Shown: piece by piece, positions 1 through 55,510 of the stretch
Numbering within the stretch: the stretch's first letter is position 1
How the letters are laid out: the number at the start of each line of letters is the position of its first letter
From: an uncultured Gammaproteobacteria bacterium
GTDB lineage: Bacteria > Patescibacteriota > Microgenomatia > UBA12405
DNA length: 55,510 nucleotides
Assembly: GCA_964497945.1 (NCBI GenBank)
Contig: CAZCFJ010000002.1
Coordinates: 1-55,510 of the forward strand
Reading direction: 5' to 3'
Notes under the pieces: generated by a model
Told to the model about the DNA's origin: nothing
What the model saw: only the letters and a program-made list of their open reading frames with translations
The model's database searches: none
Made by a program: the position numbers and the translations under genes

Positions 1-429
1 AAATATTTCTTTGACCAAATAGCTCCATTACTTGATAAAGAAAAAATAAATTATGAATTTTACTTAGCCGGCAAAAATGATTCCAAATTTATCAAAAATA
101 ATTTTCCCAAAATCATTGATCTTGGTCAGGTCAAAAATACTTCAGATTTTTACCAAAAAATCGACTGTCTGATCACTCCTATTTTTTCTGGCTCAGGTAG
201 TCGGATTAAAATTCTTGAATCTCTTAGCTTTGGCATTCCTGTCATCTCTAGTTCCATTGGCGCCGAAGGTATTAACATTAACTCTGACTACCTTCAAATA
301 GCCAAAACATCACTTGAATATATTAAATGTATCCAAAAAATCCACCAATTAAACAACCAACAATTAATTCAACAACTCAAACCACTTTTGTGGGAAAATA
401 TTTTCAATAAGTATCAAGACCTAATTTAA
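1..429 (+). CDS. GT4-family glycosyltransferase, C-terminal fragment (5' end outside the window)
   Basis: Frame 1 is open from base 1 to TAA at 427-429. The translation contains FSGSGSRIKILESLSFGIPVISSSIGAEGI, the typical GT-B/GT4 C-terminal donor-binding region. Confidence 0.7.
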   Translation, partial: KYFFDQIAPLLDKEKINYEFYLAGKNDSKFIKNNFPKIIDLGQVKNTSDFYQKIDCLITPIFSGSGSRIKILESLSFGIPVISSSIGAEGININSDYLQIAKTSLEYIKCIQKIHQLNNQQLIQQLKPLLWENIFNKYQDLI

Positions 430-434
430 AACTA

Positions 435-1211
435 ATGACTAAAAAAAATAACCGACTAGCAAATAAAAATTATTGGAATAAGAAATACTGTACCAATGTC
501 GATTTAAAAAGAACAATTAAAATTCATACTAAAATTAATTTGGCCACTACTGAAATAGATAAATACCTTAAAAAATTTCTTCCCCATAACCCTGCATTTA
601 AATTTATTGAAATTGGATGTGCCCCGGGTTCTTGGATGTATTATTTCTATTCAACATTTGGATATCAACCACAAGGATTGGAATACTCTCACTCTGGTGT
701 TGAGCTAACCAAAAAAAATCTTTCTACTTTAAAATTAAAACCCATTGTTTGGGAACAAGATTTGTTTAAAAATAAATTAAAAAAACACTCATACGATGTT
801 GTCTTTTCTGGGGGTTTTATCGAACACTTCAAAAATCCAGATGAATCAATTAAAAAACATATTGAACTGTTGAAAAAAGGTGGTTATTTAATATTAGAAG
901 TTCCTAATTTTCGTGGATTTAATTATTTCATTCAAAAACATATTGATAAATCAATTCTCGATAAACATAATACCGAAATGATGGACATAGATTATTTTTC
1001 ATCAATAAAAAATAAATTTAAATTAAAAATTATCGATATAAGTTATGTTGGCAAAATAAACTTTGCTGTTTTTGGTGGTAATAAATATAAACTGCTGCCT
1101 TTTTACGCTCTTCAATTAATATTAACTATTATTTATCAAATCTTCGGAAATCTACCTATCACTAACAATAAAAACACTTCACCCTATATTGTCGGCATTT
1201 ATCAAAAATAA
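435..1211 (+). CDS. class I SAM-dependent methyltransferase
   Basis: 258-aa ORF. It carries a SAM-binding motif I-like IEIGCAPGSW, then VVFSGGFIEHF and LKKGGYLILEVPN. It lies within the glycan locus. Confidence 0.7.
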   Translation: MTKKNNRLANKNYWNKKYCTNVDLKRTIKIHTKINLATTEIDKYLKKFLPHNPAFKFIEIGCAPGSWMYYFYSTFGYQPQGLEYSHSGVELTKKNLSTLKLKPIVWEQDLFKNKLKKHSYDVVFSGGFIEHFKNPDESIKKHIELLKKGGYLILEVPNFRGFNYFIQKHIDKSILDKHNTEMMDIDYFSSIKNKFKLKIIDISYVGKINFAVFGGNKYKLLPFYALQLILTIIYQIFGNLPITNNKNTSPYIVGIYQK

Positions 1212-1221
1212 GTTTTAATAA

Positions 1222-2061
1222 CTAATTAGTTCTCTTTATTCTTAATAAATAAAGACAATTAATAATTTTGTTAGGCAATAAAGATACGAAAACTTTTTGC
1301 CAAAAAATTATAAACCTATCATTGAAATTTGGCCTCAACATTTTTGATTTAACCGCATCACTTTTTATTCTTAAACTAAGGACAAAAGTGTTTTTAATAT
1401 TTTTTCTAGTCGAGTTTGAATCACTAGTTCTATACTTAACTAATACATCTTTTAATGTATGCATTTTTTTACCCCGGCTAAGATAATGAATCCAAGTATA
1501 GTAATCATTAAAACCTGGATATTTTATTTTATAAAAATCTTTTTCAATCTCTGATTTTCTGAAAAGAATACTAGAATTGACTATTGAATTAGTCAAAAAT
1601 ATTTTTTGCAAAATTAAGTCATAATTCTTACCCAAATCCCAATGACCAATTAATTTTCCTGATTCATCTATTACTTCCGCACTAGAAGAAACCAAAAAAT
1701 AATCGTTATGTTTTTCAAAAAATTTAACTTCTTTTTCAATCCTATCTGGAAAAGCAATATCATCAGCATCCATTCTGGCCACATAAATACCTTTGGCTAT
1801 TCTAATCCCTTGATTTGCAGCAACTTCACCAGTAAAACCAGACGGTTTACTATTTTTTAATACTACAGTATTGTTTTTATATTTTTTAAAATACTTATCA
1901 ATTATCTTTTCCGAACCATCAGTCGAACCATCATTCACAATGATAATTTCTATATTTTTATAAGTCTGATTATATAAACTGTCTAAACATTCACTTAAAT
2001 ATTTCTTTGCATTGTAAACCGGAACCACGATACTAACCAAGGGTTTATTTTTAAAGTTCAT
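1222..2061 (-). CDS. GT2-family glycosyltransferase
   Basis: The N-terminus VSIVVPVYNAKKYLSECLDSLYNQTYKNIEIIIVNDGSTDGS and the MDADD (DxD-like) motif are classic GT-A/GT2 features. Confidence 0.85.
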   Translation of the reverse strand: MNFKNKPLVSIVVPVYNAKKYLSECLDSLYNQTYKNIEIIIVNDGSTDGSEKIIDKYFKKYKNNTVVLKNSKPSGFTGEVAANQGIRIAKGIYVARMDADDIAFPDRIEKEVKFFEKHNDYFLVSSSAEVIDESGKLIGHWDLGKNYDLILQKIFLTNSIVNSSILFRKSEIEKDFYKIKYPGFNDYYTWIHYLSRGKKMHTLKDVLVKYRTSDSNSTRKNIKNTFVLSLRIKSDAVKSKMLRPNFNDRFIIFWQKVFVSLLPNKIINCLYLLRIKRTN

Positions 2062-2064
2062 TTT

Positions 2065-3027
2065 TTAATTTTCATAAAATAATATACTTTTCCATTTCTC
2101 TAATATATTTGTTTTACTTAAAACTAATTTCTTATAAAACAGTTTGTTCTCTTTAACAATCTTTTTTACCAAAGATTTGTTTTCTATCATTGCTTTTATA
2201 GCCCGAGAAAATTCTTCTTCATTACTACAAAATGAGTTTATTTTTGGAATACATTTCATAAATGCAGGATAATTATTAACCACAATAGGTAGCCCACAAC
2301 CCATAGCCTCTGTAAAACACACCGGAGATACATCTAAATTTGACCAATAAACAAAAACATCAGACTCTGACATTTTGTTCAAAACATTTTTTGAGTAACC
2401 ACAAAAACAAAATTTAATATTACCCGGTAATTGAATTTTGGCAGACTGAAGTTTTATTTCATTTAAAAACTTTCCCTCGCCATAAATATTCAAAACCACT
2501 TTTTTTTCTGTTTTTAATGACGAAAGTGCTTTGATTATATGAACCACTCCTAATGCCTTACCTTTAAAAGAAAAATTAGTTACTGTAATTAACTTAATTT
2601 CATTACCTTTCTTGGAATTTTTAGGAATATTTATTTCTTCTGTAAAATTGGGAACTACTATTGATTCAGATATCTTTAATATACTTTTCAAAAAATAATT
2701 TGGAACAATTACTTTATCAGCCCATTTCAAATTAAATTGATATAAATAACCTAAAGGATTCAATATACTTTTTTCTAAATTATAATTCCCATGAATATTT
2801 AAATAATAATCACTTTTTTTAAATCTAAACATAAAAGGTACATTAGTTAAAATTTTTGTATTTTTACTATATATGAAATGAATTAAAATCCATCTCCAAA
2901 AACCAGACCAATGAACAACGCTGTAACCGTCATTTAACAAATATTGGGATAATAAATGATGCTGTTTATAAGGGCCACCAGATCTAGAAGAAAAAATTAT
3001 TAATTTTTTATTTTTTATATTTTCCAT
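2065..3027 (-). CDS. GT4-like glycosyltransferase
   Basis: 320 aa. The C-terminal half contains CFTEAMGCGLPIVV, the E-x7-E region of GT-B enzymes. It overlaps the upstream gene by 13 nt, indicating an operon. Confidence 0.6.
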   Translation of the reverse strand: MENIKNKKLIIFSSRSGGPYKQHHLLSQYLLNDGYSVVHWSGFWRWILIHFIYSKNTKILTNVPFMFRFKKSDYYLNIHGNYNLEKSILNPLGYLYQFNLKWADKVIVPNYFLKSILKISESIVVPNFTEEINIPKNSKKGNEIKLITVTNFSFKGKALGVVHIIKALSSLKTEKKVVLNIYGEGKFLNEIKLQSAKIQLPGNIKFCFCGYSKNVLNKMSESDVFVYWSNLDVSPVCFTEAMGCGLPIVVNNYPAFMKCIPKINSFCSNEEEFSRAIKAMIENKSLVKKIVKENKLFYKKLVLSKTNILEKWKSILFYEN

Positions 3028-4706
3028 ATAGTTACACCATTTTTATCATAAACCTTTTCAAATACCGAGTTAAACTTTTCTAAGTTAACCCCAACATAGT
3101 TATATTCCGACCAATAATCTCTCTCTCCACTCAACTTATTAACTTTGGCAAAAGAATACATTACATAACACTGATGACATTCAGAGATATTATGAATAAT
3201 CATATCTTTTTTGACATTATCGGTATAACAACCACTAAACACATTTCCTTCAAAAAAAATTTTACCCGGATCTAAAAACTTTTTCTGACTGAAATAAGTC
3301 ACCATTGGTTTATTCACTTTTTGTGTCAGTATAGTTGCTCCATCTGGAATATTATTTTTAATCCACTCTGCCACTTTTAATTCTTCTTTGGTCGTCAAAG
3401 ACCCTTTCATTTGGGCTACATAAACCGAGCCCATCATTCCAATCACCACTAAAACTAACCAAATCATTTTTTTTAATTTAACCGACTGAAACAAAAACGG
3501 CATTATTAATAGTACCGACAAATCTATTAATAAAGGAAATCTTTCTGGTAAATATACTACGTTTAATCTAGGAAAAACTTCACAAACCAAAAATAACATT
3601 AAAATCATTAACAACCAATATTTCTGATTTTTCAACTTCTTTAAATTAGTACCTATAAAACTTAAACAAAACACAATTAATGGGCCAAAATAATAACCAT
3701 AATACTTTGCCGCTCCACTCAACCCCGGCCAACCCATCTCTACATTATCCGGAACCGTTTCGTATTTATTCAAAAACCACCATCGCCATTTTTCTATTTT
3801 CCAAATTTCTTCAAAAATTCTATTCACATGCAAATACGACACAAATTTGTCCCTCAAGACGATTACCAACAATAGTCCTATCACCAATAACCAAATCCTT
3901 TTGGATTTTTTCAAATTAAAAAATAATTTTAACCCCAAAATAATTATGGGAAAAATAAAAAATTGATGATAACCAATCGCTACCACAGATATAAATAATG
4001 CCAAATAATTTTTATTCTTCTGTTCTAAATAAAAAATTACTGGGAATAATAACAAACATAAATTTTGTGGTCGAAAAAAATCTATTTCCATATTTATTAC
4101 CGGTACCGCCAGTCCAAAAGACAATAGCAATAATCTTTGCCAAAAATTTTCTATTTTATTTTTATCTATCAATAAACTTATGGCCACCAAATAAACCACC
4201 GACAAAACAATCATCCAAAAAACATGAATTTGATACAAATCAATTTTTGTTACCTGACCCAATATTGTCATGGCCGTAAAAAACAATGGTCTGTAATGAT
4301 TACTAGTCACTCCAGTTTTCATCATTTCACTAATGGTCAATAAATTATCGTAACCATCAGACTCCGGCATAGTTACGTAAAAACGATAAAAGACCAGATG
4401 CAATATGCCGTAAATTACCAAAATTATTATCAACGACCAATCCCACTCAATTTTCGGCCAAGAAAATTTAATTTTATTTTTACTCTTTAATCGCCAAATC
4501 AACAATATGGTTGTCACCAATATTGCTAAGAACCAAAAAAGTCTTGGAGTTACTAATAAGCCAAAATATTTATTTAAAATTAAAATTATCGGCGCTATCC
4601 CTACCCAAAAAAATGTACTTCCCACCAAAAATTTTTCCTTTAAATTCAACTTCAAATCCAACAACCATATCCACAAAAAGGGAATTATGATAAAAATTAA
4701 TATCAT
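3015..4706 (-). CDS. polytopic membrane protein, possible GT-C-type glycosyltransferase or polymerase
   Basis: 563 aa with more than 10 hydrophobic segments followed by a soluble C-terminal domain. It sits in an operon downstream of a polyprenol-P-sugar synthase. No specific motif was recognised. Confidence 0.4.
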   Translation of the reverse strand: MILIFIIIPFLWIWLLDLKLNLKEKFLVGSTFFWVGIAPIILILNKYFGLLVTPRLFWFLAILVTTILLIWRLKSKNKIKFSWPKIEWDWSLIIILVIYGILHLVFYRFYVTMPESDGYDNLLTISEMMKTGVTSNHYRPLFFTAMTILGQVTKIDLYQIHVFWMIVLSVVYLVAISLLIDKNKIENFWQRLLLLSFGLAVPVINMEIDFFRPQNLCLLLFPVIFYLEQKNKNYLALFISVVAIGYHQFFIFPIIILGLKLFFNLKKSKRIWLLVIGLLLVIVLRDKFVSYLHVNRIFEEIWKIEKWRWWFLNKYETVPDNVEMGWPGLSGAAKYYGYYFGPLIVFCLSFIGTNLKKLKNQKYWLLMILMLFLVCEVFPRLNVVYLPERFPLLIDLSVLLIMPFLFQSVKLKKMIWLVLVVIGMMGSVYVAQMKGSLTTKEELKVAEWIKNNIPDGATILTQKVNKPMVTYFSQKKFLDPGKIFFEGNVFSGCYTDNVKKDMIIHNISECHQCYVMYSFAKVNKLSGERDYWSEYNYVGVNLEKFNSVFEKVYDKNGVTIWKI

Positions 4707-5839
4707 TTCAAAATATTTATATAATCTTTAATTGAAATTTCCCAGTCAAATTTATTTTTTGTTCCATCTTTAGCAGCTTCACCCAACTTTTTTCTCAAAT
4801 CAGAATCATTCATTAATAATTCAATTTTTTCCGATAACAACTGAATCTCTTTTGGTTTAATTAATATTCCTGATTTATTATTTTCAATAATTTCTCTAGT
4901 TCCTCCCACATCTGTTGCCACAATCGCTCTGCCACACTTGGCCGCTTCTACAATTACCGTCGGCAATCCCTCGGTATAACTTGGATTTACCACTATATCC
5001 GCTATATTTAGTATTCTCAACAAATTAGGTCTCTTCATCTGACCCAAAAACACCACATTATTACTAATTTTTAATTTGTTGGCTTGTTCTACTAACATCT
5101 CTTTTTGAGACCCGTCACCCACTATCAACAAAACCCAATTTAATAACTTCATTTTTTCTACCGCTTTAAGTAAATCTATCACCCCTTTACCATCTATCAG
5201 TCTTCCGGCAAATAAGATTTTAATTTTATCTTTATACTTTTCTTCAATTACTAAATCACCACCCAATTTACCTACATCAACTCCTCTATAAATCACCTGA
5301 TATTTTCTATTTGGAAATATCTGTTTACAAAAATCCGCTGAAGCCACAGACACTGTCACCACTTTATCGGCTTTTTGTAACACCCATTTACCCAAAGTAT
5401 AATCAAACACTTTTGCCAACCATGATTTCCAAAAACTATTTAATTTTACAAAATCCGATCCGTGCTCAATATGTAACCACTTTATCTTTCTTTTTCTTGC
5501 CCAAATTCCGGCCAAAAAAGAAGTTAAAAAGAAACGTGTATGAGATATTGTCCAGTCATATTTTTCCGACAAAACTTTTCTCTTTATTTTCCAATACTTC
5601 TTATTCCAAAAACTAGGGATTGGATAATTTGGAATAATTTCCCACGCCGGATAACGCCACACTTCAATTCTATTATCTTTTGTTTCTTCTTCTATTGACT
5701 CTTGGGGTAATCTAGGAGTCAGTACTTTCACTTCAAAATTATCTTTTATTAAACACTGATTTAATTCTTCAGCAAAACTTTCCAAGCCACCAACATGCGG
5801 CGGGTAATAAGGCGCCACCACTAAAATCTTTTTACTCAT
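4703..5839 (-). CDS. GT4-family glycosyltransferase
   Basis: The N-terminus KILVVAPYYPPHVGGLESFA and the C-terminal NPSYTEGLPTVIVEAAKCGRAIVATDVGGTREII are typical GT4 sequences. Confidence 0.85.
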   Translation of the reverse strand: MSKKILVVAPYYPPHVGGLESFAEELNQCLIKDNFEVKVLTPRLPQESIEEETKDNRIEVWRYPAWEIIPNYPIPSFWNKKYWKIKRKVLSEKYDWTISHTRFFLTSFLAGIWARKRKIKWLHIEHGSDFVKLNSFWKSWLAKVFDYTLGKWVLQKADKVVTVSVASADFCKQIFPNRKYQVIYRGVDVGKLGGDLVIEEKYKDKIKILFAGRLIDGKGVIDLLKAVEKMKLLNWVLLIVGDGSQKEMLVEQANKLKISNNVVFLGQMKRPNLLRILNIADIVVNPSYTEGLPTVIVEAAKCGRAIVATDVGGTREIIENNKSGILIKPKEIQLLSEKIELLMNDSDLRKKLGEAAKDGTKNKFDWEISIKDYINILK

Positions 5840-6173
5840 TTGTCTTTTTTAATCTTTTCTATGGCTATTTTTCTTATCATTTTTTCCATTTTGCTTTCCA
5901 AATTTTTGATCTTTATATTATTCTCAATAGTGACATAAGTTAATATCATAAATGTTCCAATCATACCCAAATCCATTACCCGAATAATAAATAACTCCTT
6001 CATCAAGGGTTCCAATATTTTTGGAAACATTGCCAAAAAAACAAACACCACAAATATTATTAACCAAGAAAAGAAAAATTTATCAGAAATATTTTTTTTC
6101 TTCCAATGCAAAAATAAAGAATAAATCATCAACAAAGCAAACGCCAATAGTACTAATTGTAAAGTGATTACAT

Positions 6174-6177
<4 letters not shown>
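5836..6177 (-). CDS. small 4-TM membrane protein, DUF2304-like partner of the GT2 enzyme
   Basis: 113 aa and hydrophobic with a charged C-terminal tail. It shares a 4-nt overlap with the upstream DPM1-like GT2, which is the usual GT2 plus DUF2304 pairing. Confidence 0.55.
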
Positions 6178-8440
<2,263 letters not shown>

Positions 8441-8513
8441 AAGCCAATTTTATCCTAAAAATTCTCCAACACAAAGATCCAATATCAAGTATTTAGCTAA
8501 AATTAAAATAAAG

Positions 8514-8522
8514 TGTTACAAT
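8514..8522 (+). promoter_or_regulatory. extended -10 promoter element TGTTACAAT for small-protein cassette 1
   Basis: TGnTAnAAT lies exactly 20 nt upstream of the CTGCGC-TT-GCGCAG palindrome (8543-8556). Cassette 2 has the same geometry. Confidence 0.5.
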
Positions 8523-8542
8523 CCGCGTATTAATTTATTTCC

Positions 8543-8556
8543 CTGCGCTTGCGCAG
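8543..8556 (+). promoter_or_regulatory. perfect palindrome CTGCGC TT GCGCAG (5'-leader hairpin or operator)
   Basis: Seen directly. It is preceded by TATTAATTTATTTCC. The paralogous site at 9170-9186 is preceded by TATAATTTATTTAT. Confidence 0.6.
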
Positions 8557-8618
8557 ATAAAAAATATATTATCGCACCTTTAAATGGATATAAGGATTAT
8601 TGAGAGGAGGACAAATCA

Positions 8619-9059
8619 ATGAATCTCACTGGTTTTACCCTTTGGTTTATCAGCGCTGGAGCCATCACGGTTCTGATTGCACTCTGTCTCGCCCGACTTA
8701 TTCTCTTCATCTACGACTACCCCGATTCCAAACTTAAAGAACTTAAAAACAAAACTATTCCTGCCAAAGTGAACCATCTGGTCGAAAATCTGAAAAAATG
8801 GAATCATATAAACGAATTACCCCCCAACACCATACGAAAAGCCGAAAGTATAAGCTTTTGGTGCACCCCCAAAGCTACAACCGTTTGCACTCAAATAATG
8901 AAACTAATCCCGTCAAAATATACTGACGAAACATGTTTGGAAATACTCCGTGATCTCTGCCTACTCGACAGTCTTCTTGGACAACGCTCAAGAATAGAAA
9001 AACGACTAACTGATAGGCCCTCAGAAGGAAAGTTCATTCAATTATTACGAAAACTATAG
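8619..9059 (+). CDS. hypothetical membrane-anchored protein (one N-terminal TM)
   Basis: 146-aa ORF with a strong SD, GAGGAGG, 8 nt upstream of the ATG. An intrinsic terminator follows it. No family was recognised. Confidence 0.55.
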   Translation: MNLTGFTLWFISAGAITVLIALCLARLILFIYDYPDSKLKELKNKTIPAKVNHLVENLKKWNHINELPPNTIRKAESISFWCTPKATTVCTQIMKLIPSKYTDETCLEILRDLCLLDSLLGQRSRIEKRLTDRPSEGKFIQLLRKL

Positions 9060-9080
9060 TCCTATATCCAACAATCTTAT

Positions 9081-9123
9081 GCCGGCAGGTGATTGCGCAA
9101 GCAATATCTGCCGGTATTTTTTT
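9081..9123 (+). terminator. rho-independent terminator
   Basis: The stem is GCCGGCAG...CTGCCGG with an inner ATTGC/GCAAT helix, followed by TATTTTTTT. Confidence 0.75.
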
Positions 9124-9140
9124 GAAAAAATAAAAATTTA

Positions 9141-9149
9141 TGCTAAAAT
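9141..9149 (+). promoter_or_regulatory. extended -10 promoter element TGCTAAAAT for small-protein cassette 2
   Basis: TGnTAAAAT lies exactly 20 nt upstream of the CTGCG-N7-CGCAG inverted repeat at 9170-9186. Confidence 0.5.
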
Positions 9150-9169
9150 ATATCCTATAATTTATTTAT

Positions 9170-9186
9170 CTGCGACAAAGCCGCAG
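9170..9186 (+). promoter_or_regulatory. inverted repeat CTGCG ACAAAGC CGCAG (5'-leader hairpin or operator)
   Basis: Seen directly. It is a paralogue of the 8543-8556 element. Confidence 0.55.
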
Positions 9187-9261
9187 TTTAAACTATTAAA
9201 TAAATTAAACAAAAAGTTCTTTGACAATCGACGACAATATTTACTCTAATTAGGAGGGGGA

Positions 9262-9465
9262 GTGTCGTACATGAAAAAGTTCATATCGACTCTTTGGTAT
9301 CTTATAGCTGCACTAATGTTTGCTTTTGGAATCATTGGTTTAACCAATGAAGACATCCGACAAATAGTCATTTCAGCCGGAGTCACCCTCTTGTTCGTCG
9401 TCATCATCATTGGTGTAATTTGGTTCTTTGGAGGAATTTTTTCCAAACCAGCCAAATGGAGGTAA
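9262..9465 (+). CDS. small two-TM membrane protein
   Basis: ORF preceded by AGGAGGGGG (9252-9260). The track starts at GTG 9262, and ATG 9271 is an equally plausible start. Both halves are hydrophobic. TLWY and ISAGVTLL echo TLWF and ISAGAITVL in the 8619 protein. Confidence 0.55.
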   Translation: MSYMKKFISTLWYLIAALMFAFGIIGLTNEDIRQIVISAGVTLLFVVIIIGVIWFFGGIFSKPAKWR

Positions 9466-9468
9466 GAA

Positions 9469-9552
9469 ATGGATTTCATTTGGGCACCAATCGCCTTGAT
9501 TGTCGAAATACTTATTTTTTATTTGGCAATGAAGACAGCCAAAGCCAAATAA
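9469..9552 (+). CDS. 27-aa hydrophobic micro-ORF (MDFIWAPIALIVEILIFYLAMKTAKAK), possibly translationally coupled
   Basis: My own translation. GGAGG (9458-9462) lies 6 nt upstream of the ATG and overlaps the stop of the preceding ORF. The micro-ORF ends 8 nt before the terminator. It is below the length cut-off of the ORF track. Confidence 0.35.
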   Translation: MDFIWAPIALIVEILIFYLAMKTAKAK

Positions 9553-9560
9553 ACCAACAA

Positions 9561-9602
9561 CCGGCAGGTAATTGCACGAGCAATATCTGCCGGTTTTTCT
9601 TT
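9561..9602 (+). terminator. rho-independent terminator, paralogue of 9081-9123
   Basis: CCGGCAGGTAATTGCACGAGCAATATCTGCCGG followed by TTTTTCTTT. It differs from the first copy at one internal-loop base and in the apical loop. Confidence 0.75.
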
Positions 9603-9635
9603 ATCACTACTCAACTACTTTACTAATTAGCTAAT

Positions 9636-10934
9636 TTATCTTCCTACAGAAATATATTTAAAGCCCTTTTTCTTCATCTCTTTCGGTTCAAAAATATTTC
9701 TTCCATCAACTATATTTGGTAAATTCATTTTTGATTTTATTTTTTCCAAATCAACTACTTTAAATTCTGGCCATTCTGTCACGATTACCAAACAATCAGT
9801 CTTTTTAACTGATTCTTTCAAATTATCTTCATAAGTCACACTACTACCCAAAACTTTTTCTGCCTGTTTTTTGGCAATTGGATCAAAAACCTTAACAATT
9901 GCCCCTCTGTCCAAAAGTTGTTTAATTATTACCAAGGCTGGAGCCTCACGAACATCATCGGTATGAGGTTTAAAAGCCAATCCCCACAAAGTGATTGTTT
10001 TCCCATGTAAATCATCACCCAATAATCTCTGTATTTTCCCTAAAAGCGATTGTTTTTGGGCATGATTAGTTTCTTCTACTTCTTCCAATATTCCAAATCT
10101 AATTCCATTTTCCTGAGCAATTTGAATTAAACCCTTTACATCTTTAGGAAAGCAACTTCCACCATAACCCACTCCGGCATGCAAAAATGCTTTTTGACCA
10201 ATTCTTTTATCCAACATCATTCCTTGTGATACTTTTTCTACATCAGCTCCCAATTTCTCACATAAATTAGCAATTGAATTGATAAAAGATATTTCTGTCG
10301 CCAAAAAAGAATTAGAAGCATATTTAATCATCTCCGCCGTTTTAATATCGGTCAAAACCATATTTTCCGTCCCAAAATTACTATAAAGTTCACACATTAT
10401 CTTTTCCGCCTTATTTGAAACCGATCCAATCACCACCCTATCCGGATTCATAAAATCAACTATCGCCGTACCTTCCCTTAAAAACTCAGGATTAGAAACA
10501 ACATCAAAATCACCTTTATATTTTTCCGTAATAATCTTGGCTACTACATCACCTGTCCCAATCGGTACAGTTGATTTGTTAACAATCACTTTGTAACCAT
10601 TCATATTCTCTCCAATCGAATCTGCTGCCGACTTTACATACTCCAAATTAACGCTTCCATCTGGCATTGGCGGAGTTCCTACAGCAATAAAAATTATTTC
10701 TGATCCTTTAACTGCAGCCGAAACATCAGTTGTAAAACTTAATCTTTTTTGAGATACATTTTCTTCAACCAATTCTTCCAGTCCCTGTTCATAAATTGGA
10801 ATAATACCCTTGTTTAATCCCTTAATTTTTTCTTTATCAATATCTACCCCCACAACTTCATTTCCCATCTCTGCCAAACAAGTTCCAGTTACTAAACCAA
10901 CATAACCTACACCAATTACAGTTATTTTCTTCAT
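9636..10934 (-). CDS. ugd: UDP-glucose 6-dehydrogenase
   Basis: Contains KITVIGVGYVGLVTGTCLAEMG (NAD fold) and the catalytic GYGGSCFPKDV. Full length at 432 aa. Confidence 0.9.
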   Translation of the reverse strand: MKKITVIGVGYVGLVTGTCLAEMGNEVVGVDIDKEKIKGLNKGIIPIYEQGLEELVEENVSQKRLSFTTDVSAAVKGSEIIFIAVGTPPMPDGSVNLEYVKSAADSIGENMNGYKVIVNKSTVPIGTGDVVAKIITEKYKGDFDVVSNPEFLREGTAIVDFMNPDRVVIGSVSNKAEKIMCELYSNFGTENMVLTDIKTAEMIKYASNSFLATEISFINSIANLCEKLGADVEKVSQGMMLDKRIGQKAFLHAGVGYGGSCFPKDVKGLIQIAQENGIRFGILEEVEETNHAQKQSLLGKIQRLLGDDLHGKTITLWGLAFKPHTDDVREAPALVIIKQLLDRGAIVKVFDPIAKKQAEKVLGSSVTYEDNLKESVKKTDCLVIVTEWPEFKVVDLEKIKSKMNLPNIVDGRNIFEPKEMKKKGFKYISVGR

Positions 10935-10954
10935 ATAGAAGCATTATAATGTCT

Positions 10955-10980
10955 ACTTCACCAAAGTCAAAATAGAAAAT
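10955..10980. repeat. 26-bp direct repeat, left copy (ACTTCACCAAAGTCAAAATAGAAAAT)
   Basis: Identical to 11665-11690. Together the two copies bracket the toxin-antitoxin cassette. Confidence 0.9.
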
Positions 10981-10988
10981 AAACATTA

Positions 10989-11345
10989 ATGATATTCTTA
11001 AAATATATGAACAAATGCGAAATAAATTATTTTATTTCTAAAACCGGAGAAAACCCCATTAAAAACTTTTTAGATAAACACCCAAAGGTTAAAGTAAAAA
11101 CATTTCACATTTTTCTTAATATCGAAAAATACGGTTTAATTTCCGCTATTCCACATATTAAAAAGCTAAAAAATACTCCTCTATGGGAAATTAAAATAGT
11201 TGGTAAAGAAAGCACTAGAATTTTATATTTTTCTGAAAATCAAAATTCAATATTATTACTCCATGCTTTTATTAAGAAAACTCAAAGAACACCAATAAAA
11301 GAAATAAATATTGCTCTTAAAAGATTAAGTCAAGTTAAATATTGA
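10989..11345 (+). CDS. RelE/HigB-type toxin, Gp49-like (DUF891)
   Basis: Contains EINYFISKTGENPIKNFLDK...LWEIKI...TRILYF...ILLLHAFIKKTQRTPIKEI, the typical Gp49/HigB pattern. The toxin gene comes first, followed by an HTH gene. The likely true start is ATG 11007 (MNKCEINY). Confidence 0.7.
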   Translation: MIFLKYMNKCEINYFISKTGENPIKNFLDKHPKVKVKTFHIFLNIEKYGLISAIPHIKKLKNTPLWEIKIVGKESTRILYFSENQNSILLLHAFIKKTQRTPIKEINIALKRLSQVKY

Positions 11346-11375
11346 CTTTTATATCTTAAAAGATATAATTTCACT

Positions 11376-11660
11376 ATGACCAAATATAACTTTCAACAGC
11401 ATCTCCAAGAAAGTCTAAAAGATCCAAAATTCCAAAAAATTTGGCAAGAATCAGAACCAGAATATCAACTATCCTGCAAGCTAATTGAATTGAGGCTAAA
11501 AAACAAAATGTCTCAAATGGAGTTGGCTCAAAAAGCTAATACTACTCAAGCGATAATCTCTAGAATAGAATCAATGTCTGCTAACCCATCTTTTGAAACA
11601 CTTAAAAAAATTAGTGCCGCTTTAAACTGCAATTTAACCGTAAATTTTATTTCTAAATAA
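11376..11660 (+). CDS. XRE-family HTH antitoxin (HigA-like)
   Basis: The HTH core is MSQMELAQKANTTQAIISRIES. 94 aa, immediately downstream of the toxin. Confidence 0.75.
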   Translation: MTKYNFQQHLQESLKDPKFQKIWQESEPEYQLSCKLIELRLKNKMSQMELAQKANTTQAIISRIESMSANPSFETLKKISAALNCNLTVNFISK

Positions 11661-11662
11661 TT

Positions 11663-13048
11663 TCACTTCACCAAAGTCAAAATAGAAAATCCGGCGAAAA
11701 ATAAAACCACCAAAATTAAAATTAATTTTCTCCACCAACTTGGCCTTAATTCTTTTTCTAAAGATGTTTGGTTTAACCACAAAATCACCCCGGTATAAGT
11801 CATCATTGTAATGGCATTCAAAAATGCGCTCAGTTCCACCAATTGCCACGGCTCATTTGACCCAACCAAAATAATCAGTATTCCTAGTAAAATTTGTGTC
11901 CATAAAAATCCAAAATAAAACTTTGGTAAATTATTTGGGCTAAATTTATTTTTATTTAATATCACCAAATTTTCTGAAGTAATTCTACTAGTTGCATCCA
12001 ATACTGACATTTGAGTCGAAAATAACATCAAAGAAACCACAACTAAAAATAGTCGTCCAATAAAAGGAAAAACCAAATTACCAATTGTTTCAGCCTCTTT
12101 AAACAAAAAATTTATCCCCATTACACCATCAGTTTGATGATAGACAGTTGCAAACGACAGTAAACTCAACAAAATTATTGTTACTGCTCCGGTCAGCCAG
12201 AAAACCAATAAATGTTCTAAATTAATTTTTCGCCACCACGATTTAAATACTTTTAAATTATCTTGATTAACCAAAAAAGTTTTTCCCTCCAAAGGAAAAT
12301 CAGTTGTCTTTTTTCTTAATAAGCTGGTTATTTTACCGCCATATTTACCCATACCATAGTCTTTTTCCCGAATATAAAAAGATTGGGCTAAATTCAAATT
12401 TCCTCCGGCACCCGAATAAGCGAAAGCTCCCAAAAAAGTCATTATCGATAAACCACCAGGTATCCACCAAAAACCTTCTCCTTTACCAGTTAATCCCAAA
12501 GCTAAACTCTGCCAATCATTTCCTTTAGCCAAAAAAATCGTCAGTAGCAAAATAAATGGCACTCCCAAAAATATCAACCATTTCTGAAAATGTTCCTGAG
12601 TCTTATAGACCACTTTCCCAAAACTCAAAATTAATCCAATTAATACCAACATTAAAACGGCTATTAAATTAGTATTTTTTACTCCAAAAGTACCAGCAAA
12701 AATAGTTGCTGAAGATAAAATAATTCCTGGCCACATCCAAGGAATTATTGTCGACAAAATAAACCAAATAGGGGATAACCATTTTAATTTCCTTCCCAGC
12801 CCCACAAACACACTCTCTCCGTTTACCAAAGTATACCTTTCAATTTCCATATTAATAAAAAACTGAAAAGTTATACCAACAACCGCTGCCCAAACCATTC
12901 CTAAACCATAATTAGCCGCCAAAAAAGGCCACATTATCAATTCTCCACTTCCCAAACCCATCCCCAATAAAATAAAACTCGGACCCACCATTTTTCTAAA
13001 CTTCGGTGGTTTTGGTAATTGGCCTAATCCTATTGGCTCTATTTTCAT
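11663..13048 (-). CDS. polytopic transporter, NRAMP/APC-superfamily-like
   Basis: 461 aa with about 11 TM segments. The N-terminal GPSFILLGMGLGSGELIMWP resembles the NRAMP GPGFL...DPGN region. The family assignment is tentative. Confidence 0.45.
   Translation of the reverse strand: MKIEPIGLGQLPKPPKFRKMVGPSFILLGMGLGSGELIMWPFLAANYGLGMVWAAVVGITFQFFINMEIERYTLVNGESVFVGLGRKLKWLSPIWFILSTIIPWMWPGIILSSATIFAGTFGVKNTNLIAVLMLVLIGLILSFGKVVYKTQEHFQKWLIFLGVPFILLLTIFLAKGNDWQSLALGLTGKGEGFWWIPGGLSIMTFLGAFAYSGAGGNLNLAQSFYIREKDYGMGKYGGKITSLLRKKTTDFPLEGKTFLVNQDNLKVFKSWWRKINLEHLLVFWLTGAVTIILLSLLSFATVYHQTDGVMGINFLFKEAETIGNLVFPFIGRLFLVVVSLMLFSTQMSVLDATSRITSENLVILNKNKFSPNNLPKFYFGFLWTQILLGILIILVGSNEPWQLVELSAFLNAITMMTYTGVILWLNQTSLEKELRPSWWRKLILILVVLFFAGFSILTLVK
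11665..11690. repeat. 26-bp direct repeat, right copy
   Basis: Identical to 10955-10980. It encodes the last 8 codons (FSILTLVK) of the minus-strand transporter gene. Confidence 0.9.
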
Positions 13049-13085
13049 TTATTATTTTTTTCTACTTACTACTAGCTACTAACTA

Positions 13086-14066
13086 TTAGCTAATTAACTT
13101 ACAAACTTTCTGGTGCCATTTCCATGCGCTAGACACAATTGTTTCCAAATCAGCATATTTTGGTTCCCATTTCAAAACTTCTCGAGCCAACTTTGAATCG
13201 GCTACGAGAATTGGTGGATCACCGGCTCTTCGCTCAACTTCGGTTACTTTAAAATCAATTCCGGTAATTTTTTTTGCCATATCAATGACTTCTTTGACCG
13301 AAAAACCTTTTCCATTACCCAAATTAAAACACTGACTCTCTTTTCCTTCCAATAAATATTTCAGTGCCAATACATGAGCTGTTGCTAAATCCGTTACATG
13401 AATATAATCCCGAACACATGTCCCGTCTGGAGTAGGGTAGTCGGTTCCAAAAACTTTTATGTCCTCACGTCTACCGATAGCTGCATCCAAAACCAAAGGA
13501 ATTAAATTTGAACTGCTTCCCGGCCATTCACCCACATCAGCTTCTAAATCAGCCCCACAAGCGTTGAAATATCTCAAAGCTACATATTTCATTCCATAGG
13601 CTTTATTATAATCACGCATTATATGCTCCACTATTAATTTAGTTTCACCATACGGATTTATTGGATTTTGTGGGTGTTTTTCATCTATAGGAATATATTT
13701 CGGTTCACCAAAAGTTGCCGCTGAAGATGAAAAAATAAATCTATTAACTCCATTTTCTTTCATTACCTCAAATAAATTCAAAGTACTAGCCACATTATTT
13801 TTATAATATTTTTGTGGATCAGTTACCGACTCTCCCACTGCTTTGTAAGCCGCAAAGTGTAACACTGCCTCAATCGGATATTTTTTAAACACAGCCCTTA
13901 TATCTTCAATCTTTGCCAAATCACCTTCAAAAAATTCACCCCATTTTACTAACTCTTTTTTACCTGAATACAAATTATCAAATATTACAGTTTTAAAACC
14001 TTCTTTATTTAATTCTTTATTAATATGCGAGCCAATATAACCCGCTCCACCAACAATTAAAATCAT
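13086..14066 (-). CDS. galE: UDP-glucose 4-epimerase
   Basis: Contains ILIVGGAGYIGSH, FSSSAATFG and the YGETK catalytic motif. 326 aa. Confidence 0.9.
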   Translation of the reverse strand: MILIVGGAGYIGSHINKELNKEGFKTVIFDNLYSGKKELVKWGEFFEGDLAKIEDIRAVFKKYPIEAVLHFAAYKAVGESVTDPQKYYKNNVASTLNLFEVMKENGVNRFIFSSSAATFGEPKYIPIDEKHPQNPINPYGETKLIVEHIMRDYNKAYGMKYVALRYFNACGADLEADVGEWPGSSSNLIPLVLDAAIGRREDIKVFGTDYPTPDGTCVRDYIHVTDLATAHVLALKYLLEGKESQCFNLGNGKGFSVKEVIDMAKKITGIDFKVTEVERRAGDPPILVADSKLAREVLKWEPKYADLETIVSSAWKWHQKVCKLIS

Positions 14067-14125
14067 AATTTAGTTTTTTAGTTAATTAGTAAATTAGTTA
14101 ATTAGATTTTATCATCAAAAATCAA

Positions 14126-14152
14126 CGCCCTGACCTGTCAAGGGAAGGGTTT
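14126..14152. repeat. GC-rich palindromic element, intergenic copy; possible metK terminator
   Basis: CGCCCTGACCTGTCAAGGGAAGGGTTT. On the minus strand it forms an imperfect hairpin followed by a short T-run (GATTTTT) immediately after the metK stop. It is the same family as 19112, 17354 and 21499. Confidence 0.6.
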
Positions 14153-15254
14153 AACCAATCCTTTCCCAAGGATAATCATTGTTACCAAAATGACCATATC
14201 TAGCCGTTTTTTGATATATTGGTCTTTTCAAGTCAAACTTTTCTACAATTCCTTTGACTGATAAATCCATCAAACTCCAAGCAAAATCTTCAATTATTTT
14301 TATTTCTTTCTTTTCTGTTCCAAAAGTCTCAATCGATTTAATTATTGGATCTTTCTGACCAATTACATAAGCCAATTGAACTTCACATCGATCAGCTAAC
14401 TTCTTTGCTACAATATTTTTTGCCAAAAATCTGGCCGCATAAGCTGCACTTCTATCGACTTTTGTTGGATCTTTTCCCGAAAAACATCCACCACCAATTC
14501 GACCCATACCACCATAAGTATCGACCACAATTTTCCTTCCGGTTACTCCAGTGTCACTTGCCGGACCACCAATTTCCCAAACACCTGTACCGTTAAAAAT
14601 TATTTCTGCTTCTGTTAACTTATTTAAGTTATATTTTTCCAAAATCGGCAACACTGCCAAATTATATAAATCAGTTTTAACTTTTTGATTATCCATTGTT
14701 GAATCAAATGGTTTAGCTAAAACTATTTTTTCTACTTTTATCGATTTTCCATCTTTATATCTCACTCCTACTTCAGCTTTTCCATCTGGTCTTAAATAAT
14801 TTAATTGACTAAATTGCAATTCATCCATTTTTTGGCATAATTCGTGAGACAAAACTATTGGTAAAGGCATTAATTGTGGCGTTTCATTACAGGCATATCC
14901 AAACATCATACCCTGATCACCAGCTCCTTCATTATCTACTCCCACTGCAATATCTTTTGATTGTTGATGAATCAAAACTTCAATATCGGCGCTTTCATCA
15001 AAACCCAGAACTGGATTTGTATAGCCCAATTCTCTTATTTTTTTCTTAATTATATTTTTATAATCCAATTCAACATTACAGGTAACTTCACCCGCCACTA
15101 CTACTTTGTTAGTCGTTACTAAAGTTTCTACCGCTACTCTGGCATTTTTGTCATTTCCCAAAGCTTTATCTAATATTGCATCAGAAATCTGATCACAAAT
15201 TTTGTCTGGATGACCGGAACACACCGACTCCGAAGTAAAAAGGGGATAATTCAT
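14151..15254 (-). CDS. metK: S-adenosylmethionine synthetase
   Basis: Contains GHPDKICDQISDAILD, GAGDQGMMFGYA and GGGCFSGKDPTKVDRSAAY. Confidence 0.95.
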   Translation of the reverse strand: MNYPLFTSESVCSGHPDKICDQISDAILDKALGNDKNARVAVETLVTTNKVVVAGEVTCNVELDYKNIIKKKIRELGYTNPVLGFDESADIEVLIHQQSKDIAVGVDNEGAGDQGMMFGYACNETPQLMPLPIVLSHELCQKMDELQFSQLNYLRPDGKAEVGVRYKDGKSIKVEKIVLAKPFDSTMDNQKVKTDLYNLAVLPILEKYNLNKLTEAEIIFNGTGVWEIGGPASDTGVTGRKIVVDTYGGMGRIGGGCFSGKDPTKVDRSAAYAARFLAKNIVAKKLADRCEVQLAYVIGQKDPIIKSIETFGTEKKEIKIIEDFAWSLMDLSVKGIVEKFDLKRPIYQKTARYGHFGNNDYPWERIG

Positions 15255-15263
15255 TTTTCCTCC

Positions 15264-15400
15264 TATTAATTTATAAAGAGGCTTGTCTTTCTATTTCTAG
15301 AAAAAGCACCGCGGACCCTGAGCAAAGTCGAAGGATTAAATCCTGAACTTGCCGAAGGACTCGGTTGCTGTCCCATTAACTTGAGAACTCTTGACAAACT
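15264..15400 (-). promoter_or_regulatory. probable SAM riboswitch (SAM-I clan-like) in the metK leader
   Basis: The minus-strand RNA reads GUUUGUC-AAGAG...GGGACA-GCAACC...(about 55-nt insert)...GGUGC-UU-UUUCUA GAAA UAGAAA-GACAAGC. P1 is GUUUGUC/GACAAGC, the J1/2 segment is AAGAG, the P3 strands are GCAACC and GGUGC, and P4 carries a GAAA tetraloop. CCUCU can then pair with the SD GGAGG (15259-15263). Confidence 0.55.
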
Positions 15401-15407
15401 AATGATA

Positions 15408-15435
15408 ATTAAAACAAATATTCAAAACCTGTCAA
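15408..15435 (-). promoter_or_regulatory. putative metK promoter (TTGACA-16 nt-TTTAAT)
   Basis: On the minus strand, -35 TTGACA is the reverse complement of 15430-15435 and -10 TTTAAT is the reverse complement of 15408-15413. This places the TSS just upstream of riboswitch P1. Confidence 0.45.
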
Positions 15436-15861
15436 CTACAACAATCTATTTTTAAAATTTTCAAAAATACCTCTTTGATTACTGTTTTTAAATTCAAATT
15501 TACTTAAATCAGTTTCTTTATTAACCCAAACAAAAGCAATATGTTCATCACTCAAACTAACCTCAAAATTATCTTTCAAACTAATTTCATAGAAAAATGT
15601 CATTAAAGCCCAACCGTTACCCAGTTTATAATCATATCTCTGATCTATTCCTACCAAATCATTAATATTTTCCTCTGACAACTTTAAATTTAATTCTTCA
15701 CCTAATTCTCTTATTAGTGACTCTTTCAATATTTCCCCTTCATCAACTCTTCCACCCGGTGCTTCCCAAAGACCATCATTCTCCTGTAATAATAAAAATT
15801 TGTTACTACACTTAATCAATCCCTTGACTGAAATATGAAATTTTTGATATTTCTTTTTCAT
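15436..15861 (-). CDS. Nudix hydrolase
   Basis: The Nudix box GGRVDEGEILKESLIRELGEELNL is present. Confidence 0.8.
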   Translation of the reverse strand: MKKKYQKFHISVKGLIKCSNKFLLLQENDGLWEAPGGRVDEGEILKESLIRELGEELNLKLSEENINDLVGIDQRYDYKLGNGWALMTFFYEISLKDNFEVSLSDEHIAFVWVNKETDLSKFEFKNSNQRGIFENFKNRLL

Positions 15862-16826
15862 TTCAGCTTTCCTTTTTTAAATTCACTTTTATTTATACTC
15901 TCTTTAAAATCAGGACTTAGTGTTATCAATCCGCCAAATAAAGAATTAAATATGCCTAATATGCCAGAAAAAGTAGACGTTAATAAAACACTTTCTGGTG
16001 AATGGGCTACTGCCGCAAAGAAAAATAAATAAAGTTGTTCCCTGGCTCCAAAACCAGCAAAAGAAATTGGTAGTATCAAAATCATCGAAATTATTGGCAA
16101 ATAAATAAAAATCGACATCATCGATAACCCGGCACCGAAATACCAACTAATAAACCACATTTGAGAAATCCAAAATATTTCACTCAACAACGAAATTACG
16201 TTTCCTTTAAAAATTTGTTTTCTATTATCTTTATTTAATAATTCCGACACTACACTAATTCTTTTCAACCATTTTATTTGCCAAATTTTAGTCAAATCAA
16301 AAAACATCAAAGCAATATAAAAAACTAAACAGCCGACAAACAACCCCAAAAATACTAACTCTACCATTAAAGGAATATTTACACCTCTAAATTTAGCCAA
16401 AACCAACATTGCTGCACCCGTCAGAACAAACATCGACATTCCAATAAATCTATCCAAGATAACTGAGCCAAGCAATTTAGTTTTTGGTATTTCCGGATAT
16501 TTTTCGTCAATAATTATCCATTTCAAAACATCTCCAGCTGCCGCTGTTGGGAAAAATAAACCGTAAAAAGAAGCTGCAAAACTTGATTTGGTAAATATCC
16601 AAACATCTCTCAAAGATGGTTTTTTAATCAAAAGCATTGCCCAACGGTAAGAAATTAATATCACCAATAAAAAACTAATCAGTATGTTTGACAACAAAAA
16701 CCAAATATCCATTCCTGCTAATTGTTTAAACAAAGACGTCACATCTACTTTTCTAAAGGCAAAATATATCAAAACTACCGAAAAGGAAAACCTTAACCAT
16801 TTCGATGCAAATATTTTTTTCAGCAT
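15858..16826 (-). CDS. flippase-like membrane protein (lysyl-PG synthase TM-region/UPF0104 family)
   Basis: 322 aa with about 8 TM segments. The N-terminal FRKVDVTSLFKQLAGMDIWFLL pattern is typical of this family, which commonly accompanies GT2 genes. Confidence 0.55.
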   Translation of the reverse strand: MLKKIFASKWLRFSFSVVLIYFAFRKVDVTSLFKQLAGMDIWFLLSNILISFLLVILISYRWAMLLIKKPSLRDVWIFTKSSFAASFYGLFFPTAAAGDVLKWIIIDEKYPEIPKTKLLGSVILDRFIGMSMFVLTGAAMLVLAKFRGVNIPLMVELVFLGLFVGCLVFYIALMFFDLTKIWQIKWLKRISVVSELLNKDNRKQIFKGNVISLLSEIFWISQMWFISWYFGAGLSMMSIFIYLPIISMILILPISFAGFGAREQLYLFFFAAVAHSPESVLLTSTFSGILGIFNSLFGGLITLSPDFKESINKSEFKKGKLK

Positions 16827-16871
16827 AAACTATTTTACAGGATACCACGTATAATTTATCCAAATCTATTT

Positions 16872-18167
16872 ATGAGTAAAATTCTTTTAATTAGTCATAT
16901 TTTCCCCCCCGCCGTTGATGGAGGATCACGAGTTATTTATAAAATAGGCCAATACTTAGAAACACAAAATCACCAAACTCTTTACCTTTCATCAGATTGT
17001 TCCAGCACTGATGATTTTACTAAATCAAAATATAAAAAAATATCTAAGATCTATCATCTAAAATCTAACATCTATCTTCCTGTCTATCATCATCTTCGTC
17101 GCCCGCTCAAATTTATTAATTTATTTTTATCTAAAAAACCTGTCCGTCCGGCAGACGGGTCTTATCTCTATCAATTACTAAAAGTTTTTCAAAAAGGGCC
17201 AATATTTAAAATAATTCCTTTTATAAAAGCCACTATTAAAATAATTAAATTTAAACCAGATTTAATTATTGCCGGTCCACTCCCCACCACCATCATCCTC
17301 TATGCTAGGTTATTAAAAAAAATCACTAATCTATACACCCATATAGTCAATTTCCCCTCCCTTCTTCAAGGGAGGGGATTAAGGGGTGGGTTTTGTCGTC
17401 TCTTAATCAACGCTTCCTTTCACCAAACCGATCAGGATTTTTTTCAAAAACCCTTAATCAAAACTCTCCAACAAGCAGATTATTTATGGACTCTGACTCA
17501 TTACGAAACAGATTTTTTCATTAAAAAACTAAACATCAATCCCGAAAAAATTATTCTTGCCGGCAACGGCATCGACCCAAATTTCTTACTTAAAAAATCA
17601 AATAAAAAATCTAAAATCTACGATCTAAAAACTAGGATCTTGTTTATCGGTTCTCTCTCCGCTCACAAAGGCCTGATTACTCTCATTAGTTCTTTCTCTA
17701 ACATCTATCATCTAAGATCTAATATCTCGTTAACCATTGCTGGTCAAAAAACACTCTATTATCCAGAAATTTTAAAAATTATTAAGCAACAACCCAAAGA
17801 AGTTCAAAAAAATATAAAATTTGTTTTTAGTTTCCCCCAAAAAAAACTTAAACAATTAATCGACAATTGTGATGTTTTGGTTTTACCCTCAAACCAAGAA
17901 AGTTTTGGCCTAGTTCTAATCGAAGCTTGGGCCAGACAAAAACCAGTCATTACTAGCGATATTCCTCCTCTCAAAGAAATCGTTACTCAAACTCAAGGTG
18001 GTCTAATTTTTAAATCAAATAATATTTTGGATCTCACCGACAAAATAAACCAACTCTCTAAATCTTCCAAAATCTGTCACCAACTTGGACAAAACGGCCA
18101 TAATTATGTTAAAAATAATTACACATGGCCCATCGTCATCCAAAAAATTTGTCAAAAAGTTTGGTAA
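16872..18167 (+). CDS. GT4-family glycosyltransferase carrying several in-frame repeat insertions
   Basis: Contains KILLISHIFPPAVDGGSRV and VLVLPSNQESFGLVLIEAWARQKPVITSD. It holds three ATCTA-type elements, one GC-rich palindromic element and one further GC hairpin. Confidence 0.8.
   Translation: MSKILLISHIFPPAVDGGSRVIYKIGQYLETQNHQTLYLSSDCSSTDDFTKSKYKKISKIYHLKSNIYLPVYHHLRRPLKFINLFLSKKPVRPADGSYLYQLLKVFQKGPIFKIIPFIKATIKIIKFKPDLIIAGPLPTTIILYARLLKKITNLYTHIVNFPSLLQGRGLRGGFCRLLINASFHQTDQDFFQKPLIKTLQQADYLWTLTHYETDFFIKKLNINPEKIILAGNGIDPNFLLKKSNKKSKIYDLKTRILFIGSLSAHKGLITLISSFSNIYHLRSNISLTIAGQKTLYYPEILKIIKQQPKEVQKNIKFVFSFPQKKLKQLIDNCDVLVLPSNQESFGLVLIEAWARQKPVITSDIPPLKEIVTQTQGGLIFKSNNILDLTDKINQLSKSSKICHQLGQNGHNYVKNNYTWPIVIQKICQKVW
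17041..17090 (+). repeat. ATCTA-type short repeat element, in-frame in a CDS (SKIYHLKSNIYL)
   Basis: TATCTAAGATCTATCATCTAAAATCTAACATCTATC... Confidence 0.7.
17144..17158 (+). repeat. GC-rich hairpin CCGTC CGGCA GACGG inside a CDS
   Basis: A perfect 5-bp stem within an AT-rich gene. It encodes VRPADG. Confidence 0.5.
17354..17394 (+). repeat. GC-rich palindromic element, in-frame in a CDS (PSLLQGRGLRGGF)
   Basis: CCCCTCCC TTCTTCAA GGGAGGGG forms a perfect 8-bp stem, followed by ATTAAGGGGTGGGTTTT. Confidence 0.75.
17608..17640 (+). repeat. ATCTA-type short repeat element, in-frame (SKIYDLKTRIL)
   Basis: AATCTAAAATCTACGATCTAAAAACTAGGATCT. Confidence 0.65.
17697..17727 (+). repeat. ATCTA-type short repeat element, in-frame (SNIYHLRSNIS)
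   Basis: TCTAACATCTATCATCTAAGATCTAATATCT. Confidence 0.75.
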
Positions 18168-18607
18168 TAAAAATCATTGTTTTAGTCGCTATCATTGCCT
18201 CAATTATCACGATTGTCATCCTAACATTTAAAAAAGACAATTATCCTGATAATATCGTCTTCTCTATTAAAGGACAAAACTACTACCTTGAAGTAGCTAA
18301 GACCGAAGAAAGTCAACAAAAAGGTCTTTCCCAAAGAGATGAGCTTTGCCTTGATTGCGGTATGTTTTTCCCCTTCAAAATTCCCGGCCGATATTCTTTT
18401 TGGATGAAAGATACTCACATTCCTTTAGATATTATTTGGTTAAATTCAAAACTAAAAGTTGTTAAAATCGTTACTGCCGTCAAAACCAATTCAGAAATCA
18501 TCTACACCAACAAAAAACTAGCCAAATATGTCATTGAACTAAACGCCAATGAATCTTTTAGACTTGGCCTTAATGTTGGTGATACTCTTGCTATAATCAA
18601 CAATTAA
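18125..18607 (+). CDS. DUF192-family protein with an N-terminal TM anchor
   Basis: Contains GMFFPF...FWMKDTHIPLDIIWL, the DUF192 signature. The ATG at 18125 overlaps the preceding gene by 43 nt, and TTG 18161 is a possible alternative start. Confidence 0.55.
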   Translation: MAHRHPKNLSKSLVIKIIVLVAIIASIITIVILTFKKDNYPDNIVFSIKGQNYYLEVAKTEESQQKGLSQRDELCLDCGMFFPFKIPGRYSFWMKDTHIPLDIIWLNSKLKVVKIVTAVKTNSEIIYTNKKLAKYVIELNANESFRLGLNVGDTLAIINN

Positions 18608-19626
18608 TGTCTTACTATCCAAACTTTTCTCTTATCATCCCCAACTATAACGGTTCTAAATTTATTCTTGATTGTCTTCAGTCAATTAAAATTGCCGTCA
18701 ACAATTGTCCTCAATCAAAGTTTGAAATTATAATTGTCGACAATGGCTCCACCGACAACAGTTTATTCATAATCGAATCATTTTTTCAAAAAAATAAATT
18801 AATTAATCTAACATCTAAGATCTACCACCTAACATCTAATTTAGGGTTTGCTTACGCCGTCAACCAAGGAATTAATCAAAGTAAATATGATTATGTCGTC
18901 CTTATAAACAATGACATAACCTTAAAATCTGACTGGTTTAAATTAATTTCCAAATCCATCAGTGAAAATAAAAATTCCAAAATCGCCAGTTATTTTGGCA
19001 CTATTCTCAACAAAACTGGAGATAAATATGAATCTCAAGGTCTAAAATTTTTTCCTTCAGGCAAGTGCCTCAATATCTCAAATAATCAGCCATTTTTAAA
19101 ATCTTCATTAACTCCCTGCCCTGTCAAGGGAAGGGTAGAGGAAGGGTTTTTAATTTGGGCTGGCTCCGGTGCGTTGATTGCTTATCAAAAAGAAATTCTC
19201 CAAAAAATTGGTAACTTCGATTCCGATTTTTTTGCCTATCTTGAAGATGTCGACGTCGCTCTAAGACTCAACCAGTTTGGATACCACACCCTTTATCTTC
19301 CCCGAGCAATTTCTTATCATCTTGGAGGTGGCACTAGTAATAATATGAACAACCTTCGTTACCGAATGGATGTTCGAAATTGGTTTTATCTCATTATTAA
19401 AAATTATTCCGCTAAAGATTTTTGGCTCAATTTTTTCTCTATATTAATTGAAAGATTAAGAAATTTATTTTGTCTTATCAAAAAAAGTATCCCTATATAC
19501 CAAATAAAATCAATTTGGTTAATACCCAAAGATGTTTTCCAAATTTATTTTGAAGTTGTTAAAAATTTTTCCAAAATGCGTCACAAATACCACCAAACCC
19601 AAAAACTGTTAAAATCAACTAGTTAA
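18607..19626 (+). CDS. GT2-family glycosyltransferase
   Basis: Contains FSLIIPNYNGSKFILDCLQSI and IIVDNGSTDNS, plus LINNDI and YLEDVDV. It hosts one ATCTA element and one GC-rich element. Confidence 0.8.
   Translation: MSYYPNFSLIIPNYNGSKFILDCLQSIKIAVNNCPQSKFEIIIVDNGSTDNSLFIIESFFQKNKLINLTSKIYHLTSNLGFAYAVNQGINQSKYDYVVLINNDITLKSDWFKLISKSISENKNSKIASYFGTILNKTGDKYESQGLKFFPSGKCLNISNNQPFLKSSLTPCPVKGRVEEGFLIWAGSGALIAYQKEILQKIGNFDSDFFAYLEDVDVALRLNQFGYHTLYLPRAISYHLGGGTSNNMNNLRYRMDVRNWFYLIIKNYSAKDFWLNFFSILIERLRNLFCLIKKSIPIYQIKSIWLIPKDVFQIYFEVVKNFSKMRHKYHQTQKLLKSTS
18806..18840 (+). repeat. ATCTA-type short repeat element, in-frame (NLTSKIYHLTSN)
   Basis: ATCTAACATCTAAGATCTACCACCTAACATCTAAT. Confidence 0.75.
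19112..19150 (+). repeat. GC-rich palindromic element, in-frame (TPCPVKGRVEEGF)
   Basis: CTCCCTGCCCTGTCAAGGGAAGGGTAGAGGAAGGGTTTT. Its core is nearly identical to the intergenic copy at 14126. Confidence 0.75.
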
Positions 19627-19660
19627 CTTTCTACTTTATAACTTTCTACTTTATACTAAA
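19625..19660 (+). repeat. ACTTT-octamer tandem array directly upstream of the start codon
   Basis: AACTTTCTACTTTATAACTTTCTACTTTATACTAAA. The segment 19626-19660 is identical to 20791-20825. Confidence 0.85.
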
Positions 19661-19663
19661 ATC

Positions 19664-28748: not shown

Positions 28749-29894
28749 TTGCGAAACGAAGTAAAGTCCACCTTTGGCAGAAAAATTAAAAATTATCAAC
28801 CAAAGATTGCTATTTTTTACGATTGGTTAAATCAATGGGGCGGTGCCGAAAAAGTATTATTAGATATTCTCAAGGTTTTCCCCAATGCTCCAATTTTTAC
28901 TCTTGTTTATGACCCAAAAAAAACTGACTGGTTACCCAAAGATATTCAAATATTTACCTCGCAAATTAATAAACTACCATTATCAAAAAAAAATCCTATT
29001 TTTTATACTCCATTTTATTCCCTTGCTTTAGAACAATTTGATTTCTCTCAATACGACATAATTATTTCAACCACCTCTACTATTGGTCACTCTCTCCTTA
29101 CTCAACCAAAAACTTTATTTATTTGTTACCTACATAATGTAAATCGTTATTTATATCAAACCCCACCAAAATTTAAAATTATTTTTCCCATACTCAAAAA
29201 ATATCAAAAAACAGATTTTATTTTTGGTCAAAGACCAGATTACCTTTTATGTAATTCCAAAACCGTTCAGGAAAGAGTTAAATCTACCTATCAAAGATCA
29301 GCTGAAATTATTTATCCTGGTGTCGATACTGATTTTTTCACCAAAGGAACCGGAAACAATTCTCAAGAACCATACTTTTTAGTTGTGTCTCGTTTGGTTG
29401 CTCACAAAAGAATTGATCTGGCTATCAAAGCCTGTAATCAACTCAACAAAAAATTAATTATTGTTGGAGAGGGGAGAGATAGAAACAAATTAATTAAAAT
29501 TAGTAATAAAAATCCAAAATCAAAAGTTGTTTTTTTAGGTAAAGTTTCCGATAAAAAATTACTTTTTTTGTATCAAAATTGCCAAGCCTTAATTTGCCCA
29601 CAAGAAGAGGATTTTGGTTTAACTCCAATTGAGGCTCAAGCTTGTGGTAAACCAATAATTGCTTACAATAAAGGTGGTTTGACTGAAACAGTTATTGATA
29701 ACAAAACTGGAGTATTTTTTAATCAACAAACCGTAAGTTCATTACTTGATGCCATGGAAAAGTTTTCAAAAATAAATTTTTCTGCCGCAAATTGCGTTAA
29801 TAACGCTAGTCGATTTTCGAATCAAAATTTCATGTTAAACTTTAAGCAAACCATTAATAAATTATGGCAGCAACATCAAATCACTATATTGTAA
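28749..29894 (+). CDS. GT4-family glycosyltransferase
   Basis: Contains KIAIFYDWLNQWGGAEKVL and CPQEEDFGLTPIEAQACGKPIIAYNKGGLTETV. The start is TTG at 28749. There is no ATG near the conserved N-terminus, so the start is uncertain. Confidence 0.75.
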   Translation: MRNEVKSTFGRKIKNYQPKIAIFYDWLNQWGGAEKVLLDILKVFPNAPIFTLVYDPKKTDWLPKDIQIFTSQINKLPLSKKNPIFYTPFYSLALEQFDFSQYDIIISTTSTIGHSLLTQPKTLFICYLHNVNRYLYQTPPKFKIIFPILKKYQKTDFIFGQRPDYLLCNSKTVQERVKSTYQRSAEIIYPGVDTDFFTKGTGNNSQEPYFLVVSRLVAHKRIDLAIKACNQLNKKLIIVGEGRDRNKLIKISNKNPKSKVVFLGKVSDKKLLFLYQNCQALICPQEEDFGLTPIEAQACGKPIIAYNKGGLTETVIDNKTGVFFNQQTVSSLLDAMEKFSKINFSAANCVNNASRFSNQNFMLNFKQTINKLWQQHQITIL

Positions 29895-30955
29895 TTCTTT
29901 GTGGCGGTACTGGTCCCCGTCTTTGGCCATTATCTCGGGCCAATTATCCGAAACAATTTCTTCCTATTCTAAGTTCCAAAACTCTTTTAGAACAAACTCT
30001 TAATCGAGCCAAAAAAATATCTTCTTCAAAAAATATTTTTATAGTATCAACTCAACGTTATCAAAAAAAAATTGAAGAATTAATTGGCAATAAAATTCCT
30101 AAATCAAATTTTATTTATGAACCAAGTAAAAAAAATACCGCTATGGCTATTCTTTTTGCCATTAGTCATATTCAAAAAATAAATCCCAAAGCTGTCATTA
30201 CTACCACTCCAGCTGATCATTTCATCTCAAAAAATATTGCTTTCAAAAGAACTATTTTAAAAGCTGCCGCCTTAGCCTGTGGCCATCATCAAATACTCAC
30301 TATAGGAATTAAACCAACTTTTCCCAATATTTCTTACGGCTACATTATTCCTCAAGTCAAAAATCAAAATTTTTCTCATGTAAATTTATTCATCGAAAAG
30401 CCCGACAAAGAATCTGCTCAAAATTTAATTAAAAAAGGCGCTTTTTGGAATTCTGGTATTTACACATTTACCATCGAAGATATGATTTCTGAATTCGAAA
30501 AACTCCAGCCAGAATATTTTTCAATCTATCAACAACTTCTTTCTCTAGATAATTCAAAAAAAATTATTTCCATTTATAAAAAATCCCCAAATTTACCAAT
30601 TGATAGAGCAATTTCTGAAAAAAGTAACCAGGTGTCTGTTATTCCAGCCAGATTTAATTGGAGCGACGTAGGTGAGTGGAAGGCAATCTATAACCAACTC
30701 AAAAAAAATACCAGAGGAATGGCCGTATTAAATTCGGAATCTCAGTTTTTAGAAGTTAATTCAAAAAACTGTCTTATTTCTGCACCGAAAAATAAAATAA
30801 TTGGCTTGGTCGATGTTAACAATTTGGCTATCATTGATACCCCAGATGGACTATTAATTTGTAATATTGCTTACGATGGTAGCTACCGAGTTAGAGATAT
30901 AGTTTCTCAAATGGTTAAAAGTAAAAAATATAAAAATTATTTTCTTAAAAAATAA
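29864..30955 (+). CDS. mannose-1-phosphate guanylyltransferase-like nucleotidyltransferase
   Basis: Contains IVILCGGTGPRLWPLSRANYPKQFL. 363 aa, with no PMI domain. Confidence 0.75.
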   Translation: MAATSNHYIVILCGGTGPRLWPLSRANYPKQFLPILSSKTLLEQTLNRAKKISSSKNIFIVSTQRYQKKIEELIGNKIPKSNFIYEPSKKNTAMAILFAISHIQKINPKAVITTTPADHFISKNIAFKRTILKAAALACGHHQILTIGIKPTFPNISYGYIIPQVKNQNFSHVNLFIEKPDKESAQNLIKKGAFWNSGIYTFTIEDMISEFEKLQPEYFSIYQQLLSLDNSKKIISIYKKSPNLPIDRAISEKSNQVSVIPARFNWSDVGEWKAIYNQLKKNTRGMAVLNSESQFLEVNSKNCLISAPKNKIIGLVDVNNLAIIDTPDGLLICNIAYDGSYRVRDIVSQMVKSKKYKNYFLKK

Positions 30956-31596
30956 TGAAACAAAAAATAGTTTTTAATATTTTTAAAAGGGTTCTCGATA
31001 TTTTTAGCTCTATTTTTTTAATTATATTATTTTCACCTATTTTTTTAGTTACTATTATTGCTATAAAGTTAACCTCACCAGGCCCCATTTTCTTTAAACA
31101 AAAAAGAGTTACTAAAAATAACCATGAATTTTGGATGTACAAATTCCGGTCTATGTATACCGGAGATAATGATAAACGACTTCGAGAAAATTATCCAGAA
31201 TTGTGGAAAAAATATAAAGATGCTGGATGGAAATTACCCATGTCGGAAGATCCAAGAATTACTCCAATTGGAAAAATTATCCGAGCTACTTCAGTCGACG
31301 AATTTCCTCAACTAATTAATATTCTTAAAGGGGAAATGAGTCTTGTCGGGCCAAGAGCTTACCGAGAAGAAGAACTTCAAGAATACGAAAAAAAATACCC
31401 CAAAACCAAAAAATATATTGACGAGATCCGCTCAGTTAAACCAGGGTTAACCGGCCTTTGGCAAACTTCCGGTCGAAACGAATTAAATTTCGAACAACGT
31501 GCCAAACTCGATTCTAAATATATTCGCAATCAATCTGTTTGGCAGGAGATAAAAATCATTCTCAAAACACCAACATCAATGATCTCTCGCTGGTAA
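30955..31596 (+). CDS. small monotopic phosphoglycosyl transferase (Bac_transf family, PglC/WbaP C-terminal type)
   Basis: Contains FRSMY...DPRITPIGKIIRATSVDEFPQLINILKGEMSLVGPRA. Confidence 0.9.
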   Translation: MKQKIVFNIFKRVLDIFSSIFLIILFSPIFLVTIIAIKLTSPGPIFFKQKRVTKNNHEFWMYKFRSMYTGDNDKRLRENYPELWKKYKDAGWKLPMSEDPRITPIGKIIRATSVDEFPQLINILKGEMSLVGPRAYREEELQEYEKKYPKTKKYIDEIRSVKPGLTGLWQTSGRNELNFEQRAKLDSKYIRNQSVWQEIKIILKTPTSMISRW

Positions 31597-31625
31597 TTTT
31601 TTGCAATATTGTTTACACTAATAGT

Positions 31626-33554
31626 ATGGATTTAATCACTTCTGCCGCTAATACCAAACTTGGCAAAAAAATCAAAAAGAAATCAAATAAACTTCCAAAG
31701 ATACTTTTGATTATCCTTGCTGTTATATTAGGTATTTCTATTTTTCTTTTCCTTTTTGCCTATTTACCTGCTAAAGAGCTTCAAAACCAACTCAACAATA
31801 CCAAAACTGAAGTTAGCACTTTAAAACAAAACATTAACGACAAAGACTTAGAACAAATTAAGATTCGAATCGCTAATCTCAAAAATCAAGTCAATCTAAT
31901 TGAATCAAGTTACAATAAATTAAAATTAATCGGATCTTTTCCTGTTATTCATAGTTATTACCAAGATGGTAAACAAGCTTTAAATATAGCCAAAAACGGT
32001 CTGGAAACCGGAGAGATTGTTATAAAAGCCATTGAACCATATTCCGATTTCCTTGGTATCAAAGGTGGCGCCACCAGCAGTCAAGAAACTACCGAAGACA
32101 GAATTGCTTTTTTAACTCAATCAATTGAAGGATTGACTCCATACCTTGATACTATCGAAACAAAAATGTCAGAAATTAATGAATCTATCAATAAAATAGA
32201 TTCATCTCGATACCCAGAAGAGCTCAAAGGTTATCAAATAAAATCAAATATTACTAAAGCTCAGGATTTAATTTCTCAAGCCTATACTCTTGTAAAAGAC
32301 GGTAAACCATTACTGGCCAAAACTTCATGGCTCTTAGGTAAAGACTCACCCCGTAAATATTTAATGGTTTTTCAAAACGATGGTGAACTCCGTCCTAGTG
32401 GTGGTTTTTGGACTGCTTATAGCACTATTACTGTTAATAACGGAAAAGTTACTCCCGGATCAGCCAGCAATATTTATGATCTTGATGACAAAATTAACAG
32501 CAAAACTCCCGCACCAAGATTAATCAAAAGTTATCACATCAATGTTCCTTATCTCAATCTTCGTGATAGCAACCTTTCACCCGATTTTCCTACAGATGCA
32601 AAAATTTTCTTAGATCAATATACCAAAGTTATGGGTAGCAAAGACAAATTCGACGCTGTTATTGCTATTGACACTCAGTTATTAGTCGATATGGTTTCTG
32701 TATTGGGGAAATTAGATACACGAGTTGGCTCGTTTACCACCCAACCAGATAAAAGATGTGACGGTTGTCCTCAGATTATTTATGAAATGCAATGGATGTC
32801 TGGTCGACCTCGTGATTATATTGAAAAAAATCGAAAAGATTTTATGAATCCACTCATGTCTGCTCTCCTAGCCAACGTTATGGGCTCAGAAAAATCAAAA
32901 ATGGGATTACTTATGCAAGCTTTCTTTACAGATATTAATCAAAAACATGTTATGGTTTATTTCCCCGATGAAGAAATGCAAAAAGTTGGTAATTTAGCCA
33001 ATATTACCGGAAAAATTTATGATGTTGATAAATCAATTGATTATCTCCATCTCAATGATGCTAATTTCGCCAGCGCTAAAAGTAATATTTTTATTACTCA
33101 AAAAATCAATCACGACATTAATATTAAAAATAGTGTCGCTACTCATAAAATTTCTGTTACCTATACCAATCCCGCTGCCGGTTCTAATTGTAACCTTGAA
33201 AAGGGAGATTTATGTCTCAACGCTTCTACTTATCGTGATCTGTTCCGTTTTTACACTCCAACCGGCTCAAAACTTATCAAAATGACCGGTTCTGAAGTTG
33301 AAACAGTTCAATACGAAGAATTAAACAAACAGGTTTTTGAAGGATTTTATGGAAACAAATTCGGCCTCAATCCTAAGTCTAATATTAAAACTTCAATTGA
33401 ATACACTTCCGGAGCCAATATTGGGAAAACCTATACTCTAATGCTTCAAAAACAACCTGGAACTAAAGCTGTCGAATATAATCTCACTATTAACGGCCAA
33501 AAGCAACCAACATTCCAATGGGTCGCCGACAAAACCATTAAATTCTCTCTCTAA
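31626..33554 (+). CDS. DUF4012-family exported/anchored protein
   Basis: The start is set at ATG 31626 (MDLITS). It has one N-terminal TM and a coiled-coil region. FQNDGELRPSGGFWTAY matches the motif I recall for DUF4012. Confidence 0.55.
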   Translation: MDLITSAANTKLGKKIKKKSNKLPKILLIILAVILGISIFLFLFAYLPAKELQNQLNNTKTEVSTLKQNINDKDLEQIKIRIANLKNQVNLIESSYNKLKLIGSFPVIHSYYQDGKQALNIAKNGLETGEIVIKAIEPYSDFLGIKGGATSSQETTEDRIAFLTQSIEGLTPYLDTIETKMSEINESINKIDSSRYPEELKGYQIKSNITKAQDLISQAYTLVKDGKPLLAKTSWLLGKDSPRKYLMVFQNDGELRPSGGFWTAYSTITVNNGKVTPGSASNIYDLDDKINSKTPAPRLIKSYHINVPYLNLRDSNLSPDFPTDAKIFLDQYTKVMGSKDKFDAVIAIDTQLLVDMVSVLGKLDTRVGSFTTQPDKRCDGCPQIIYEMQWMSGRPRDYIEKNRKDFMNPLMSALLANVMGSEKSKMGLLMQAFFTDINQKHVMVYFPDEEMQKVGNLANITGKIYDVDKSIDYLHLNDANFASAKSNIFITQKINHDINIKNSVATHKISVTYTNPAAGSNCNLEKGDLCLNASTYRDLFRFYTPTGSKLIKMTGSEVETVQYEELNKQVFEGFYGNKFGLNPKSNIKTSIEYTSGANIGKTYTLMLQKQPGTKAVEYNLTINGQKQPTFQWVADKTIKFSL

Positions 33555-34114
33555 TGGAGCGATATCAATCGACTTTAGGAATTATTATTAATAAACGAAC
33601 TTCAAAAGAAGCTGATTTATTAATAACCATATTAACCCCAAGATTAGGTAAAGTTATTGCACTCGCCAAAGGTGCTAAAAATATTAAAAGCAGTCGTCTA
33701 GGGAATCTTCAACTAGGCAACACTGTTAAACTTCAACTTTATCAAAAAAATAACTTTAACTGGATTTCTGAAACCCAAAATATTTTTCCTTTTCTTCAAA
33801 CCGATAAAAATTTAGCCCAACTTAATCTTTTATTTTATTTTTTAGAAATTGTTAATCAACTTATCGCTGAAAATCAACATATTGAAGGTATTTTTGAAGT
33901 TTCTCAAAATATTATCAATGCCATCAATAAAAATCTCATCAGCCAATATATTTTTAACGAAATCAAGTTTTTAGAACTTCTCGGCTTTGGTGTTCCACCA
34001 GAAATCAAACAAAATTTTTCTAATAAAGATTACAAAACCAGTCAAAAACTCATCAAACGTTTTTTTGAATCTATTATCGAAAAACCTCTCGAAAGCAACA
34101 AATTATTCAAATGA
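33554..34114 (+). CDS. recO: DNA repair protein RecO (short form)
   Basis: Contains GIIINKRTSKEADLLITILTPRLGKVIALAKGAKNIKSSR, an N-terminal OB-fold pattern. 186 aa. Confidence 0.6.
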   Translation: MERYQSTLGIIINKRTSKEADLLITILTPRLGKVIALAKGAKNIKSSRLGNLQLGNTVKLQLYQKNNFNWISETQNIFPFLQTDKNLAQLNLLFYFLEIVNQLIAENQHIEGIFEVSQNIINAINKNLISQYIFNEIKFLELLGFGVPPEIKQNFSNKDYKTSQKLIKRFFESIIEKPLESNKLFK

Positions 34115-35523
34115 AAAGTAAACAGATTATTTACAAAATATCTTTAATTTTATTATTTTTTGCCGGTATTTTCCTTCGATTTTTTAATTTAGATACTACT
34201 GCCAGATTTACTCGAGACGAATCTAGTGACCTAGTAAAAATAAAACAAATTATCGACCAAAAAGATATTACTCTAATTGGACCAACTGCCGAAGGAAATA
34301 CCGGAATTTTTAGTTCTCTTACGTATTATATTTCTTTACCATTTGTTTATTTTTCCAAAAACAATCCTGTTAGTCCAGCATGGGCCTCAGCCTTTTATGG
34401 CTCCGTTACGATTCTACTTATTTGGATATATTTTAAAAAACAAAAAGATATTTGGAAGCCCATTTATTTTTTACCAATAGTTTTAACACCATTTATTCAA
34501 ATGTCACGATGGGCTTGGAATCCACATTTTATTCCACTCTGGCAAATTTTAGGCATACTAATTCTAAGCTCTAATCTTCCATTAAATTTCTTCATCAGTG
34601 GTATAATTTTTGGGTTAACTATCCATCAACATTGGTATGCCGTCTTTTCTTGCCTTGGAATGGCCGTTTTAATTCTAATTAAAAATAAAAAAATCAAACC
34701 ATTGCTTTACTTTTTAACTGGACTCTTTATTTCTATCTGTCCATTTATTTTATTTGATCTCACCCATCCACCAGGGTTATTTTTTAGCCGAATGTTATAT
34801 TTCAGTCCGGTAGCAATAAACCAGTCTCTAAATATTTTCTCAATTTTTTCTAGAGTATTAACAATTCCATTTCAATTCTTTAATTATTTAACCTTCCACC
34901 AACCAATACTAACTTGGCTAATTATTTTACTGACTACAATTTTAATCATCAAAAATTTTTATCAAAAAAAATCTAATCTCAATCTTTTTCTTATTCCAAT
35001 TTTATTTCAATTTTTGGGGTTATCTATTATTTCAACACCTATTGAAGATCGTTATCTTATACCTGGGATTATTTTCTTTATTATTTGGCTCTCTTATAAT
35101 GCAAAAAATATTTTTGCCAAAATTTTAATAATTACCCTTATCTTTTCTGGACTCTACTCATTACCTAAAATTATTTTTCAAAACGACTGGACTAACAATC
35201 TTACTGCTCTGACCGAAATTACTCAGATCATTGAAAATAAGTCATCATCTATAAACAAATTTAATTTAGTAGTTTTACAAAGCCCCGATCAAAATACCAA
35301 AGGCAGTCGTTTCAGAGATTTACTCAAAATAAAAAATATTAATCCACTTCCACCAGAAGATTATTCAAACCCAAATTCTCTTTTTGTAATTACTTATTCC
35401 GATAATTGGGAAAAAATTAAAACCGATCCTGCCTACGAAATGGATCATTTCCGAAAAAACCAACCAGACCAAGTTTGGAAAATCAAAAACTCTCAATGGT
35501 TTCTTTACCAAGTTAATAAATAA
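34111..35523 (+). CDS. GT-C-type membrane glycosyltransferase (ArnT/PMT-like)
   Basis: 470 aa and polytopic. The first extracytoplasmic loop carries RFTRDESSDL, a DE-type motif. Confidence 0.5.
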   Translation: MKSKQIIYKISLILLFFAGIFLRFFNLDTTARFTRDESSDLVKIKQIIDQKDITLIGPTAEGNTGIFSSLTYYISLPFVYFSKNNPVSPAWASAFYGSVTILLIWIYFKKQKDIWKPIYFLPIVLTPFIQMSRWAWNPHFIPLWQILGILILSSNLPLNFFISGIIFGLTIHQHWYAVFSCLGMAVLILIKNKKIKPLLYFLTGLFISICPFILFDLTHPPGLFFSRMLYFSPVAINQSLNIFSIFSRVLTIPFQFFNYLTFHQPILTWLIILLTTILIIKNFYQKKSNLNLFLIPILFQFLGLSIISTPIEDRYLIPGIIFFIIWLSYNAKNIFAKILIITLIFSGLYSLPKIIFQNDWTNNLTALTEITQIIENKSSSINKFNLVVLQSPDQNTKGSRFRDLLKIKNINPLPPEDYSNPNSLFVITYSDNWEKIKTDPAYEMDHFRKNQPDQVWKIKNSQWFLYQVNK

Positions 35524-35526
35524 AAT

Positions 35527-35991
35527 ATGGCAAATATCAATGATTATCAAAAAGTTAATACTTTTTTATTGAAAAATAATATCAATTCTATTTTGTATGG
35601 CTCTCTTGGTGTCTCTGTCTATCTTGGCAACTTTAAAGAATTTAGCGATATCGATCTATTAGTTGATGAAAACTTTTTAAAGAGTGATTGGTTAAAGTTA
35701 GTAAAAATTATGGAAGACAATGGATTTAAATTAGTTAACGAATCAGAACATGAATTTTGTGATCAAAAAATAACCGTCGCTTTTGCTCCGAAAATAATTT
35801 TAATTAGAGACAAAATTTGCAATCCAGAAACTGATATTCAAATTCATTACCAAAATGGAGTCAAGGTTATTACCTTAAACAAAGAATCATTTATTAAAGC
35901 TTATCTCTTCAGTTCAAAAGATGGATATAGAAAAAACAAAAGAGGTAAAAAGGATTTAAATATCGTCAAAAAACTTCAAAATATTCAATAA
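35527..35991 (+). CDS. nucleotidyltransferase-fold protein
   Basis: Contains LYGSLGVSVYLGNFKEFSDIDLLV, matching the GS...DxD NTase motif. Confidence 0.45.
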   Translation: MANINDYQKVNTFLLKNNINSILYGSLGVSVYLGNFKEFSDIDLLVDENFLKSDWLKLVKIMEDNGFKLVNESEHEFCDQKITVAFAPKIILIRDKICNPETDIQIHYQNGVKVITLNKESFIKAYLFSSKDGYRKNKRGKKDLNIVKKLQNIQ

Positions 35992-36020
35992 TTAACTAGT
36001 TTTTTAATTTAGTGTAAAAT
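35992..36020 (+). promoter_or_regulatory. putative glyQS promoter (TTAACT-17 nt-TAAAAT)
   Basis: The hexamers are at 35992-35997 and 36015-36020. Confidence 0.4.
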
Positions 36021-36026
36021 ATACTC

Positions 36027-36172
36027 ATCGTCAACTATGACCGAATCGGCAATTCGCGAGTTGAAAGTTTAAAAGTGGACGGACAACTGGAATAAATAAT
36101 CCGTCAAATAGGGTGGAACCGCGGAAAGAAATTTTCGTCCCTAAAAATTAATATTAATTTTTAAGGATACAC
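36027..36172 (+). promoter_or_regulatory. T-box leader (glycine-specific)
   Basis: AAATAGGGTGGAACCGCGG (36107-36125) matches the T-box consensus AAUUAGGGUGGUACCGCG. The 3' antiterminator strand TTCGTCCCT lies at 36134-36142. The leader sits directly upstream of glycyl-tRNA synthetase. Confidence 0.85.
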
Positions 36173-37492
36173 ATGGCAGACAATCAAAACGATCTCGTCA
36201 GTAAAATCGTCAGTCTCTGTAAACGCAGAGGAATTATTTTTCAAAATTCTGAAATTTACGGTGGTGTTCAAGGTTTTTACGATTATGGTCCGGTCGGATC
36301 ACTCATGAAATTAAATTGGAAAAATTATTGGTGGCAAACAAATGTCATCAAACGTCGCGATGTTGTTGGTATTGATGGTTCTATCATTACTCACCCAACC
36401 GTTTGGCAAGCATCTGGTCACGTCAAAAATTTTGCCGATGTTATGGTTGAATGTAAAAAATGTCACAAACGATTTCGTCCAGACTTACTCGATGATCCGT
36501 CAAAATGTCCTGAATGTGGCGGAGAATTTACTAAGGGTCGAAAATACAATATATTATTTGAAACAGAAATCGGTGTCATTGAAGGCGAAAAACAACATGC
36601 CTATCTAAGAGGAGAGGCCTGCCAAACTATTTATTTGGATTTCAAAAATATAGTTGACTCTTGCCGCGTCAAAATCCCTTTCGGTATCGCTCAAATTGGG
36701 AAAGCTTTCCGCAATGAAATTACTCCAAAAAACTTCCTCTATCGCACTCGCGAATTTGAACAATGGGACATTCAATATTTTGTTCATCCCAGCCAAATGG
36801 ATAAGTGGTTTGAATATTGGAAAGAAAACCGTATGAACTGGTATAAATCATTATTTAATAACTCAGAAAGTTTACGTTTCCGCGAACATGCCAAAGACGA
36901 ATTAGCTTTTTATGCCAAAAAAGCATTTGACATCGAATACAACGCTCCTTGGGGTTGGGCTGAAATGGAAGGAATTCACTGGCGATCAGACTACGATTTA
37001 ACTCAACATTCCAAATTTAGCGGTCAAGATCTTTCCTATATTGATCCCGTCACTCACGAAAAATATCTCCCTTGGATTACTGAAACTTCTGGAGGAGTTG
37101 ATCGTAGTTTCTTTTTTATGCTTTTAGACGCTTACCGTGAAGAAACCACTTCTAGTGGAGAAGTTAGGACTTATCTTAAAGTTAATCCCAAAGTTGCTGC
37201 TTATAAAATGGCTGTTATTCCATTAGCCGCTAACAAACCAGAGTTAATTGATAAAGCCGAAAAAATTTTCAATCAACTAAATCAAAAATATTCCGTTGAT
37301 TGGGATGATAGTAGTAATATTGGGAAAAAATATCGCCGCCAAGACGAAATCGGTACGCCTTGGTGTTTAGTTGTCGACTATCAAACTTTAGAAGACAATA
37401 CTGTCTCTATTCGCGACCGAGACACTATGGAACAAATTCGTCTTAATGCTGACGAAATTGACAGTTGGTTAGAAAAAAGGTTAAATAACTAA
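36173..37492 (+). CDS. glyQS: glycine--tRNA ligase (alpha2 type)
   Basis: 439 aa. Contains IFQNSEIYGG and QIGKAFRNEITPKNFLYRTREFEQWDIQYF, plus a Cys-rich insertion CKKCHKRF...CPECGG. Confidence 0.95.
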   Translation: MADNQNDLVSKIVSLCKRRGIIFQNSEIYGGVQGFYDYGPVGSLMKLNWKNYWWQTNVIKRRDVVGIDGSIITHPTVWQASGHVKNFADVMVECKKCHKRFRPDLLDDPSKCPECGGEFTKGRKYNILFETEIGVIEGEKQHAYLRGEACQTIYLDFKNIVDSCRVKIPFGIAQIGKAFRNEITPKNFLYRTREFEQWDIQYFVHPSQMDKWFEYWKENRMNWYKSLFNNSESLRFREHAKDELAFYAKKAFDIEYNAPWGWAEMEGIHWRSDYDLTQHSKFSGQDLSYIDPVTHEKYLPWITETSGGVDRSFFFMLLDAYREETTSSGEVRTYLKVNPKVAAYKMAVIPLAANKPELIDKAEKIFNQLNQKYSVDWDDSSNIGKKYRRQDEIGTPWCLVVDYQTLEDNTVSIRDRDTMEQIRLNADEIDSWLEKRLNN

Positions 37493-37493
37493 T

Positions 37494-38195
37494 ATGAATA
37501 AACTAAAAATAATTTCATTATCATTAGTAGTTGTTTTTTCCTCCCTGTTTCTTTCTGCTTGTGGTAAAAAGAAAACTGAGACCAACAAATCTACTCCTAC
37601 CAAGGGCATTCAAAAAGAATTGGTTCTTTCTGAATCAGAAAAACCAATAATTTCCCTTATTCCCCGCGAGGACGGTCACGAATTAAAACTAAAAATTGAT
37701 AATATTCCTTCAAATATTAGTCAAATCGATTATGAACTTATTTATTCCGCTACCGAAAATGGTTTAACTATGGAAAAAGGTGTCGGCGATACTGTTAAAA
37801 TAACTTCAAAAAATATTGAAAAAGATCTTCTTTTAGGTACTTCTAGCTGCACCAATGGTTGTAAATATAAATATGACACCGGTGTTTCTGAAGGTACTCT
37901 TTCTTTAATTTTTTACACTAACGATAATCAAAGCGCTACTTACGAAACACCATTTATTTTAAAAACTTCAGCTGATATCAAAAAAGACGGCGGTCTAACT
38001 CTCAAAGGTCAAGATTTTTCCATTAAAGCTACCACTACTACCAAAAGTGATTATTTTATTGTCATCAAAAATTACCCTTCTTATTTTTCCGTCTTTTCTA
38101 ACAGCAAAGGTGCTGGAAAAATTACCTCCATCACTCCCACCACGGTTACCAAACAAGATATGACTTCTTTGGTTGGCAACTATACTACCAACTAA
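37494..38195 (+). CDS. lipoprotein of unknown function
   Basis: Signal peptide with the lipobox LFLSAC. Confidence 0.65.
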   Translation: MNKLKIISLSLVVVFSSLFLSACGKKKTETNKSTPTKGIQKELVLSESEKPIISLIPREDGHELKLKIDNIPSNISQIDYELIYSATENGLTMEKGVGDTVKITSKNIEKDLLLGTSSCTNGCKYKYDTGVSEGTLSLIFYTNDNQSATYETPFILKTSADIKKDGGLTLKGQDFSIKATTTTKSDYFIVIKNYPSYFSVFSNSKGAGKITSITPTTVTKQDMTSLVGNYTTN

Positions 38196-39070
38196 TGAAT
38201 TTCCATACCTCTGTTTTACTTAAGGAAAGTATCAGTAATCTTTTTATTGAGTCCAATGGTTTATATATTGATGCCACTTTGGGTCACGGCGGTCATGCTA
38301 TCGAAATTCTCAAACTTGGCGGTGCTGTTTATGGATTTGATCAGGATCCTATCAACTTAAGTATTGCTAATAATCGAATTAAAAAGTTAAATCTTGATTC
38401 AAAATTTGTTCCAGTAAACCAAAATTTTAACAGTATCGAAAAATTTGTTACTCAAAAAATCAAACAAAAAGTCGATGGTTTAATTGCCGATTTAGGTTTA
38501 AGTCAAAGCCAACAAACTGCCAATAATAGGGGATTTTCCTTTAATGACACACTTTCTTTAGATATGCGTCTCGATCCAAAATCTCAAAATTTAACTGCCG
38601 AAGAAATAATTAATACTTATTCTTTTAACGATCTTTATGAAATTTTTACCAAATTCGGTCAGGAACTTTATAGTAAACCGTTAATTCTTCATATTATTAG
38701 ACAACGTCAAAAATCTCCTATTAAATCAGGTGAAAGATTAGCCAATATTATCCGTGATTATTATCAAAAACATCACATTAAAACCAAAATTGATCCGGCC
38801 ACAAAAATATTTTTAAGCCTTCGTATTGCTGTCAATCAAGAAAATAGTAATTTACAAAAACTACTTGAACAAAGTTTAGAAGTAGTGAAACCAGGTGGTA
38901 ATGTTTCCATAATTACTTTCCATTCCGGTGAAGATAGAATTGTTAAACAATTTCTTATTAAGAACTCCAACAGATTAATTTCTCAAAAACCCATCAAACC
39001 TACACTTGAAGAAGTTAAAAATAACCCTTTATCTCGCTCTAGTATTCTTAGATCGTATAAAATAGTTTAA
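38195..39070 (+). CDS. rsmH: 16S rRNA (cytosine1402-N4)-methyltransferase
   Basis: Contains HTSVLLKESI, DATLGHGGHA, DLGLSQSQ and SFHSGEDRIVK-like ITFHSGEDRIVK. Confidence 0.9.
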   Translation: MNFHTSVLLKESISNLFIESNGLYIDATLGHGGHAIEILKLGGAVYGFDQDPINLSIANNRIKKLNLDSKFVPVNQNFNSIEKFVTQKIKQKVDGLIADLGLSQSQQTANNRGFSFNDTLSLDMRLDPKSQNLTAEEIINTYSFNDLYEIFTKFGQELYSKPLILHIIRQRQKSPIKSGERLANIIRDYYQKHHIKTKIDPATKIFLSLRIAVNQENSNLQKLLEQSLEVVKPGGNVSIITFHSGEDRIVKQFLIKNSNRLISQKPIKPTLEEVKNNPLSRSSILRSYKIV

Positions 39071-39321
39071 TGTCCAAAATTTTTACTTGGGTTATCATTA
39101 TTAGTCTGGCTATTCAAATTGGTTTTTCTTTTTTTTATTCCAACGAAATCATTAATCAAAATTATCAACTTGATCAATATCAAACTCAAGTTGATCAACT
39201 TAAATTAAATATTGAATCAGTCGAAAAACAATTATCTAACCTTAGTTCTATAAATAAAATTAGTCAAAGTACCTCTTCAGCCTCCGTTACTATTACTCAA
39301 ACTGTAAAAATTATCAAATAA
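39070..39321 (+). CDS. FtsL-like small bitopic division protein
   Basis: 83 aa with an N-terminal TM and a coiled coil. It occupies the position between rsmH and ftsI. Confidence 0.5.
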   Translation: MSKIFTWVIIISLAIQIGFSFFYSNEIINQNYQLDQYQTQVDQLKLNIESVEKQLSNLSSINKISQSTSSASVTITQTVKIIK

Positions 39322-40973
39322 TGATTCAACGATACCGTTTATTACTCACCTCATTTTTACTCTGTTTTTTTATCATTAGTACTAGATTTTTTTACTGGCA
39401 AATTATCAAAAGTTCCGATCTTAAGGAAAAAGCTATTAGCCAAACATATAAACTCGAAACCAAAAATTCCACCCGCGGTCAAATTTTATCATCAGATGAC
39501 TTTCCTTTAGCCATAAATCAAACTAACTATCAGATTTCAATTTACAAACCAAACCTTAAGGATGATCTAGATTCTCTTTTTCAAAAAATCGAATCTATTC
39601 ATCCTGGGTTTATTACCGAAAATCAAAAAAATCTTGATAACTTTAAAAATAATTCCAAACAACTTTGGATTGATTTACCAACCCTATTCGACATTTCCGA
39701 AAAGAACCAATTTCAGGATATTCCCGGAATTACCACTCGCCAAAATTTAAGTCGTTATTATCCGGAAAATAAACTTGCCAAAGACATTCTTGGGTTTATT
39801 GCCAAAGACGAAGAAGGAACTCAAATTGGTTATGGCGGTCTTGAAAGCTATTACAACAAAAAACTCCAAGGGAAAACCGGATTTAGTTTAGCTCCACAAG
39901 ATGCTACTGGGAAAACCATTCTTACCAAAAAAAGCTGGACCCTTTCTGCCACTGATGGTCAAAATATTCACACCTCTATTAATCGCAGTATTCAATATCA
40001 AGCCGAAAAAATTTTATCAACAGGTATTGAAAAGTATCAAGCCGACTCTGGATCAATTACTATTATGGAAAGTTCTACAGGACAAATTCTTGCCATGACC
40101 AGTCTCATCGCCACTTCATCAGCCACCCCCAGCGCTTCCAAAAACCCGGCCATTGCCGATCTTTTTGAACCTGGATCTATCTTTAAACCAATTATTATGA
40201 GTATGGCCCTTAATCAAAAAGTTATTGACACCAGTTTTATTTGTGAAAAATGTAATTCACCCAGAACTATTGGCGAATACACTATTACCAATTGGGACAA
40301 TGCCACTCATCCCAACGCTACTCTTAAAGACATTATTTTAAATTCTGATAATATCGGCATGAGCTACATTATAACTAAACTAGGTTTAAATAATTTTCTT
40401 AACTATTATCAAAAACTTGGTCTTAATCAAAAAACTGGTATTGATCTCCAAGGTGAAGCCAAACCTACAGTAAAAACTAATTGGCCTGAAATTGATTTAG
40501 CTACCGCTTCTTTCGGACAGGGGATTGTTGTCACTCAAATCAATATGCTTCAAGCCTTCAACGTTATTGCTAACAATGGTCAACTTGTAAAACCCCAAGT
40601 AGCCAAATATTTCACCGACAATTTTGACCGAATATCTTATCCCAAAAAACAAAATTCTTCTCAAGTTTTTTCTCCGGAAATTATTTCCCAAATGAAAGAT
40701 ATTCTTAAATATGCCGTCGAAAATGGTGTTGTTAATCAATTTAGACCTAAAAATTTAGAAGTTTGCGCTAAAAGTGGTACCGCTCAAATAGCCATCAAAG
40801 GCAGTTACACCGATTCATCCACTATTGCCTCATATATCGGCTTTTCCCCTTGTAATAACCCTAAATTCACTATGATTGTTACTATAAATAATCCTAAATC
40901 TTCACCTTGGGGTTCCAGCACTGCTGCCCCAATTTGGTATGAATTAGCCTCAAAAATTGATCATTTGTTATAA
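39321..40973 (+). CDS. ftsI: penicillin-binding protein (class B transpeptidase, FtsI-like)
   Basis: Carries SIFK (SxxK), SDN (SxN) and KSGT (KTG-like), with an N-terminal TM. Confidence 0.85.
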   Translation: MIQRYRLLLTSFLLCFFIISTRFFYWQIIKSSDLKEKAISQTYKLETKNSTRGQILSSDDFPLAINQTNYQISIYKPNLKDDLDSLFQKIESIHPGFITENQKNLDNFKNNSKQLWIDLPTLFDISEKNQFQDIPGITTRQNLSRYYPENKLAKDILGFIAKDEEGTQIGYGGLESYYNKKLQGKTGFSLAPQDATGKTILTKKSWTLSATDGQNIHTSINRSIQYQAEKILSTGIEKYQADSGSITIMESSTGQILAMTSLIATSSATPSASKNPAIADLFEPGSIFKPIIMSMALNQKVIDTSFICEKCNSPRTIGEYTITNWDNATHPNATLKDIILNSDNIGMSYIITKLGLNNFLNYYQKLGLNQKTGIDLQGEAKPTVKTNWPEIDLATASFGQGIVVTQINMLQAFNVIANNGQLVKPQVAKYFTDNFDRISYPKKQNSSQVFSPEIISQMKDILKYAVENGVVNQFRPKNLEVCAKSGTAQIAIKGSYTDSSTIASYIGFSPCNNPKFTMIVTINNPKSSPWGSSTAAPIWYELASKIDHLL

Positions 40974-40986
40974 TTAATCACCTTCA

Positions 40987-42273
40987 ATGCTACAAAAAAT
41001 AAAGAATTTGTTCTTTCATTTACCAAAAAGTATTTTTTATCAAGCCTACTATCATTTTCCCACCAAAAAACTTACTCTTATTGGTATTACTGGAACTGAT
41101 GGAAAAACTACTACTGCTACATTGGTCTATGAAACCCTAAAAAAAGCTGGCATTAATGCTGGTGTTATTACTACTATTAGTGCCAAATACGACGACCATG
41201 AAATTGACACTGGACTTCATATGACCAGTCCTGACCCTTCCGTTATTCAAAAAATATTTAAAACTATGGTTGACGCCGGGATAACTCATGTAGTTTGTGA
41301 AGTCACTGCTCATGCTCTTGATCAATATCGATTTGCTGGTTGTCATTTTGCTGTTTCTGTTATTACTAATACCTCTCATGAACACCTCGATTATTTTAAA
41401 AACATGGACCAATATATTCAAACCAAAGCTAAAATTTTTGATCAATCTGAAATTTGTATTCTTAACAAAGACGATCCATCATACGAAAAAATTATCAAAA
41501 CTTTCCCCAAAAAATTTTTAAGTTACAGTGTCGACAAAAAATCAGATTATCAAGCCACCAACATTATCATTAAATCAAATTCATTATCTTTCAATATTAA
41601 AAATAATTCTATTTTTACTGACAGTCCTTACCGTTACCAAATTTATAATATTCTCACCGCCTTTTCTATTATGGATCAGCTCCAAATTGATCAAAATTTT
41701 TTAATTGAAACTGTCAAAAATTTTCCTCTCACCAAAGGTCGTCGTGAAGAAGTTCCCAACCAGTTAGACATCAAAGCTATAGTTGATTTTGCTCACACCC
41801 CTAACGCTATTAAAAATACATTATCTTCACTTAAAGAAACCAATTCCGGCAAAATCATTGCTATTTTTGGCGCTACCGGTGGTCGTGATCAAAGCAAACG
41901 CCCTCAAATGGGATTAGTCGTCTCTCAATTAGCCGATATTGCCATTATTACTTCAGATGATACCCGCGACGAAGATATTCAAGACATCAATAAACAAATT
42001 ATCAGCGGCATCAAACCAGACTCTGTTTTAGTCGATACTACTGATTTTTCAGAAATTAAAAAAATTATTAAATCCAACAAAAACAAATTTATTTATTTCA
42101 ATATCCCCAACCGACAAGATGCTTTTAATCTAGCCATTCAATTATCACAACCAAAAGATACTATTATTGCTATGGGTAAAGGTCACGAGACCACCATTCT
42201 CCATGGCAAAACGGAATTTCCCTGGTCAGAAACCGAGGCTTTTCGTTCTGCTTTTAAACTCAAACAAAATTAA
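40987..42273 (+). CDS. murE: MurE-like Mur ligase lacking the N-terminal (UDP-binding) domain
   Basis: The P-loop GITGTDGKTTTA starts at about residue 33. Other matches are HVVCEVTAHALDQYR, TNTSHEHLDYF and ITSDDTRDED, which aligns to the MurE DNPR region. 428 aa. Confidence 0.7.
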   Translation: MLQKIKNLFFHLPKSIFYQAYYHFPTKKLTLIGITGTDGKTTTATLVYETLKKAGINAGVITTISAKYDDHEIDTGLHMTSPDPSVIQKIFKTMVDAGITHVVCEVTAHALDQYRFAGCHFAVSVITNTSHEHLDYFKNMDQYIQTKAKIFDQSEICILNKDDPSYEKIIKTFPKKFLSYSVDKKSDYQATNIIIKSNSLSFNIKNNSIFTDSPYRYQIYNILTAFSIMDQLQIDQNFLIETVKNFPLTKGRREEVPNQLDIKAIVDFAHTPNAIKNTLSSLKETNSGKIIAIFGATGGRDQSKRPQMGLVVSQLADIAIITSDDTRDEDIQDINKQIISGIKPDSVLVDTTDFSEIKKIIKSNKNKFIYFNIPNRQDAFNLAIQLSQPKDTIIAMGKGHETTILHGKTEFPWSETEAFRSAFKLKQN

Positions 42274-42274
42274 T

Positions 42275-42874
42275 ATGACTCAATTTAATATTCAAAATCA
42301 ACTTTCGCCGGCAGAAAATTATCAATCAGGCCTTTTACCCCAACGCAACCAAATTAATTTTTGGTATCAAGATTCTAGTAGCCGTTCGAACCTATCCAAT
42401 TTTCAATTAAGTTCAGAAAATCGCCGGATTATTAACAAAACTCAGGAATTTACTTATCAACTTATTTCTCTAAAAGATTTTAATTACACTCCAAAAGTTC
42501 AGAAACAAATTTTTTCCTGGCTCAAACTGTTAGGATGGGATTTCCCCGTTAGTTCAGTTAAAACAATATTCACTAACCATATTTTTAATTATCTTTATAT
42601 TTGGAAAGATCAACAACAAAATACCGTTGCTTATTCAATCTGCTATTTTTCTAAAGAAATAAGTCATATCGCTTATGTTTTTTATGATCCCCAATATAGC
42701 CATGGTAATTTACCTATCAGATTAGTTCTTCAAACAGTTTCTGATAGTCATGATAGGGGATTAAAATATTGTTACCTTGGCCGTTTTTCTTCAGAAACTG
42801 GTTTTTACAAACGCAATATGCCCGGTTTTGAATATTTCGATTCTAAAAATAAACAATGGATTAAGTATCTTTAA
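42275..42874 (+). CDS. ATE_C/Bpt-like (arginyl/leucyl-tRNA--protein transferase C-terminal domain) homologue
   Basis: The start is set at ATG 42275. SSENRRIINK resembles SKNQRR. ISHIAYVFYDPQYSHGNLPIRLVLQ and GLKYCYLGRFSSETGFYKRNMPGFEYF resemble the SAVYTFFDP and YxYLGYW...KMxYKxxFxPxE blocks of the Bpt/ATE1 C-terminal domain. Confidence 0.55.
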   Translation: MTQFNIQNQLSPAENYQSGLLPQRNQINFWYQDSSSRSNLSNFQLSSENRRIINKTQEFTYQLISLKDFNYTPKVQKQIFSWLKLLGWDFPVSSVKTIFTNHIFNYLYIWKDQQQNTVAYSICYFSKEISHIAYVFYDPQYSHGNLPIRLVLQTVSDSHDRGLKYCYLGRFSSETGFYKRNMPGFEYFDSKNKQWIKYL

Positions 42875-42935
42875 TTCTAATTTAAAATTTAATATTCAGA
42901 TTTGATTAAAAATTAAAAATTTCAAATTAAAAATT

Positions 42936-42973
42936 CTTTTACTTTAAACTTTCAACTTTATACTTTCAACTAA
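42936..42973 (+). repeat. ACTTT-octamer array upstream of the start codon
   Basis: CTTTTACTTTAAACTTTCAACTTTATACTTTCAACTAA. Confidence 0.75.
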
Positions 42974-42976
42974 TTT

Positions 42977-44353
42977 ATGAATATTCATATTCTCGGTATT
43001 GCTGGCAGTATGACTGCCAATTTGGCTGTAGCTCTCAAAAAATTAGGCAACATTGTCACTGGTTCTGATCAGGAAAAAATTTTCCCTCCAGTCAGCACTA
43101 CTCTCAAAAAAGCCAATATTTCAATCAATTCAACTACTATCAATAAAAGTATTGATTTGGCCATTATTGGTTCTTCATATGGTTCTTTTGATAAAACTAA
43201 AGAAGAGTTTGAACAAATTAAAAAATTAAAAATTCCTTATATTTCCGCTACCGAATACATCGCTCAAAATTTAGTCAAATCAAATTCAGTTGTTGTTGCT
43301 GGCAGTTTTGGCAAAACCACTATCACTAGCCTAATTAGTTGGATTTTTTCTCAATCTAACAAAAAACCTAGTTTTATGTTTGGCGGTAACCCAAAAAACA
43401 AATTCGACTCTTTTAAGTTTTCTAATTCCAATTGGTCAATTGTTGAAGGTGATGAATCCATCCATGGTCTCGATAAACAAGCCAAATTTTTATATTATCG
43501 ACCCAAATATTTAATTATCACCAGTGCCGATTGGGAACATAAAGATTGTTATCCAAATGAAAAATCTAATTTTGATGCCTTCAAAAAATTAGTCCAACAA
43601 TTGCCTTCAGATGGAATTTTAATTCTCAATAGCCAAAGCCAAACTTCCCTAAAATTAGCCAAATATTCTCCCTGCCAAGTTATTACATATAATTCTCCCA
43701 ATTCCAATTATTTCATTGAAAATATCAATCGCCAAAACGAAATCACCAACCTCTTAATTCACACTCCAAACGGATTAATAAAAACTACTACTAGTCTTAT
43801 CGGTCAATTCAATTTTGAAAATATTTTAGCTGCTTTTAGCCTTTGTGACAGTTTAAATCTAAGCCATTATTCTATTTCTAAATCAATTATGTCTTATAAG
43901 GGTGTTAAACGACGTTTAGAATTAATTGACAAACGAAATAATATTCTTTTCTTTGATGACTTTGCTCAATCCAATCAAAGAATTATATCGGCATTATCGG
44001 CATTAAAACAGCATTTCCCTAATAAAAACATAAAAGTATTATTCCAACCTCACGCCTCATTTAGTCAATACAAAAACAGTCTTTGTGAACTCAAAAATTC
44101 TTTTGATTTAGCTAACGAAATCGTTCTCACCCAATTAAAATTCAACCCTAGTATTAGCAAAAAAGATCGTAATACTGCCAAAGATTTTCGCAATTGTCTT
44201 GGTTCAAAACTCATTTATCTCCCTCTCAAAAAGCAAATAATAAAGTATTATAAAGATAGTCTGATGCCAAATGATATTTTAATTTATATGAGTTCTGGTG
44301 GTCTTGAAGGTAATCGTATCTTCAAATCTATTATCAACAGTTTCAAAAAATAA
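42977..44353 (+). CDS. Mur ligase of the MurC/Mpl family, with an Mpl-like N-terminus
   Basis: IHILGIAGSMTANLAVALKKLGNIVTGSDQEKIFPPVSTTL matches the Mpl pattern IHILGICG...VTGSDxxxYPPMSTxL. Also present are IPYISATEY and VVAGSFGKTT. Confidence 0.7.
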   Translation: MNIHILGIAGSMTANLAVALKKLGNIVTGSDQEKIFPPVSTTLKKANISINSTTINKSIDLAIIGSSYGSFDKTKEEFEQIKKLKIPYISATEYIAQNLVKSNSVVVAGSFGKTTITSLISWIFSQSNKKPSFMFGGNPKNKFDSFKFSNSNWSIVEGDESIHGLDKQAKFLYYRPKYLIITSADWEHKDCYPNEKSNFDAFKKLVQQLPSDGILILNSQSQTSLKLAKYSPCQVITYNSPNSNYFIENINRQNEITNLLIHTPNGLIKTTTSLIGQFNFENILAAFSLCDSLNLSHYSISKSIMSYKGVKRRLELIDKRNNILFFDDFAQSNQRIISALSALKQHFPNKNIKVLFQPHASFSQYKNSLCELKNSFDLANEIVLTQLKFNPSISKKDRNTAKDFRNCLGSKLIYLPLKKQIIKYYKDSLMPNDILIYMSSGGLEGNRIFKSIINSFKK

Positions 44354-44360
44354 TTTTATG

Positions 44361-44418
44361 TACTTTCAACTTTCTACTTTATACTTTTCACTTTATAACT
44401 TTATAACTTTTAACTAAC
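44361..44418 (+). repeat. ACTTT-octamer array upstream of the murA start codon
   Basis: TACTTTCAACTTTCTACTTTATACTTTTCACTTTATAACTTTATAACTTTTAACTAAC. Confidence 0.8.
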
Positions 44419-44420
44419 TC

Positions 44421-45749
44421 ATGTCTCGATATATTATTACTGGTGGTAATCAACTTCATGGCGAAGTTTCTATTCGCGGTGCCAAAAATGCTAGCTACAA
44501 ACAAATCATTGCCGCTCTTTTAAGTGACCAAACCACCCAATTAACCAATGTTCCCAAAATTTCTGACGTCAAAATCACCGAAAGTATTGCCAAAAGTGTT
44601 GGCGCTAACATTGAATATTGTGGCGAACATTGTTTAGAAATTAGTGCCAAAAAAATTACCAATTCTACTGTTCCTATTGGTACTGGCGAAAAATCGCGCA
44701 CTTCATTTATGTTTTCTGCCCCTCTTTTAGTTCGTACTGGTGACGCTATTGTCCCTATTCCTGGTGGCGACAAATTAGGTATCAGACCTCTTGATCGTCT
44801 CTTTGATTGTTTCCAACAAATGGGGATTTCTACTGAAATTTCTGACAACCAAATTAAATTTCACACCAACAAAATTAAACCAGTTCATTATGTTTTTAAT
44901 AAGCCTAGTCATACCGTTACTGAAACTATTCTTATGACTGCCGCTTTCGCCGATGGTCAAACTGTTTTAGATAATGCCGCTCAAGAACCAGAAATTGACG
45001 ATCTTATACTTATGCTCAACAGTATGGGTGCCAAAATTATTCGTAATCCCCAAGACCAGAAACAAATTATTATTGATGGCATCAACTCACTCAATGGCAC
45101 TCATCATCAAGTAATTTGTGACCGTAATGAAATCGTTACTTTTGCTTGTGCTGCTTTGGCTACCAAGGGTTCAATTAATATTTTAAGAAGTGACTCTAAA
45201 ACAGTTCAAACGTTTTTAGATACTATCGAAAAAATGGGAGCTAAAGTTGTTCCAGGTAAAGATGAAATTACCATTTCTTGGATTCAACCATTAAAAAATA
45301 TTGATATTGTTACCGGACCAGAACCAGAATTTATGACCGACTGGCAGGCAATTTTCTCTGTCTTATTAACCCAAACAGTTGGTTGTAGTTCCATTATCGA
45401 AAGGGTTTATCCTTCACGTTTTCAACACATTGAAAATCTCCAAAAAATGGGTGTTAAAGCTGTTTTGTTTAACCCAGAAATTGATAATCCGGAAACCTTT
45501 TATCAATTTAATCCAGAAAGTGACCGACCAGAATTTTTCCATGGCGTAAAAATCTACGGACCAACAAAATTAAAACCAGCTAATTTCACCATTAATGATC
45601 TTCGTGCTGGTGCTTCGACTACTTTGGCTGCTCTTACTGCTGAAGGCATCTCAATTATTGATGGAGTTGAATTTATTGAAAGAGGTTACGAAAAGCTAGC
45701 CGAAAGACTTTGCTATTTAGGTGCTAACATAGAATATATAAAAACCTAA
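44421..45749 (+). CDS. murA: UDP-N-acetylglucosamine 1-carboxyvinyltransferase (Asp variant at the catalytic Cys position)
   Basis: Contains IRGAKNA and IPGGDKLGIRPLD, where canonical MurA has GGC. 442 aa. Confidence 0.95.
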   Translation: MSRYIITGGNQLHGEVSIRGAKNASYKQIIAALLSDQTTQLTNVPKISDVKITESIAKSVGANIEYCGEHCLEISAKKITNSTVPIGTGEKSRTSFMFSAPLLVRTGDAIVPIPGGDKLGIRPLDRLFDCFQQMGISTEISDNQIKFHTNKIKPVHYVFNKPSHTVTETILMTAAFADGQTVLDNAAQEPEIDDLILMLNSMGAKIIRNPQDQKQIIIDGINSLNGTHHQVICDRNEIVTFACAALATKGSINILRSDSKTVQTFLDTIEKMGAKVVPGKDEITISWIQPLKNIDIVTGPEPEFMTDWQAIFSVLLTQTVGCSSIIERVYPSRFQHIENLQKMGVKAVLFNPEIDNPETFYQFNPESDRPEFFHGVKIYGPTKLKPANFTINDLRAGASTTLAALTAEGISIIDGVEFIERGYEKLAERLCYLGANIEYIKT

Positions 45750-45753
45750 AATT

Positions 45754-46788
45754 ATGATTCACCTTTATCTTGGCTTATTACTTTTTTCCTTTCTTATTAC
45801 GAGTCTTTTAGTTGTTCCCTTTATTAATCTACTATATAAGCTCAAATTCCAGCGTCAGAGACAAAACACTACTGACTTTCAGAACAAAAAAACCCCTATT
45901 TTCGACAAATTTCACAATATTAAAACCGGCACCCCGGTTGGTGGAGGACTTTTAATTATTCTTTCTGTCTGTATTCTTTTTTTAATTCTTTTCCCAGCTA
46001 TAAAAATTTCCAACATTTTTATTTCCACTAATTATCAAATTGTTCACGAGTTAGGTATTGTCTTTTTCACCTTCATTAGTTTTGGACTTCTTGGCTTATA
46101 CGACGATATTTACAAGTTTTTTGGTTTTAAACGCACTGGTTTTTTTGGCCTCAAAATGATTCATAAACTCATCCTTCAATTAATTCTTTCTGTCATAATT
46201 TCTTGTTTAATTTATTTCACCCTCAAAGTTGATTTTATTTATATTCCGTTTCTTGGTGCTATTCATTTAGGCTGGCTTTTTATTCCCATTTCTACCATCA
46301 TAATCACCGGCTTCGCCAACTTTTTTAATATCACTGATGGTCTTGATGGTTTATCATGTGGACTTTTAATGATTGCCTTATTTGCCTTTTGGTTTTTATC
46401 CAGCAGTTCCCTTGATACCCCCATATCGATGTTCCTTTGTTTATGGATTGGTAGTCTAATTGCTTTTCTTTATTTCAATGTTTATCCGGCGCGTATCTGG
46501 TTAGGAGACGTTGGAGCTTTATCTTTTGGAGCCACATTTGCCGTTATTGCCTTAATATTAGGTAAAATTGTTCCATTAATTATCGTCGGGTCACCTTTCA
46601 TTATTGAAGGTTTAAGTAGTGCTATTCAAATTTTTAGCAAAAAGTATTTTGGCAAAAAAGTTTTCCCTGCCGCTCCATTCCACCTCACCCTTCAAAGCAT
46701 TGGTTGGGAAGAACCTAAAATTGTCACTCGTGCTTGGCTGGCTGGAATTATTTTAGCTATTTTCGGACTATGGTTAGGACTAAATTAG
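45754..46788 (+). CDS. mraY: phospho-N-acetylmuramoyl-pentapeptide transferase
   Basis: Contains FFNITDGLDGLSCGL and YPARIWLGDVGALSFGA. About 10 TM segments. Confidence 0.9.
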   Translation: MIHLYLGLLLFSFLITSLLVVPFINLLYKLKFQRQRQNTTDFQNKKTPIFDKFHNIKTGTPVGGGLLIILSVCILFLILFPAIKISNIFISTNYQIVHELGIVFFTFISFGLLGLYDDIYKFFGFKRTGFFGLKMIHKLILQLILSVIISCLIYFTLKVDFIYIPFLGAIHLGWLFIPISTIIITGFANFFNITDGLDGLSCGLLMIALFAFWFLSSSSLDTPISMFLCLWIGSLIAFLYFNVYPARIWLGDVGALSFGATFAVIALILGKIVPLIIVGSPFIIEGLSSAIQIFSKKYFGKKVFPAAPFHLTLQSIGWEEPKIVTRAWLAGIILAIFGLWLGLN

Positions 46789-47345
46789 ATCAACTCAAAC
46801 AGGAAATCGAACATTATATCGATCTCCCATATATGATCAATATTATTCGTGATGGAAAAATAATCAAGCCACGTTTTATGGGTGCCAAAGGTCACTGGAA
46901 AGATATTGATAAAGAAACTAAACGCCTAGCCAAAGAAAATCACATTGATCTGAAAAAACTTTCCTCACAACGTTTATACAACTTTCAAAAAAAACATAAA
47001 ATCGGCATTGACTGCTCTGGATTAGCTTCTCAATTATTAATTTACTACGGTAAATTATCGGGCAAAAAAATAACCATTAATCCTCGCCACACTTCAGCTG
47101 AGATGCTTACTTCAGAGCCTTTATCCACCAAAATTGACGATCCTGATAATATCCGAACCGGTGATCTTATCCGTCAAAAAAATGGTCACCATGTATTATT
47201 TATCATCGAAAAGAAAGGTAAAACAATTGATTATGTCGACAGTTCTTTCTGGGGTAGAGGAGTCAAATACGGTCAAGTTGATCTAGCTGACCCAATGTTC
47301 GATAATCAGGGAATTTACCGTCTTAAATTACTTTTCCTCAATTAA
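46770..47345 (+). CDS. NlpC/P60 (C40) family protein without a signal peptide
   Basis: The start is set at ATG 46770, a 19-nt overlap with mraY. The catalytic Cys motif is KIGIDCSGLASQLL and the His motif is GDLIRQKNGHHVLF. The N-terminus is hydrophilic. Confidence 0.6.
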   Translation: MVRTKLDQLKQEIEHYIDLPYMINIIRDGKIIKPRFMGAKGHWKDIDKETKRLAKENHIDLKKLSSQRLYNFQKKHKIGIDCSGLASQLLIYYGKLSGKKITINPRHTSAEMLTSEPLSTKIDDPDNIRTGDLIRQKNGHHVLFIIEKKGKTIDYVDSSFWGRGVKYGQVDLADPMFDNQGIYRLKLLFLN

Positions 47346-47492
47346 TTCCCGGTATTCCAAAGGATCAATTGATAGAATTTCTACTTCAGTTCCACACTCC
47401 CCACATTCCAAAATATCGCCAATCATCATCCCTTCGGTTGGTTTAATTTCAGAACTACAATCAGGACAAATAATATTAGTTGTTTGTGTCAT
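47328..47492 (-). CDS. LysW-like zinc-ribbon protein (amino-group carrier protein family-like), 54 aa
   Basis: My own translation is MTQTTNIICPDCSSEIKPTEGMMIGDILECGECGTEVEILSIDPLEYRELIEEK. It matches the LysW pattern CPxC-N16/17-CxxCGxExEvxxxDPL with an acidic tail. It is not in the ORF track because it is under 60 aa. Confidence 0.6.
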   Translation of the reverse strand: MTQTTNIICPDCSSEIKPTEGMMIGDILECGECGTEVEILSIDPLEYRELIEEK

Positions 47493-47534
47493 AAGGCTAA
47501 AGAATATATAATTAAGCTTAAGTTAACCCATTAT

Positions 47535-48356
47535 ATGACAAACACTCCTTTAGTCCAATTAGACAATTTTTATCTCAAACGGGAAGATCAAAATATTACC
47601 GGCTCAGCCAAAGATAGAGCAATTCCATTTCAAATTGAAAATCTTAAAAAAAATGGTTTTACCCAGGCAGTTATTTCTAGCACCGGCAATGCTGCTATTT
47701 CTGCCGCCCACTTTTGTCATCAAGAAAATATTAAATTGACAATTTTTTTGTCACCCCACATTGCCCCAGAAAAATTAAATTTGCTCAAAAAATACGACCA
47801 CGAAATTATTCTTTCACATCAACCAATCAGTGATGCTGTTAAATTTTCAAAATCCCTCCATGCCTATCTTTTACGTCAATCTACTGATCCCTCAAGTCTA
47901 ATCGGTTATCAAACTATTGCCCAGGAGTTAGCAGAACAACTCCCTCAAATTACCAGCATTTTTATTCCTGTTGGCAGTGGGACTACTCTTCTGGGTATTT
48001 CTCAAAAACTTCCTAAAAATGTCAAAATTTTTGGAGCCCAATCGGCTGCTAATCCTACTGTTAGTAAAATTTTCGACCCTAATTTTACCCCGGAAAATCG
48101 ATTAATTACCGATGCTCTTTCGGTTAAGTTTTTACCCAATAAAGACAAAGTTATTAATGCCATCAAAAATAGTTCCGGTTCTTGTCTAACCATTCAAAAC
48201 GAAAATATTGTCACTGCTGATTCTTATTTAAAATCAAAAGACATTATAACCTCTCTCGAAGGTGCTTTATCCTTTGCTGCCTACCAAAAAGCTCAAAAAA
48301 ATAATCTTAACATTGGTCAATATCCCATTATTTTATTAACCGGAGCCAAACGTTAA
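47535..48356 (+). CDS. PLP-dependent enzyme, fold type II (PALP; threonine synthase/cysteine synthase-like)
   Basis: The start is set at ATG 47535 (MTNTPLVQL). The Lys motif is ITGSAKDR. SSTGNAA and the Gly loop PVGSGTTLLG are also present. Confidence 0.7.
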   Translation: MTNTPLVQLDNFYLKREDQNITGSAKDRAIPFQIENLKKNGFTQAVISSTGNAAISAAHFCHQENIKLTIFLSPHIAPEKLNLLKKYDHEIILSHQPISDAVKFSKSLHAYLLRQSTDPSSLIGYQTIAQELAEQLPQITSIFIPVGSGTTLLGISQKLPKNVKIFGAQSAANPTVSKIFDPNFTPENRLITDALSVKFLPNKDKVINAIKNSSGSCLTIQNENIVTADSYLKSKDIITSLEGALSFAAYQKAQKNNLNIGQYPIILLTGAKR

Positions 48357-48357
48357 T

Positions 48358-49524
48358 ATGAACCTCTTTGATCAAATTAACCAGTCAAATTATGTTTTTT
48401 ATTTTTTAGTCGTTGATAATTTTTTAGACATAACCTTACCTCAACTAAAAAATTTTCATCTCATTTATTCTTCTACCCCAAAACAAAAAGATTATTTAGA
48501 TTCACAGAATATCCCTTATTTTATTTCTCCAACCAACGATGTTCAAAATAGTGGCAAACTTTTAGCCGATTCTTCAGTCCAAAATTATATAAATTCCACC
48601 TCTAACAATCGACAAATAGTTATTGTTCCTTTTAAACCATCTGCTAAGATTGAATTTATTTGCCGTCAAAACAATTGGATTTGTGCTGCTGTTGATCATC
48701 AACTTAACCGTTTTCTCGAAGATAAAAATGAACTCACCCTTTTCTGTCAAAAAAATAATTTACCCATTATTTCATCGGTTGTAGATTTATTTAATCAAAC
48801 AAATTTTGCTAAATACCAACAACAATTCCAAACCAACCAACTAGTTACCCAAACCCATTTTGGTTGGGCTGGTAAAAGTACCTTTTCTGCCAATAGTTGG
48901 GAAGAAATAAAAAACAGTATTCCTTCAGAAACCAAAGTAAAATTTTCTCCATTTTTAAACGGTTATTCATTATTAAATAATTGCTGTCTAACACAAACCG
49001 GTCTCATTCAAAGTCCTCTGGCTTTACAATACACTGGCCTACCCGAATTTACCTCTAACCCCTTTACCACCGTTGGTCGCCAATGGCCTTGTTTAGCTCC
49101 AGAAGGAATTCAAAATCAAATTAAACAAATCACTACTGACTTTGCCAAAATAATTCAATCATTGTCTTATAAAGGCTTTTTTGGTTTAGATTTTTTAGTT
49201 TCTAATAATCAAGTTTATTTACTAGAATGCAATCCTCGCCTTACTGCCTCTTTTGCTTTTTATACTCAAATTGAAACTAATCAAAACCTTAATCCATTAT
49301 TTCTTTTCCACTTATCTCAATTTATTAACCTACCTTCAATTCCAACAGCTTCAGAATCCCAATTATTAATTGACTCGAGCAAAATTATTGGTTCTGAAAT
49401 CACTCTCAAAAATCAAGACAGTCAAACTATCAAAAAATATCACGATTTTACCGCTTTTTCTCAAAGTCTAGACCCCATTAATATTCCCCAAAATATTGTT
49501 AACCTGCTCCATGAGAAAGGATAA
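48358..49524 (+). CDS. ATP-grasp family ligase
   Basis: Contains GFFGLDFLVSNNQVYLLECNPRLT. 388 aa, starting 2 nt after the PALP gene stop. Confidence 0.65.
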   Translation: MNLFDQINQSNYVFYFLVVDNFLDITLPQLKNFHLIYSSTPKQKDYLDSQNIPYFISPTNDVQNSGKLLADSSVQNYINSTSNNRQIVIVPFKPSAKIEFICRQNNWICAAVDHQLNRFLEDKNELTLFCQKNNLPIISSVVDLFNQTNFAKYQQQFQTNQLVTQTHFGWAGKSTFSANSWEEIKNSIPSETKVKFSPFLNGYSLLNNCCLTQTGLIQSPLALQYTGLPEFTSNPFTTVGRQWPCLAPEGIQNQIKQITTDFAKIIQSLSYKGFFGLDFLVSNNQVYLLECNPRLTASFAFYTQIETNQNLNPLFLFHLSQFINLPSIPTASESQLLIDSSKIIGSEITLKNQDSQTIKKYHDFTAFSQSLDPINIPQNIVNLLHEKG

Positions 49525-50704
49525 ATCACCTTTAATCAGTCTAGTTTTTTTTCTAATCGGAGTCGGTTTTACTTTTATCTCCATCTCTTCTCTCACTGAG
49601 GCCAATAATACCGCCGGTGACAAATTTTATTTTCTTAAAAAACAGGGATTTTGGATTTTAGTCAGCTTAATCGCCCTTTTTATTGCCTCTAAAATAAAAA
49701 TAGAAATAATCAAAAAAATATCATCCCTAATCTATTTTGGATCGATTATTGGATTAATATTAGTTCTAATCCCTGGATTTAGTAATCAAACTTTAGGTGC
49801 CCATAGATGGCTTAATTTAGGAATTTTTAGTTTTCAACCGTCAGAACTATTTAAATTTAGTTCAATTATTTATTTTGCTATCATTTTTTCTCAGGAATCA
49901 AAACGCAACCTTACTAATCTAGTTTTTCATTTAAGTATCCCCTTTGTTCTAATTATTTTAGAACCAAATTTAAGCACTGCCATTCTTACTTCGGCCATAA
50001 TTATTTCTATGTATTATCTTGCTGGAGGCAAAATTATGCCCCTTTTTATATTTTGCGCCAGTCTAATTAGTCTTTGCTTTATTTTAGTTATTAGCTCACC
50101 CTACCGTTCCGCCCGACTTCAAACACTCATTAATCCCGAGTCCAATGGGGACAGCACTTCATACCACAGTAATCAAATTGTTTTATCTATCTCTTCTGGC
50201 GGTTTATTTGGCAAAGGTTTTGCTAATTCTGACCAAAAATATCGTTTTCTACCAAAAATTTCCACTGATTCAATTTTAGCCATAATAGGGGAGGAAATGG
50301 GATTTTTTGGTGTTCTCATTGTCCTTCTAATTTATGTTTTTTTGATCTCTTACTTAATTAAAATATCTACCCTCATAAAAAATGACCAATTTGCTTCACT
50401 TTTAATTTCTGGCGTTGCTTGTTGGATTGCCTATCAATCTCTAATTAATATTTCAGCTATCGCCAACATTATCCCCTTAACTGGGGTACCTTTACCTTTT
50501 GTTTCTTACGGCGGATCATCTCTTTTAACTTTAATGACATCAATTGGTTTAGTTCGCAATCTCGAAAAAAGACACAGTTTGTTGCTATACTCTGATAATG
50601 ATTCCAATCAAAAAAAGGATTCTCATCACCGGAACCCATCTTACTCCGGCCGTCGAACTAATTCGCCAACTTCAACAAGACCAAAAAGTCGATTGGCACA
50701 TTAG
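49496..50704 (+). CDS. ftsW: SEDS-family peptidoglycan polymerase FtsW
   Basis: Contains FQPSELFKF and PLPFVSYGGSSLL. ATG 49511 is an alternative start. The 3' end runs 107 nt into murG. Confidence 0.85.
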   Translation: MLTCSMRKDKSPLISLVFFLIGVGFTFISISSLTEANNTAGDKFYFLKKQGFWILVSLIALFIASKIKIEIIKKISSLIYFGSIIGLILVLIPGFSNQTLGAHRWLNLGIFSFQPSELFKFSSIIYFAIIFSQESKRNLTNLVFHLSIPFVLIILEPNLSTAILTSAIIISMYYLAGGKIMPLFIFCASLISLCFILVISSPYRSARLQTLINPESNGDSTSYHSNQIVLSISSGGLFGKGFANSDQKYRFLPKISTDSILAIIGEEMGFFGVLIVLLIYVFLISYLIKISTLIKNDQFASLLISGVACWIAYQSLINISAIANIIPLTGVPLPFVSYGGSSLLTLMTSIGLVRNLEKRHSLLLYSDNDSNQKKDSHHRNPSYSGRRTNSPTSTRPKSRLAH

Positions 50705-51698
50705 CTACATCGGGCGTCAATCAAATTCCAACGATGTCAAAGATGTCGCTATTGAATCTAAAATGATTCCTTCATTAGGTATCGATTATTTTTCTATTCC
50801 TTGTGGTAAACTTGACCGACGATATTTACCTAATACTCTTATTGGTATTCCTAAAACTATTTCTGGTATTTTTCAAGCCTTTTCATTAGTCAAAAAAACT
50901 CATCCTGACATTGTTATTTCTTTTGGTGGCTACGTTTCTGTTCCTGTTATTTTTAATTCCTATCTAAACCATATTCCTAGTATCACTCATGAACAAACTT
51001 TAACCAATAGCCTTACCACCAGAATTAATAGCCATTTTGTTAACAAAATTGCCTTATCTTTCGATAATTCAGAACAAATTAATCAACTTCCACCTGAAAA
51101 AATTATTATCACTGGTAATCTTCTCCGCAACCAATTATTTCAAAAACAAGAAATTCCACCTTTAATTAAAAATTCAAAATTAAAAATTAAAAATTTAATT
51201 TACATCACCGCCGGTAATCAAGGATCTCATTTTATTAACACCACTATTCAACAATTATTACCAAAATTAAAAAAATTTAATATTATTCATCAAACTGGCA
51301 AAAATGATATTAACCAATTCGAATCTCTCTCATTAATTTATTCGAATTATCTGGCCACTGATTATTTCGACACCGATATTTTACCTTGGATTCTTCAAAA
51401 CGCCGAAGTTGTCATTAGTCGAGCCGGGGCTAACACTAGTCAAGAGATTGTGGCTCTAAAGAAAAAATCAATTTTAGTTCCATTACCTCAAAGTCAACAA
51501 GACGAACAAATTCTCAATGCTAATTGGGTCAAAAAAAATCTGCCCAGTTCCACTATCATTATTCCTCAAACAGAACTTAACCCTGACAGTTTATTCTCGG
51601 CAATTAACCAACTTTTAAAAGTCAAAATTACCAATAAACAAAATTCTTTACCCAAACCAAATTACCAACTGCTCAATCTAATTCATGAAACAATTTAA
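50598..51698 (+). CDS. murG: UDP-GlcNAc:lipid I GlcNAc transferase MurG
   Basis: Contains RILITGTHLTPAVEL (a variant G-loop), FGGYVSVPV, TGNLLR and SRAGANTSQEI. Confidence 0.8.
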   Translation: MIPIKKRILITGTHLTPAVELIRQLQQDQKVDWHISYIGRQSNSNDVKDVAIESKMIPSLGIDYFSIPCGKLDRRYLPNTLIGIPKTISGIFQAFSLVKKTHPDIVISFGGYVSVPVIFNSYLNHIPSITHEQTLTNSLTTRINSHFVNKIALSFDNSEQINQLPPEKIIITGNLLRNQLFQKQEIPPLIKNSKLKIKNLIYITAGNQGSHFINTTIQQLLPKLKKFNIIHQTGKNDINQFESLSLIYSNYLATDYFDTDILPWILQNAEVVISRAGANTSQEIVALKKKSILVPLPQSQQDEQILNANWVKKNLPSSTIIIPQTELNPDSLFSAINQLLKVKITNKQNSLPKPNYQLLNLIHETI

Positions 51699-52071
51699 AA
51701 TTGTTGGCCCCACCATTTTATTCATCATCATTTCAACTATTATTCTAATTTCTATTAGTTCACAACAAAAATCAACTATTTTTGATCCAAAATCTGACAA
51801 AAATAACTTTTATCAAAATCTTAATTTAGCCATTAATACCGCAAAAATATCAACTTCCACTATCACTGTTCGCGACTTTAATAATCAAGTTGAGTTTTAC
51901 CTTTCTCAAGATAATCAAAATATCAAAATTATTCTTTCTGATCAAAAAGATCCTTTCTGGCAAATTTCTTCTTTGCAAGACATCATAAAAACCGCTAGAA
52001 TTAATCATCAAACACTCAAATTAGTTGATTTGAGTCCAGCACATCCTTATGCAACATTCAAAAATAATTAG
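51685..52071 (+). CDS. small bitopic protein in the FtsQ/DivIB position
   Basis: 128 aa with an N-terminal TM. It lies between murG and ftsA with overlaps on both sides. The call rests on position only. Confidence 0.35.
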   Translation: MKQFKIVGPTILFIIISTIILISISSQQKSTIFDPKSDKNNFYQNLNLAINTAKISTSTITVRDFNNQVEFYLSQDNQNIKIILSDQKDPFWQISSLQDIIKTARINHQTLKLVDLSPAHPYATFKNN

Positions 52072-53296
52072 CGGTATCGACATCGGTACCTCCAAAATCA
52101 CTACAATTATTGGGCAGTATTCTGATACTGAAGATAAATTTAATATTGTTGCCGTCTCTTCAATTCCATCCCTTGGCTTTCGTAAAGGTCAAATAATTAA
52201 TATTGAACAAGCCTCATCAACTATTGTTCAAAGTATTGAATCTGCCGAACGCATGGCCGGTTTTCAAATAAATTCTGCTTCAGTTTGTCTTTCCGCTCCA
52301 CACATTGAATCCATCAATTCTCATGGTGTTGTCGCTATTAGTAATCCTAATGGTGAAATTAACCATGAAGACATTGATCGGGTTGTCGACGCCGCCAAAG
52401 CTATTGCTGTTCCTACTGGCAAAGAAATTATTCATATTATTCCCATCAAATATACCGTTGATGGTCAAGAGGGAGTTATTGATCCTGTTGGTATGAACGG
52501 TGTCAGGCTTGAAGTTGAGGCTCACATAATTATTGCCTCCACTCCATCCCTCAAAAATCTCAAAAAATGCCTTGAAGATATTGGTATCAAAATTGACCAA
52601 TTGGTTTATTCCGGATTGGCCACAGCCAAATCTACTCTCACTGAAACTGAAAAAGAATTAGGCGTTGCTCTCATCGATATTGGCGGTAGTATCACTACTT
52701 TGACTATTTTTAATGAAGGCTCCCCAGTTTATTCATCGGTTATTCCGGTCGGCGCCGGTAATGTTACTAATGATTTAGCCATTGGTCTCCGCTTTTCTCT
52801 TGATGATGCCGAAAAAATTAAACTTCGCCTTAATAAAATTTCTGAATCTAAAAAATTTGAAGACGAAATTGAACTCTCTAGTTTTGGTATTCAATCAGAT
52901 GACAAACGTCGTGTCTCTATCCAAACCTCAATCAATGGTATTATTAAACCTCGCTTAGAAGAAATTTTCCATTTAATTTATTCTAAAATTGACGAAAGCG
53001 GCTTTGCCTCAACTATCCCAGCCGGAATTGTTCTTACTGGTGGTGGAGCCCAAACCGTCAATATTAAAGAAACTTGCGAAAAAATTATTCCCTTACCACT
53101 TCGCATTGCCACTCCACCAAAAGTTGGTGGTATTATCGATGATATTATTAATCCTGCCTACAGCAGTTCTATTGGTCTTTTGATGTTTAGTAATGATTTC
53201 AAAAAAAACATTTCAAATTCTCCAAAAAAAACCAAGGTTTCCGCCGGTAGTTTTTTTAGTAAAATCAAAAAATTAATAGAGCCTTTAATGCCTTAA
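52049..53296 (+). CDS. ftsA: cell division protein FtsA
   Basis: Contains ISGIDIGTSKITTIIG, ALIDIGGSITTL and VLTGGGAQ. Confidence 0.9.
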   Translation: MQHSKIISGIDIGTSKITTIIGQYSDTEDKFNIVAVSSIPSLGFRKGQIINIEQASSTIVQSIESAERMAGFQINSASVCLSAPHIESINSHGVVAISNPNGEINHEDIDRVVDAAKAIAVPTGKEIIHIIPIKYTVDGQEGVIDPVGMNGVRLEVEAHIIIASTPSLKNLKKCLEDIGIKIDQLVYSGLATAKSTLTETEKELGVALIDIGGSITTLTIFNEGSPVYSSVIPVGAGNVTNDLAIGLRFSLDDAEKIKLRLNKISESKKFEDEIELSSFGIQSDDKRRVSIQTSINGIIKPRLEEIFHLIYSKIDESGFASTIPAGIVLTGGGAQTVNIKETCEKIIPLPLRIATPPKVGGIIDDIINPAYSSSIGLLMFSNDFKKNISNSPKKTKVSAGSFFSKIKKLIEPLMP

Positions 53297-53302
53297 GTTT
53301 TT

Positions 53303-54472
53303 ATGGGACTTATCAAAACCTTAGCAGGTCAATTCGCTAAAATTAAAGTCATCGGTGTTGGTGGCGGTGGTAATAATGCTATTAATTCCATGATTTCCGA
53401 AGATAGTATCAAAGGTGTCGATTTTATTGCTATCAATACTGACTCTCAAGCTTTATTAAATTCTTTAGCCCCGATAAAAATCCAAATTGGTGAAAAGCTT
53501 ACCAAAGGTTTAGGTGCTGGCGGTAACCCTCAAATGGGTCAAAAAGCCGCTGAAGAATCCCGTGAACGTATCAAAGAAGTCCTAGCCGGTACTGATATGG
53601 TTTTTATTACTGGAGGTATGGGTGGTGGTACTTGTACCGGAGCTGCTCCATTAATTGCTGAAATTGCTAAAAAAGAATTAGGAATTTTAACTATTGCCGT
53701 TGTTACTAAACCTTTTATGTTTGAAGGTACTCGCCGTATGACCAATGCTGAAGAAGGTATTTCTCAACTCCGCAATAATGTTGATACTTTAATTGTTATT
53801 CCTAATCAAAAAGTTATGGAAGTGGTTAATAACAAAGCCACTCTGATAGAGGCCTTTAAAATTGCCGATTCAGTTTTAAACAAAGGCACCAAGGCTATTG
53901 CTGATTTAATTACTATTCCGGGACTAATTAATCTTGATTTTGCCGATATTAAAGCAGTTATGAGTAATGCCGGTTCAGCCCTCATGGGTGTCGGCGAAGC
54001 CGAAGGTGAAGATCGCTCTCGATTGGCCGTCGAGGCAGCTATCCAATCACCACTAGTTGAAGTTGATATTGAAGGAGCCAGGGGAGTTTTAATCAATATT
54101 ACTGGTGGAGAAGATTTAACTATGGCTGAAATCGAAGAATCTGCTCGAACTATTACTCAACGAACCGCTCCCGACGCTAATATTATTTTTGGGGCAACTA
54201 TTGATCCGGAGTTAAAAGGCAAAATAAAAATTTCTGTTATTGCCACCGGTTTCGACAGTACCAAAGCTCATTTTTATCAGTCATTCAAAAAACCAAGTCC
54301 AATTACTGTAAATTCTAATCCTTTAACTCAAACTCCACCATCAGAAACTATCGAATCAATTCCTGTCGATAATCAAGAAATTAAAAAATATTTAGGCGAC
54401 AAAGACATTCCCGCCGGCATTGATATCGTTGATGAGTTCGACATCCCTGCATTTTTACGTAAAAAAAATTAG
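53303..54472 (+). CDS. ftsZ: cell division protein FtsZ
   Basis: Contains IKVIGVGGGGNNAINSM, GGMGGGTCTGAAPLIA and the C-terminal DIPAFLRKK. Confidence 0.97.
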   Translation: MGLIKTLAGQFAKIKVIGVGGGGNNAINSMISEDSIKGVDFIAINTDSQALLNSLAPIKIQIGEKLTKGLGAGGNPQMGQKAAEESRERIKEVLAGTDMVFITGGMGGGTCTGAAPLIAEIAKKELGILTIAVVTKPFMFEGTRRMTNAEEGISQLRNNVDTLIVIPNQKVMEVVNNKATLIEAFKIADSVLNKGTKAIADLITIPGLINLDFADIKAVMSNAGSALMGVGEAEGEDRSRLAVEAAIQSPLVEVDIEGARGVLINITGGEDLTMAEIEESARTITQRTAPDANIIFGATIDPELKGKIKISVIATGFDSTKAHFYQSFKKPSPITVNSNPLTQTPPSETIESIPVDNQEIKKYLGDKDIPAGIDIVDEFDIPAFLRKKN

Positions 54473-54487
54473 CGTATAATCTTGTGT

Positions 54488-55447
54488 ATGGAAGAAAATA
54501 TAGCTCAAATTAATCAAGTTCAAAATCCAGAAAATATTAATTCTAATGGAAATAGTCAACAAAAAAGATCTAATAAAAATGATAATTTTTTAAAAATAGT
54601 AATAATTATTCTGATGGGTTTGATTATTTTTTTAGCAACTTATATTTTTCAAATTAAAAAACAACTTTCAAAGACAACCAGTTCTTCAACTCAAGAAATA
54701 GAACAAGATATCGTAACTCAAAAAACAATTTCACCAGTAACAACAATAAACACACAAGAATCAACAATATCAGTTTTTATGGAAAATTCCTCTTTATATT
54801 TTTCAAATTCAGAAAATAATAAAACTAAAATTGCTGACAGTGTTGAATATTATTCATTATCGTCAGATAAAACAAAAATCGCATACATACTAAATTGGGA
54901 AAAATCAGAATCTAATCCATATTTTTATATTTATCAGATATCAGACAAATCAATTGAAAAAATTAAAACAGAACTAGCAATAACAGCATCAGCTATTGAT
55001 TGGTCCCCAAATGACAAATTTTTAGTCCTAAATTCCGGAACAGACATTGTACGCAATGCCGCATTTTTTGATTATTCAAATAAAAGTAAACTTTTTGAAA
55101 TACAACTGTACACAGCCGAAAATAACAAAACAGTCGAATGGATAAATGATACAGAATTTTTATTTAATGAACCTCAAAAAGTTAAACCTGAGATACCAGC
55201 AGGAGCCGGATACAGCACTAACATATCTAAAATGTCAGTCACCACAAAACAAAAAGAAATATTAAAACAAGGAACTAGTTTAATAATGTATCGTCTCATT
55301 AAAAACAACAACGGAACGATTTACTTTAAAGAGTCATCTGTAACAGATTCTGATGGTTGGCTTAAAAATAAAATAAATACAAATTACTGGCAAATAGATA
55401 CTAATGGTAACAATTTAAAACAAATTGAAGAATCAACTACTCTATAA
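54488..55447 (+). CDS. hypothetical membrane-anchored protein, possibly beta-propeller-like
   Basis: ATG 54488 is preferred over TTG 54482. It has one TM (IVIIILMGLIIFLATYIF). No family was recognised. Confidence 0.45.
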   Translation: MEENIAQINQVQNPENINSNGNSQQKRSNKNDNFLKIVIIILMGLIIFLATYIFQIKKQLSKTTSSSTQEIEQDIVTQKTISPVTTINTQESTISVFMENSSLYFSNSENNKTKIADSVEYYSLSSDKTKIAYILNWEKSESNPYFYIYQISDKSIEKIKTELAITASAIDWSPNDKFLVLNSGTDIVRNAAFFDYSNKSKLFEIQLYTAENNKTVEWINDTEFLFNEPQKVKPEIPAGAGYSTNISKMSVTTKQKEILKQGTSLIMYRLIKNNNGTIYFKESSVTDSDGWLKNKINTNYWQIDTNGNNLKQIEESTTL

Positions 55448-55510
55448 AAATAATGTATAATACTTCCATCTGTGACTTTTGTTAATTCAAAAATAATTAT
55501 TATTAAATAG

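Follow-up and report, generated by a model that had tools for sequence, protein, structure and literature searches.

In this study, we report an islet of two small expression units in Candidatus Shapirobacteria (CPR), an ultra-small bacterium. As judged by sequence comparison with relatives, the islet is an insertion that varies between strains and is missing at the same site in related genomes. It lies within a cell-envelope glycan locus of the chromosome, in a stretch of 55,510 nt that was analysed as a whole (the window), and its 1.2 kb hold two predicted transcription units of one common design, here called cassettes 1 and 2. With a probability of about 0.6, we consider them to be moron-like cassettes which would express membrane proteins at a high level and whose cargo would be swappable within a strain-variable slot. 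An earlier note on this DNA had described two cassettes of the same architecture, and each of the sequence features that it listed was located where it had been placed (Table 1).

Table 1. Features of the islet and of its surroundings, with positions in the window.
Feature	Positions	Strand	Remarks
Large membrane protein gene	6854-8440	-	Left neighbour of the islet
Whole inserted islet	8441-9635	.	From the start of the large membrane protein gene to the stop of UGDH
Cassette 1 extended -10, TGTTACAAT	8514-8522	+	Without a good -35; missed by a -35/-10 scan
Cassette 1 leader hairpin, two-tier	8531-8571	+	Outer arms 8531-8540 / 8562-8571, 9/10 pairs
Cassette 1 inner stem, CTGCG-cttg-CGCAG	8543-8556	+	Arms 8543-8547 / 8552-8556; loop CTTG
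Cassette 1 SD, GAGGAGG	8604-8610	+	Strongest in the window
146-aa protein	8619-9059	+	One N-terminal signal-anchor TM, about residues 5-34
Cassette 1 intrinsic terminator	9082-9114, T-run to 9123	+	Bulged 14-bp stem, 4-nt loop, U-tract
Cassette 2 promoter, TTGAAA, 16 nt, TG-n-TAAAAT	9122-9149	+	10/12 matches, with TG; conserved in L034 and L035
Cassette 2 extended -10, TGCTAAAAT	9141-9149	+	
Cassette 2 leader hairpin, two-tier	9158-9207	+	Outer arms 9158-9167 / 9198-9207, 10/10 pairs
Cassette 2 inner stem, CTGCG-acaaagc-CGCAG	9170-9186	+	Arms 9170-9174 / 9182-9186; loop ACAAAGC
Cassette 2 SD, AGGAGGGGG	9252-9260	+	
64-aa protein	9271-9465	+	Two-TM hairpin, N-in/C-in
SD of the 27-aa peptide, GGAGG	9458-9462	+	
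27-aa peptide	9469-9552	+	Single TM; translationally coupled, upstream stop 3 nt before its ATG
Cassette 2 intrinsic terminator	9561-9593, T-run to 9602	+	Hairpin followed by a U-tract
UGDH (UDP-glucose dehydrogenase) gene	9636-10934	-	Right neighbour of the islet
HigB/HigA-like pair	10989-11660		Near the islet

The neighbours of the islet are glycan genes, the HigBA-like pair and metK, and every version of the islet is flanked by UGDH on one side and by the large membrane protein gene on the other. Three genomes of the same genus have no insert at this site: in one of them (G023) the stop of UGDH lies about 9 nt from the start of the next gene, and in the other two (G050 and G002) both genes abut. 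Related cassettes fill the slot in G004, G045, L034, L035, L037 and L042, the last four being contigs from metagenomes or Logan, of four kinds (the L034/L043-L050 strain, with nine contigs, then L035, L037 and L042); among the genomes of the genus, only 3 of 38 carry related cassettes there. The earlier note had proposed that related genomes be searched for the signature of the cassettes. This search recovered both occupied and empty slots, and the promoter-leader pattern was present in 4 of the 132 genomes of the order, against one control match. In G020 the same slot repeats the design with other sequences, namely TGTTATAAT, a hairpin CCAAGGT..ACCTTGG, an AGGAGG, small genes and a CCGGCAGG terminator. 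A 22-nt direct repeat (8366-8387 / 9537-9558) was considered as an insertion scar and dropped because it is not conserved in L034. Similarly, a reading of the hairpins as a dispersed repeat or MITE was ruled out, since they are present only here in the genome.

The islet had also been described as GC-richer than its surroundings, which holds above all for third codon positions, with a GC3 of 0.40-0.43 vs. 0.254 ± 0.038 (maximum 0.33) in 45 host genes; the overall shift is modest (about 0.40 vs. 0.32). Third positions are occupied by C in 28-29% of the islet codons and in 15% of those of the host genes, and this richness in C could reflect a foreign origin instead of high expression.

In both cassettes, exactly 20 nt separate the extended -10 from the inner hairpin, ending in TAATTTATTT-CC in cassette 1 (8523-8542) and in TAATTTATTT-AT in cassette 2. 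Each of the 10 leader variants keeps TGnTAnAAT, with a constant distance of 7-8 nt to TAATTTATTT. According to the sequence comparison, the CTGCG/CGCAG palindrome is the inner part of a larger hairpin, newly recognised here, which would start at about +1 and in whose outer stem TAATTTATTT is paired with AAATAAATTA. From the end of the -10 to the first paired base there are 8 nt, or 7 in some of the variants, so that the transcription start is predicted at or next to that base; the placing of the hairpin at the 5' end of the transcript, which derives only from this spacing of 7-8 nt, is therefore putative. The leader hairpins are weak (-6 to -9 kcal/mol). For cassette 2 the minimum-free-energy prediction contains both tiers (-9.3 kcal/mol, z = -3.6), and none of 200 shuffles was as good. 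The minimum-free-energy fold of cassette 1 is the inner stem alone (-7 kcal/mol, z = -2.3), its outer stem falling outside this fold and being recognised through comparison with the other variants. The two-tier arrangement was the minimum-free-energy fold in 6 of the 8 variants folded, with z ranging from -2.1 to -3.7.

The inner stem is paired at 5/5 positions in each of the 10 leader variants, with loops of 4-8 nt that are unrelated in sequence, and it exhibits four fully compensatory pair changes (CTGCA/TGCAG, TTACT/AGTAA); it must be noted that this covariation is drawn from few independent lineages and that both non-CTGCG inner stems belong to one genome (G004). In the outer stem a mean of 9.2 of the 10 pairs are formed, compared with 2.8-5.2 when the 3' arm is slid (10 variants). 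Its five substitutions lead to G.U pairs on the sense strand, four of them being A-to-G opposite T and the fifth T-to-G opposite T, and the outer arms stand 17 to 30 nt apart, depending on the variant. Compensatory and G.U changes together with variable loop lengths fit an RNA and not an operator of fixed spacing. Of the two natures that the earlier note had offered for the palindrome, an RNA element is thus the best reading of these changes.

The claim that most neighbouring genes lack a strong Shine-Dalgarno (SD) sequence was confirmed, since the median SD duplex energy of 54 ORFs of the window was -0.25 kcal/mol vs. -14.5, -12.9 and -10.7 kcal/mol for cassette 1, cassette 2 and the 27-aa peptide, respectively. 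These SDs of the islet lie in unstructured stretches. At the other end of the cassettes, the terminator of cassette 1 folds with -25.8 kcal/mol (z = -5.6) and that of cassette 2 with -23.6 kcal/mol (z = -6.9) on the + strand; the - strand of the latter folds with -21.3 kcal/mol and has a poorer U-tract, and it may also be the end of the convergent UGDH transcript. The terminator pattern matched twice in the window and never in 100 shuffles, its motif was found only at the two islet sites in the 664-kb genome, and the terminators are conserved with structure-preserving changes across 10 variants. Several other candidates were set aside. A CCGGCAG...CTGCCGG hairpin in G018 proved to be an unrelated terminator of convergent genes, and the matches in G048 and in two metagenome contigs (L036 and L038), which lack hairpin or context, were read as chance, as was a Marinobacter match, judged by its record title.

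The topology of the cargo proteins was derived from the positive-inside rule. The 146-aa protein of cassette 1 is predicted to be N-out/C-in, with a cytoplasmic all-helical domain; its AlphaFold model was all-helical with a pLDDT of 49.7, which is too low for a fold search with this protein. Its only relatives in collections of 5.8 billion and 1.84 billion proteins were P0002 (85% identity) and P0006 (37%), and its dN/dS against the 85%-identical orthologue was 0.25. Matches to Fas death domains in a search of PDB sequences were non-significant (E = 0.43) and were not built upon. The 64-aa protein of cassette 2 starts at ATG 9271 and not at GTG 9262. Homology searches found only two relatives of this two-TM protein. 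Alleles homologous to it measure 60 aa in L035 and 59 aa in L034 and start with MKR.. and MSE.., respectively. The 27-aa peptide, which the earlier note had considered as possible, is real: its ORF and mid-membrane Glu are kept in three very divergent alleles. Its 28-aa counterparts in L034 and L035 share the conserved Glu, an I-F motif and a Lys-rich tail, and the DNA around them is otherwise only about 40-50% identical. The architecture of the ORF pair of cassette 2 is thus kept in three alleles and, together with the dN/dS of 0.25, supports the claim that the coding regions are real. In five cassettes, a single-TM peptide (27, 28, 28, 42 and 47 aa) is coupled to an upstream membrane protein.

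The two cassettes had been described as paralogous. Their regulatory shells are, but for the proteins no paralogy was detectable, BLASTP having aligned 7 residues with E = 1.8. The shared strings TLWF/TLWY and ISAGAITVL/ISAGVTLL are present, but the similarity is non-significant (E = 1.8) and is not conserved in homologues. Ten cargo proteins, three from the window and seven from relatives, were searched against Pfam, NCBIfam, PHROGs and PADLOC, and none of them had a match at E < 0.007, the weak matches being noise from hydrophobic segments. With respect to superinfection-exclusion families (HK97 gp15, Sie2009 type), no PHROG, PADLOC or Pfam match was obtained at E < 0.01 for the same 10 proteins. 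Additionally, phage and viral collections gave no match, and Rfam gave chance-level matches only for positions 7500-11000 at E <= 10.

The shell of the cassettes is kept where the cargo is exchanged. From the -10 to about +45, cassettes whose cargo shares only 26-37% identity still agree at 83-92% of positions. The leader of cassette 2 and its L034 counterpart are 100% identical; their coding sequences are about 40-50% identical vs. a background of 90-95%. The alignments thus show that the coding part of cassette 2 has been replaced (about 40% identity), with its leader unchanged, between strains that are otherwise about 90% identical, and the replacement was mapped between the identical leader and the terminator plus flank. 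For cassette 1, the low divergence from L034 runs from the leader into the first 130 nt of the coding sequence, so this comparison may be explained by a tract that recombined recently, rather than by selection acting on the leader. Replacement tracts reach into the flanking sequence, as homologous recombination predicts. The gene of the large membrane protein is hypervariable as well, with 35% vs. 87% protein identity between strains whose flanks are about 90% identical. L043 carries the allele of the large protein found in the window (87%) together with the cassette 2 cargo of L034, and L034 carries the 35% allele with the same cargo; the alleles of the large protein and of the cargo therefore assort independently. 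The large protein had no Pfam or NCBIfam match. Its AlphaFold model, of low confidence (pLDDT 47), shows about 13 helices, with an alpha/beta domain at the C-terminus, and the top seven Foldseek matches of this same model were STT3 or ArnT (E = 0.014-0.2, TM-score 0.33-0.40). These weak fold matches to STT3/ArnT make it a candidate GT-C-type glycosyltransferase.

The conserved elements of the shell admit other interpretations. The TAATTTATTT...palindrome...AAATAAATTA element might be the site of a shared regulator, be it a DNA operator for a repressor or the target of an RNA-binding protein or sRNA, in which case the two cassettes would form a small regulon switched by conditions. The element is common to both cassettes, it lies at +1 to +45, where operators acting against promoter escape are typically placed, and it is the sequence of the outer arms, not just their structure, that is nearly invariant across the 10 variants. 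We nevertheless regard this reading as unlikely. Its DNA-binding form agrees poorly with the gaps between the outer arms and the inner loops of varying length, which a dimeric DNA-binding protein would not tolerate, and with the five G.T cells, all of which preserve pairing in the RNA, on the sense strand only. In addition, no regulator gene is carried by any version of the islet, and neither the genome nor the order has the motif at any other place, so that any regulator would serve this slot only. A regulator and a stabilising role of the hairpin are compatible and do not exclude each other. The hairpins could also be recombination sites of a site-specific cassette system (integron/SCC-like) and not expression signals, since conserved imperfect hairpins with unpaired bases bound the cargo and this cargo differs between strains. 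This is extremely improbable: both flanks are free of integrases and recombinases over 8 kb, the 33-nt hairpin lacks attC-like cores (R''/L''-L'/R', GTTRRRY), the elements are confined to one slot, U-tracts follow the 3' hairpins, the 5' element stands at a fixed spacing after the promoter, and the entry of replacement tracts into the flanks is what homologous recombination predicts. Integron gene cassettes also differ from those of the islet, which carry their own promoters.

As for the cargo, the hydrophobic peptides of 27-47 aa, which have a single TM and a charged tail, might be membrane-damaging toxins of the type I or holin kind, with the larger membrane protein as partner or antidote, in addictive or abortive-infection modules. 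Their coupling to an upstream membrane protein in five cassettes, the structured and probably long-lived leaders, the patchy distribution and the adjoining HigB/HigA-like pair would agree with this. It is, however, quite unlikely in our view, as a constitutive-looking strong promoter with the strongest, unsequestered SDs is the opposite of the silencing of type I toxins; cassette 1 of the window and the G045 and G004A cassettes lack such a peptide, no antisense promoter or Rfam RNA is evident at the locus, and no match to PADLOC or toxin families was obtained. The cargo proteins may instead be accessory subunits or specificity factors of the glycan machinery (the large protein of putative GT-C type, a GT2 enzyme, a DUF2304 protein and UGDH). 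Small membrane peptides do modulate envelope enzymes, as PmrR does by acting on LpxT, and both the constant location of the islet between UGDH and the large membrane protein gene and the hypervariability of the latter (35% vs. 87%) point in this direction. Most members of the genus with both flanking genes nevertheless have no cassettes, the alleles of the large protein and of cassette 2 assort independently (L043, L034), and prediction places the C-terminal domains in the cytoplasm, away from the periplasmic active site of GT-C enzymes, all of which makes this role very unlikely.

Under the preferred reading, that of moron-like cassettes with swappable cargo, the extended -10 would start a transcript whose first 40-50 nt would fold into the two-tier hairpin, with an outer stem of 10 bp of A/U (TAATTTATTT with AAATAAATTA) and an inner stem of 5 bp of G/C. 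By analogy with the 5'-terminal stem-loops of E. coli and B. subtilis, this hairpin would shield the 5' end from decay that depends on it. The very strong SD would then recruit ribosomes in a cell whose own genes mostly lack SDs, and the bulged hairpin of about 14 bp with its U-tract would terminate the transcript. Between strains, the conserved shell and the flanking core genes would provide the homology for cargo exchange, recombination being the mechanism that we infer. The cargo would consist of small inner-membrane proteins, namely the 146-aa protein in one cassette and the 64-aa two-TM protein with its coupled 27-aa single-TM peptide in the other. With low confidence, we suggest that they have an accessory role at the membrane or envelope interface and are subject to diversifying pressure, e.g., acting against phage or at the interface with the host, in the manner of the small membrane proteins that phage morons carry.

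The concept of the moron is that of Juhala/Hendrix. With respect to its definition and to the HK97 membrane protein gp15 (Cumby et al., 2012; PMC3594210), the cassettes resemble phage morons in that each appears to have its own promoter and factor-independent terminator, in their insertion between two genes that are adjacent in relatives (G023, G050, G002), in a base composition apart from that of the neighbours (GC3 above the maximum of 45 host genes) and in a small inner-membrane protein as cargo, as in the case of HK97 gp15. They differ from them in lying outside any phage or prophage, with no PHROG match and no phage genes nearby, in belonging to a CPR host whose native genes lack SDs, and in that here a single conserved shell of leader and terminator serves different cargos. 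We know of no morons in which this occurs. Surface-glycan loci also harbour flexible genomic islands of the replacement type, and Gtr-like O-antigen modification operons have a variable GT-C gene; the allele replacement of the large protein matches the pattern of glycan islands and the islet shares the variable region, but none of the islet genes encodes a glycan enzyme. That an mRNA can be stabilised by a hairpin at its 5' end or by a ribosome-binding site has been described, the 5'-terminal stem-loop or strong-RBS stabilisers including the ompA/papA 5' hairpins of E. coli, the aprE leader of B. subtilis and STAB-SD (PMC3997798). As in stabilisers of the aprE/cryIIIA type, a hairpin predicted at 0-2 nt from the 5' end is followed by a very strong SD, and as in the 5'-terminal stem-loops the base-paired structure of the leader is conserved; a stabilising role would be a prediction by analogy. 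The two-tier A/U plus G/C stem and the nearly invariant sequence of the outer arms are peculiar to the cassettes in this comparison.

CPR bacteria (Patescibacteria) represent a large share of bacterial diversity and live attached to other cells, and to our knowledge almost nothing is known of the control of their gene expression or of the variation of their cell surface. In this regard, the locus sets core genes without a ribosome-binding site against accessory cassettes with the strongest possible one in a single genome, its conserved structured mRNA leader is a candidate element of stability or control that might be reused as an expression tool for CPR, and the swapping of small membrane proteins beside a hypervariable putative glycan enzyme is the variation expected at an interface with phage or host. 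More tentatively, it is possible that the shell is a dedicated CPR expression slot, in which a second, SD-dependent translation regime serves accessory genes beside SD-less or leaderless core genes, and in which leader and terminator act as homology arms that shuffle small membrane-protein cargos; cassettes would then be exchanged without a recombinase or mobile element, possibly widely in Patescibacteria. If such a general slot for expression and exchange exists, fast-evolving accessory genes of CPR would be findable by their regulatory signature, without homology.

The islet lies in AT-rich DNA (GC content of the window about 32%) within a genome that comprises 53 contigs and 664 kb. All the features that had been listed for its two cassettes were found in the sequence, none being missing, and their organization is provided in the table.

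Features of the islet (8441-9635) and of the two genes that flank it
Feature	Position	Strand	Remarks
528-aa multi-TM protein gene	6854-8440	-	one flank of the islet
Cassette 1 extended -10	8514-8522	+	TGTTACAAT
Cassette 1 20-nt spacer		+	3' end TAATTTATTT-CC
Cassette 1 inner hairpin	8543-8556	+	CTGCG-cttg-CGCAG
Cassette 1 SD	8604-8610	+	GAGGAGG
Cassette 1 ORF	8619-9059	+	146 aa
Cassette 1 terminator	9082-9123	+	
Cassette 2 extended -10	9141-9149	+	TGCTAAAAT; -35 TTGAAA at 9122-9127
Cassette 2 20-nt spacer		+	3' end TAATTTATTT-AT
Cassette 2 inner hairpin	9170-9186	+	CTGCG-acaaagc-CGCAG
Cassette 2 SD	9252-9260	+	AGGAGGGGG
Cassette 2 first ORF	9271-9465	+	64 aa
Cassette 2 second ORF	9469-9552	+	27 aa; preceded by GGAGG at 9458-9462
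Cassette 2 terminator	9561-9602	+	
UDP-glucose dehydrogenase (UGDH) gene	9636-10934	-	other flank of the islet

The islet represents an insertion, the slot that it occupies being empty in relatives. The syntenic site was located across the genus using the N-terminus of the 528-aa protein as query. In genomes G023 (the nearest relative according to this marker), G050 and G002, the UGDH stop adjoins the start of the next gene on the same strand, with a gap of ~9 nt in G023. Related cassettes were present at the same slot, two in G004 and one in G045, and the site is also cassette-filled in metagenome/Logan contigs (L034, L035, L037, L042 and L043-L050), among which the L034 strain shares about 90-95% identity with the window in the flanks. 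In G053, G020 and G015 the slot is occupied by other small genes. The last two are more distant members of the genus, where the slot (L024 915-1810 and L026 380-1090, respectively) encodes three small proteins of 60-91 aa, none of them a membrane protein, with TGTTATAAT, a distinct 5' hairpin (CCAAGGT-aacagc-ACCTTGG) and AGGAGG upstream, and a closing terminator CCGGCAGG...CCTGCCGG. The islet shares the design of these units but not their sequences or cargo. It must be noted that the G045 contig (L039, CAYRYK010000006.1), from a same-genus CPR organism, is titled 'uncultured Gammaproteobacteria bacterium' in the public record and is probably a mislabelled MAG.

The shell of the cassettes (promoter, leader hairpin and terminator) is conserved and structured. 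The terminators, described as nearly identical, differ only in a bulge and the loop, and fold at -25.8 (cassette 1) and -23.6 kcal/mol (cassette 2), with z = -5.6 and -6.9. A 33-nt terminator pattern matched twice in the window vs 0 times in 100 shuffles, and gave no match elsewhere in the 664-kb genome beyond the two islet copies. Four of the 132 genomes of the order had a match to the promoter-plus-TAATTTATTT pattern, and the reversed control gave 1 match; one of the four, G048, is without the hairpin and looks like chance. The comparative set consisted of ten distinct leaders and ten terminators. In addition, a 22-nt direct repeat (20/22 identical; 8366-8387 and 9537-9558) brackets most of the islet. 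Its left copy, which includes the reverse complement of TAATTTATTT, falls within N-terminal codons of the 528-aa gene, and its right copy is located where the 27-aa ORF ends. Since the repeat is not conserved in L034, it is probably due to chance.

The CTGCG/CGCAG palindrome is predicted to be the inner part of a larger, two-tier RNA hairpin, in which TAATTTATTT pairs with AAATAAATTA (AAATATATTA in cassette 1), located 3' of the inner stem. The hairpin begins 7-8 nt past the -10, that is, at about +1 of the inferred start. Ten variants were aligned structurally by hand and the alignment was checked by script against the raw sequences. The inner stem was completely paired in all ten, with one compensatory pair change in G004A (CTGCA/TGCAG) and three in G004B (TTACT/AGTAA), these two non-CTGCG stems coming from a single genome, while the loops ranged from 4 to 8 nt and had unrelated sequences. 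The outer stem had a mean of 9.2 out of 10 pairs vs 2.8-5.2 when its 3' arm was slid by 1-3 nt. With ViennaRNA, the two-tier fold was the minimum-free-energy structure in 6 of the 8 variants folded (-6.3 to -9.4 kcal/mol, z = -2.1 to -3.7, the stems being weak); that of cassette 1 was the inner stem alone. The palindrome had been proposed to be either a shared regulator site or an RNA element. Five substitutions yield G.U pairs in the sense strand, the antisense equivalents being C.A mismatches, and the 3'-side internal loop varies from 1 to 11 nt. Both the G.U changes and this variable spacing speak for a coding-strand RNA structure rather than a DNA operator of fixed geometry.

The rarity of strong SD sequences among the neighbours was borne out: the duplex energies of the islet genes were -14.5, -12.9 and -10.7 kcal/mol vs a median of -0.25 kcal/mol for the 54 long ORFs of the window, where metK has the sole other strong site. 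These are thus strong SDs within an SD-poor genome, and GGAGG-type sites precede all cassette genes in relatives too. The anti-SD is probably present in this organism, because loss of the motif is mainly found in a Parcubacteria subgroup (PMC9297842). The islet is also GC-richer, as had been noted, with a third-position GC of 0.40-0.43 vs 0.254 ± 0.038 (maximum 0.33), the excess being in C-ending codons (28-29% vs 15%); this pattern is compatible with translational selection and also with a different origin. Regarding the 528-aa gene, a TAAAAT hexamer (8440-8457, minus strand) ends 6 nt ahead of its ATG, a position that suggests a leaderless mRNA. A similar TAAAAT is found at the empty site of G023 (junction in L019), where it overlaps the stop codon of UGDH and immediately precedes the ATG of the 528-aa counterpart.

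The cargo, that is, the encoded small proteins, is exchanged within this shell. From the -10 to about +45, leaders are 83-92% identical where the cassette proteins are only 26-37% identical; the remaining leader sequence has 45-63% identity. Compared with L034 or L043, cassette 2 of the window is 100% identical in its promoter and first ~50 transcribed nt, vs ~40-50% in its coding part (about 9240-9620), on a background of 90-95%. This drop is beyond the reach of point mutation and, therefore, the cargo of cassette 2 was replaced between strains. Its architecture was kept in three alleles, with a two-TM protein of 59-64 aa followed by an overlapping or abutting ORF for a single-TM peptide of 27-28 aa, in which a mid-membrane Glu is conserved and the tail is rich in Lys. 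The cargo of other cassettes is a protein of 110-161 aa with an N-terminal anchor, in some cases followed by a single-TM peptide of 42 or 47 aa. In cassette 1, positions 8750-8849 (residues 45-77 of the 146-aa protein) are only ~75% identical to L034 and L043, in surroundings otherwise conserved at 90-100% (96-100% in the leader and first 130 nt of the CDS), which suggests that recombination tracts form a mosaic here or that this surface of the protein evolves fast.

The cargo is coding and under purifying selection: cassette 1 against L034 gave dS = 0.29, dN = 0.074 and omega = 0.25 (0.029 for UGDH), and intact copies were present in nine Logan contigs. The two window proteins had been taken for paralogues, a relation that could not be detected. 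Family libraries gave no match for the cargo proteins and very large protein searches just two relatives per family. By the positive-inside rule, the helical domains of the anchored proteins are predicted to be cytoplasmic and the two-TM proteins to be N-in/C-in hairpins; the AlphaFold model of the 146-aa protein was all-helical, with low confidence. The 146-aa family (residues 30-130, 8706-9008) aligned to residues 110-213 of P0008 and P0009, two eukaryote-like choline/ethanolamine kinases, over the hinge and first C-lobe helices (hmmsearch E = 1e-7 and 4e-4 in 1.84 billion proteins; hhalign 80% probability, 32% identity, 101 columns), with a common motif RK-x-ES-x-S-x-x-CTP. This alignment leaves out the catalytic motifs, and the Pfam kinase model itself gives no match.

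Alleles of the neighbouring 528-aa gene were compared with those of L034 (1921-3495) and L043 (570-2135). The protein is hypervariable, with 35% identity to the former vs 87% to the latter, the flanks being shared among strains. Against L034, the DNA of the gene body is just 40-60% identical and that of the flanks 90-95%, with the N-terminal ~45 codons (from ~8300) conserved. The pattern resembles that of a surface-glycan enzyme whose allele has been replaced. The top fold matches of a low-confidence model were all GT-C enzymes, STT3 and ArnT, at weak E values (0.014-0.2). Taken together, the replacement and these GT-C-like matches indicate that the islet is located in a variable surface-glycan region. 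Cargo alleles assort independently of those of the 528-aa gene. Just past UGDH (10989-11660) there is a Gp49 (HigB-like) and HTH_3 (HigA-like) pair, kept in L034 and G023.

With respect to known systems, the cassettes are not integron cassettes, nor do they fit the logic of type I toxin-antitoxin. Phage morons are defined by five features (PMC3594210), four of which the cassettes share: they have a promoter and a terminator of their own, are inserted between genes that adjoin each other in relatives, and deviate in composition. However, they are not located in a phage, the fifth feature, and are therefore moron-like in their working but not morons. In the mechanism that we propose, the promoter would fire at about +1 of the hairpin, and the message would be stabilised by this 5'-terminal hairpin together with its strong ribosome-binding site, an effect known from ompA/papA in E. 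coli and, in B. subtilis, from aprE and STAB-SD (PMC3997798), the terminator hairpin protecting the 3' end. Cargo exchange would occur via homologous recombination, with the conserved leader as one region of homology and the terminator plus UGDH as the other, and the cargo proteins would act at the membrane under diversifying pressure.

What the first reader, a model, noticed from the sequence alone, without database searches (positions are those of the whole stretch)
38195..54472. dcw cluster whose murF/murD/murC/ddl slots are filled by non-Mur enzymes
The gene order read from the ORFs begins rsmH, ftsL-like, ftsI and a murE-like gene that lacks its N-terminal domain. It continues with an ATE_C/Bpt-like gene, an Mpl-like ligase, murA, mraY and a signal-less NlpC/P60 gene. 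A lysW-like gene follows on the opposite strand. The cluster ends with a PALP enzyme, an ATP-grasp ligase, ftsW, murG, an ftsQ-like gene, ftsA and ftsZ. The canonical order is established as rsmH-ftsL-ftsI-murE-murF-mraY-murD-ftsW-murG-murC-ddl-ftsQ-ftsA-ftsZ. I see no murF, murD, ddl or murB here, and the only MurC-like gene looks more like Mpl, the ligase that adds a preformed peptide. Five unusual genes are tightly packed or overlapping with core genes in exactly those positions. My hypothesis is that part of the stem peptide is built, edited or salvaged by a non-canonical route. That route could involve tRNA-dependent addition, an ATP-grasp ligation, a PLP-made amino acid and attachment of a preformed peptide.
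Basis: partly seen in the sequence, partly recalled or inferred. Interest (0 to 1): 0.85.

Follow-up and report, generated by a model that had tools for sequence, protein, structure and literature searches.

The report
Carrier-protein module inside cell-wall gene cluster
In this ultra-small (Shapirobacteria, CPR) bacterium the cell-wall gene cluster carries, in place of the usual D-glutamate genes murI and murD and of murC, a conserved and undescribed set of genes, which suggests that part of the cell-wall peptide is made by a new route.

Summary
It is conserved in about 70 of 80 related species and in many metagenome contigs.

The five odd genes were checked one by one:
- An ATE1/Bpt-fold aminoacyl-tRNA transferase homologue, supported by a confident model whose best fold matches are ATE1.
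- A MurC-family ligase that is closer to Mpl than to MurC.
- A cytoplasmic NlpC/P60-type Cys/His enzyme.
- A LysW-type zinc ribbon whose tail almost always ends in EEK.
- A ThrC-like PLP enzyme followed by an ATP-grasp ligase of a distinct family.

Comparative genomics changes the interpretation. Canonical relatives carry murI-murD, or murD alone, in the mraY-ftsW slot, and no locus has both murD and the module there. A sister lineage keeps murB, ddl and murF in the cluster together with the module, so those genes are not replaced. In more distant CPR lineages the module sits next to a divergent MurD-family ligase, and its parts occur as fusions (PALP::ATP-grasp and ATP-grasp::NlpC/P60).

My best reading is that this is a carrier-protein system for position 2 (D-Glu) of the stem peptide. 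In this lineage it appears to be paired with tRNA-dependent addition and Mpl-type loading.

Whether murC, murD, murF and ddl lie elsewhere in the genome could not be tested. I found no description of this system in the literature.

The parts
38195..39070 (+). rsmH (mraW), first gene of the dcw cluster
   Evidence: ORF. Orthologues in relatives carry PF01795 Methyltransf_5.
39070..39321 (+). ftsL-like small membrane protein (83 aa)
   Evidence: Assigned by position, with one hydrophobic segment (KD19 2.15). No Pfam match.
39321..40973 (+). ftsI (class B PBP)
   Evidence: ORF. Orthologues carry PBP_dimer and Transpeptidase domains.
40987..42273 (+). murE-like ligase lacking the N-terminal domain; motif DDTR in place of DNPR
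   Evidence: TIGR01085 scores 334 bits, above the cut-off of 257, and only Mur_ligase_M and Mur_ligase_C are detected. It aligns to E. coli MurE residues 95-483, and the DDTR motif is present in 72 of 78 orthologues.
42275..42874 (+). ATE1/Bpt-like aminoacyl-tRNA transferase homologue (199 aa)
   Evidence: ATE_C E = 8.9e-5 and NCBIfam arginyltransferase E = 9e-7, both below their cut-offs. The AF2 model has pLDDT 90.9, and the top Foldseek matches are ATE1, followed by MprF, Sba18 and FemX. There are 556 homologues, several named arginyltransferase by JGI.
42977..44353 (+). Mpl-like member of the MurC/Mpl ligase family (458 aa)
   Evidence: All three Mur ligase domains are present. It scores 168 bits against E. 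coli Mpl and 100 bits against E. coli MurC, and a neighbour-joining tree places it with Mpl. Its best PDB match is 3hn7, PaMpl. The NCBIfam HMMs point the other way (murC 235, mpl 185), but both scores are below their cut-offs.
44421..45749 (+). murA
   Evidence: TIGR01072 scores 397 bits, above the cut-off of 393.
45754..46788 (+). mraY
   Evidence: Glycos_transf_4 matches at 2.2e-29, and TIGR00445 scores 160 bits.
46770..47345 (+). Cytoplasmic NlpC/P60-like Cys/His enzyme (191 aa); overlaps the end of mraY by 19 nt
   Evidence: Cys82 and His141 are invariant. 29 of 35 orthologues match NLPC_P60. There is no hydrophobic segment. In other CPR lineages a strong NLPC_P60 domain is fused to the homologous ATP-grasp.
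47328..47492 (-). LysW-type zinc-ribbon protein (54 aa) ending ...ELIEEK
   Evidence: PF21344 scores 38.4 bits, above its cut-off of 27. The C-terminus is [ED]EK in about 130 of 137 orthologues across all architectures, and the Lys is invariant.
47535..48356 (+). Fold-type II PLP enzyme, ThrC-like (273 aa)
   Evidence: PALP matches at 5.8e-44. The best NCBIfam match is threonine synthase PRK08329 at 115 bits, far below its cut-off of 358. The best PDB matches are ThrC and CysK. The start codon follows the JGI gene call.
48358..49524 (+). ATP-grasp ligase of a distinct family (388 aa)
   Evidence: ATP-grasp_3 matches at 1.5e-7. The AF2 model has pLDDT 92.9. The nearest folds are biotin carboxylase, PurK and PurT at TM about 0.6 and 10-14% identity. 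The family has 243 representatives at E <= 1e-30.
49511..50704 (+). ftsW
   Evidence: FTSW_RODA_SPOVE matches at 5.4e-85.
50598..51698 (+). murG (the long ORF overlaps the ftsW tail; JGI calls the start at 50763)
   Evidence: Glyco_transf_28 N- and C-terminal domains are both present. The N-terminal domain needs the earlier start at 50598.
51685..52071 (+). ftsQ-like small membrane protein (128 aa)
   Evidence: Assigned by position, with one TM segment. No Pfam match.
52049..53296 (+). ftsA
   Evidence: ORF. Orthologues carry SHS2_FTSA and FtsA domains.
53303..54472 (+). ftsZ
   Evidence: ORF. Orthologues carry Tubulin and FtsZ_C domains.
36173..38195 (+). glyS plus a 233-aa lipoprotein, conserved directly upstream of the cluster in this lineage (context only; a role is not shown)
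   Evidence: Both are present upstream of rsmH in nearly all type-A loci.

Best explanation
The four genes between mraY and ftsW form one functional module that is specific to Patescibacteria. The genes are the NlpC/P60-like enzyme, the LysW-like ...EEK protein, the ThrC-like PLP enzyme and the ATP-grasp ligase. The module serves the position-2 (D-glutamate) step of stem-peptide synthesis, which MurI and MurD perform in canonical relatives.

Shown:
- The module is conserved as a unit.
- It is mutually exclusive with murD and murI in the mraY-ftsW slot.
- It coexists with murB, ddl and murF in a sister lineage.
- In more distant lineages it sits next to a divergent MurD-family ligase, and its parts occur as fusions.
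- In the window's lineage, and in the sister lineage with murB, ddl and murF, it always travels with an ATE1-fold aminoacyl-tRNA transferase homologue and an Mpl-like ligase instead of a canonical MurC.

Inferred mechanism:
1. The ATP-grasp ligates an amino acid, most likely L-Glu through its gamma-carboxylate, to the invariant C-terminal Lys of the small zinc-ribbon carrier. This leaves the alpha-amino acid end free.
2. The PLP enzyme acts on that free end, most simply by inverting it to the D form.
3. The free alpha-amine is then acylated. A MurD-family ligase would do this with UDP-MurNAc-L-Ala in the lineages that have one. In the window's lineage the ATE-like enzyme would do it with an aminoacyl-tRNA (L-Ala or Gly).
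4. The NlpC/P60 enzyme cleaves the gamma-glutamyl-lysine bond, which is the classic bond type for that family, and releases the product.
5. In the window's lineage the released X-D-Glu dipeptide is loaded onto UDP-MurNAc by the Mpl-like ligase.
6. The murE-like ligase, and MurF with Ddl encoded elsewhere, finish the pentapeptide for MraY.
For: Conservation:
- The gene order is identical in L001 and L003.
- It is present in about 70 of 80 species found through MraY alone.
- It recurs in many of the 80 metagenome contigs.

Slot census:
- 94 loci have the module between mraY and ftsW and no murD.
- 8 loci have murD, with or without murI, and no module.
- No locus has both.
- L075, L082 and L083 read mraY-murI-murD-ftsW.

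Sister and distant architectures:
- L080 reads murE-like, ATE-like, Mpl-like, murB (327 bits), murA, ddl (354 bits), murF (270 bits), mraY, module, ftsW. Only murC, murD and murI are missing from an otherwise complete set.
- The ATE-like and Mpl-like genes accompany the module in 76 of 78 loci, and never accompany murD clusters.
- In 18 loci outside the dcw cluster the order is P60-like, MurD-like, lysW-like, PALP, ATP-grasp.
- L174 reads MurD-like, lysW-like, then a PALP::ATP-grasp fusion. L175 reads MurD-like, lysW-like, PALP, then an ATP-grasp::NlpC/P60 fusion.

Details bearing on mechanism:
- The carrier tail [ED]EK is nearly invariant and the Lys is invariant. A PLP enzyme needs a free alpha-amine, which fits tethering through the substrate's carboxylate rather than LysW-style protection of the amino group (inference).
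- The module-linked MurD-like ligases keep the catalytic residues and T321 and K348. They change S415 to F, N or Y, and change T36 and R37 (the roles of these residues are from memory of E. coli MurD structures).
- The ATE1 fold is established. ATE and Bpt enzymes acylate the alpha-amine of N-terminal Asp or Glu (established knowledge).
- Mpl enzymes can load L-Ala-D-Glu onto UDP-MurNAc, although slowly (PMC3060825).
Against: - Absence of murC, murD, murI, murF and ddl is shown for only 65.6 kb of the contig. Whole genomes could not be read, and dcw content is fluid in this clade. For example, L079 has nothing between mraY and ftsW.
- The PLP enzyme resembles threonine synthase and cysteine synthase more than known fold-type II racemases.
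- The ATP-grasp shows no specific affinity to LysX or RimK. Its nearest folds are generic.
- NCBIfam HMMs score the Mpl-like protein higher on murC (235) than on mpl (185).
- The NlpC/P60 gene persists next to mraY in two reduced clusters without the rest of the module (L055 and L068). Its role may therefore be partly separate.
- No step has any biochemical evidence. The attachment chemistry and the identity of the amino acid are inference.
Confidence: 0.5

Rival explanations
1. The module makes a non-proteinogenic diamino-dicarboxylic acid on a LysW-type carrier, as a DAP or lysine surrogate for position 3 (for example a lanthionine- or lysinoalanine-like compound). The ATP-grasp would load the carrier, the PLP enzyme would carry out a beta-replacement, and NlpC/P60 would release the product for the murE-like ligase.
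For: All known LysW systems make Lys, Orn or unusual diamino acids on a carrier (established knowledge). The PLP enzyme is closest to the ThrC, CysK and SbnA beta-replacement enzymes. The murE-like ligase keeps an Arg in its DDTR motif, which in DAP-type MurE binds a distal carboxylate. CPR bacteria generally lack amino-acid biosynthesis (PMC6744442).
Against: Where a ligase is physically attached to the module, it is always of the MurD family and never of the MurE family. The module alternates with murI and murD, not with murE, and murE-like is present whether or not the module is. The carrier tail is EEK, not the EDWGE tail of amino-group carriers.
Confidence: 0.17
2. The genes are salvage and editing accessories only. 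The Mpl-like ligase and the cytoplasmic NlpC/P60 enzyme would recycle or trim host-derived murein peptides, while canonical murC, murD, murI, murF and ddl lie elsewhere in the genome and perform de novo synthesis.
For: Mpl is a recycling enzyme in Gram-negative bacteria (PMC3060825). CPR bacteria are episymbionts with sparse metabolism. B. subtilis pairs an NlpC/P60 peptidase (YkfC) with a dipeptide epimerase for peptide catabolism (from memory). Gene absence from the whole genome is untested.
Against: This does not explain the strict exclusivity with murD and murI in the slot. It does not explain why L080-type clusters contain every other cytoplasmic step except murC and murD. It also leaves the carrier, the ATP-grasp, the PLP enzyme and the ATE-like gene without a role, and does not account for their fusions or their linkage to a MurD-family ligase.
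Confidence: 0.15
3. The PLP enzyme and the ATP-grasp replace Alr and Ddl by making a D-amino acid and a D-X-D-X dipeptide. This is the core of the first reader's idea about the ddl and murF slots.
For: Ddl is an ATP-grasp enzyme, and some fold-type II PLP enzymes are racemases. No ddl, alr or murF is present in the window.
Against: Bona fide ddl (354 bits) and murF sit in the same cluster as the module in L080, L090 and L102. The window's ATP-grasp scores only 15-18 bits on the Ddl models. The module's partner ligase elsewhere is MurD-like, not MurF-like.
Confidence: 0.06
4. The module is a protein-tail modification cycle unrelated to precursor chemistry. In this view a ligase and a peptidase act on the EEK tail of a small regulator, comparable to tubulin tyrosination or RimK acting on S6, and the genes merely reside in the dcw cluster.
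For: The combination of an ATP-grasp, a papain-like peptidase and an acidic C-terminal tail resembles TTL with vasohibin and RimK systems (from memory). Some family members are fused to the RimK-associated PF05618 protease or to a GNAT domain.
Against: The module is linked to Mur ligases or dcw genes in five different architectures. A PLP enzyme is always present, which implies amino-acid chemistry.
Confidence: 0.07

Closest known systems
Canonical dcw cluster and Mur pathway (MurA-F, MurI, Ddl, MraY, MurG)
   Same: The backbone rsmH, ftsL, ftsI, murE ... mraY ... ftsW, murG, ftsQ, ftsA, ftsZ is in the canonical order. murA, mraY, murG and the murE core are recognisable orthologues.
   Different: murC is replaced by an Mpl-like paralogue. 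murD and murI are absent from their slot, which holds four non-Mur genes. An ATE-like gene lies between murE and the Mpl-like gene. murF, ddl and murB are not in the cluster.
LysW/LysX amino-group carrier protein systems (Thermus and Sulfolobus lysine and arginine synthesis; Streptomyces DADH)
   Same: A zinc-ribbon protein of about 54 aa with an acidic C-terminal tail is encoded next to an ATP-grasp ligase and a release hydrolase. Glu or its homologue is the classical cargo.
   Different: The tail ends in EEK with an invariant Lys, not EDWGE with a terminal Glu. The ATP-grasp is not of the LysX/RimK family. There are no LysZ, LysY or LysJ homologues. The hydrolase is NlpC/P60 rather than the M20 peptidase LysK. 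A fold-type II PLP enzyme is present. The context is Mur ligases and dcw genes.
Mpl (murein peptide ligase) recycling route of Gram-negative bacteria
   Same: The window's ligase is nearest to Mpl by pairwise score, by tree and by best PDB match. Mpl attaches preformed peptides, including L-Ala-D-Glu at a low rate, to UDP-MurNAc.
   Different: It is only 27% identical to E. coli Mpl and below the NCBIfam mpl cut-off. It sits in the murC role inside a dcw cluster of a monoderm-type CPR bacterium. No AmpD, AmpG or LdcA context was seen.
tRNA-dependent peptidoglycan transferases (FemXAB, MurM/N) and ATE1/Bpt/Aat N-end-rule transferases
   Same: The ATE-like gene has the GNAT-type fold of aminoacyl-tRNA transferases. 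Canonical relatives (L075, L081, L082) carry a FemAB-family gene in their cluster.
   Different: It is closest to ATE1/Bpt, not to Fem. It is only 199 aa, with no Cys-rich N-terminal region. Its acceptor and donor are unknown.
MurD2/MurL of Xanthomonas (an alternative D-Glu route: L-Glu is added and then epimerised on the nucleotide)
   Same: It is a precedent for bypassing MurI by changing when and where the Glu stereocentre is inverted, using a divergent MurD.
   Different: The proteins are unrelated: there is no MurL homologue here, and no carrier, ATP-grasp or PLP enzyme there. This comparison is from memory.
Bifunctional ligase/amidase pairs (glutathionylspermidine synthetase/amidase; TTL with vasohibin; PylC)
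   Same: An ATP-grasp amide ligase is coupled, sometimes fused, to a papain-like or CHAP amidase that acts on the same bond. PylC shows that an ATP-grasp enzyme can acylate a lysine epsilon-amine.
   Different: These are analogies of logic only, with no specific homology. They are from memory.

Membership tests
LysW / amino-group carrier protein | Small zinc-ribbon globular domain (two CxxC pairs) | tested here: met
   PF21344 scores 38.4 bits, above its cut-off of 27. The CPDC and CGEC pairs are conserved.
LysW / amino-group carrier protein | C-terminal EDWGE-type tail ending in the Glu whose gamma-carboxylate carries the cargo | tested here: not met
   The tail is [ED]EK with an invariant terminal Lys in about 130 of 137 orthologues. 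TIGR01206 scores 32 bits, below its cut-off of 53.
LysW / amino-group carrier protein | Partner ATP-grasp of the LysX/RimK family, plus LysZ, LysY, LysJ and LysK | tested here: not met
   There is no RimK or LysX match. The nearest folds are biotin carboxylase and PurK. No kinase, reductase or aminotransferase genes are in the module.
NlpC/P60 papain-like hydrolases | Conserved catalytic Cys (DCSG-type motif) and downstream His | tested here: met
   Cys82 in GIDCSGL and His141 are invariant in 35 orthologues.
NlpC/P60 papain-like hydrolases | Significant match to PF00877 | tested here: inconclusive
   The window protein matches at E = 0.023. 29 of 35 orthologues match, best 4e-6, and all are below the gathering score. 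Fused homologous systems carry strong NLPC_P60 domains at 1e-17 to 1e-19. No structure was predicted.
ATE1/Bpt aminoacyl-tRNA-protein transferases | GNAT-type ATE fold | tested here: met
   The AF2 model has pLDDT 90.9. The top 8 Foldseek matches are human and yeast ATE1 (E = 1.6e-9 to 9e-7, TMq 0.64-0.73).
ATE1/Bpt aminoacyl-tRNA-protein transferases | Score above the curated family cut-offs, and an N-terminal Cys-rich ATE_N domain | tested here: not met
   ATE_C scores 23.5 bits, below 25. The NCBIfam arginyltransferase models score 21-28 bits, below 170-267. No ATE_N match was found.
ATE1/Bpt aminoacyl-tRNA-protein transferases | Use of an aminoacyl-tRNA donor | not testable with these tools
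   This needs biochemistry.
Mpl (UDP-MurNAc:tripeptide ligase) | Closer to characterised Mpl than to MurC | tested here: met
   E. coli Mpl scores 168 bits over residues 1-458, against 100 bits for E. coli MurC. The neighbour-joining tree agrees. The best PDB match is 3hn7, PaMpl.
Mpl (UDP-MurNAc:tripeptide ligase) | Reaches the NCBIfam equivalog cut-off (TIGR01081) | tested here: not met
   It scores 185 bits, below 389. The murC model scores 235 bits, below 335.
Mpl (UDP-MurNAc:tripeptide ligase) | Ligates preformed peptides to UDP-MurNAc | not testable with these tools
   This needs an enzyme assay.
MurE | Three-domain Mur ligase that includes the N-terminal UDP-binding domain | tested here: not met
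   It aligns to E. coli MurE residues 95-483 only. ftsI ends 13 nt upstream, so there is no room for an N-domain.
MurE | Central and C-terminal domains that score as the MurE subfamily | tested here: met
   TIGR01085 scores 334 bits, above its cut-off of 257.
D-Ala-D-Ala ligase (Ddl) | Match to the Ddl family models | tested here: not met
   The window's ATP-grasp scores 15-18 bits (E about 1e-3) on the Ddl models. True ddl coexists with the module in L080.
Threonine synthase | Reaches the family cut-off, with the ThrC N-domain and the phosphate-binding Arg | tested here: not met
   The best model scores 115 bits, below 358, and the alignment starts at profile position 63. Reading the sequence, the motif is QSTDPSSLIGYQT. 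From memory, ThrC has NSxNPxRxxGQ at this position, so the Arg is replaced.
MurD (the ligase attached to the module in other lineages; none is present in the window) | MurD equivalog score and the residue that binds the D-Glu gamma-carboxylate | tested here: inconclusive
   The L109 protein scores 188 bits, below 212, and its N-terminal 108 aa do not align. The catalytic residues and T321 and K348 are kept, while S415 is F, N or Y.

The most novel reading that the evidence does not exclude
In Shapirobacteria-type CPR bacteria, MurC, MurI and MurD are truly absent. The L-Ala(or Gly)-D-Glu part of the peptidoglycan stem is instead assembled off the nucleotide on a small ribosomally made carrier protein. 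In this reading the steps are:
1. An ATP-grasp ligase tethers Glu to the carrier's C-terminal Lys.
2. A PLP enzyme inverts the tethered Glu.
3. An ATE1-like enzyme adds residue 1 from an aminoacyl-tRNA.
4. An NlpC/P60 enzyme releases the dipeptide.
5. An Mpl-type ligase loads the dipeptide onto UDP-MurNAc.

This would be a carrier-protein-dependent and tRNA-dependent branch of an otherwise universal pathway.
Probability: 0.25. Interest if true: 0.93.

Novelty: new variant of a known kind. Interest (0 to 1): 0.8.

Why it matters
The cytoplasmic Mur pathway (MurC to MurF, with MurI and Ddl) is treated as nearly invariant across bacteria with walls, and it is a major antibiotic target.

This finding shows a conserved gene set that is widespread in CPR bacteria. 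The ATP-grasp family alone has 243 representative clusters at E <= 1e-30. The set is physically tied to Mur ligases and sits where the D-glutamate genes normally are. It combines a LysW-type carrier protein, a PLP enzyme, an ATP-grasp ligase, a papain-like hydrolase, an aminoacyl-tRNA transferase homologue and an Mpl-like ligase.

If it replaces MurC, MurI and MurD, three things would follow:
- It would be a new biosynthetic logic for peptidoglycan.
- It would extend carrier-protein (LysW-type) chemistry beyond amino-acid synthesis.
- It would explain how organisms with minimal metabolism obtain D-Glu.

Even in the modest reading, as an alternative D-Glu supply for a divergent MurD, it assigns a testable role to five families that are currently annotated only as hypothetical or generic domain proteins. 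The proteins are small and soluble, so the hypothesis can be tested directly in vitro.

Tried and rejected
1. I looked for mur and ddl genes in the rest of the window and in 10 kb more of the same contig. None were found, but this covers only about 65 kb.

2. I tried to detect MurD in module-bearing genomes by searching with the nearest canonical MurD. I then looked for contig-length fingerprints of the long module contigs (1,117,440, 998,299, 949,187 bp and others). The top 120 hits were saturated with Patescibacteria MurD proteins at about 50% identity, and none matched, so the result is uninformative. The one hit labelled 'Shapirobacteria' (P0227) lies in a canonical murF-mraY-murD-ftsW cluster of another lineage.

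3. Literature searches found no description of this system:
   - dcw with CPR;
   - Microgenomates or Shapirobacteria with peptidoglycan;
   - LysW with ATP-grasp, Mur ligase or NlpC;
   - Mpl with Patescibacteria.

4. Sequence searches of the PDB with the P60-like and ATE-like proteins or their profiles gave nothing significant. The ATE-like assignment needed a structure model.

5. The idea that the ATP-grasp is LysX-, RimK- or Ddl-like was rejected on HMM and fold evidence.

6. The idea that ORFs inserted between the P60-like and lysW-like genes in some relatives are MurD remnants was rejected. They are unrelated and sporadic.

7. The Rfam scan found no RNA family in the window. Promoter-like and terminator-like sites are not enriched above shuffled controls.

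8. I considered the missing MurE N-domain as a hallmark of the new route. I dropped it because the canonical-type locus L079 has the same short MurE.

Full report
**1. The observation**

The window has about 32% G+C. Between 38195 and 54472 it holds 17 ORFs, 16 on the + strand. Eight junctions overlap and the largest gap is 102 nt.

The core genes are clear from Pfam and NCBIfam:
- murA scores 397 bits against a cut-off of 393.
- mraY, ftsW, murG, ftsA, ftsZ, rsmH and ftsI are recognisable; ftsI was not scanned directly and is assigned from its sequence, its position and its orthologues.

The murE-like protein scores as the MurE subfamily (334 bits, cut-off 257). It has only the middle and C-terminal domains and aligns to E. 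coli MurE residues 95-483. ftsI ends 13 nt upstream, so the N-terminal domain really is missing.

- An ATE_C-like gene. The sequence match is weak (23.5 bits).
- A three-domain MurC/Mpl-family ligase.
- A 191-aa protein without a hydrophobic segment.
- A 54-aa LysW-type zinc ribbon on the minus strand (PF21344, 38 bits, cut-off 27).
- A PALP enzyme (5.8e-44), followed 1 nt later by an ATP-grasp (ATP-grasp_3, 1.5e-7).

The rest of the window is mostly a glycosyltransferase and polysaccharide cluster. It contains no murB, murC, murD, murF, ddl, murI or alr.

The window is the first 55.5 kb of a 91.9-kb JGI contig. The next 10 kb hold ileS, a rodA-like gene, rplU, rpmA, parB, lepB and ispG, again with no Mur gene.

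**2. Identity of the odd genes**

ATE-like gene:
- There are 556 homologues, several named arginyltransferase by JGI.
- An AlphaFold2 model built on 36 of them has pLDDT 90.9.
- Its best PDB matches are human and yeast ATE1 (E = 1.6e-9, TMq 0.64-0.73). These are followed by MprF aminoacyl-PG synthases, the aminoacyl-tRNA-dependent peptide synthase Sba18, and FemX. All of these are aminoacyl-tRNA transferases.

MurC-like gene:
- E. coli Mpl matches it over its full length at 168 bits. E. coli MurC matches at 100 bits.
- A neighbour-joining tree places all such proteins from module-bearing loci with Mpl, and the canonical Patescibacteria MurC proteins with E. coli MurC.
- The best PDB sequence match is 3hn7, the P. 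arcticus Mpl structure.
- The NCBIfam HMMs rank murC (235) above mpl (185), but both are below their cut-offs.
- I therefore call it Mpl-like, not Mpl.

P60-like gene:
- 35 orthologues share an invariant Cys in GIDCSGL and an invariant His.
- 29 of 35 give sub-threshold NLPC_P60 matches.

PLP enzyme:
- It is closest to archaeal-type threonine synthase and cysteine synthase, but far below any family cut-off.

ATP-grasp:
- The model has pLDDT 92.9.
- It resembles biotin carboxylase, PurK and PurT only generically (TM about 0.6, 10-14% identity).
- It has no LysX, RimK or Ddl affinity.

**3. Conservation and organism**

The ATP-grasp has 418 close homologues, named at best 'ATP-grasp domain-containing protein [Candidatus Shapirobacteria/Woesebacteria]'. 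Two relatives at 57-64% identity have exactly the same gene order.

A scan of one genome per GTDB species with MraY alone returned 217 relatives. That query does not depend on the odd genes. I mapped the best 80 with the window's proteins:
- About 70 keep the complete order glyS, lipoprotein, rsmH, ftsL, ftsI, murE-like, ATE-like, Mpl-like, murA, mraY, P60-like, lysW-like (reverse strand), PALP, ATP-grasp, ftsW, murG, ftsQ-like, ftsA, ftsZ.
- Protein identities fall as low as about 35%.

I call this architecture A.

**4. What relatives show**

The more distant loci from the same scan are the informative ones.

- L075, L082 and L083 are canonical. They read murC (360 bits, above the cut-off), murB, murA, ... 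murF, ... a FemAB-family gene, ... mraY, murI, murD, ftsW, murG.
- L080, and with it L087-L105 from a metagenome scan, form architecture B. It reads murE-like, ATE-like, Mpl-like, murB, murA, ddl, murF, mraY, P60-like, lysW-like (reverse strand), PALP, ATP-grasp, ftsW, murG. Architecture B therefore contains every cytoplasmic step except MurC, MurD and MurI, next to the full set of odd genes.

I counted what lies between mraY and ftsW in all loci that cover the interval:
- 94 loci have the four-gene module and no murD.
- 8 loci (6 of them independent) have murD, with or without murI, and no module.
- 2 loci have only the P60-like gene.
- 2 loci have nothing.
- No locus has both.

Half of the loci were retrieved through the ATP-grasp, so the proportions are biased. 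The exclusivity is not.

The ATE-like and Mpl-like genes accompany the module in 76 of 78 loci. They never accompany murD clusters, which have a canonical murC instead.

Two conclusions follow:
- The module stands in for murI and murD, and the ATE-like and Mpl-like genes stand in for murC and the Fem-type gene.
- murF, ddl and murB are not replaced by anything here. Their absence from architecture A is most simply relocation.

**5. The module beyond the dcw cluster**

In 18 metagenome loci (architecture C) the module lies outside the dcw cluster. There it reads P60-like, a MurD-family ligase of 467 aa, lysW-like (reverse strand), PALP, ATP-grasp. It is flanked by a GT4 glycosyltransferase, a phosphatase, a SepP-like undecaprenyl-diphosphatase, prfB and ftsEX.

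That ligase scores 188 bits on the murD model (cut-off 212), and its first 108 residues do not align. It keeps the catalytic residues and T321 and K348. It changes S415, which in E. coli MurD contacts the D-Glu gamma-carboxylate, to F, N or Y. It also changes T36 and R37 to hydrophobic residues (the residue roles are from memory).

A full HMMER search of 1.84 billion representatives found 243 relatives of the ATP-grasp at E <= 1e-30 and 948 at E <= 1e-10. Among them are natural fusions:
- ATP-grasp::NlpC/P60, in four representatives with NLPC_P60 at 1e-17 to 1e-19. One of these is from Peregrinibacteria.
- PALP::ATP-grasp.

Their contexts are again tied to a MurD-family ligase:
- L174 reads MurD-family ligase, lysW-like (reverse strand), PALP::ATP-grasp, with mraY nearby.
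- L175 reads MurD-family ligase, lysW-like (reverse strand), PALP, ATP-grasp::NlpC/P60.

The four proteins are therefore one functional unit. Its constant companion outside architectures A and B is a MurD-type ligase.

**6. The carrier tail**

Across all architectures, 137 LysW-like proteins end in [ED]EK. The counts are IEEK 57, VEEK 34 and EEEK 31, with others such as NEEK and EDEK. The Lys is invariant. Three proteins carry one extra Gly after the Lys.

Canonical LysW ends in EDWGE and carries its cargo on the terminal Glu side chain (established knowledge). The window protein also scores below the LysW equivalog cut-off (32 bits against 53). This is a distinct subfamily.

**7. Mechanism**

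The following points are shown:
- The unit is conserved.
- It alternates with murI and murD.
- It coexists with murB, ddl and murF.
- It is linked to a MurD-type ligase, and its parts occur as fusions.
- The ATE-like gene has the ATE1 fold.
- The ligase is closer to Mpl than to MurC.

The rest is inference. A PLP enzyme needs a free alpha-amine on its substrate. That is incompatible with LysW-style protection of the amino group. It is compatible with tethering the substrate through a carboxylate to the invariant Lys. The proposed steps are:

1. The ATP-grasp forms an N-epsilon-(gamma-glutamyl)-lysine link between L-Glu and the carrier. PylC is a precedent for an ATP-grasp enzyme that acylates a lysine epsilon-amine.
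2. The PLP enzyme inverts the free alpha-centre.
3. The alpha-amine is acylated. A MurD-type ligase does this in architecture C and in L174 and L175, which would fit its altered gamma-carboxylate pocket. In architectures A and B the ATE-like enzyme does it with an aminoacyl-tRNA. ATE and Bpt enzymes acylate N-terminal Asp or Glu.
4. The NlpC/P60 enzyme cleaves the gamma-D-glutamyl-lysine bond, which is the family's classic bond.
5. In architectures A and B the dipeptide is loaded onto UDP-MurNAc by the Mpl-like ligase. Mpl enzymes accept L-Ala-D-Glu, although slowly (PMC3060825).

I give 0.5 to the general statement that this is a module for the position-2 step. I give about 0.25 to the full replacement scenario.

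**8. Weaknesses**

- Whole genomes could not be read. An attempt to find MurD from module-bearing genomes by contig-length fingerprint was swamped by thousands of Patescibacteria MurD proteins.
- dcw content is fluid in this clade. L079 has nothing between mraY and ftsW.
- The PLP enzyme looks more like a beta-replacement or ThrC-type enzyme than a racemase. This keeps alive the rival idea that the module makes an unusual diamino acid.
- The P60-like gene persists alone next to mraY in two reduced clusters (L055 and L068).
- The short MurE also occurs with a canonical murC (L079).
- There is no biochemistry for any step.

**9. Novelty**

Eight literature searches found nothing on this system. 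Database names are 'hypothetical' or generic domain names.

The components belong to known families, and the carrier plus ATP-grasp logic is known from LysW systems. I therefore rate it a new variant of a known kind. The combination, the EEK tail and the peptidoglycan context are undescribed. If MurC, MurI and MurD are truly absent, it would be a new branch of a near-universal pathway.

Noticed in passing
window 36173-38195: Glycyl-tRNA synthetase and a 233-aa lipoprotein lie directly upstream of rsmH. This pairing is conserved in nearly all architecture-A loci. It is curious next to a cluster that encodes an aminoacyl-tRNA transferase homologue.
   Followed up: partly
window 1-33554: A large surface-polysaccharide cluster. 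It contains many GT2 and GT4 glycosyltransferases, a Wzy_C-like protein, Bac_transf, DUF4012, UDP-glucose dehydrogenase, an NAD epimerase, a hexapeptide acyltransferase and a mannose-1-P guanylyltransferase-like gene.
   Followed up: partly
window 10989-11345: An isolated Gp49/HigB-like toxin ORF (PF05973, E = 8e-17) lies inside the polysaccharide region.
   Followed up: no
relatives, junction equivalent to window 47328-47345 (for example L048:9802-10854, L096:8027-8800, L025:8076-8729): The tail-to-tail junction between the P60-like and lysW-like genes is an insertion hot spot. At least 17 loci carry unrelated extra ORFs of 92-350 aa there. None is related to Mur ligases.
   Followed up: partly
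L055:6160-16208 and L068:7804-15222: Two species have reduced clusters: rsmH, (ftsI), murE-like, mraY, P60-like, (ftsW), murG, ftsA, ftsZ. They lack the ATE-like, Mpl-like, murA, lysW-like, PALP and ATP-grasp genes. These genes were either relocated or wall synthesis is being lost.
   Followed up: no
L004, L006-L009, L012-L015, L025 and others (record titles): Many GTDB genome records that carry this Shapirobacteria-type cluster are titled 'uncultured Gammaproteobacteria' or 'uncultured Pseudomonadales', and one is titled 'Candidatus Methanoperedens'. These are evidently mislabelled MAGs.
   Followed up: no
L170:11098-14913 (downstream of the window), L001:16340-20155: A second FtsW/RodA-family paralogue follows ileS just downstream of ftsZ. 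This arrangement is conserved in relatives.
   Followed up: no
P0499, P0506: Other members of the same ATP-grasp family are fused to a GNAT acetyltransferase domain or to the RimK-associated PF05618 'Zn_protease' domain. This hints that the family has further, non-peptidoglycan uses.
   Followed up: no
window 47493-47557: The lysW-like gene is antisense to its neighbours in every architecture seen. The best minus-strand promoter-like site (TGGACT-16-TATAAT, 47557-47530) lies just upstream of it, inside the start of the PALP gene. Promoter-like sites are not enriched overall, so this is only a pointer.
   Followed up: partly
window 50598-50704: The long murG ORF overlaps the 3' end of ftsW by 107 nt. 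The FtsW C-terminal tail is low-complexity (Ser-, Arg- and Pro-rich). JGI calls a shorter murG starting at 50763, which would remove part of the N-terminal domain.
   Followed up: partly

What the first reader, a model, noticed from the sequence alone, without database searches (positions are those of the whole stretch)
42275..42874. ATE_C/Bpt-like aminoacyl-tRNA transferase homologue between murE and the Mpl-like ligase
This 199-aa protein carries blocks resembling the catalytic C-terminal domain of arginyl/leucyl-tRNA--protein transferases. The blocks are SSENRR, AYVFYDP...LPIRLVLQ and YCYLGR...FYKRNMPGFEYF. It lacks the Cys-rich N-terminal domain of those enzymes. ATE/Bpt enzymes share the GNAT-type fold of the FemXAB/MurM family, which uses aminoacyl-tRNA to add cross-bridge residues to peptidoglycan precursors. 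That relationship is established knowledge. Its position, 1 nt after the murE stop, suggests a Fem-like role carried out by a different family.
Basis: partly seen in the sequence, partly recalled or inferred. Interest (0 to 1): 0.72.

Follow-up and report, generated by a model that had tools for sequence, protein, structure and literature searches.

The report
tRNA-dependent transferase in cell-wall operon
This small gene encodes a stripped-down relative of the enzymes that use charged tRNA to add an amino acid to proteins, and across hundreds of ultra-small (CPR) bacteria it is locked into the operon that builds cell-wall precursors, so it probably adds an amino acid to the wall peptide by a route not described before.

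Summary
A 199-aa ORF (42275-42874, +) starts 1 nt after the murE stop and is a real, conserved gene with more than 550 close homologues. It is a Cys-less, single-domain member of the ATE/Bpt superfamily. Pfam ATE_C is the top hit, just below threshold, and 51 of 56 relatives hit it. The AlphaFold model (pLDDT 90) matches ATE1 best, then MprF, FemX and Sba18, which are all aminoacyl-tRNA transferases. The catalytic Tyr-Lys dyad (Y178-K179) and the basic tRNA-binding helix (R50, R51, K55) are kept. The Zn-finger cysteines and the Arg that reads acidic protein N-termini are lost.

Relatives fall into five subfamilies, and the cell-wall context is conserved in all:
- Microgenomates: MurE'-X-MurC/Mpl-like ligase (27/27 and 20/21 loci).
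- Parcubacteria: MraY-X-ligase (74/75 and 63/63 loci), or ligase-X alone.
- A non-CPR lineage: ATP-grasp-alanine racemase-X (21/25 loci).

Two independent X::ligase fusions exist. No MurD lies in any of these clusters.

X is most likely a tRNA-dependent aminoacyl transferase acting on a peptidoglycan precursor peptide. Whether it adds a Fem-like side branch or builds the peptide's N-terminus for the Mpl-like ligase is unresolved. I found no literature on this.

The parts
42275..42874 (+). X: 199-aa Cys-less single-domain ATE/Bpt-superfamily protein, a putative aminoacyl-tRNA transferase
   Evidence: ORF and translation. Pfam ATE_C and NCBIfam arginyltransferase hits. 556 close homologues. AF2 model pLDDT 89.9. 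Foldseek top hits ATE1, MprF, FemX and Sba18.
42413..42439 (+). Residues 47-55 (SENRRIINK): predicted basic helix with invariant R50, R51 and K55. It is the putative counterpart of the tRNA-binding alpha3 helix of ATE1, FemX and aaPGS.
   Evidence: Helix H47-55 in the model. Invariant columns. The klAte1 basic alpha3 patch is essential and is a hallmark of aa-tRNA transferases (PMC9351520). The equivalence is inferred from position in the alignment.
42806..42811 (+). Y178-K179, the catalytic dyad equivalent to ATE1 Y303-K304 and FemX F304-K305
   Evidence: Invariant in all subfamilies and in canonical Bpt. The profile alignment places the family's YK on scAte1 YK at 303-304. K304A and Y303F mutants of klAte1 are inactive (PMC9351520).
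40987..42273 (+). MurE' : MurE-type ligase (DAP-type signature DDTR) that lacks N-terminal domain 1. Its stop lies 1 nt before the X start.
   Evidence: NCBIfam MurE models match residues 18-424 to model positions 93-483 of 486. PDB MurE hits begin at about residue 94-138 of the chains. Directly upstream of X in 27/27 b-type loci, mostly with a 4-nt overlap. Motif alignment.
42977..44353 (+). MurC/Mpl-like ligase (MurC'), the most constant partner of X
   Evidence: NCBIfam murC 235 bits and mpl 185 bits, both below their cut-offs. Best PDB hit is PaMpl 3hn7. It has the Mpl-type GSD..PPxST, DKxxKF loop and C-terminal SSGG motifs but the MurC-type QPH motif. Downstream of X in 63/63 Parcubacteria loci and 20/21 Microgenomates loci. 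Upstream of X in d-type loci. Fused to X in P0122 and L032.
44421..45749 (+). MurA
   Evidence: Pfam EPSP_synthase, E=8.5e-69.
45754..46788 (+). MraY. It lies directly upstream of X in Parcubacteria.
   Evidence: Pfam Glycos_transf_4. MraY is upstream of X in 74/75 loci.
46770..47345 (+). Cytoplasmic NlpC/P60-like protein (DCSG and GHH motifs, no signal peptide). It is part of the conserved module.
   Evidence: Weak Pfam NLPC_P60 hit, E=0.02. The Parcubacterial orthologue scores 3.6e-4. It co-occurs with X in both CPR superphyla.
47328..47492 (-). 54-aa LysW-like Zn-ribbon protein
   Evidence: Pfam Zn_ribbon_LysW, 38.4 bits against a GA of 27. Also present in L001.
47535..48356 (+). PALP (fold-type II PLP enzyme, threonine-synthase/cysteine-synthase-like). 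It is part of the conserved module.
   Evidence: Pfam PALP. NCBIfam and PDB hits. Present in 61 of 79 Parcubacteria loci, directly after the ligase.
48358..49524 (+). ATP-grasp ligase of unknown specificity. It is part of the conserved module and sits in the canonical murD slot.
   Evidence: Pfam ATP-grasp_3. NCBIfam. Present in 63 of 79 Parcubacteria loci. Only NlpC-like, PALP and ATP-grasp lie between MraY and FtsW.

Best explanation
X is a stand-alone aminoacyl-tRNA-dependent aminoacyl transferase of the ATE/Bpt superfamily. It has lost the protein-substrate apparatus (the Zn finger and the acidic-N-terminus Arg) and works in the cytoplasmic phase of peptidoglycan precursor synthesis.

Inferred mechanism:
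- The basic helix (R50, R51, K55) docks the acceptor end of a charged tRNA.
- An uncharged pocket (about I132, L150, T154, C166) holds a small or neutral aminoacyl group, such as Ala, Gly or Ser.
- Y178 and K179 stabilise the tetrahedral intermediate while a free amino group of the precursor peptide attacks the aminoacyl ester.

My preferred acceptor is a side-chain or branch amino group of the nucleotide-linked stem peptide. That could be the diamino acid put in by the upstream MurE', or a residue added by the module's ATP-grasp ligase. This would be a Fem-like branch-building step performed by a different family.

What is shown: the homology, the fold, retention of the catalytic signature, and the conserved cell-wall operon context. 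What is inferred: tRNA use, donor identity and acceptor identity.
For: Fold and family:
- Foldseek hits are, in order, ATE1, MprF/aaPGS, FemX and Sba18, all aa-tRNA transferases.
- ATE_C is the top Pfam hit in 51/56 relatives.

Catalytic signature:
- Y178-K179 is invariant and aligns with ATE1 Y303-K304 (PMC9351520).
- A basic helix sits at the alpha3 position.

Context:
- MurE'-X-ligase in Microgenomates: 27/27 loci upstream and 20/21 downstream, mostly with overlapping stop and start codons.
- MraY-X-ligase-PALP in Parcubacteria: 74/75 and 63/63 loci.
- A ligase-X pair standing alone outside any dcw cluster.
- An ATP-grasp-alanine racemase-X triad in a non-CPR lineage, 21/25 loci.
- Two independent X::ligase fusions.
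- No terminator between murE', X and the ligase.

Support for a branch role: the recurrent pairing with an ATP-grasp ligase plus a PLP enzyme or racemase resembles the known D-Asp ligase (ATP-grasp) plus racemase cross-bridge systems of enterococci (own knowledge). MurE' installs the residue that carries the free amine immediately before X in gene order.
Against: - There is no biochemical evidence. The donor and acceptor are guesses.
- Sequence similarity to ATE_C is weak for the window protein itself, at 23.9 bits against a GA of 25.
- A Fem-type step on UDP-MurNAc-pentapeptide is not consecutive with MurC. It therefore does not by itself explain why the MurC/Mpl-like ligase is the most constant neighbour and the fusion partner.
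- DAP-type walls (MurE' has the DAP-type Arg) rarely carry tRNA-built bridges.
- The pocket mapping rests on a low-scoring alignment.
- Most synteny evidence comes from within CPR, where gene order is inherited. The independent rearrangements are few, about four arrangements plus two fusions.
Confidence: 0.45

Rival explanations
1. X builds the N-terminus of the stem peptide off the nucleotide, bypassing MurD. It transfers L-Ala (or Gly/Ser) from tRNA to the alpha-amino group of free D-Glu or of gamma-D-Glu-diamino acid. The Mpl-like ligase then attaches the resulting di- or tripeptide to UDP-MurNAc. In Microgenomates the domain-1-less MurE' could make gamma-D-Glu-DAP first, so gene order (MurE'-X-ligase) would equal reaction order.
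For: - The ligase is X's constant neighbour in four subfamilies, sits in an isolated ligase-X pair, and is fused to X twice. That is expected for consecutive steps.
- The ligase has Mpl-specific features and PaMpl is its best PDB hit.
- Every cytoplasmic step except MurD is encoded in 25 or more Microgenomates dcw clusters, and there is never a fourth Mur ligase.
- No MurD lies in the 55-kb window or in the 10 kb beyond it.
- ATE/Bpt enzymes naturally acylate the alpha-amine of an acidic residue (PMC9351520).
- MurE' lacks the UDP-binding domain.
- tRNA-dependent acylation of free amino-acid-like acceptors has precedent in DhpH-C and PacB (own knowledge) and in Sba18, which is among the fold hits.
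Against: - MurD may simply be encoded elsewhere. Whole genomes could not be searched.
- The MurF of L005 also lacks its N-terminal domain, so truncation may be general CPR streamlining.
- The Arg that binds the acidic group in ATE1 (R80) is not conserved in X.
- The ligase scores higher with the MurC model than with the Mpl model and keeps the MurC-type QPH motif.
- Fusions of non-consecutive Mur enzymes, such as MurC-Ddl, are known.
- The non-CPR lineage pairs X with Alr and an ATP-grasp, not with a ligase.
- The ATP-grasp in the murD slot could itself be the MurD substitute.
Confidence: 0.25
2. X is an ordinary Bpt-type N-degron enzyme that adds Leu or Arg to the N-termini of proteins destined for degradation. 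Its place in the cell-wall cluster is an inherited accident.
For: - Its closest sequence families are bacterial arginyl/leucyl transferases.
- Automatic annotations call it arginyl-tRNA-protein transferase or N-end rule transferase.
- The catalytic dyad is kept.
Against: - It lacks all four Zn-finger cysteines and the acid-recognising Arg that define the ATE/Bpt acceptor site (PMC9351520).
- The cell-wall context is kept through at least four different gene arrangements, two fusions to a Mur ligase, and a non-CPR lineage.
- Scores against the Bpt equivalog models are about 10% of the cut-offs.
Confidence: 0.07
3. X is not tRNA-dependent. It is either a GNAT acyl-CoA transferase that N-acylates a wall precursor, or a non-catalytic partner of the Mur ligases.
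For: - Weak hits to GNAT acetyltransferase families: Acetyltransf_6 in 24/56 relatives and Acetyltransf_1 in 9/56.
- The top sequence hits in the PDB are small acetyltransferases.
- NCBI names some relatives 'GNAT family N-acetyltransferase'.
Against: - Structure search ranks only aa-tRNA transferases at the top.
- The invariant YK dyad and the basic helix are hallmarks of tRNA-dependent members and are absent from other GNATs (PMC9351520).
- Strong conservation of catalytic-site residues argues against a non-catalytic role.
Confidence: 0.08

Closest known systems
ATE1 / Bpt (arginyl- or leucyl-tRNA-protein transferases, Pfam ATE_N + ATE_C)
   Same: This is the closest family by sequence and fold. 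Shared features are the GNAT core, the 'S-x-S-x-R-R' basic helix, the YLG motif and the catalytic Tyr-Lys dyad.
   Different: X has no Zn-finger cysteines, no 'GFRRSG' acid-binding Arg and no C-terminal domain. It is half the size of Bpt and 40% the size of ATE1. Its context is a peptidoglycan operon, not an N-degron system.
FemX / FemABX / MurM (Pfam FemAB), tRNA-dependent peptidoglycan branch transferases
   Same: Same superfold and the same Lys-based catalytic device. It is a structural hit at E=1.5e-5. The proposed chemistry is the same, and both are linked to cell-wall genes.
   Different: There is no FemAB sequence homology. X has one GNAT-like domain rather than two, and no coiled coil. 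X occurs in CPR and one non-CPR lineage and is tied to a MurC/Mpl-like ligase. Its acceptor is unknown.
MprF aminoacyl-phosphatidylglycerol synthase domain (DUF2156)
   Same: Second-best group of structural matches (E about 5e-7 to 1e-5). It is tRNA-dependent and modifies the envelope.
   Different: X has no membrane flippase domain and no lipid-synthesis neighbours. MprF has a tandem GNAT architecture.
tRNA-dependent peptide-bond-forming enzymes of natural-product pathways (Sba18; PacB and DhpH-C from own knowledge)
   Same: They use aa-tRNA to acylate small-molecule or peptide amines. Sba18 is a fold hit. They give precedent for a free amino acid or peptide acceptor.
   Different: They belong to the Fem-like lineage, lie in secondary-metabolite clusters and are not widespread housekeeping genes.
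Aslfm D-aspartate ligase (ATP-grasp) plus aspartate racemase of Enterococcus faecium (own knowledge)
   Same: An ATP-grasp ligase plus an amino-acid-converting enzyme are encoded together to build a peptidoglycan side branch. The X modules likewise contain an ATP-grasp plus a PLP enzyme or alanine racemase.
   Different: That system has no tRNA-dependent component. The ATP-grasp proteins are not demonstrably orthologous.

Membership tests
ATE/Bpt superfamily (Pfam ATE_C core) | Significant match to the ATE_C profile and an ATE1-like GNAT fold | tested here: met
   ATE_C is the top hit at E=6.6e-5, 1 bit below GA for the window protein. 51 of 56 relatives hit it, best 3e-10. Foldseek top hits are ATE1 at E=1.7e-9 with TMq 0.67-0.70.
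ATE/Bpt superfamily (Pfam ATE_C core) | Catalytic Tyr-Lys dyad (klAte1 Y303-K304) | tested here: met
   Y178-K179 is invariant across all subfamilies and canonical Bpt, and aligns with scAte1 YK 303-304.
Canonical ATE1/Bpt N-degron transferases | ATE_N domain with a C4 Zn finger (klAte1 C23, C26, C95, C96) | tested here: not met
   No ATE_N hit in 56 relatives. X has only C123 and C166. The CC position reads SS, and the CxxC segment is absent.
Canonical ATE1/Bpt N-degron transferases | Basic residue that recognises the acidic N-terminal residue (klAte1 R80, motif GFRRSG) | tested here: not met
   The motif is GLLPQR, GFVFTR or GFLPYS in the X subfamilies. This is alignment-based.
Canonical ATE1/Bpt N-degron transferases | Transfers Arg or Leu to protein N-termini and works with ClpS/Clp or the ubiquitin machinery | not testable with these tools
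   This needs biochemistry and whole-genome gene content.
Aminoacyl-tRNA-dependent GNAT transferases in general (ATE, Fem, aaPGS, L/F) | Positively charged alpha3 helix that binds the tRNA acceptor end | tested here: met
   Predicted helix 47-55 (SENRRIINK) carries invariant R50, R51 and K55 at the position of the canonical 'SRSQKR'. Its role is inferred, and tRNA binding itself was not tested.
FemXAB / MurM family (Pfam FemAB) | Sequence membership and a two-GNAT-domain architecture | tested here: not met
   No FemAB hit at E<=1. X is a single 199-aa domain. FemX is only a distant fold match with TMt 0.35.
FemXAB / MurM family (Pfam FemAB) | Uses aa-tRNA to acylate the residue-3 side chain of a peptidoglycan precursor | not testable with these tools
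   Only context supports it.
L/F-transferase (Aat, Pfam Leu_Phe_trans) | Match to the Leu_Phe_trans profile | tested here: not met
   It is not among the Pfam hits at E<=1.
GNAT acyl-CoA N-acyltransferases | GNAT fold with an acyl-CoA binding motif A (Q/R-x-x-G-x-G/A) | tested here: inconclusive
   The fold is met. There are weak hits to Acetyltransf_6, _1 and _7. The motif region reads 'NLPIRLVLQ' or 'SLGxxMML', as in ATE1 ('SLGKLSAL'), and is not the CoA motif.

The most novel reading that the evidence does not exclude
In Microgenomates and Parcubacteria the first peptide bond(s) of the peptidoglycan stem peptide are not made by MurC and MurD. X would use Ala- (or Gly-) tRNA to acylate D-Glu or gamma-D-Glu-diamino acid. 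A MurC/Mpl-hybrid ligase would then load the preformed peptide onto UDP-MurNAc. This would be a tRNA-dependent, MurD-less route to the universal wall precursor in a radiation that makes up a large share of bacterial diversity.
Probability: 0.2. Interest if true: 0.92.

Novelty: new variant of a known kind. Interest (0 to 1): 0.74.

Why it matters
tRNA-dependent amino-acid addition to peptidoglycan is known only for the Fem/MurM family of Gram-positive bacteria. The ATE/Bpt family is known only as a protein-modifying family in N-degron pathways.

A third arrangement seems to exist here. An ATE-type enzyme, stripped of its protein-recognition parts, is hard-wired into the wall-precursor operon of hundreds of CPR species and is fused to a Mur ligase in two lineages. 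If confirmed, three things would follow:
- It would show a new recruitment of tRNA into cell-wall synthesis.
- It would predict an unusual wall chemistry for organisms whose walls have never been analysed.
- It would correct a widespread automatic annotation ('arginyl-tRNA-protein transferase').

Combined with the consistent absence of murD from these otherwise complete clusters, it also gives a concrete, testable entry into how reduced-genome epibionts make or salvage their wall peptide.

Tried and rejected
- The longer TTG-start ORF (42167) was rejected, because homologues start at the ATG.
- A single-sequence PDB search found only a chance hit. The profile PDB search gave only marginal ATE1 and GNAT hits.
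- The search for related loci with the broad alignments A2 and A3 failed because there was no conserved 7-10 column block. I used the subfamily alignments A5 and A8 instead.
- Long 'X' ORFs in L014 and L050 are alternative-frame artefacts over mraY.
- ORFs lying between X and the ligase in Parcubacteria are unrelated insertions, not a conserved extra gene.
- The ~300-aa protein upstream of the d-type ligase-X pair gave one weak hit to Cu-oxidase_4 (the YfiH/PgeF family; that equation is from my own knowledge) at E=0.007. Neither the orthologue, NCBIfam nor the PDB search supported it, so I dropped it.
- The non-CPR GARS-like ATP-grasp is not detectably related to the CPR ATP-grasp.
- PDB sequence searches for the ATP-grasp and the NlpC-like protein were uninformative.
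- There are no tRNA genes in the window.
- One look-up failed because of a different start codon.
- Literature searches found no paper on this family in cell-wall synthesis or on MurD absence in CPR.
- Whole-genome presence or absence of MurD, MurC or FemAB could not be tested.
Full report
**The feature.** The window is AT-rich (32% GC) and comes from a 91.9-kb metagenomic contig. Its relatives are named Candidatus Shapirobacteria, in the Microgenomates branch of CPR/Patescibacteria. The ORF 42275-42874 (+) encodes 199 aa. Its ATG lies 1 nt after the TAA of the upstream murE-type gene. No terminator-like site separates murE', X and the next ligase.

**It is a real, conserved gene of the ATE/Bpt superfamily.**
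- Pfam's best hit is ATE_C (E=6.6e-5, 23.9 bits against a gathering score of 25). Next is the Fem-related GNAT family Acetyltransf_6.
- NCBIfam's bacterial arginyltransferase models match residues 35-174 (E=4.9e-7), far below their equivalog cut-offs.
- 556 close homologues of 196-211 aa exist. The 120 listed are 65-100% identical to X. About 70 columns are invariant in a 27-sequence alignment.
- A profile search of 1.84 billion representative proteins found only 210 related clusters. I group the full-length ones into an a-type (Shapirobacteria, ~200 aa), a b-type (~262 aa, 'MKLFFSE...YxFPYQVW'), a c-type (~215-240 aa) and a d-type (~250 aa).
- A fifth group, the v-type, appeared later in non-CPR contigs.
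- ATE_C is hit by 51 of 56 diverse members, and ATE_N by none.
- The AlphaFold2 model is confident (pLDDT 89.9, pTM 0.86).
- Its Foldseek matches are, in order, human, yeast and K. lactis ATE1 (E=1.7e-9 to 1e-6, TMq 0.62-0.70), MprF/aminoacyl-PG synthases, W. viridescens FemX and the tRNA-dependent peptide synthase Sba18. Every top match uses aminoacyl-tRNA as its donor.

**What is kept and what is lost.** I aligned X with canonical Bpt-type sequences recovered at the edge of the profile search (P0258, P0268, P0270).
- G19, R37, R51, Y167, G169, Y178, K179 and W195 are invariant across everything.
- The family's YK aligns with S. cerevisiae Ate1 Y303-K304. In K. lactis Ate1, K304A and Y303F are inactive. 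K304 is the counterpart of FemX K305, which stabilises the tetrahedral intermediate (PMC9351520).
- The SSENRR block lies in a predicted helix (47-55) at the place of the canonical 'SRSQKR'. This matches the basic alpha3 helix, which is essential in Ate1 and shared by Fem, aaPGS and L/F transferases but absent from other GNATs.
- The four Zn-finger cysteines are lost: CxxC is deleted and CC reads SS. So is the 'GFRRSG' arginine (R80) that reads the acidic N-terminal residue of protein substrates.
However, residues ~16-55 of X are still the C-terminal half of ATE_N.
- By a low-scoring alignment, the four residues that form the Arg-binding pocket of Ate1 (S255, S273, E277, Y289; A, A, Q, L in Bpt) map to I132, L150, T154 and C166. 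This is an uncharged pocket, so Arg is an unlikely donor.

**Context in the window.** The order is as follows:
- GlyRS, a lipoprotein, RsmH, FtsL, FtsI
- MurE', X, the MurC/Mpl-like ligase
- MurA, MraY
- an NlpC/P60-like protein, a LysW-like Zn ribbon on the minus strand, PALP, ATP-grasp
- FtsW, MurG, FtsQ(?), FtsA, FtsZ

MurE' matches MurE models only from position ~93 onward, so it lacks the UDP-binding domain 1. It keeps a DAP-type Arg in 'DDTR'. The downstream ligase is intermediate between MurC and Mpl:
- NCBIfam scores murC 235 bits and mpl 185 bits, both below their cut-offs.
- The best PDB hit is P. arcticus Mpl, 3hn7.
- It has the Mpl-type 'GSD..PPxST', the Mpl-specific 'DKxxKF' loop and the C-terminal 'SSGG'. 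It also has the MurC-type 'QPH' motif.

Only two Mur ligases occur in the 55-kb window. None occurs in the next 10 kb.

**Comparative genomics.**

| Group | Arrangement | Support |
|---|---|---|
| a-type (Shapirobacteria) | Same order as the window | |
| b-type (other Microgenomates) | MurE'-X-ligase | MurE' directly upstream in 27/27 loci, usually with a 4-nt overlap; ligase directly downstream in 20/21 |
| c-type (Parcubacteria, at least 587 stretches in GTDB species representatives) | Self-contained operon ATP-grasp-(NlpC-like)-MraY-X-ligase-PALP | MraY upstream in 74/75 loci; ligase downstream in 63/63 |
| d-type (Parcubacteria) | Ligase-X pair with overlapping or 3-nt-spaced genes, among unrelated genes outside any dcw cluster | Three loci from two related arrangements |
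| d-type (a Yanofskybacteria contig pair) | An unknown 444-aa protein upstream instead | |
| v-type (non-CPR, GC 43-67%, one MAG labelled Verrucomicrobia) | Triad of GARS/PurD-like ATP-grasp, alanine racemase and X | 21/25 loci with Alr upstream; once right behind FtsW-MurG-MurB-Ddl-FtsA-FtsZ |

- In a Dojkabacteria contig with a scattered dcw cluster, the MurE'-X pair persists.
- Two independent fusions join X to the ligase. P0122 (645 aa) is a-type with a Pro/Ser-rich linker. L032:386-2440 (685 aa) is c-type.
- A third fusion joins X to a PPDK_N/PEP-utiliser module (P0180).
- The same gene set (X, MurC/Mpl-like ligase, MraY, NlpC-like, PALP, ATP-grasp) is thus kept in two CPR superphyla in different orders.

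**A striking by-product: no MurD.** The b-type clusters encode MraZ, RsmH, FtsI, MurE', X, the ligase, MurB, MurA, (Ddl), MurF, MraY, NlpC-like, PALP, ATP-grasp, FtsW and MurG without gaps. There is never a fourth Mur ligase.
- Every cytoplasmic step except MurD is present in these clusters.
- The canonical murD slot between mraY and ftsW holds NlpC-like, PALP and ATP-grasp.
- I could not search whole genomes, so MurD may lie elsewhere.
- One organism (L007) has both a full-length MurE (motif VDPG, no Arg) and a truncated MurE' (EDPR) next to X. The MurF of L005 is also N-terminally truncated.

**Interpretation.** The general conclusion is that X is an aminoacyl-tRNA-dependent transferase working on a cytoplasmic peptidoglycan precursor peptide. 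I hold this with about 0.75-0.8 confidence. It rests on fold, catalytic signature, loss of the protein-substrate determinants, and repeated, rearranged but persistent cell-wall synteny including fusions.

The acceptor is unresolved.
- **Fem-like branch step (0.45).** I favour this reading. X follows the ligase that installs the diamino acid. It recurs with an ATP-grasp ligase plus a PLP enzyme or racemase, which resembles the D-Asp ligase/racemase branch systems of enterococci (own knowledge). Fem enzymes are the established precedent.
- **N-terminal assembly (0.25).** X would acylate D-Glu or gamma-D-Glu-diamino acid, and the Mpl-like ligase would load the peptide onto UDP-MurNAc. This explains better the constant pairing and fusion with that ligase, its Mpl-like features, the missing murD, the domain-1-less MurE', and the ATE family's natural preference for the alpha-amine of an acidic residue. 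Against it, R80 is not conserved, MurD absence is unproven, and fusions of non-consecutive Mur enzymes are known.
- **Ordinary N-degron role (0.07).** The failed membership features and the context argue against it.
- **Acyl-CoA GNAT role or non-catalytic partner (0.08).** The tRNA-transferase hallmarks argue against it.

**Novelty.** Databases auto-name these proteins 'arginyl-tRNA-protein transferase', 'N-end rule aminoacyl transferase', 'GNAT N-acetyltransferase' or 'hypothetical'. Eight full-text searches found nothing on an ATE-type enzyme in peptidoglycan synthesis or on this CPR gene module. I rate it a new variant of a known kind. tRNA-dependent aminoacylation in wall synthesis is known, but not by this family, not in this architecture, and not coupled to a MurC/Mpl-type ligase.

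Noticed in passing
window 40987-42273; L005:13464-14669; L007:4436-5923 and 6739-8004: The MurE next to X lacks N-terminal domain 1 (UDP binding) in all Microgenomates loci. The MurF of L005 is also N-truncated. One organism (L007) has both a full-length MurE (motif VDPG, no Arg) and a truncated MurE' (EDPR) beside X.
   Followed up: partly
window 45754-50704; L095-L127, L162: No murD lies in any of the otherwise complete dcw clusters that contain X. The canonical murD slot between mraY and ftsW is filled by an NlpC/P60-like protein, a PALP enzyme and an ATP-grasp ligase. Whether MurD exists elsewhere in these genomes could not be checked.
   Followed up: partly
window 47328-47492 (-): A 54-aa LysW-like Zn-ribbon protein (Pfam 38.4 bits against a GA of 27; acidic C-terminal tail ...ELIEEK) lies between the NlpC-like gene and PALP/ATP-grasp. 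This hints at an amino-group-carrier-protein type pathway. It is also present in L001.
   Followed up: partly
window 42977-44353: The ligase after X is a MurC/Mpl hybrid. It has Mpl-type N-terminal and DKxxKF-loop motifs and a C-terminal SSGG, has the MurC-type QPH motif, and falls below both the NCBIfam murC and mpl cut-offs. The same holds for its orthologues in b-, c- and d-type loci.
   Followed up: partly
window 36173-38195; L001, L003, L005, L094-L123: Glycyl-tRNA synthetase and a conserved lipoprotein of unknown function head the dcw cluster in all a- and b-type Microgenomates loci. This may be coincidental, or a hint at Gly-tRNA as the donor.
   Followed up: no
L093, L128-L173 (non-CPR contigs, GC 43-67%): A conserved triad is present: a divergent GARS/PurD-like ATP-grasp (425 aa), alanine racemase and an X homologue (268 aa). 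In L152 it sits directly after FtsW-MurG-MurB-Ddl-FtsA-FtsZ.
   Followed up: partly
P0180 (809 aa, from the representative search): An X homologue is fused to a PPDK_N (ATP-grasp-like) domain plus a PEP-utiliser mobile domain. This is a different fusion partner from the Mur ligase.
   Followed up: no
L084:6638-8050: A c-type X carries a ~120-aa C-terminal extension of unknown nature, not seen in other loci.
   Followed up: no
window 1222-10934: A block of glycosyltransferase genes (GT2, GT4, DUF2304, two large unannotated proteins) and a UDP-glucose/GDP-mannose dehydrogenase lie on the minus strand. This is probably a surface polysaccharide locus.
   Followed up: no
L091:16240-17591 and L092:14639-15990: A bAvd plus reverse-transcriptase pair (like a diversity-generating retroelement) lies a few kb from the d-type X gene in a Yanofskybacteria contig.
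   Followed up: no
L089:15100-16098 (contig beyond the window end): A second FtsW/RodA-family gene follows IleRS just downstream of the dcw cluster.
   Followed up: no

What the first reader, a model, noticed from the sequence alone, without database searches (positions are those of the whole stretch)
47328..47492. Unlisted 54-aa LysW-like zinc-ribbon gene inside the cell-wall cluster
The minus strand encodes MTQTTNIICPDCSSEIKPTEGMMIGDILECGECGTEVEILSIDPLEYRELIEEK. The spacing of the two Cys pairs, the GD/E-I-x-E-C-x-x-C-G-x-E-V-E-I-x-S-x-D-P-L block and the acidic C-terminus resemble LysW/ArgW. Those are amino-group carrier proteins that an ATP-grasp ligase (LysX/ArgX) loads through a C-terminal Glu. 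Here the tail is ELIEEK rather than the canonical EDWGE ending. No lysine or arginine pathway genes are nearby. The gene is divergent from a PALP plus ATP-grasp operon and converges on the NlpC/P60 gene with an 18-bp overlap. A carrier-protein-based amino-acid modification feeding peptidoglycan would be new, but the functional link is only my inference.
Basis: partly seen in the sequence, partly recalled or inferred. Interest (0 to 1): 0.78.

Follow-up and report, generated by a model that had tools for sequence, protein, structure and literature searches.

The report
Lysine-tailed LysW carrier in cell-wall operon
A tiny, strongly conserved zinc-ribbon protein of the LysW carrier family, ending in an invariant lysine rather than the usual glutamate, always sits next to a PLP enzyme and an ATP-grasp ligase among peptidoglycan genes in two unrelated bacterial phyla, which points to an undescribed carrier-protein step in cell-wall precursor synthesis.

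Summary
The 54-aa ORF at 47328..47492 (-) is real. It passes Pfam's LysW zinc-ribbon threshold, its model matches solved LysW chains best, and its dN/dS is about 0.12 across 76 genomes.

It is not a canonical LysW:
- It scores below the TIGR01206 cut-off.
- Its tail is shorter and ends in ..EEK. The terminal Lys is present in 131 of 131 relatives.
- No LysX/Z/Y/J homologues are in the window; LysK was not searched.

It defines a separate "K-tail" LysW subfamily. In every context I could read, this gene lies beside a ThrC-like PLP enzyme. Where the contig allowed, a PF02655 ATP-grasp follows. Mur ligases, MraY, a cytoplasmic NlpC/P60-like hydrolase and often an ATE-like aminoacyl-tRNA transferase are usually nearby. 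The contexts cover Shapirobacteria, other low-GC lineages and Dormibacterota (32-67% GC). A canonical EDWGE LysW used as control sits with LysX/Y/Z/J and an M20 peptidase instead.

Best reading: a carrier or scaffold whose C-terminal lysine is the working site. I infer that an amino acid is tethered to it by the ATP-grasp, modified by the PLP enzyme, and released by the NlpC/P60-like enzyme for the stem peptide. The genetic linkage is shown. The chemistry is inferred. I found no published description.

The parts
47328..47492 (-). K-tail LysW-like zinc-ribbon protein, 54 aa. Cys9/12/30/33, net charge -10, tail ..ELIEEK.
47530..47557 (-). Sigma-70-like promoter match (TGGACT-16-TATAAT, 10/12). 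It ends 38 nt upstream of the LysW-like ATG and lies inside the 5' end of the PALP gene.
   Evidence: This is a consensus match only.
47535..48356 (+). PLP-dependent fold-type II enzyme, 273 aa, closest to threonine synthases but far below their family cut-offs. PLP-lysine motif GSAKDR; loop SSTGNAAISA.
48358..49524 (+). ATP-grasp ligase, 388 aa, PF02655 type, with an intact E-x-N-x-R motif. In most relatives its start overlaps the PALP stop by 4 nt.
46770..47345 (+). Divergent NlpC/P60-like cysteine hydrolase, 191 aa, with no signal peptide. Invariant GIDCSG cysteine and His141. It overlaps the 3' end of the LysW-like gene by 18 bp.
42275..42874 (+). ATE/Bpt-like aminoacyl-tRNA transferase homologue, 199 aa.
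   Evidence: It is fused in frame to the MurC-like ligase in L178.
42977..44353 (+). MurC/Mpl-like Mur ligase, 458 aa. MurC model 235 bits (cut-off 335); Mpl model 185 bits.
40987..42273 (+). MurE-subfamily ligase, 428 aa, lacking the N-terminal domain. The match starts at model position 73.
45754..46788 (+). MraY. The module occupies the mraY-ftsW slot where murD normally lies.
49511..50704 (+). FtsW, which marks the downstream border of the module.

Best explanation
The ORF encodes a member of a distinct 'K-tail' branch of the LysW carrier-protein family. It has an acidic Cys4 zinc-ribbon globule and a short tail of fixed length that ends in an invariant lysine.

It works with three enzymes encoded around it: the ThrC-like PLP enzyme, the PF02655 ATP-grasp ligase and the cytoplasmic NlpC/P60-like cysteine hydrolase. 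Together they act in the cytoplasmic stage of peptidoglycan precursor synthesis.

Shown: fold and family, purifying selection, the invariant terminal Lys, and strict gene linkage across unrelated phyla.

Inferred mechanism (about 0.3 on its own):
1. The ATP-grasp activates a carboxylate of a free amino acid, most plausibly Glu or Asp. It joins it as an amide to the N-epsilon of the C-terminal Lys. The polarity is the reverse of canonical LysW, and the amino acid's alpha-amino group stays free.
2. The PLP enzyme acts on that free alpha-amino acid head. The reaction could be epimerisation to the D form or a beta/gamma replacement.
3. The NlpC/P60-like enzyme cleaves the isopeptide bond. This regenerates the carrier and hands the product to a Mur ligase. 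That ligase is MurD-like in two lineages. In the others it is the ATE-like transferase plus the MurC/Mpl-like ligase.
For: Family and fold:
- PF21344 scores above its cut-off.
- The AF2 model has pLDDT 83, and all six top PDB matches are LysW chains.

Selection and tail:
- dN/dS is about 0.12.
- 131 of 131 K-ending relatives keep the terminal Lys. Position -2 is Glu in 127 and position -3 is Glu in 126.
- The tail is 21-22 residues after the second CxxC, against 26-28 in DWxE-ending LysW.

Linkage:
- The order mraY / NlpC-P60-like / LysW-K / PALP / ATP-grasp / ftsW is invariant in 76 Shapirobacteria genomes.
- 59 of 59 ATP-grasp-anchored metagenome loci with enough flank carry PALP and LysW-K.
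- Nine separate look-ups of more distant K-tail relatives, 32-67% GC, all place LysW-K beside PALP. All eight whose contig extends past PALP also show the ATP-grasp.
- In Dormibacterota the set NlpC/P60 / MurD-like / LysW-K / PALP / ATP-grasp lies away from the division cluster.

Control: a canonical EDWGE LysW sits with LysX(RimK)/LysY/LysZ/LysJ/M20 instead.

Argument for the Lys side chain:
- The YLMVQK-tailed relative keeps the whole module, so the Glu carboxylates are dispensable and Lys is not.
- A PLP enzyme needs a free alpha-amine. That excludes tethering through the substrate's amine (established PLP chemistry).
- PF02655 is, from memory, the PylC-type family. PylC acylates Lys N-epsilon.
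- NlpC/P60 enzymes typically cut gamma-D-glutamyl-diamino-acid bonds (established knowledge). Both the window protein and the Dormibacterota NlpC/P60 lack signal peptides.

The ATP-grasp looks catalytically competent. Its model has pLDDT 95, and E290, N292 and R294 are invariant.
Against: - There is no biochemical or expression evidence. No covalent adduct has been seen.
- Most of the synteny counts come from one clade inside a very stable gene cluster. Only the roughly nine distant contexts are independent.
- The LysW-like gene is on the opposite strand, so it is not co-transcribed with its proposed partners.
- The PLP enzyme is nearest to threonine synthases, not to known racemases. Its reaction is unknown.
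- The ATP-grasp has no detectable sequence similarity to PylC, LysX or Asl structures.
- The tail is short: seven residues after the globule.
- I could not test whether murD, murI, alr or ddl are absent from these genomes.
Confidence: 0.55

Rival explanations
1. Carboxylate-end model. The ATP-grasp activates the alpha-carboxylate of the terminal Lys and adds an amino acid through its amine. This resembles RimK on S6 or tubulin tyrosine ligase. The PLP enzyme then uses the side chain of the appended residue as nucleophile on an aminoacrylate, as CysM does with CysO. The NlpC/P60-like peptidase trims the product off.
For: - Canonical LysW, RimK and TTL all work on acidic C-termini (established knowledge; PMC12998189 as read, PMC4431377 as read).
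- The tail is acidic and ends with a free carboxylate.
- A carrier + PALP + protease triad has a precedent in CysO/CysM/Mec (from memory).
- The PALP family is also related to CysM and SbnA.
Against: - The identity of the terminal side chain would then matter little, yet Lys is 131/131 while the acidic residues can vary.
- The ATP-grasp is not RimK-type.
- This route needs a more contrived chemistry.
Confidence: 0.15
2. The enzymes work without a covalent carrier. PALP and the ATP-grasp are non-orthologous stand-ins for the usual PLP racemase plus ATP-grasp ligase pairs of wall synthesis. Those pairs are Alr + Ddl, or Asp/Glu racemase plus an Asl-type cross-bridge ligase acting on the Lys N-epsilon of the precursor. 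The LysW-like protein is a non-covalent regulatory or assembly subunit, or a mimic of the ..Glu-Lys end of the stem tripeptide.
For: - Peptidoglycan synthesis universally needs such PLP + ATP-grasp pairs, and ATP-grasp ligases make D-Asp and D-Glu cross-links (PMC2922099, read).
- No ddl, alr or murF is seen in the window.
- Fold-type II Ser/Asp racemases are among the PALP family's PDB relatives.
- A distant sister ATP-grasp family on Rhizobium plasmids pairs with PLP enzymes and a cysteine hydrolase without any LysW.
Against: - The strict co-occurrence, the invariant terminal Lys and the fixed tail length look like a tail that enters an active site.
- The mimic idea needs Glu at position -2, which the VQK variants lack.
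- It gives no role to a cytoplasmic NlpC/P60-like hydrolase.
Confidence: 0.2
3. It is an ordinary LysW/ArgW amino-group carrier for lysine or arginine biosynthesis, as NCBI and JGI pipelines name many of its relatives.
For: The Pfam LysW domain matches, and source names read 'lysine biosynthesis protein LysW'.
Against: - It scores below the TIGR01206 cut-off.
- It has no C-terminal Glu or EDWGE.
- There is no LysX/Y/Z/J in the window or in any K-tail context. A canonical control shows all of them.
- It lies in peptidoglycan clusters in every case.
Confidence: 0.02
4. It is a chance ORF in AT-rich DNA on the strand opposite a long operon.
For: It is short, it is the only minus-strand gene in the cluster, and no clear Shine-Dalgarno sequence is visible.
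Against: The profile E-value is 1e-9 and dN/dS is about 0.12. The gene is conserved at 56-96% identity, while its immediate neighbours (PALP, ATP-grasp, NlpC/P60-like) fall to 34-50% identity in the more distant genomes.
Confidence: 0.01

Closest known systems
LysW/ArgW amino-group carrier proteins (Thermus, Sulfolobus, Thermococcus; also Streptomyces secondary metabolism)
   Same: Same Cys4 zinc-ribbon globular domain by profile and by fold. Similar size (about 54 aa). Strongly acidic. A flexible C-terminal tail with a conserved end. Encoded next to an ATP-grasp ligase.
   Different: - The tail is five residues shorter and ends in Lys, not in ..EDWGE.
- The partner ligase is PF02655 type, not LysX/RimK.
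- There is no LysZ/LysY/LysJ/LysK. The partners are a ThrC-like PLP enzyme, an NlpC/P60-like hydrolase and Mur ligases.
- The genomic setting is cell-wall synthesis, not lysine or arginine synthesis.
PylC (pyrrolysine synthesis), which I recall as the reference member of the PF02655 ATP-grasp family
   Same: An ATP-grasp that joins an amino-acid carboxylate to the N-epsilon of lysine. This is the reaction type proposed here.
   Different: PylC acts on free lysine. No sequence match to PylC structures was detected here. The family link rests on the Pfam hit alone.
CysO / CysM / Mec+ (Mycobacterium cysteine synthesis on a protein carrier)
   Same: A small carrier protein whose C-terminus enters a fold-type II PLP enzyme (PALP), followed by release by a dedicated hydrolase.
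   Different: That carrier has a ubiquitin-like fold with a thiocarboxylate. Its activation is by adenylation, not by an ATP-grasp. Its release enzyme is a JAMM metalloprotease.
RimK on ribosomal protein S6; tubulin tyrosine ligase with vasohibin
   Same: An ATP-grasp ligase and a papain-like cysteine peptidase acting on an acidic ..EE(X) C-terminus whose last residue is genetically encoded.
   Different: Those systems are regulatory protein modifications, not metabolite carriers. They involve no PLP enzyme.
Asl (D-aspartate ligase) with aspartate racemase; Alr with Ddl
   Same: A racemase plus ATP-grasp pair that serves the peptidoglycan stem or cross-bridge. Asl acylates a Lys N-epsilon.
   Different: Neither pair uses a protein carrier. 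Their racemases belong to other folds. No detectable specific similarity was found.
MurD2/MurL of Xanthomonas (L-Glu added first, then epimerised on the precursor)
   Same: An alternative route to D-Glu at stem position 2, in which the amino acid is epimerised while tethered.
   Different: In that system the tether is UDP-MurNAc-L-Ala, not a protein, and the enzymes are unrelated. This comparison is recalled from memory.

Membership tests
LysW/ArgW amino-group carrier protein | LysW-type Cys4 zinc-ribbon globular domain | tested here: met
   PF21344 scores 38.4 bits against a cut-off of 27. Cys9/12/30/33 are conserved. The top six Foldseek PDB hits are LysW chains with probability 0.96-1.0.
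LysW/ArgW amino-group carrier protein | Reaches the curated equivalog score (TIGR01206 lysW; NF041070 archaeal LysW/ArgW) | tested here: not met
   32.3 bits against 53.2, and 26.7 bits against 75.
LysW/ArgW amino-group carrier protein | C-terminal Glu (..EDWGE) whose gamma-carboxylate takes the substrate's amino group | tested here: not met
   The tail is ..ELIEEK. The terminal Lys is present in 131/131 relatives. The tail is 21-22 residues against 26-28.
LysW/ArgW amino-group carrier protein | Partnered with a LysX/ArgX (RimK-type) ligase and LysZ, LysY, LysJ, LysK | tested here: not met
   None appears in the window or in any K-tail context. LysK was not among the tblastn queries. All are present beside a canonical control.
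LysW/ArgW amino-group carrier protein | Strongly acidic surface for docking on partner enzymes | tested here: met
   Net charge is -10 in the window protein. The median is -9 for the K-tail class and -14 for the DWxE class.
LysW/ArgW amino-group carrier protein | Covalent loading with a pathway intermediate | not testable with these tools
   This needs mass spectrometry of the protein after reaction with the ATP-grasp.
LysX/RimK-type ATP-grasp | RimK (PF08443) and LysX pre-ATP-grasp domains | tested here: not met
   Only PF02655 is hit (32.1 bits, cut-off 23.2). The structural neighbours are PurK, biotin carboxylase and PurT at TM about 0.6. The control LysX shows PF22626 and PF08443.
Threonine synthase (ThrC) | Curated family score; phosphate-binding Arg of the NSxNPxR motif | tested here: not met
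   The best NCBIfam ThrC model scores 115 bits against 358. ThrC structures are the top PDB relatives (E 5e-24), but the ThrC Arg aligns to a variable position. The identity of that Arg is recalled from memory.
Fold-type II PLP enzyme (PALP) | Pfam PALP domain with the PLP-binding lysine | tested here: met
   PF00291 scores 151 bits. Lys26 in GS(A/V)KDR is invariant across 22 diverse members.
NlpC/P60 cysteine hydrolase | Pfam domain and the catalytic Cys/His | tested here: inconclusive
   The window protein scores 15.1 bits against a cut-off of 23. However, 33 of 41 family members hit PF00877 (best E 1.3e-6), and the DCSG Cys and His141 are invariant. The Dormibacterota counterpart is a clear NlpC/P60.
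ATE/Bpt aminoacyl-tRNA-protein transferase | ATE_C domain | tested here: inconclusive
   The window protein scores 23.9 bits against a cut-off of 25. All 15 of 15 family members hit PF04377, best E 4e-11.

The most novel reading that the evidence does not exclude
The module is a carrier-protein route to the L-Ala-D-Glu part of the stem peptide. It would bypass glutamate racemase and, in the candidate-phyla lineages, MurD.

Proposed steps:
1. L-Glu is tethered through a carboxylate to the N-epsilon of the terminal Lys by the ATP-grasp.
2. The ThrC-like PLP enzyme epimerises it while tethered.
3. Its free alpha-amine is acylated, either by the ATE-like transferase using Ala-tRNA or, in Dormibacterota and L088, by a MurD-like ligase. 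ATE/Bpt enzymes prefer N-terminal Asp/Glu.
4. The MurC/Mpl-like ligase joins the product to UDP-MurNAc.
5. The NlpC/P60-like gamma-glutamyl amidase cuts it from the carrier.

Hints that fit this reading:
- The module fills the murD slot between mraY and ftsW.
- Clusters with ATE-like plus MurC-like genes show no MurD-like gene, and the reverse also holds. That is 5 contexts against 2.
- One genome fuses the ATE-like and MurC-like proteins in frame.
Probability: 0.12. Interest if true: 0.92.

Novelty: new variant of a known kind. Interest (0 to 1): 0.76.

Why it matters
LysW-type carriers are known only from lysine and arginine synthesis and from a few Streptomyces natural products. They always carry the substrate by its amino group on a C-terminal glutamate.

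A second, widespread branch would extend this logic in two ways. It has a terminal lysine and a different enzyme set, which suggests a new chemical polarity. It is embedded in the peptidoglycan gene cluster, which would bring protein-carrier chemistry into one of the best-studied and most drug-targeted pathways in bacteria.

It could also explain how reduced candidate-phyla bacteria supply a non-standard or D-amino acid for their wall. In addition, it flags dozens of public records named 'lysine biosynthesis protein LysW' as probably misnamed.

The proteins are small and soluble. The central prediction, a mass adduct on Lys54, can be tested in a test tube.

Tried and rejected
- **Canonical LysW pathway.** Rejected. 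A tblastn search with LysX/Y/Z/J from a control locus found nothing in the window, and the equivalog score was not reached.
- **PALP-ATP-grasp fusion in L009 as a Rosetta stone.** Rejected. The 609-aa ORF spans a run of 100 N.
- **Sequence-profile search of the ATP-grasp family against PDB.** It returned only generic ATP-grasp hits at E >= 0.003. Foldseek on the pLDDT-95 model gave PurK, biotin carboxylase and PurT at TM about 0.6, with no specific relative. The substrate could not be inferred.
- **Structure prediction with an alignment built from fetched loci.** I used database homologues instead.
- **Metagenome scan anchored on the ATP-grasp.** It was meant to find the enzyme without the carrier. 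It kept only the 80 closest relatives, so it did not test distant lineages.
- **Plasmid search.** It found a distant ATP-grasp family in Rhizobium and Chondrinema, next to PLP enzymes and a C45 peptidase. The small neighbouring ORFs are not zinc ribbons.
- **Profile comparison of the ATE-like family with the unknown 287-aa Dormibacterota gene.** No relation was found.
- **Literature searches** on LysW, amino-group carrier proteins, LysW-like proteins and Patescibacteria peptidoglycan. None described this module. The Iyer et al. 2009 ATP-grasp survey, which might mention it, is not held.
Full report
**The observation**

- It is divergent from a PLP-enzyme gene. That gene's likely ATG at 47535 lies 42 bp from the peptide's ATG.
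- An ATP-grasp gene (48358..49524) follows the PLP-enzyme gene.
- The peptide gene converges on a 191-aa gene that ends at 47345, with an 18-bp overlap.
- A good sigma-70-like match (TGGACT-16-TATAAT) ends 38 nt upstream of its ATG.
- The window comes from a 91.9-kb metagenome contig. Its closest relatives are Candidatus Shapirobacteria of the Patescibacteria/Microgenomates group.

**Is it a gene?** Yes.

- Pfam's LysW zinc-ribbon model scores 38.4 bits (cut-off 27, E 1e-9).
- 43 protein clusters and 76 species-representative genomes carry it at 56-96% identity. In the same genomes the neighbouring ATP-grasp and the 191-aa protein have drifted to 34-50%.
- Over the last 31 codons, pN is 0.13 and pS is 0.82, and dN/dS is about 0.12. 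The other two frames of the same strand show no such contrast.
- An AlphaFold model (pLDDT 83) finds six LysW chains as its six best PDB matches. They come from Thermus, Thermococcus and Sulfolobus complexes.

**Is it a LysW?** Only in fold.

- All 76 genomic copies end in EEK, with one EQK.
- A profile search of 1.8 billion representative proteins found 623 relatives. With a follow-up search they fall into three groups:
  - a canonical ..EDWGE class;
  - classes with long acidic tails;
  - a large class ending in ..EEK or ..EEEK.
- In 131 K-ending sequences the last residue is always Lys. Position -2 is Glu in 127 and position -3 is Glu in 126.
- The distance from the second CxxC to the C-terminus is 21-22 residues. 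It is 26-28 in the canonical class.
- No LysX, LysY, LysZ or LysJ homologue is in the window.

**Surroundings in the window**

The order is rsmH, ftsL, ftsI, MurE (lacking its N-terminal domain), an ATE/Bpt-like transferase, a MurC/Mpl-like ligase, MurA, MraY, the 191-aa protein, the LysW-like gene on the opposite strand, PALP, ATP-grasp, FtsW, MurG, FtsQ-like, FtsA, FtsZ.

- The 191-aa protein is a divergent NlpC/P60-like hydrolase. 33 of 41 family members hit PF00877, and the DCSG cysteine and a histidine are invariant. It has no signal peptide.
- The PLP enzyme is nearest to threonine synthases but far below their family thresholds. The position of ThrC's phosphate-binding arginine is not conserved.
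- The ATP-grasp hits only PF02655. Its pLDDT-95 model resembles PurK, biotin carboxylase and PurT at TM about 0.6. There is no LysX/RimK signature, and the E-x-N-x-R motif is intact.
- The four genes from the NlpC/P60-like gene to the ATP-grasp fill the place between mraY and ftsW. In the classical cluster order, murD sits there (established knowledge).

**Is the linkage meaningful?**

Within Shapirobacteria the order is invariant in 76 genomes. It also holds in 59 of 59 ATP-grasp-anchored metagenome loci with enough flank. Those are relatives inside a stable cluster, so they count for little on their own.

The decisive evidence comes from distant K-tail proteins.

| Locus | Lineage or GC | Gene order |
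|---|---|---|
| L083/L084 | Dormibacterota, 67% GC, kingdom Bacillati | NlpC/P60, MurD-like ligase, LysW-K (opposite strand), PALP, ATP-grasp. Not in the division cluster. |
| L085/L086 | 44% GC | MurE, ATE-like, MurC-like, MurA, MurF-like, MraY, LysW-K, PALP, ATP-grasp, FtsW |
| L087 | 35% GC | MurE, PgeF-like, LysW-K, ATE-like, MurC-like, PALP, ATP-grasp, NlpC/P60-like, MraY. All on one strand. |
| L088 | 35% GC | NlpC/P60-like, MurD-like, LysW-K, PALP, ATP-grasp |
| L090 | 45% GC | MraY, NlpC/P60-like, unknown 217-aa gene, LysW-K, RibD_C, PALP, then the contig ends |
| L091 | 42% GC | Full set, with the tail YLMVQK |
| L173, L178, L179 | 39-49% GC | LysW-K, PALP and ATP-grasp present |

BLAST confirms that these PALP, ATP-grasp, NlpC/P60-like, ATE-like and Mur proteins are the counterparts of the window's proteins.

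Two controls behave differently. A canonical EDWGE LysW is followed by LysX (RimK), LysY, LysZ, LysJ and an M20 peptidase. A long-acidic-tail relative has no such partners.

**How it most likely works**

Shown:
- a LysW-fold acidic protein;
- an invariant terminal Lys on a fixed-length tail;
- obligatory neighbourhood with a PLP enzyme, an ATP-grasp and, usually, a cytoplasmic cysteine hydrolase and Mur ligases.

Inferred:
- The tail enters these active sites, as LysW's tail does in LysX/Z/Y (PDB entries; PMC12998189, read).
- The YLMVQK variant keeps the module, so the Glu carboxylates cannot be the attachment site. That leaves the lysine.
- A PLP enzyme needs a free alpha-amino group, so a substrate tethered through its amine (the canonical polarity) could not be processed. 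A substrate tethered through a carboxylate to Lys N-epsilon could.
- ATP-grasp ligases that acylate a Lys N-epsilon are known: PylC, which I recall as the reference PF02655 member, and the D-aspartate ligase Asl (PMC2922099, read).
- NlpC/P60 enzymes characteristically cleave gamma-D-glutamyl amide bonds (established knowledge).

I therefore propose a load, modify, release cycle on Lys54 N-epsilon. Glu or Asp is the most plausible cargo, and epimerisation or replacement is the PLP step. The product feeds a Mur ligase.

I give about 0.55 to the general statement: a functional carrier or scaffold that acts through its terminal Lys with these enzymes in wall-precursor synthesis. I give about 0.3 to the specific N-epsilon cycle.

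**Rivals**

1. Extension of the C-terminal alpha-carboxylate in the RimK/TTL manner, with a CysO/CysM-like PLP step (0.15).
2. PALP and the ATP-grasp replace Alr/Ddl or a racemase/Asl pair and act on free or UDP-linked substrates, with the small protein as a non-covalent subunit or mimic (0.2). The VQK tails weaken the mimic idea, and this rival gives no role to the hydrolase.
3. Canonical LysW (0.02).
4. Chance ORF (0.01).

**A more daring reading**

Three further observations stand out:
- The module occupies the murD slot.
- Clusters with the ATE-like plus MurC/Mpl-like pair show no MurD-like gene (window, L086, L087, L091, L178). The two clusters with a MurD-like gene next to LysW-K (L083, L088) show no ATE-like gene.
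- One genome fuses the ATE-like and MurC-like proteins in a single verified ORF.

ATE/Bpt enzymes acylate the alpha-amine of N-terminal Asp or Glu (established knowledge).

A carrier-tethered (D-)Glu with a free alpha-amine would be such an acceptor. The module might therefore build the L-Ala-D-Glu portion of the stem peptide on the carrier. This rests on seven contexts and on no genome-wide absence data, so I give it about 0.12.

**Novelty**

I found no paper describing a lysine-tailed LysW subfamily or its association with these enzymes. One relevant survey is not held.

Public pipelines name many members 'lysine biosynthesis protein LysW'. That name is probably wrong.

I class the finding as a new variant of a known kind of system: protein-carrier-mediated amino-acid metabolism, placed in a new pathway context.

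Noticed in passing
window 40987-42273 (also L086 6342-7652, L091 6508-7692, L178 13940-15202): The MurE-subfamily ligase is only 394-436 aa long. Its match starts at about position 72-85 of the 472-position MurE model, directly after ftsI. The N-terminal domain that binds the UDP moiety in characterised MurE therefore seems to be missing.
   Followed up: partly
window 42275-42874; L178 11950-13947: An ATE/Bpt-like aminoacyl-tRNA transferase gene sits between murE and the MurC/Mpl-like ligase in all module-bearing candidate-phyla clusters seen. In L178 it is fused in frame to that ligase (about 665 aa), which suggests the two act together.
   Followed up: partly
window 37494-55447: The division/cell-wall cluster contains only two Mur ligases (MurE-like and MurC/Mpl-like). 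No murD, murF, murB or ddl is recognisable. Whether they lie elsewhere in the genome could not be checked.
   Followed up: partly
proteins P0274, P0283, P0285, P0290, P0294, P0296 (L174 6001-6186): Another LysW-like class has long acidic tails ending ..DEDEDE[YF]. It occurs in large genomes (5.5-5.7 Mb contigs) with no LysX-type or PALP/ATP-grasp neighbour. Its function is unknown.
   Followed up: partly
proteins P0068, P0069, P0083, P0092, P0098, P0107-P0109 and others: Many proteins of 120-160 aa consist of two tandem LysW-like zinc ribbons with basic, not acidic, linkers and tails. They form a separate, unexamined family.
   Followed up: no
L176 4131-9322 (Rhizobium leguminosarum plasmid p3, next to nifHDK); L177 2228-9217 (Chondrinema litorale plasmid): A distant sister of the ATP-grasp, annotated 'biotin carboxylase' (25% identity), sits between a large PLP enzyme (or ornithine decarboxylase) and a C45 cysteine peptidase. 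This is the same PLP + ATP-grasp + cysteine-hydrolase triad, but without a LysW-like gene.
   Followed up: partly
L069 8172-9537; also L039, L040, L048, L061, L073 between the LysW-like and NlpC/P60-like genes: Some Shapirobacteria carry a 0.3-1.4 kb insertion here. In L069 it encodes a 350-aa membrane-anchored protein that looks like a LytR-CpsA-Psr wall-polymer ligase, plus a 92-aa ORF. Neither was run against a family library.
   Followed up: partly
L008-L082, record titles: About half of the genome records carrying this Shapirobacteria-type cluster are titled 'uncultured Gammaproteobacteria bacterium' (TPA assemblies), and one is titled 'Candidatus Methanoperedens sp.'. These titles are inconsistent with the gene content and are probably mislabelled bins.
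   Followed up: no
L009 6129-7958: An apparent 609-aa PALP-ATP-grasp fusion is an artefact. The ORF runs through 100 masked N bases.
   Followed up: yes
window 1-37000: By eye, the upstream two thirds of the window look dominated by glycosyltransferase-like and large membrane-protein ORFs, plus a few housekeeping genes. They were translated but not run against any family library.
   Followed up: no
L087 2574-3443: In this locus a Cu-oxidase_4 (PgeF-type) gene lies directly upstream of the LysW-K gene. I recall PgeF as a peptidoglycan editing factor. It sits inside the same single-strand cluster.
   Followed up: no
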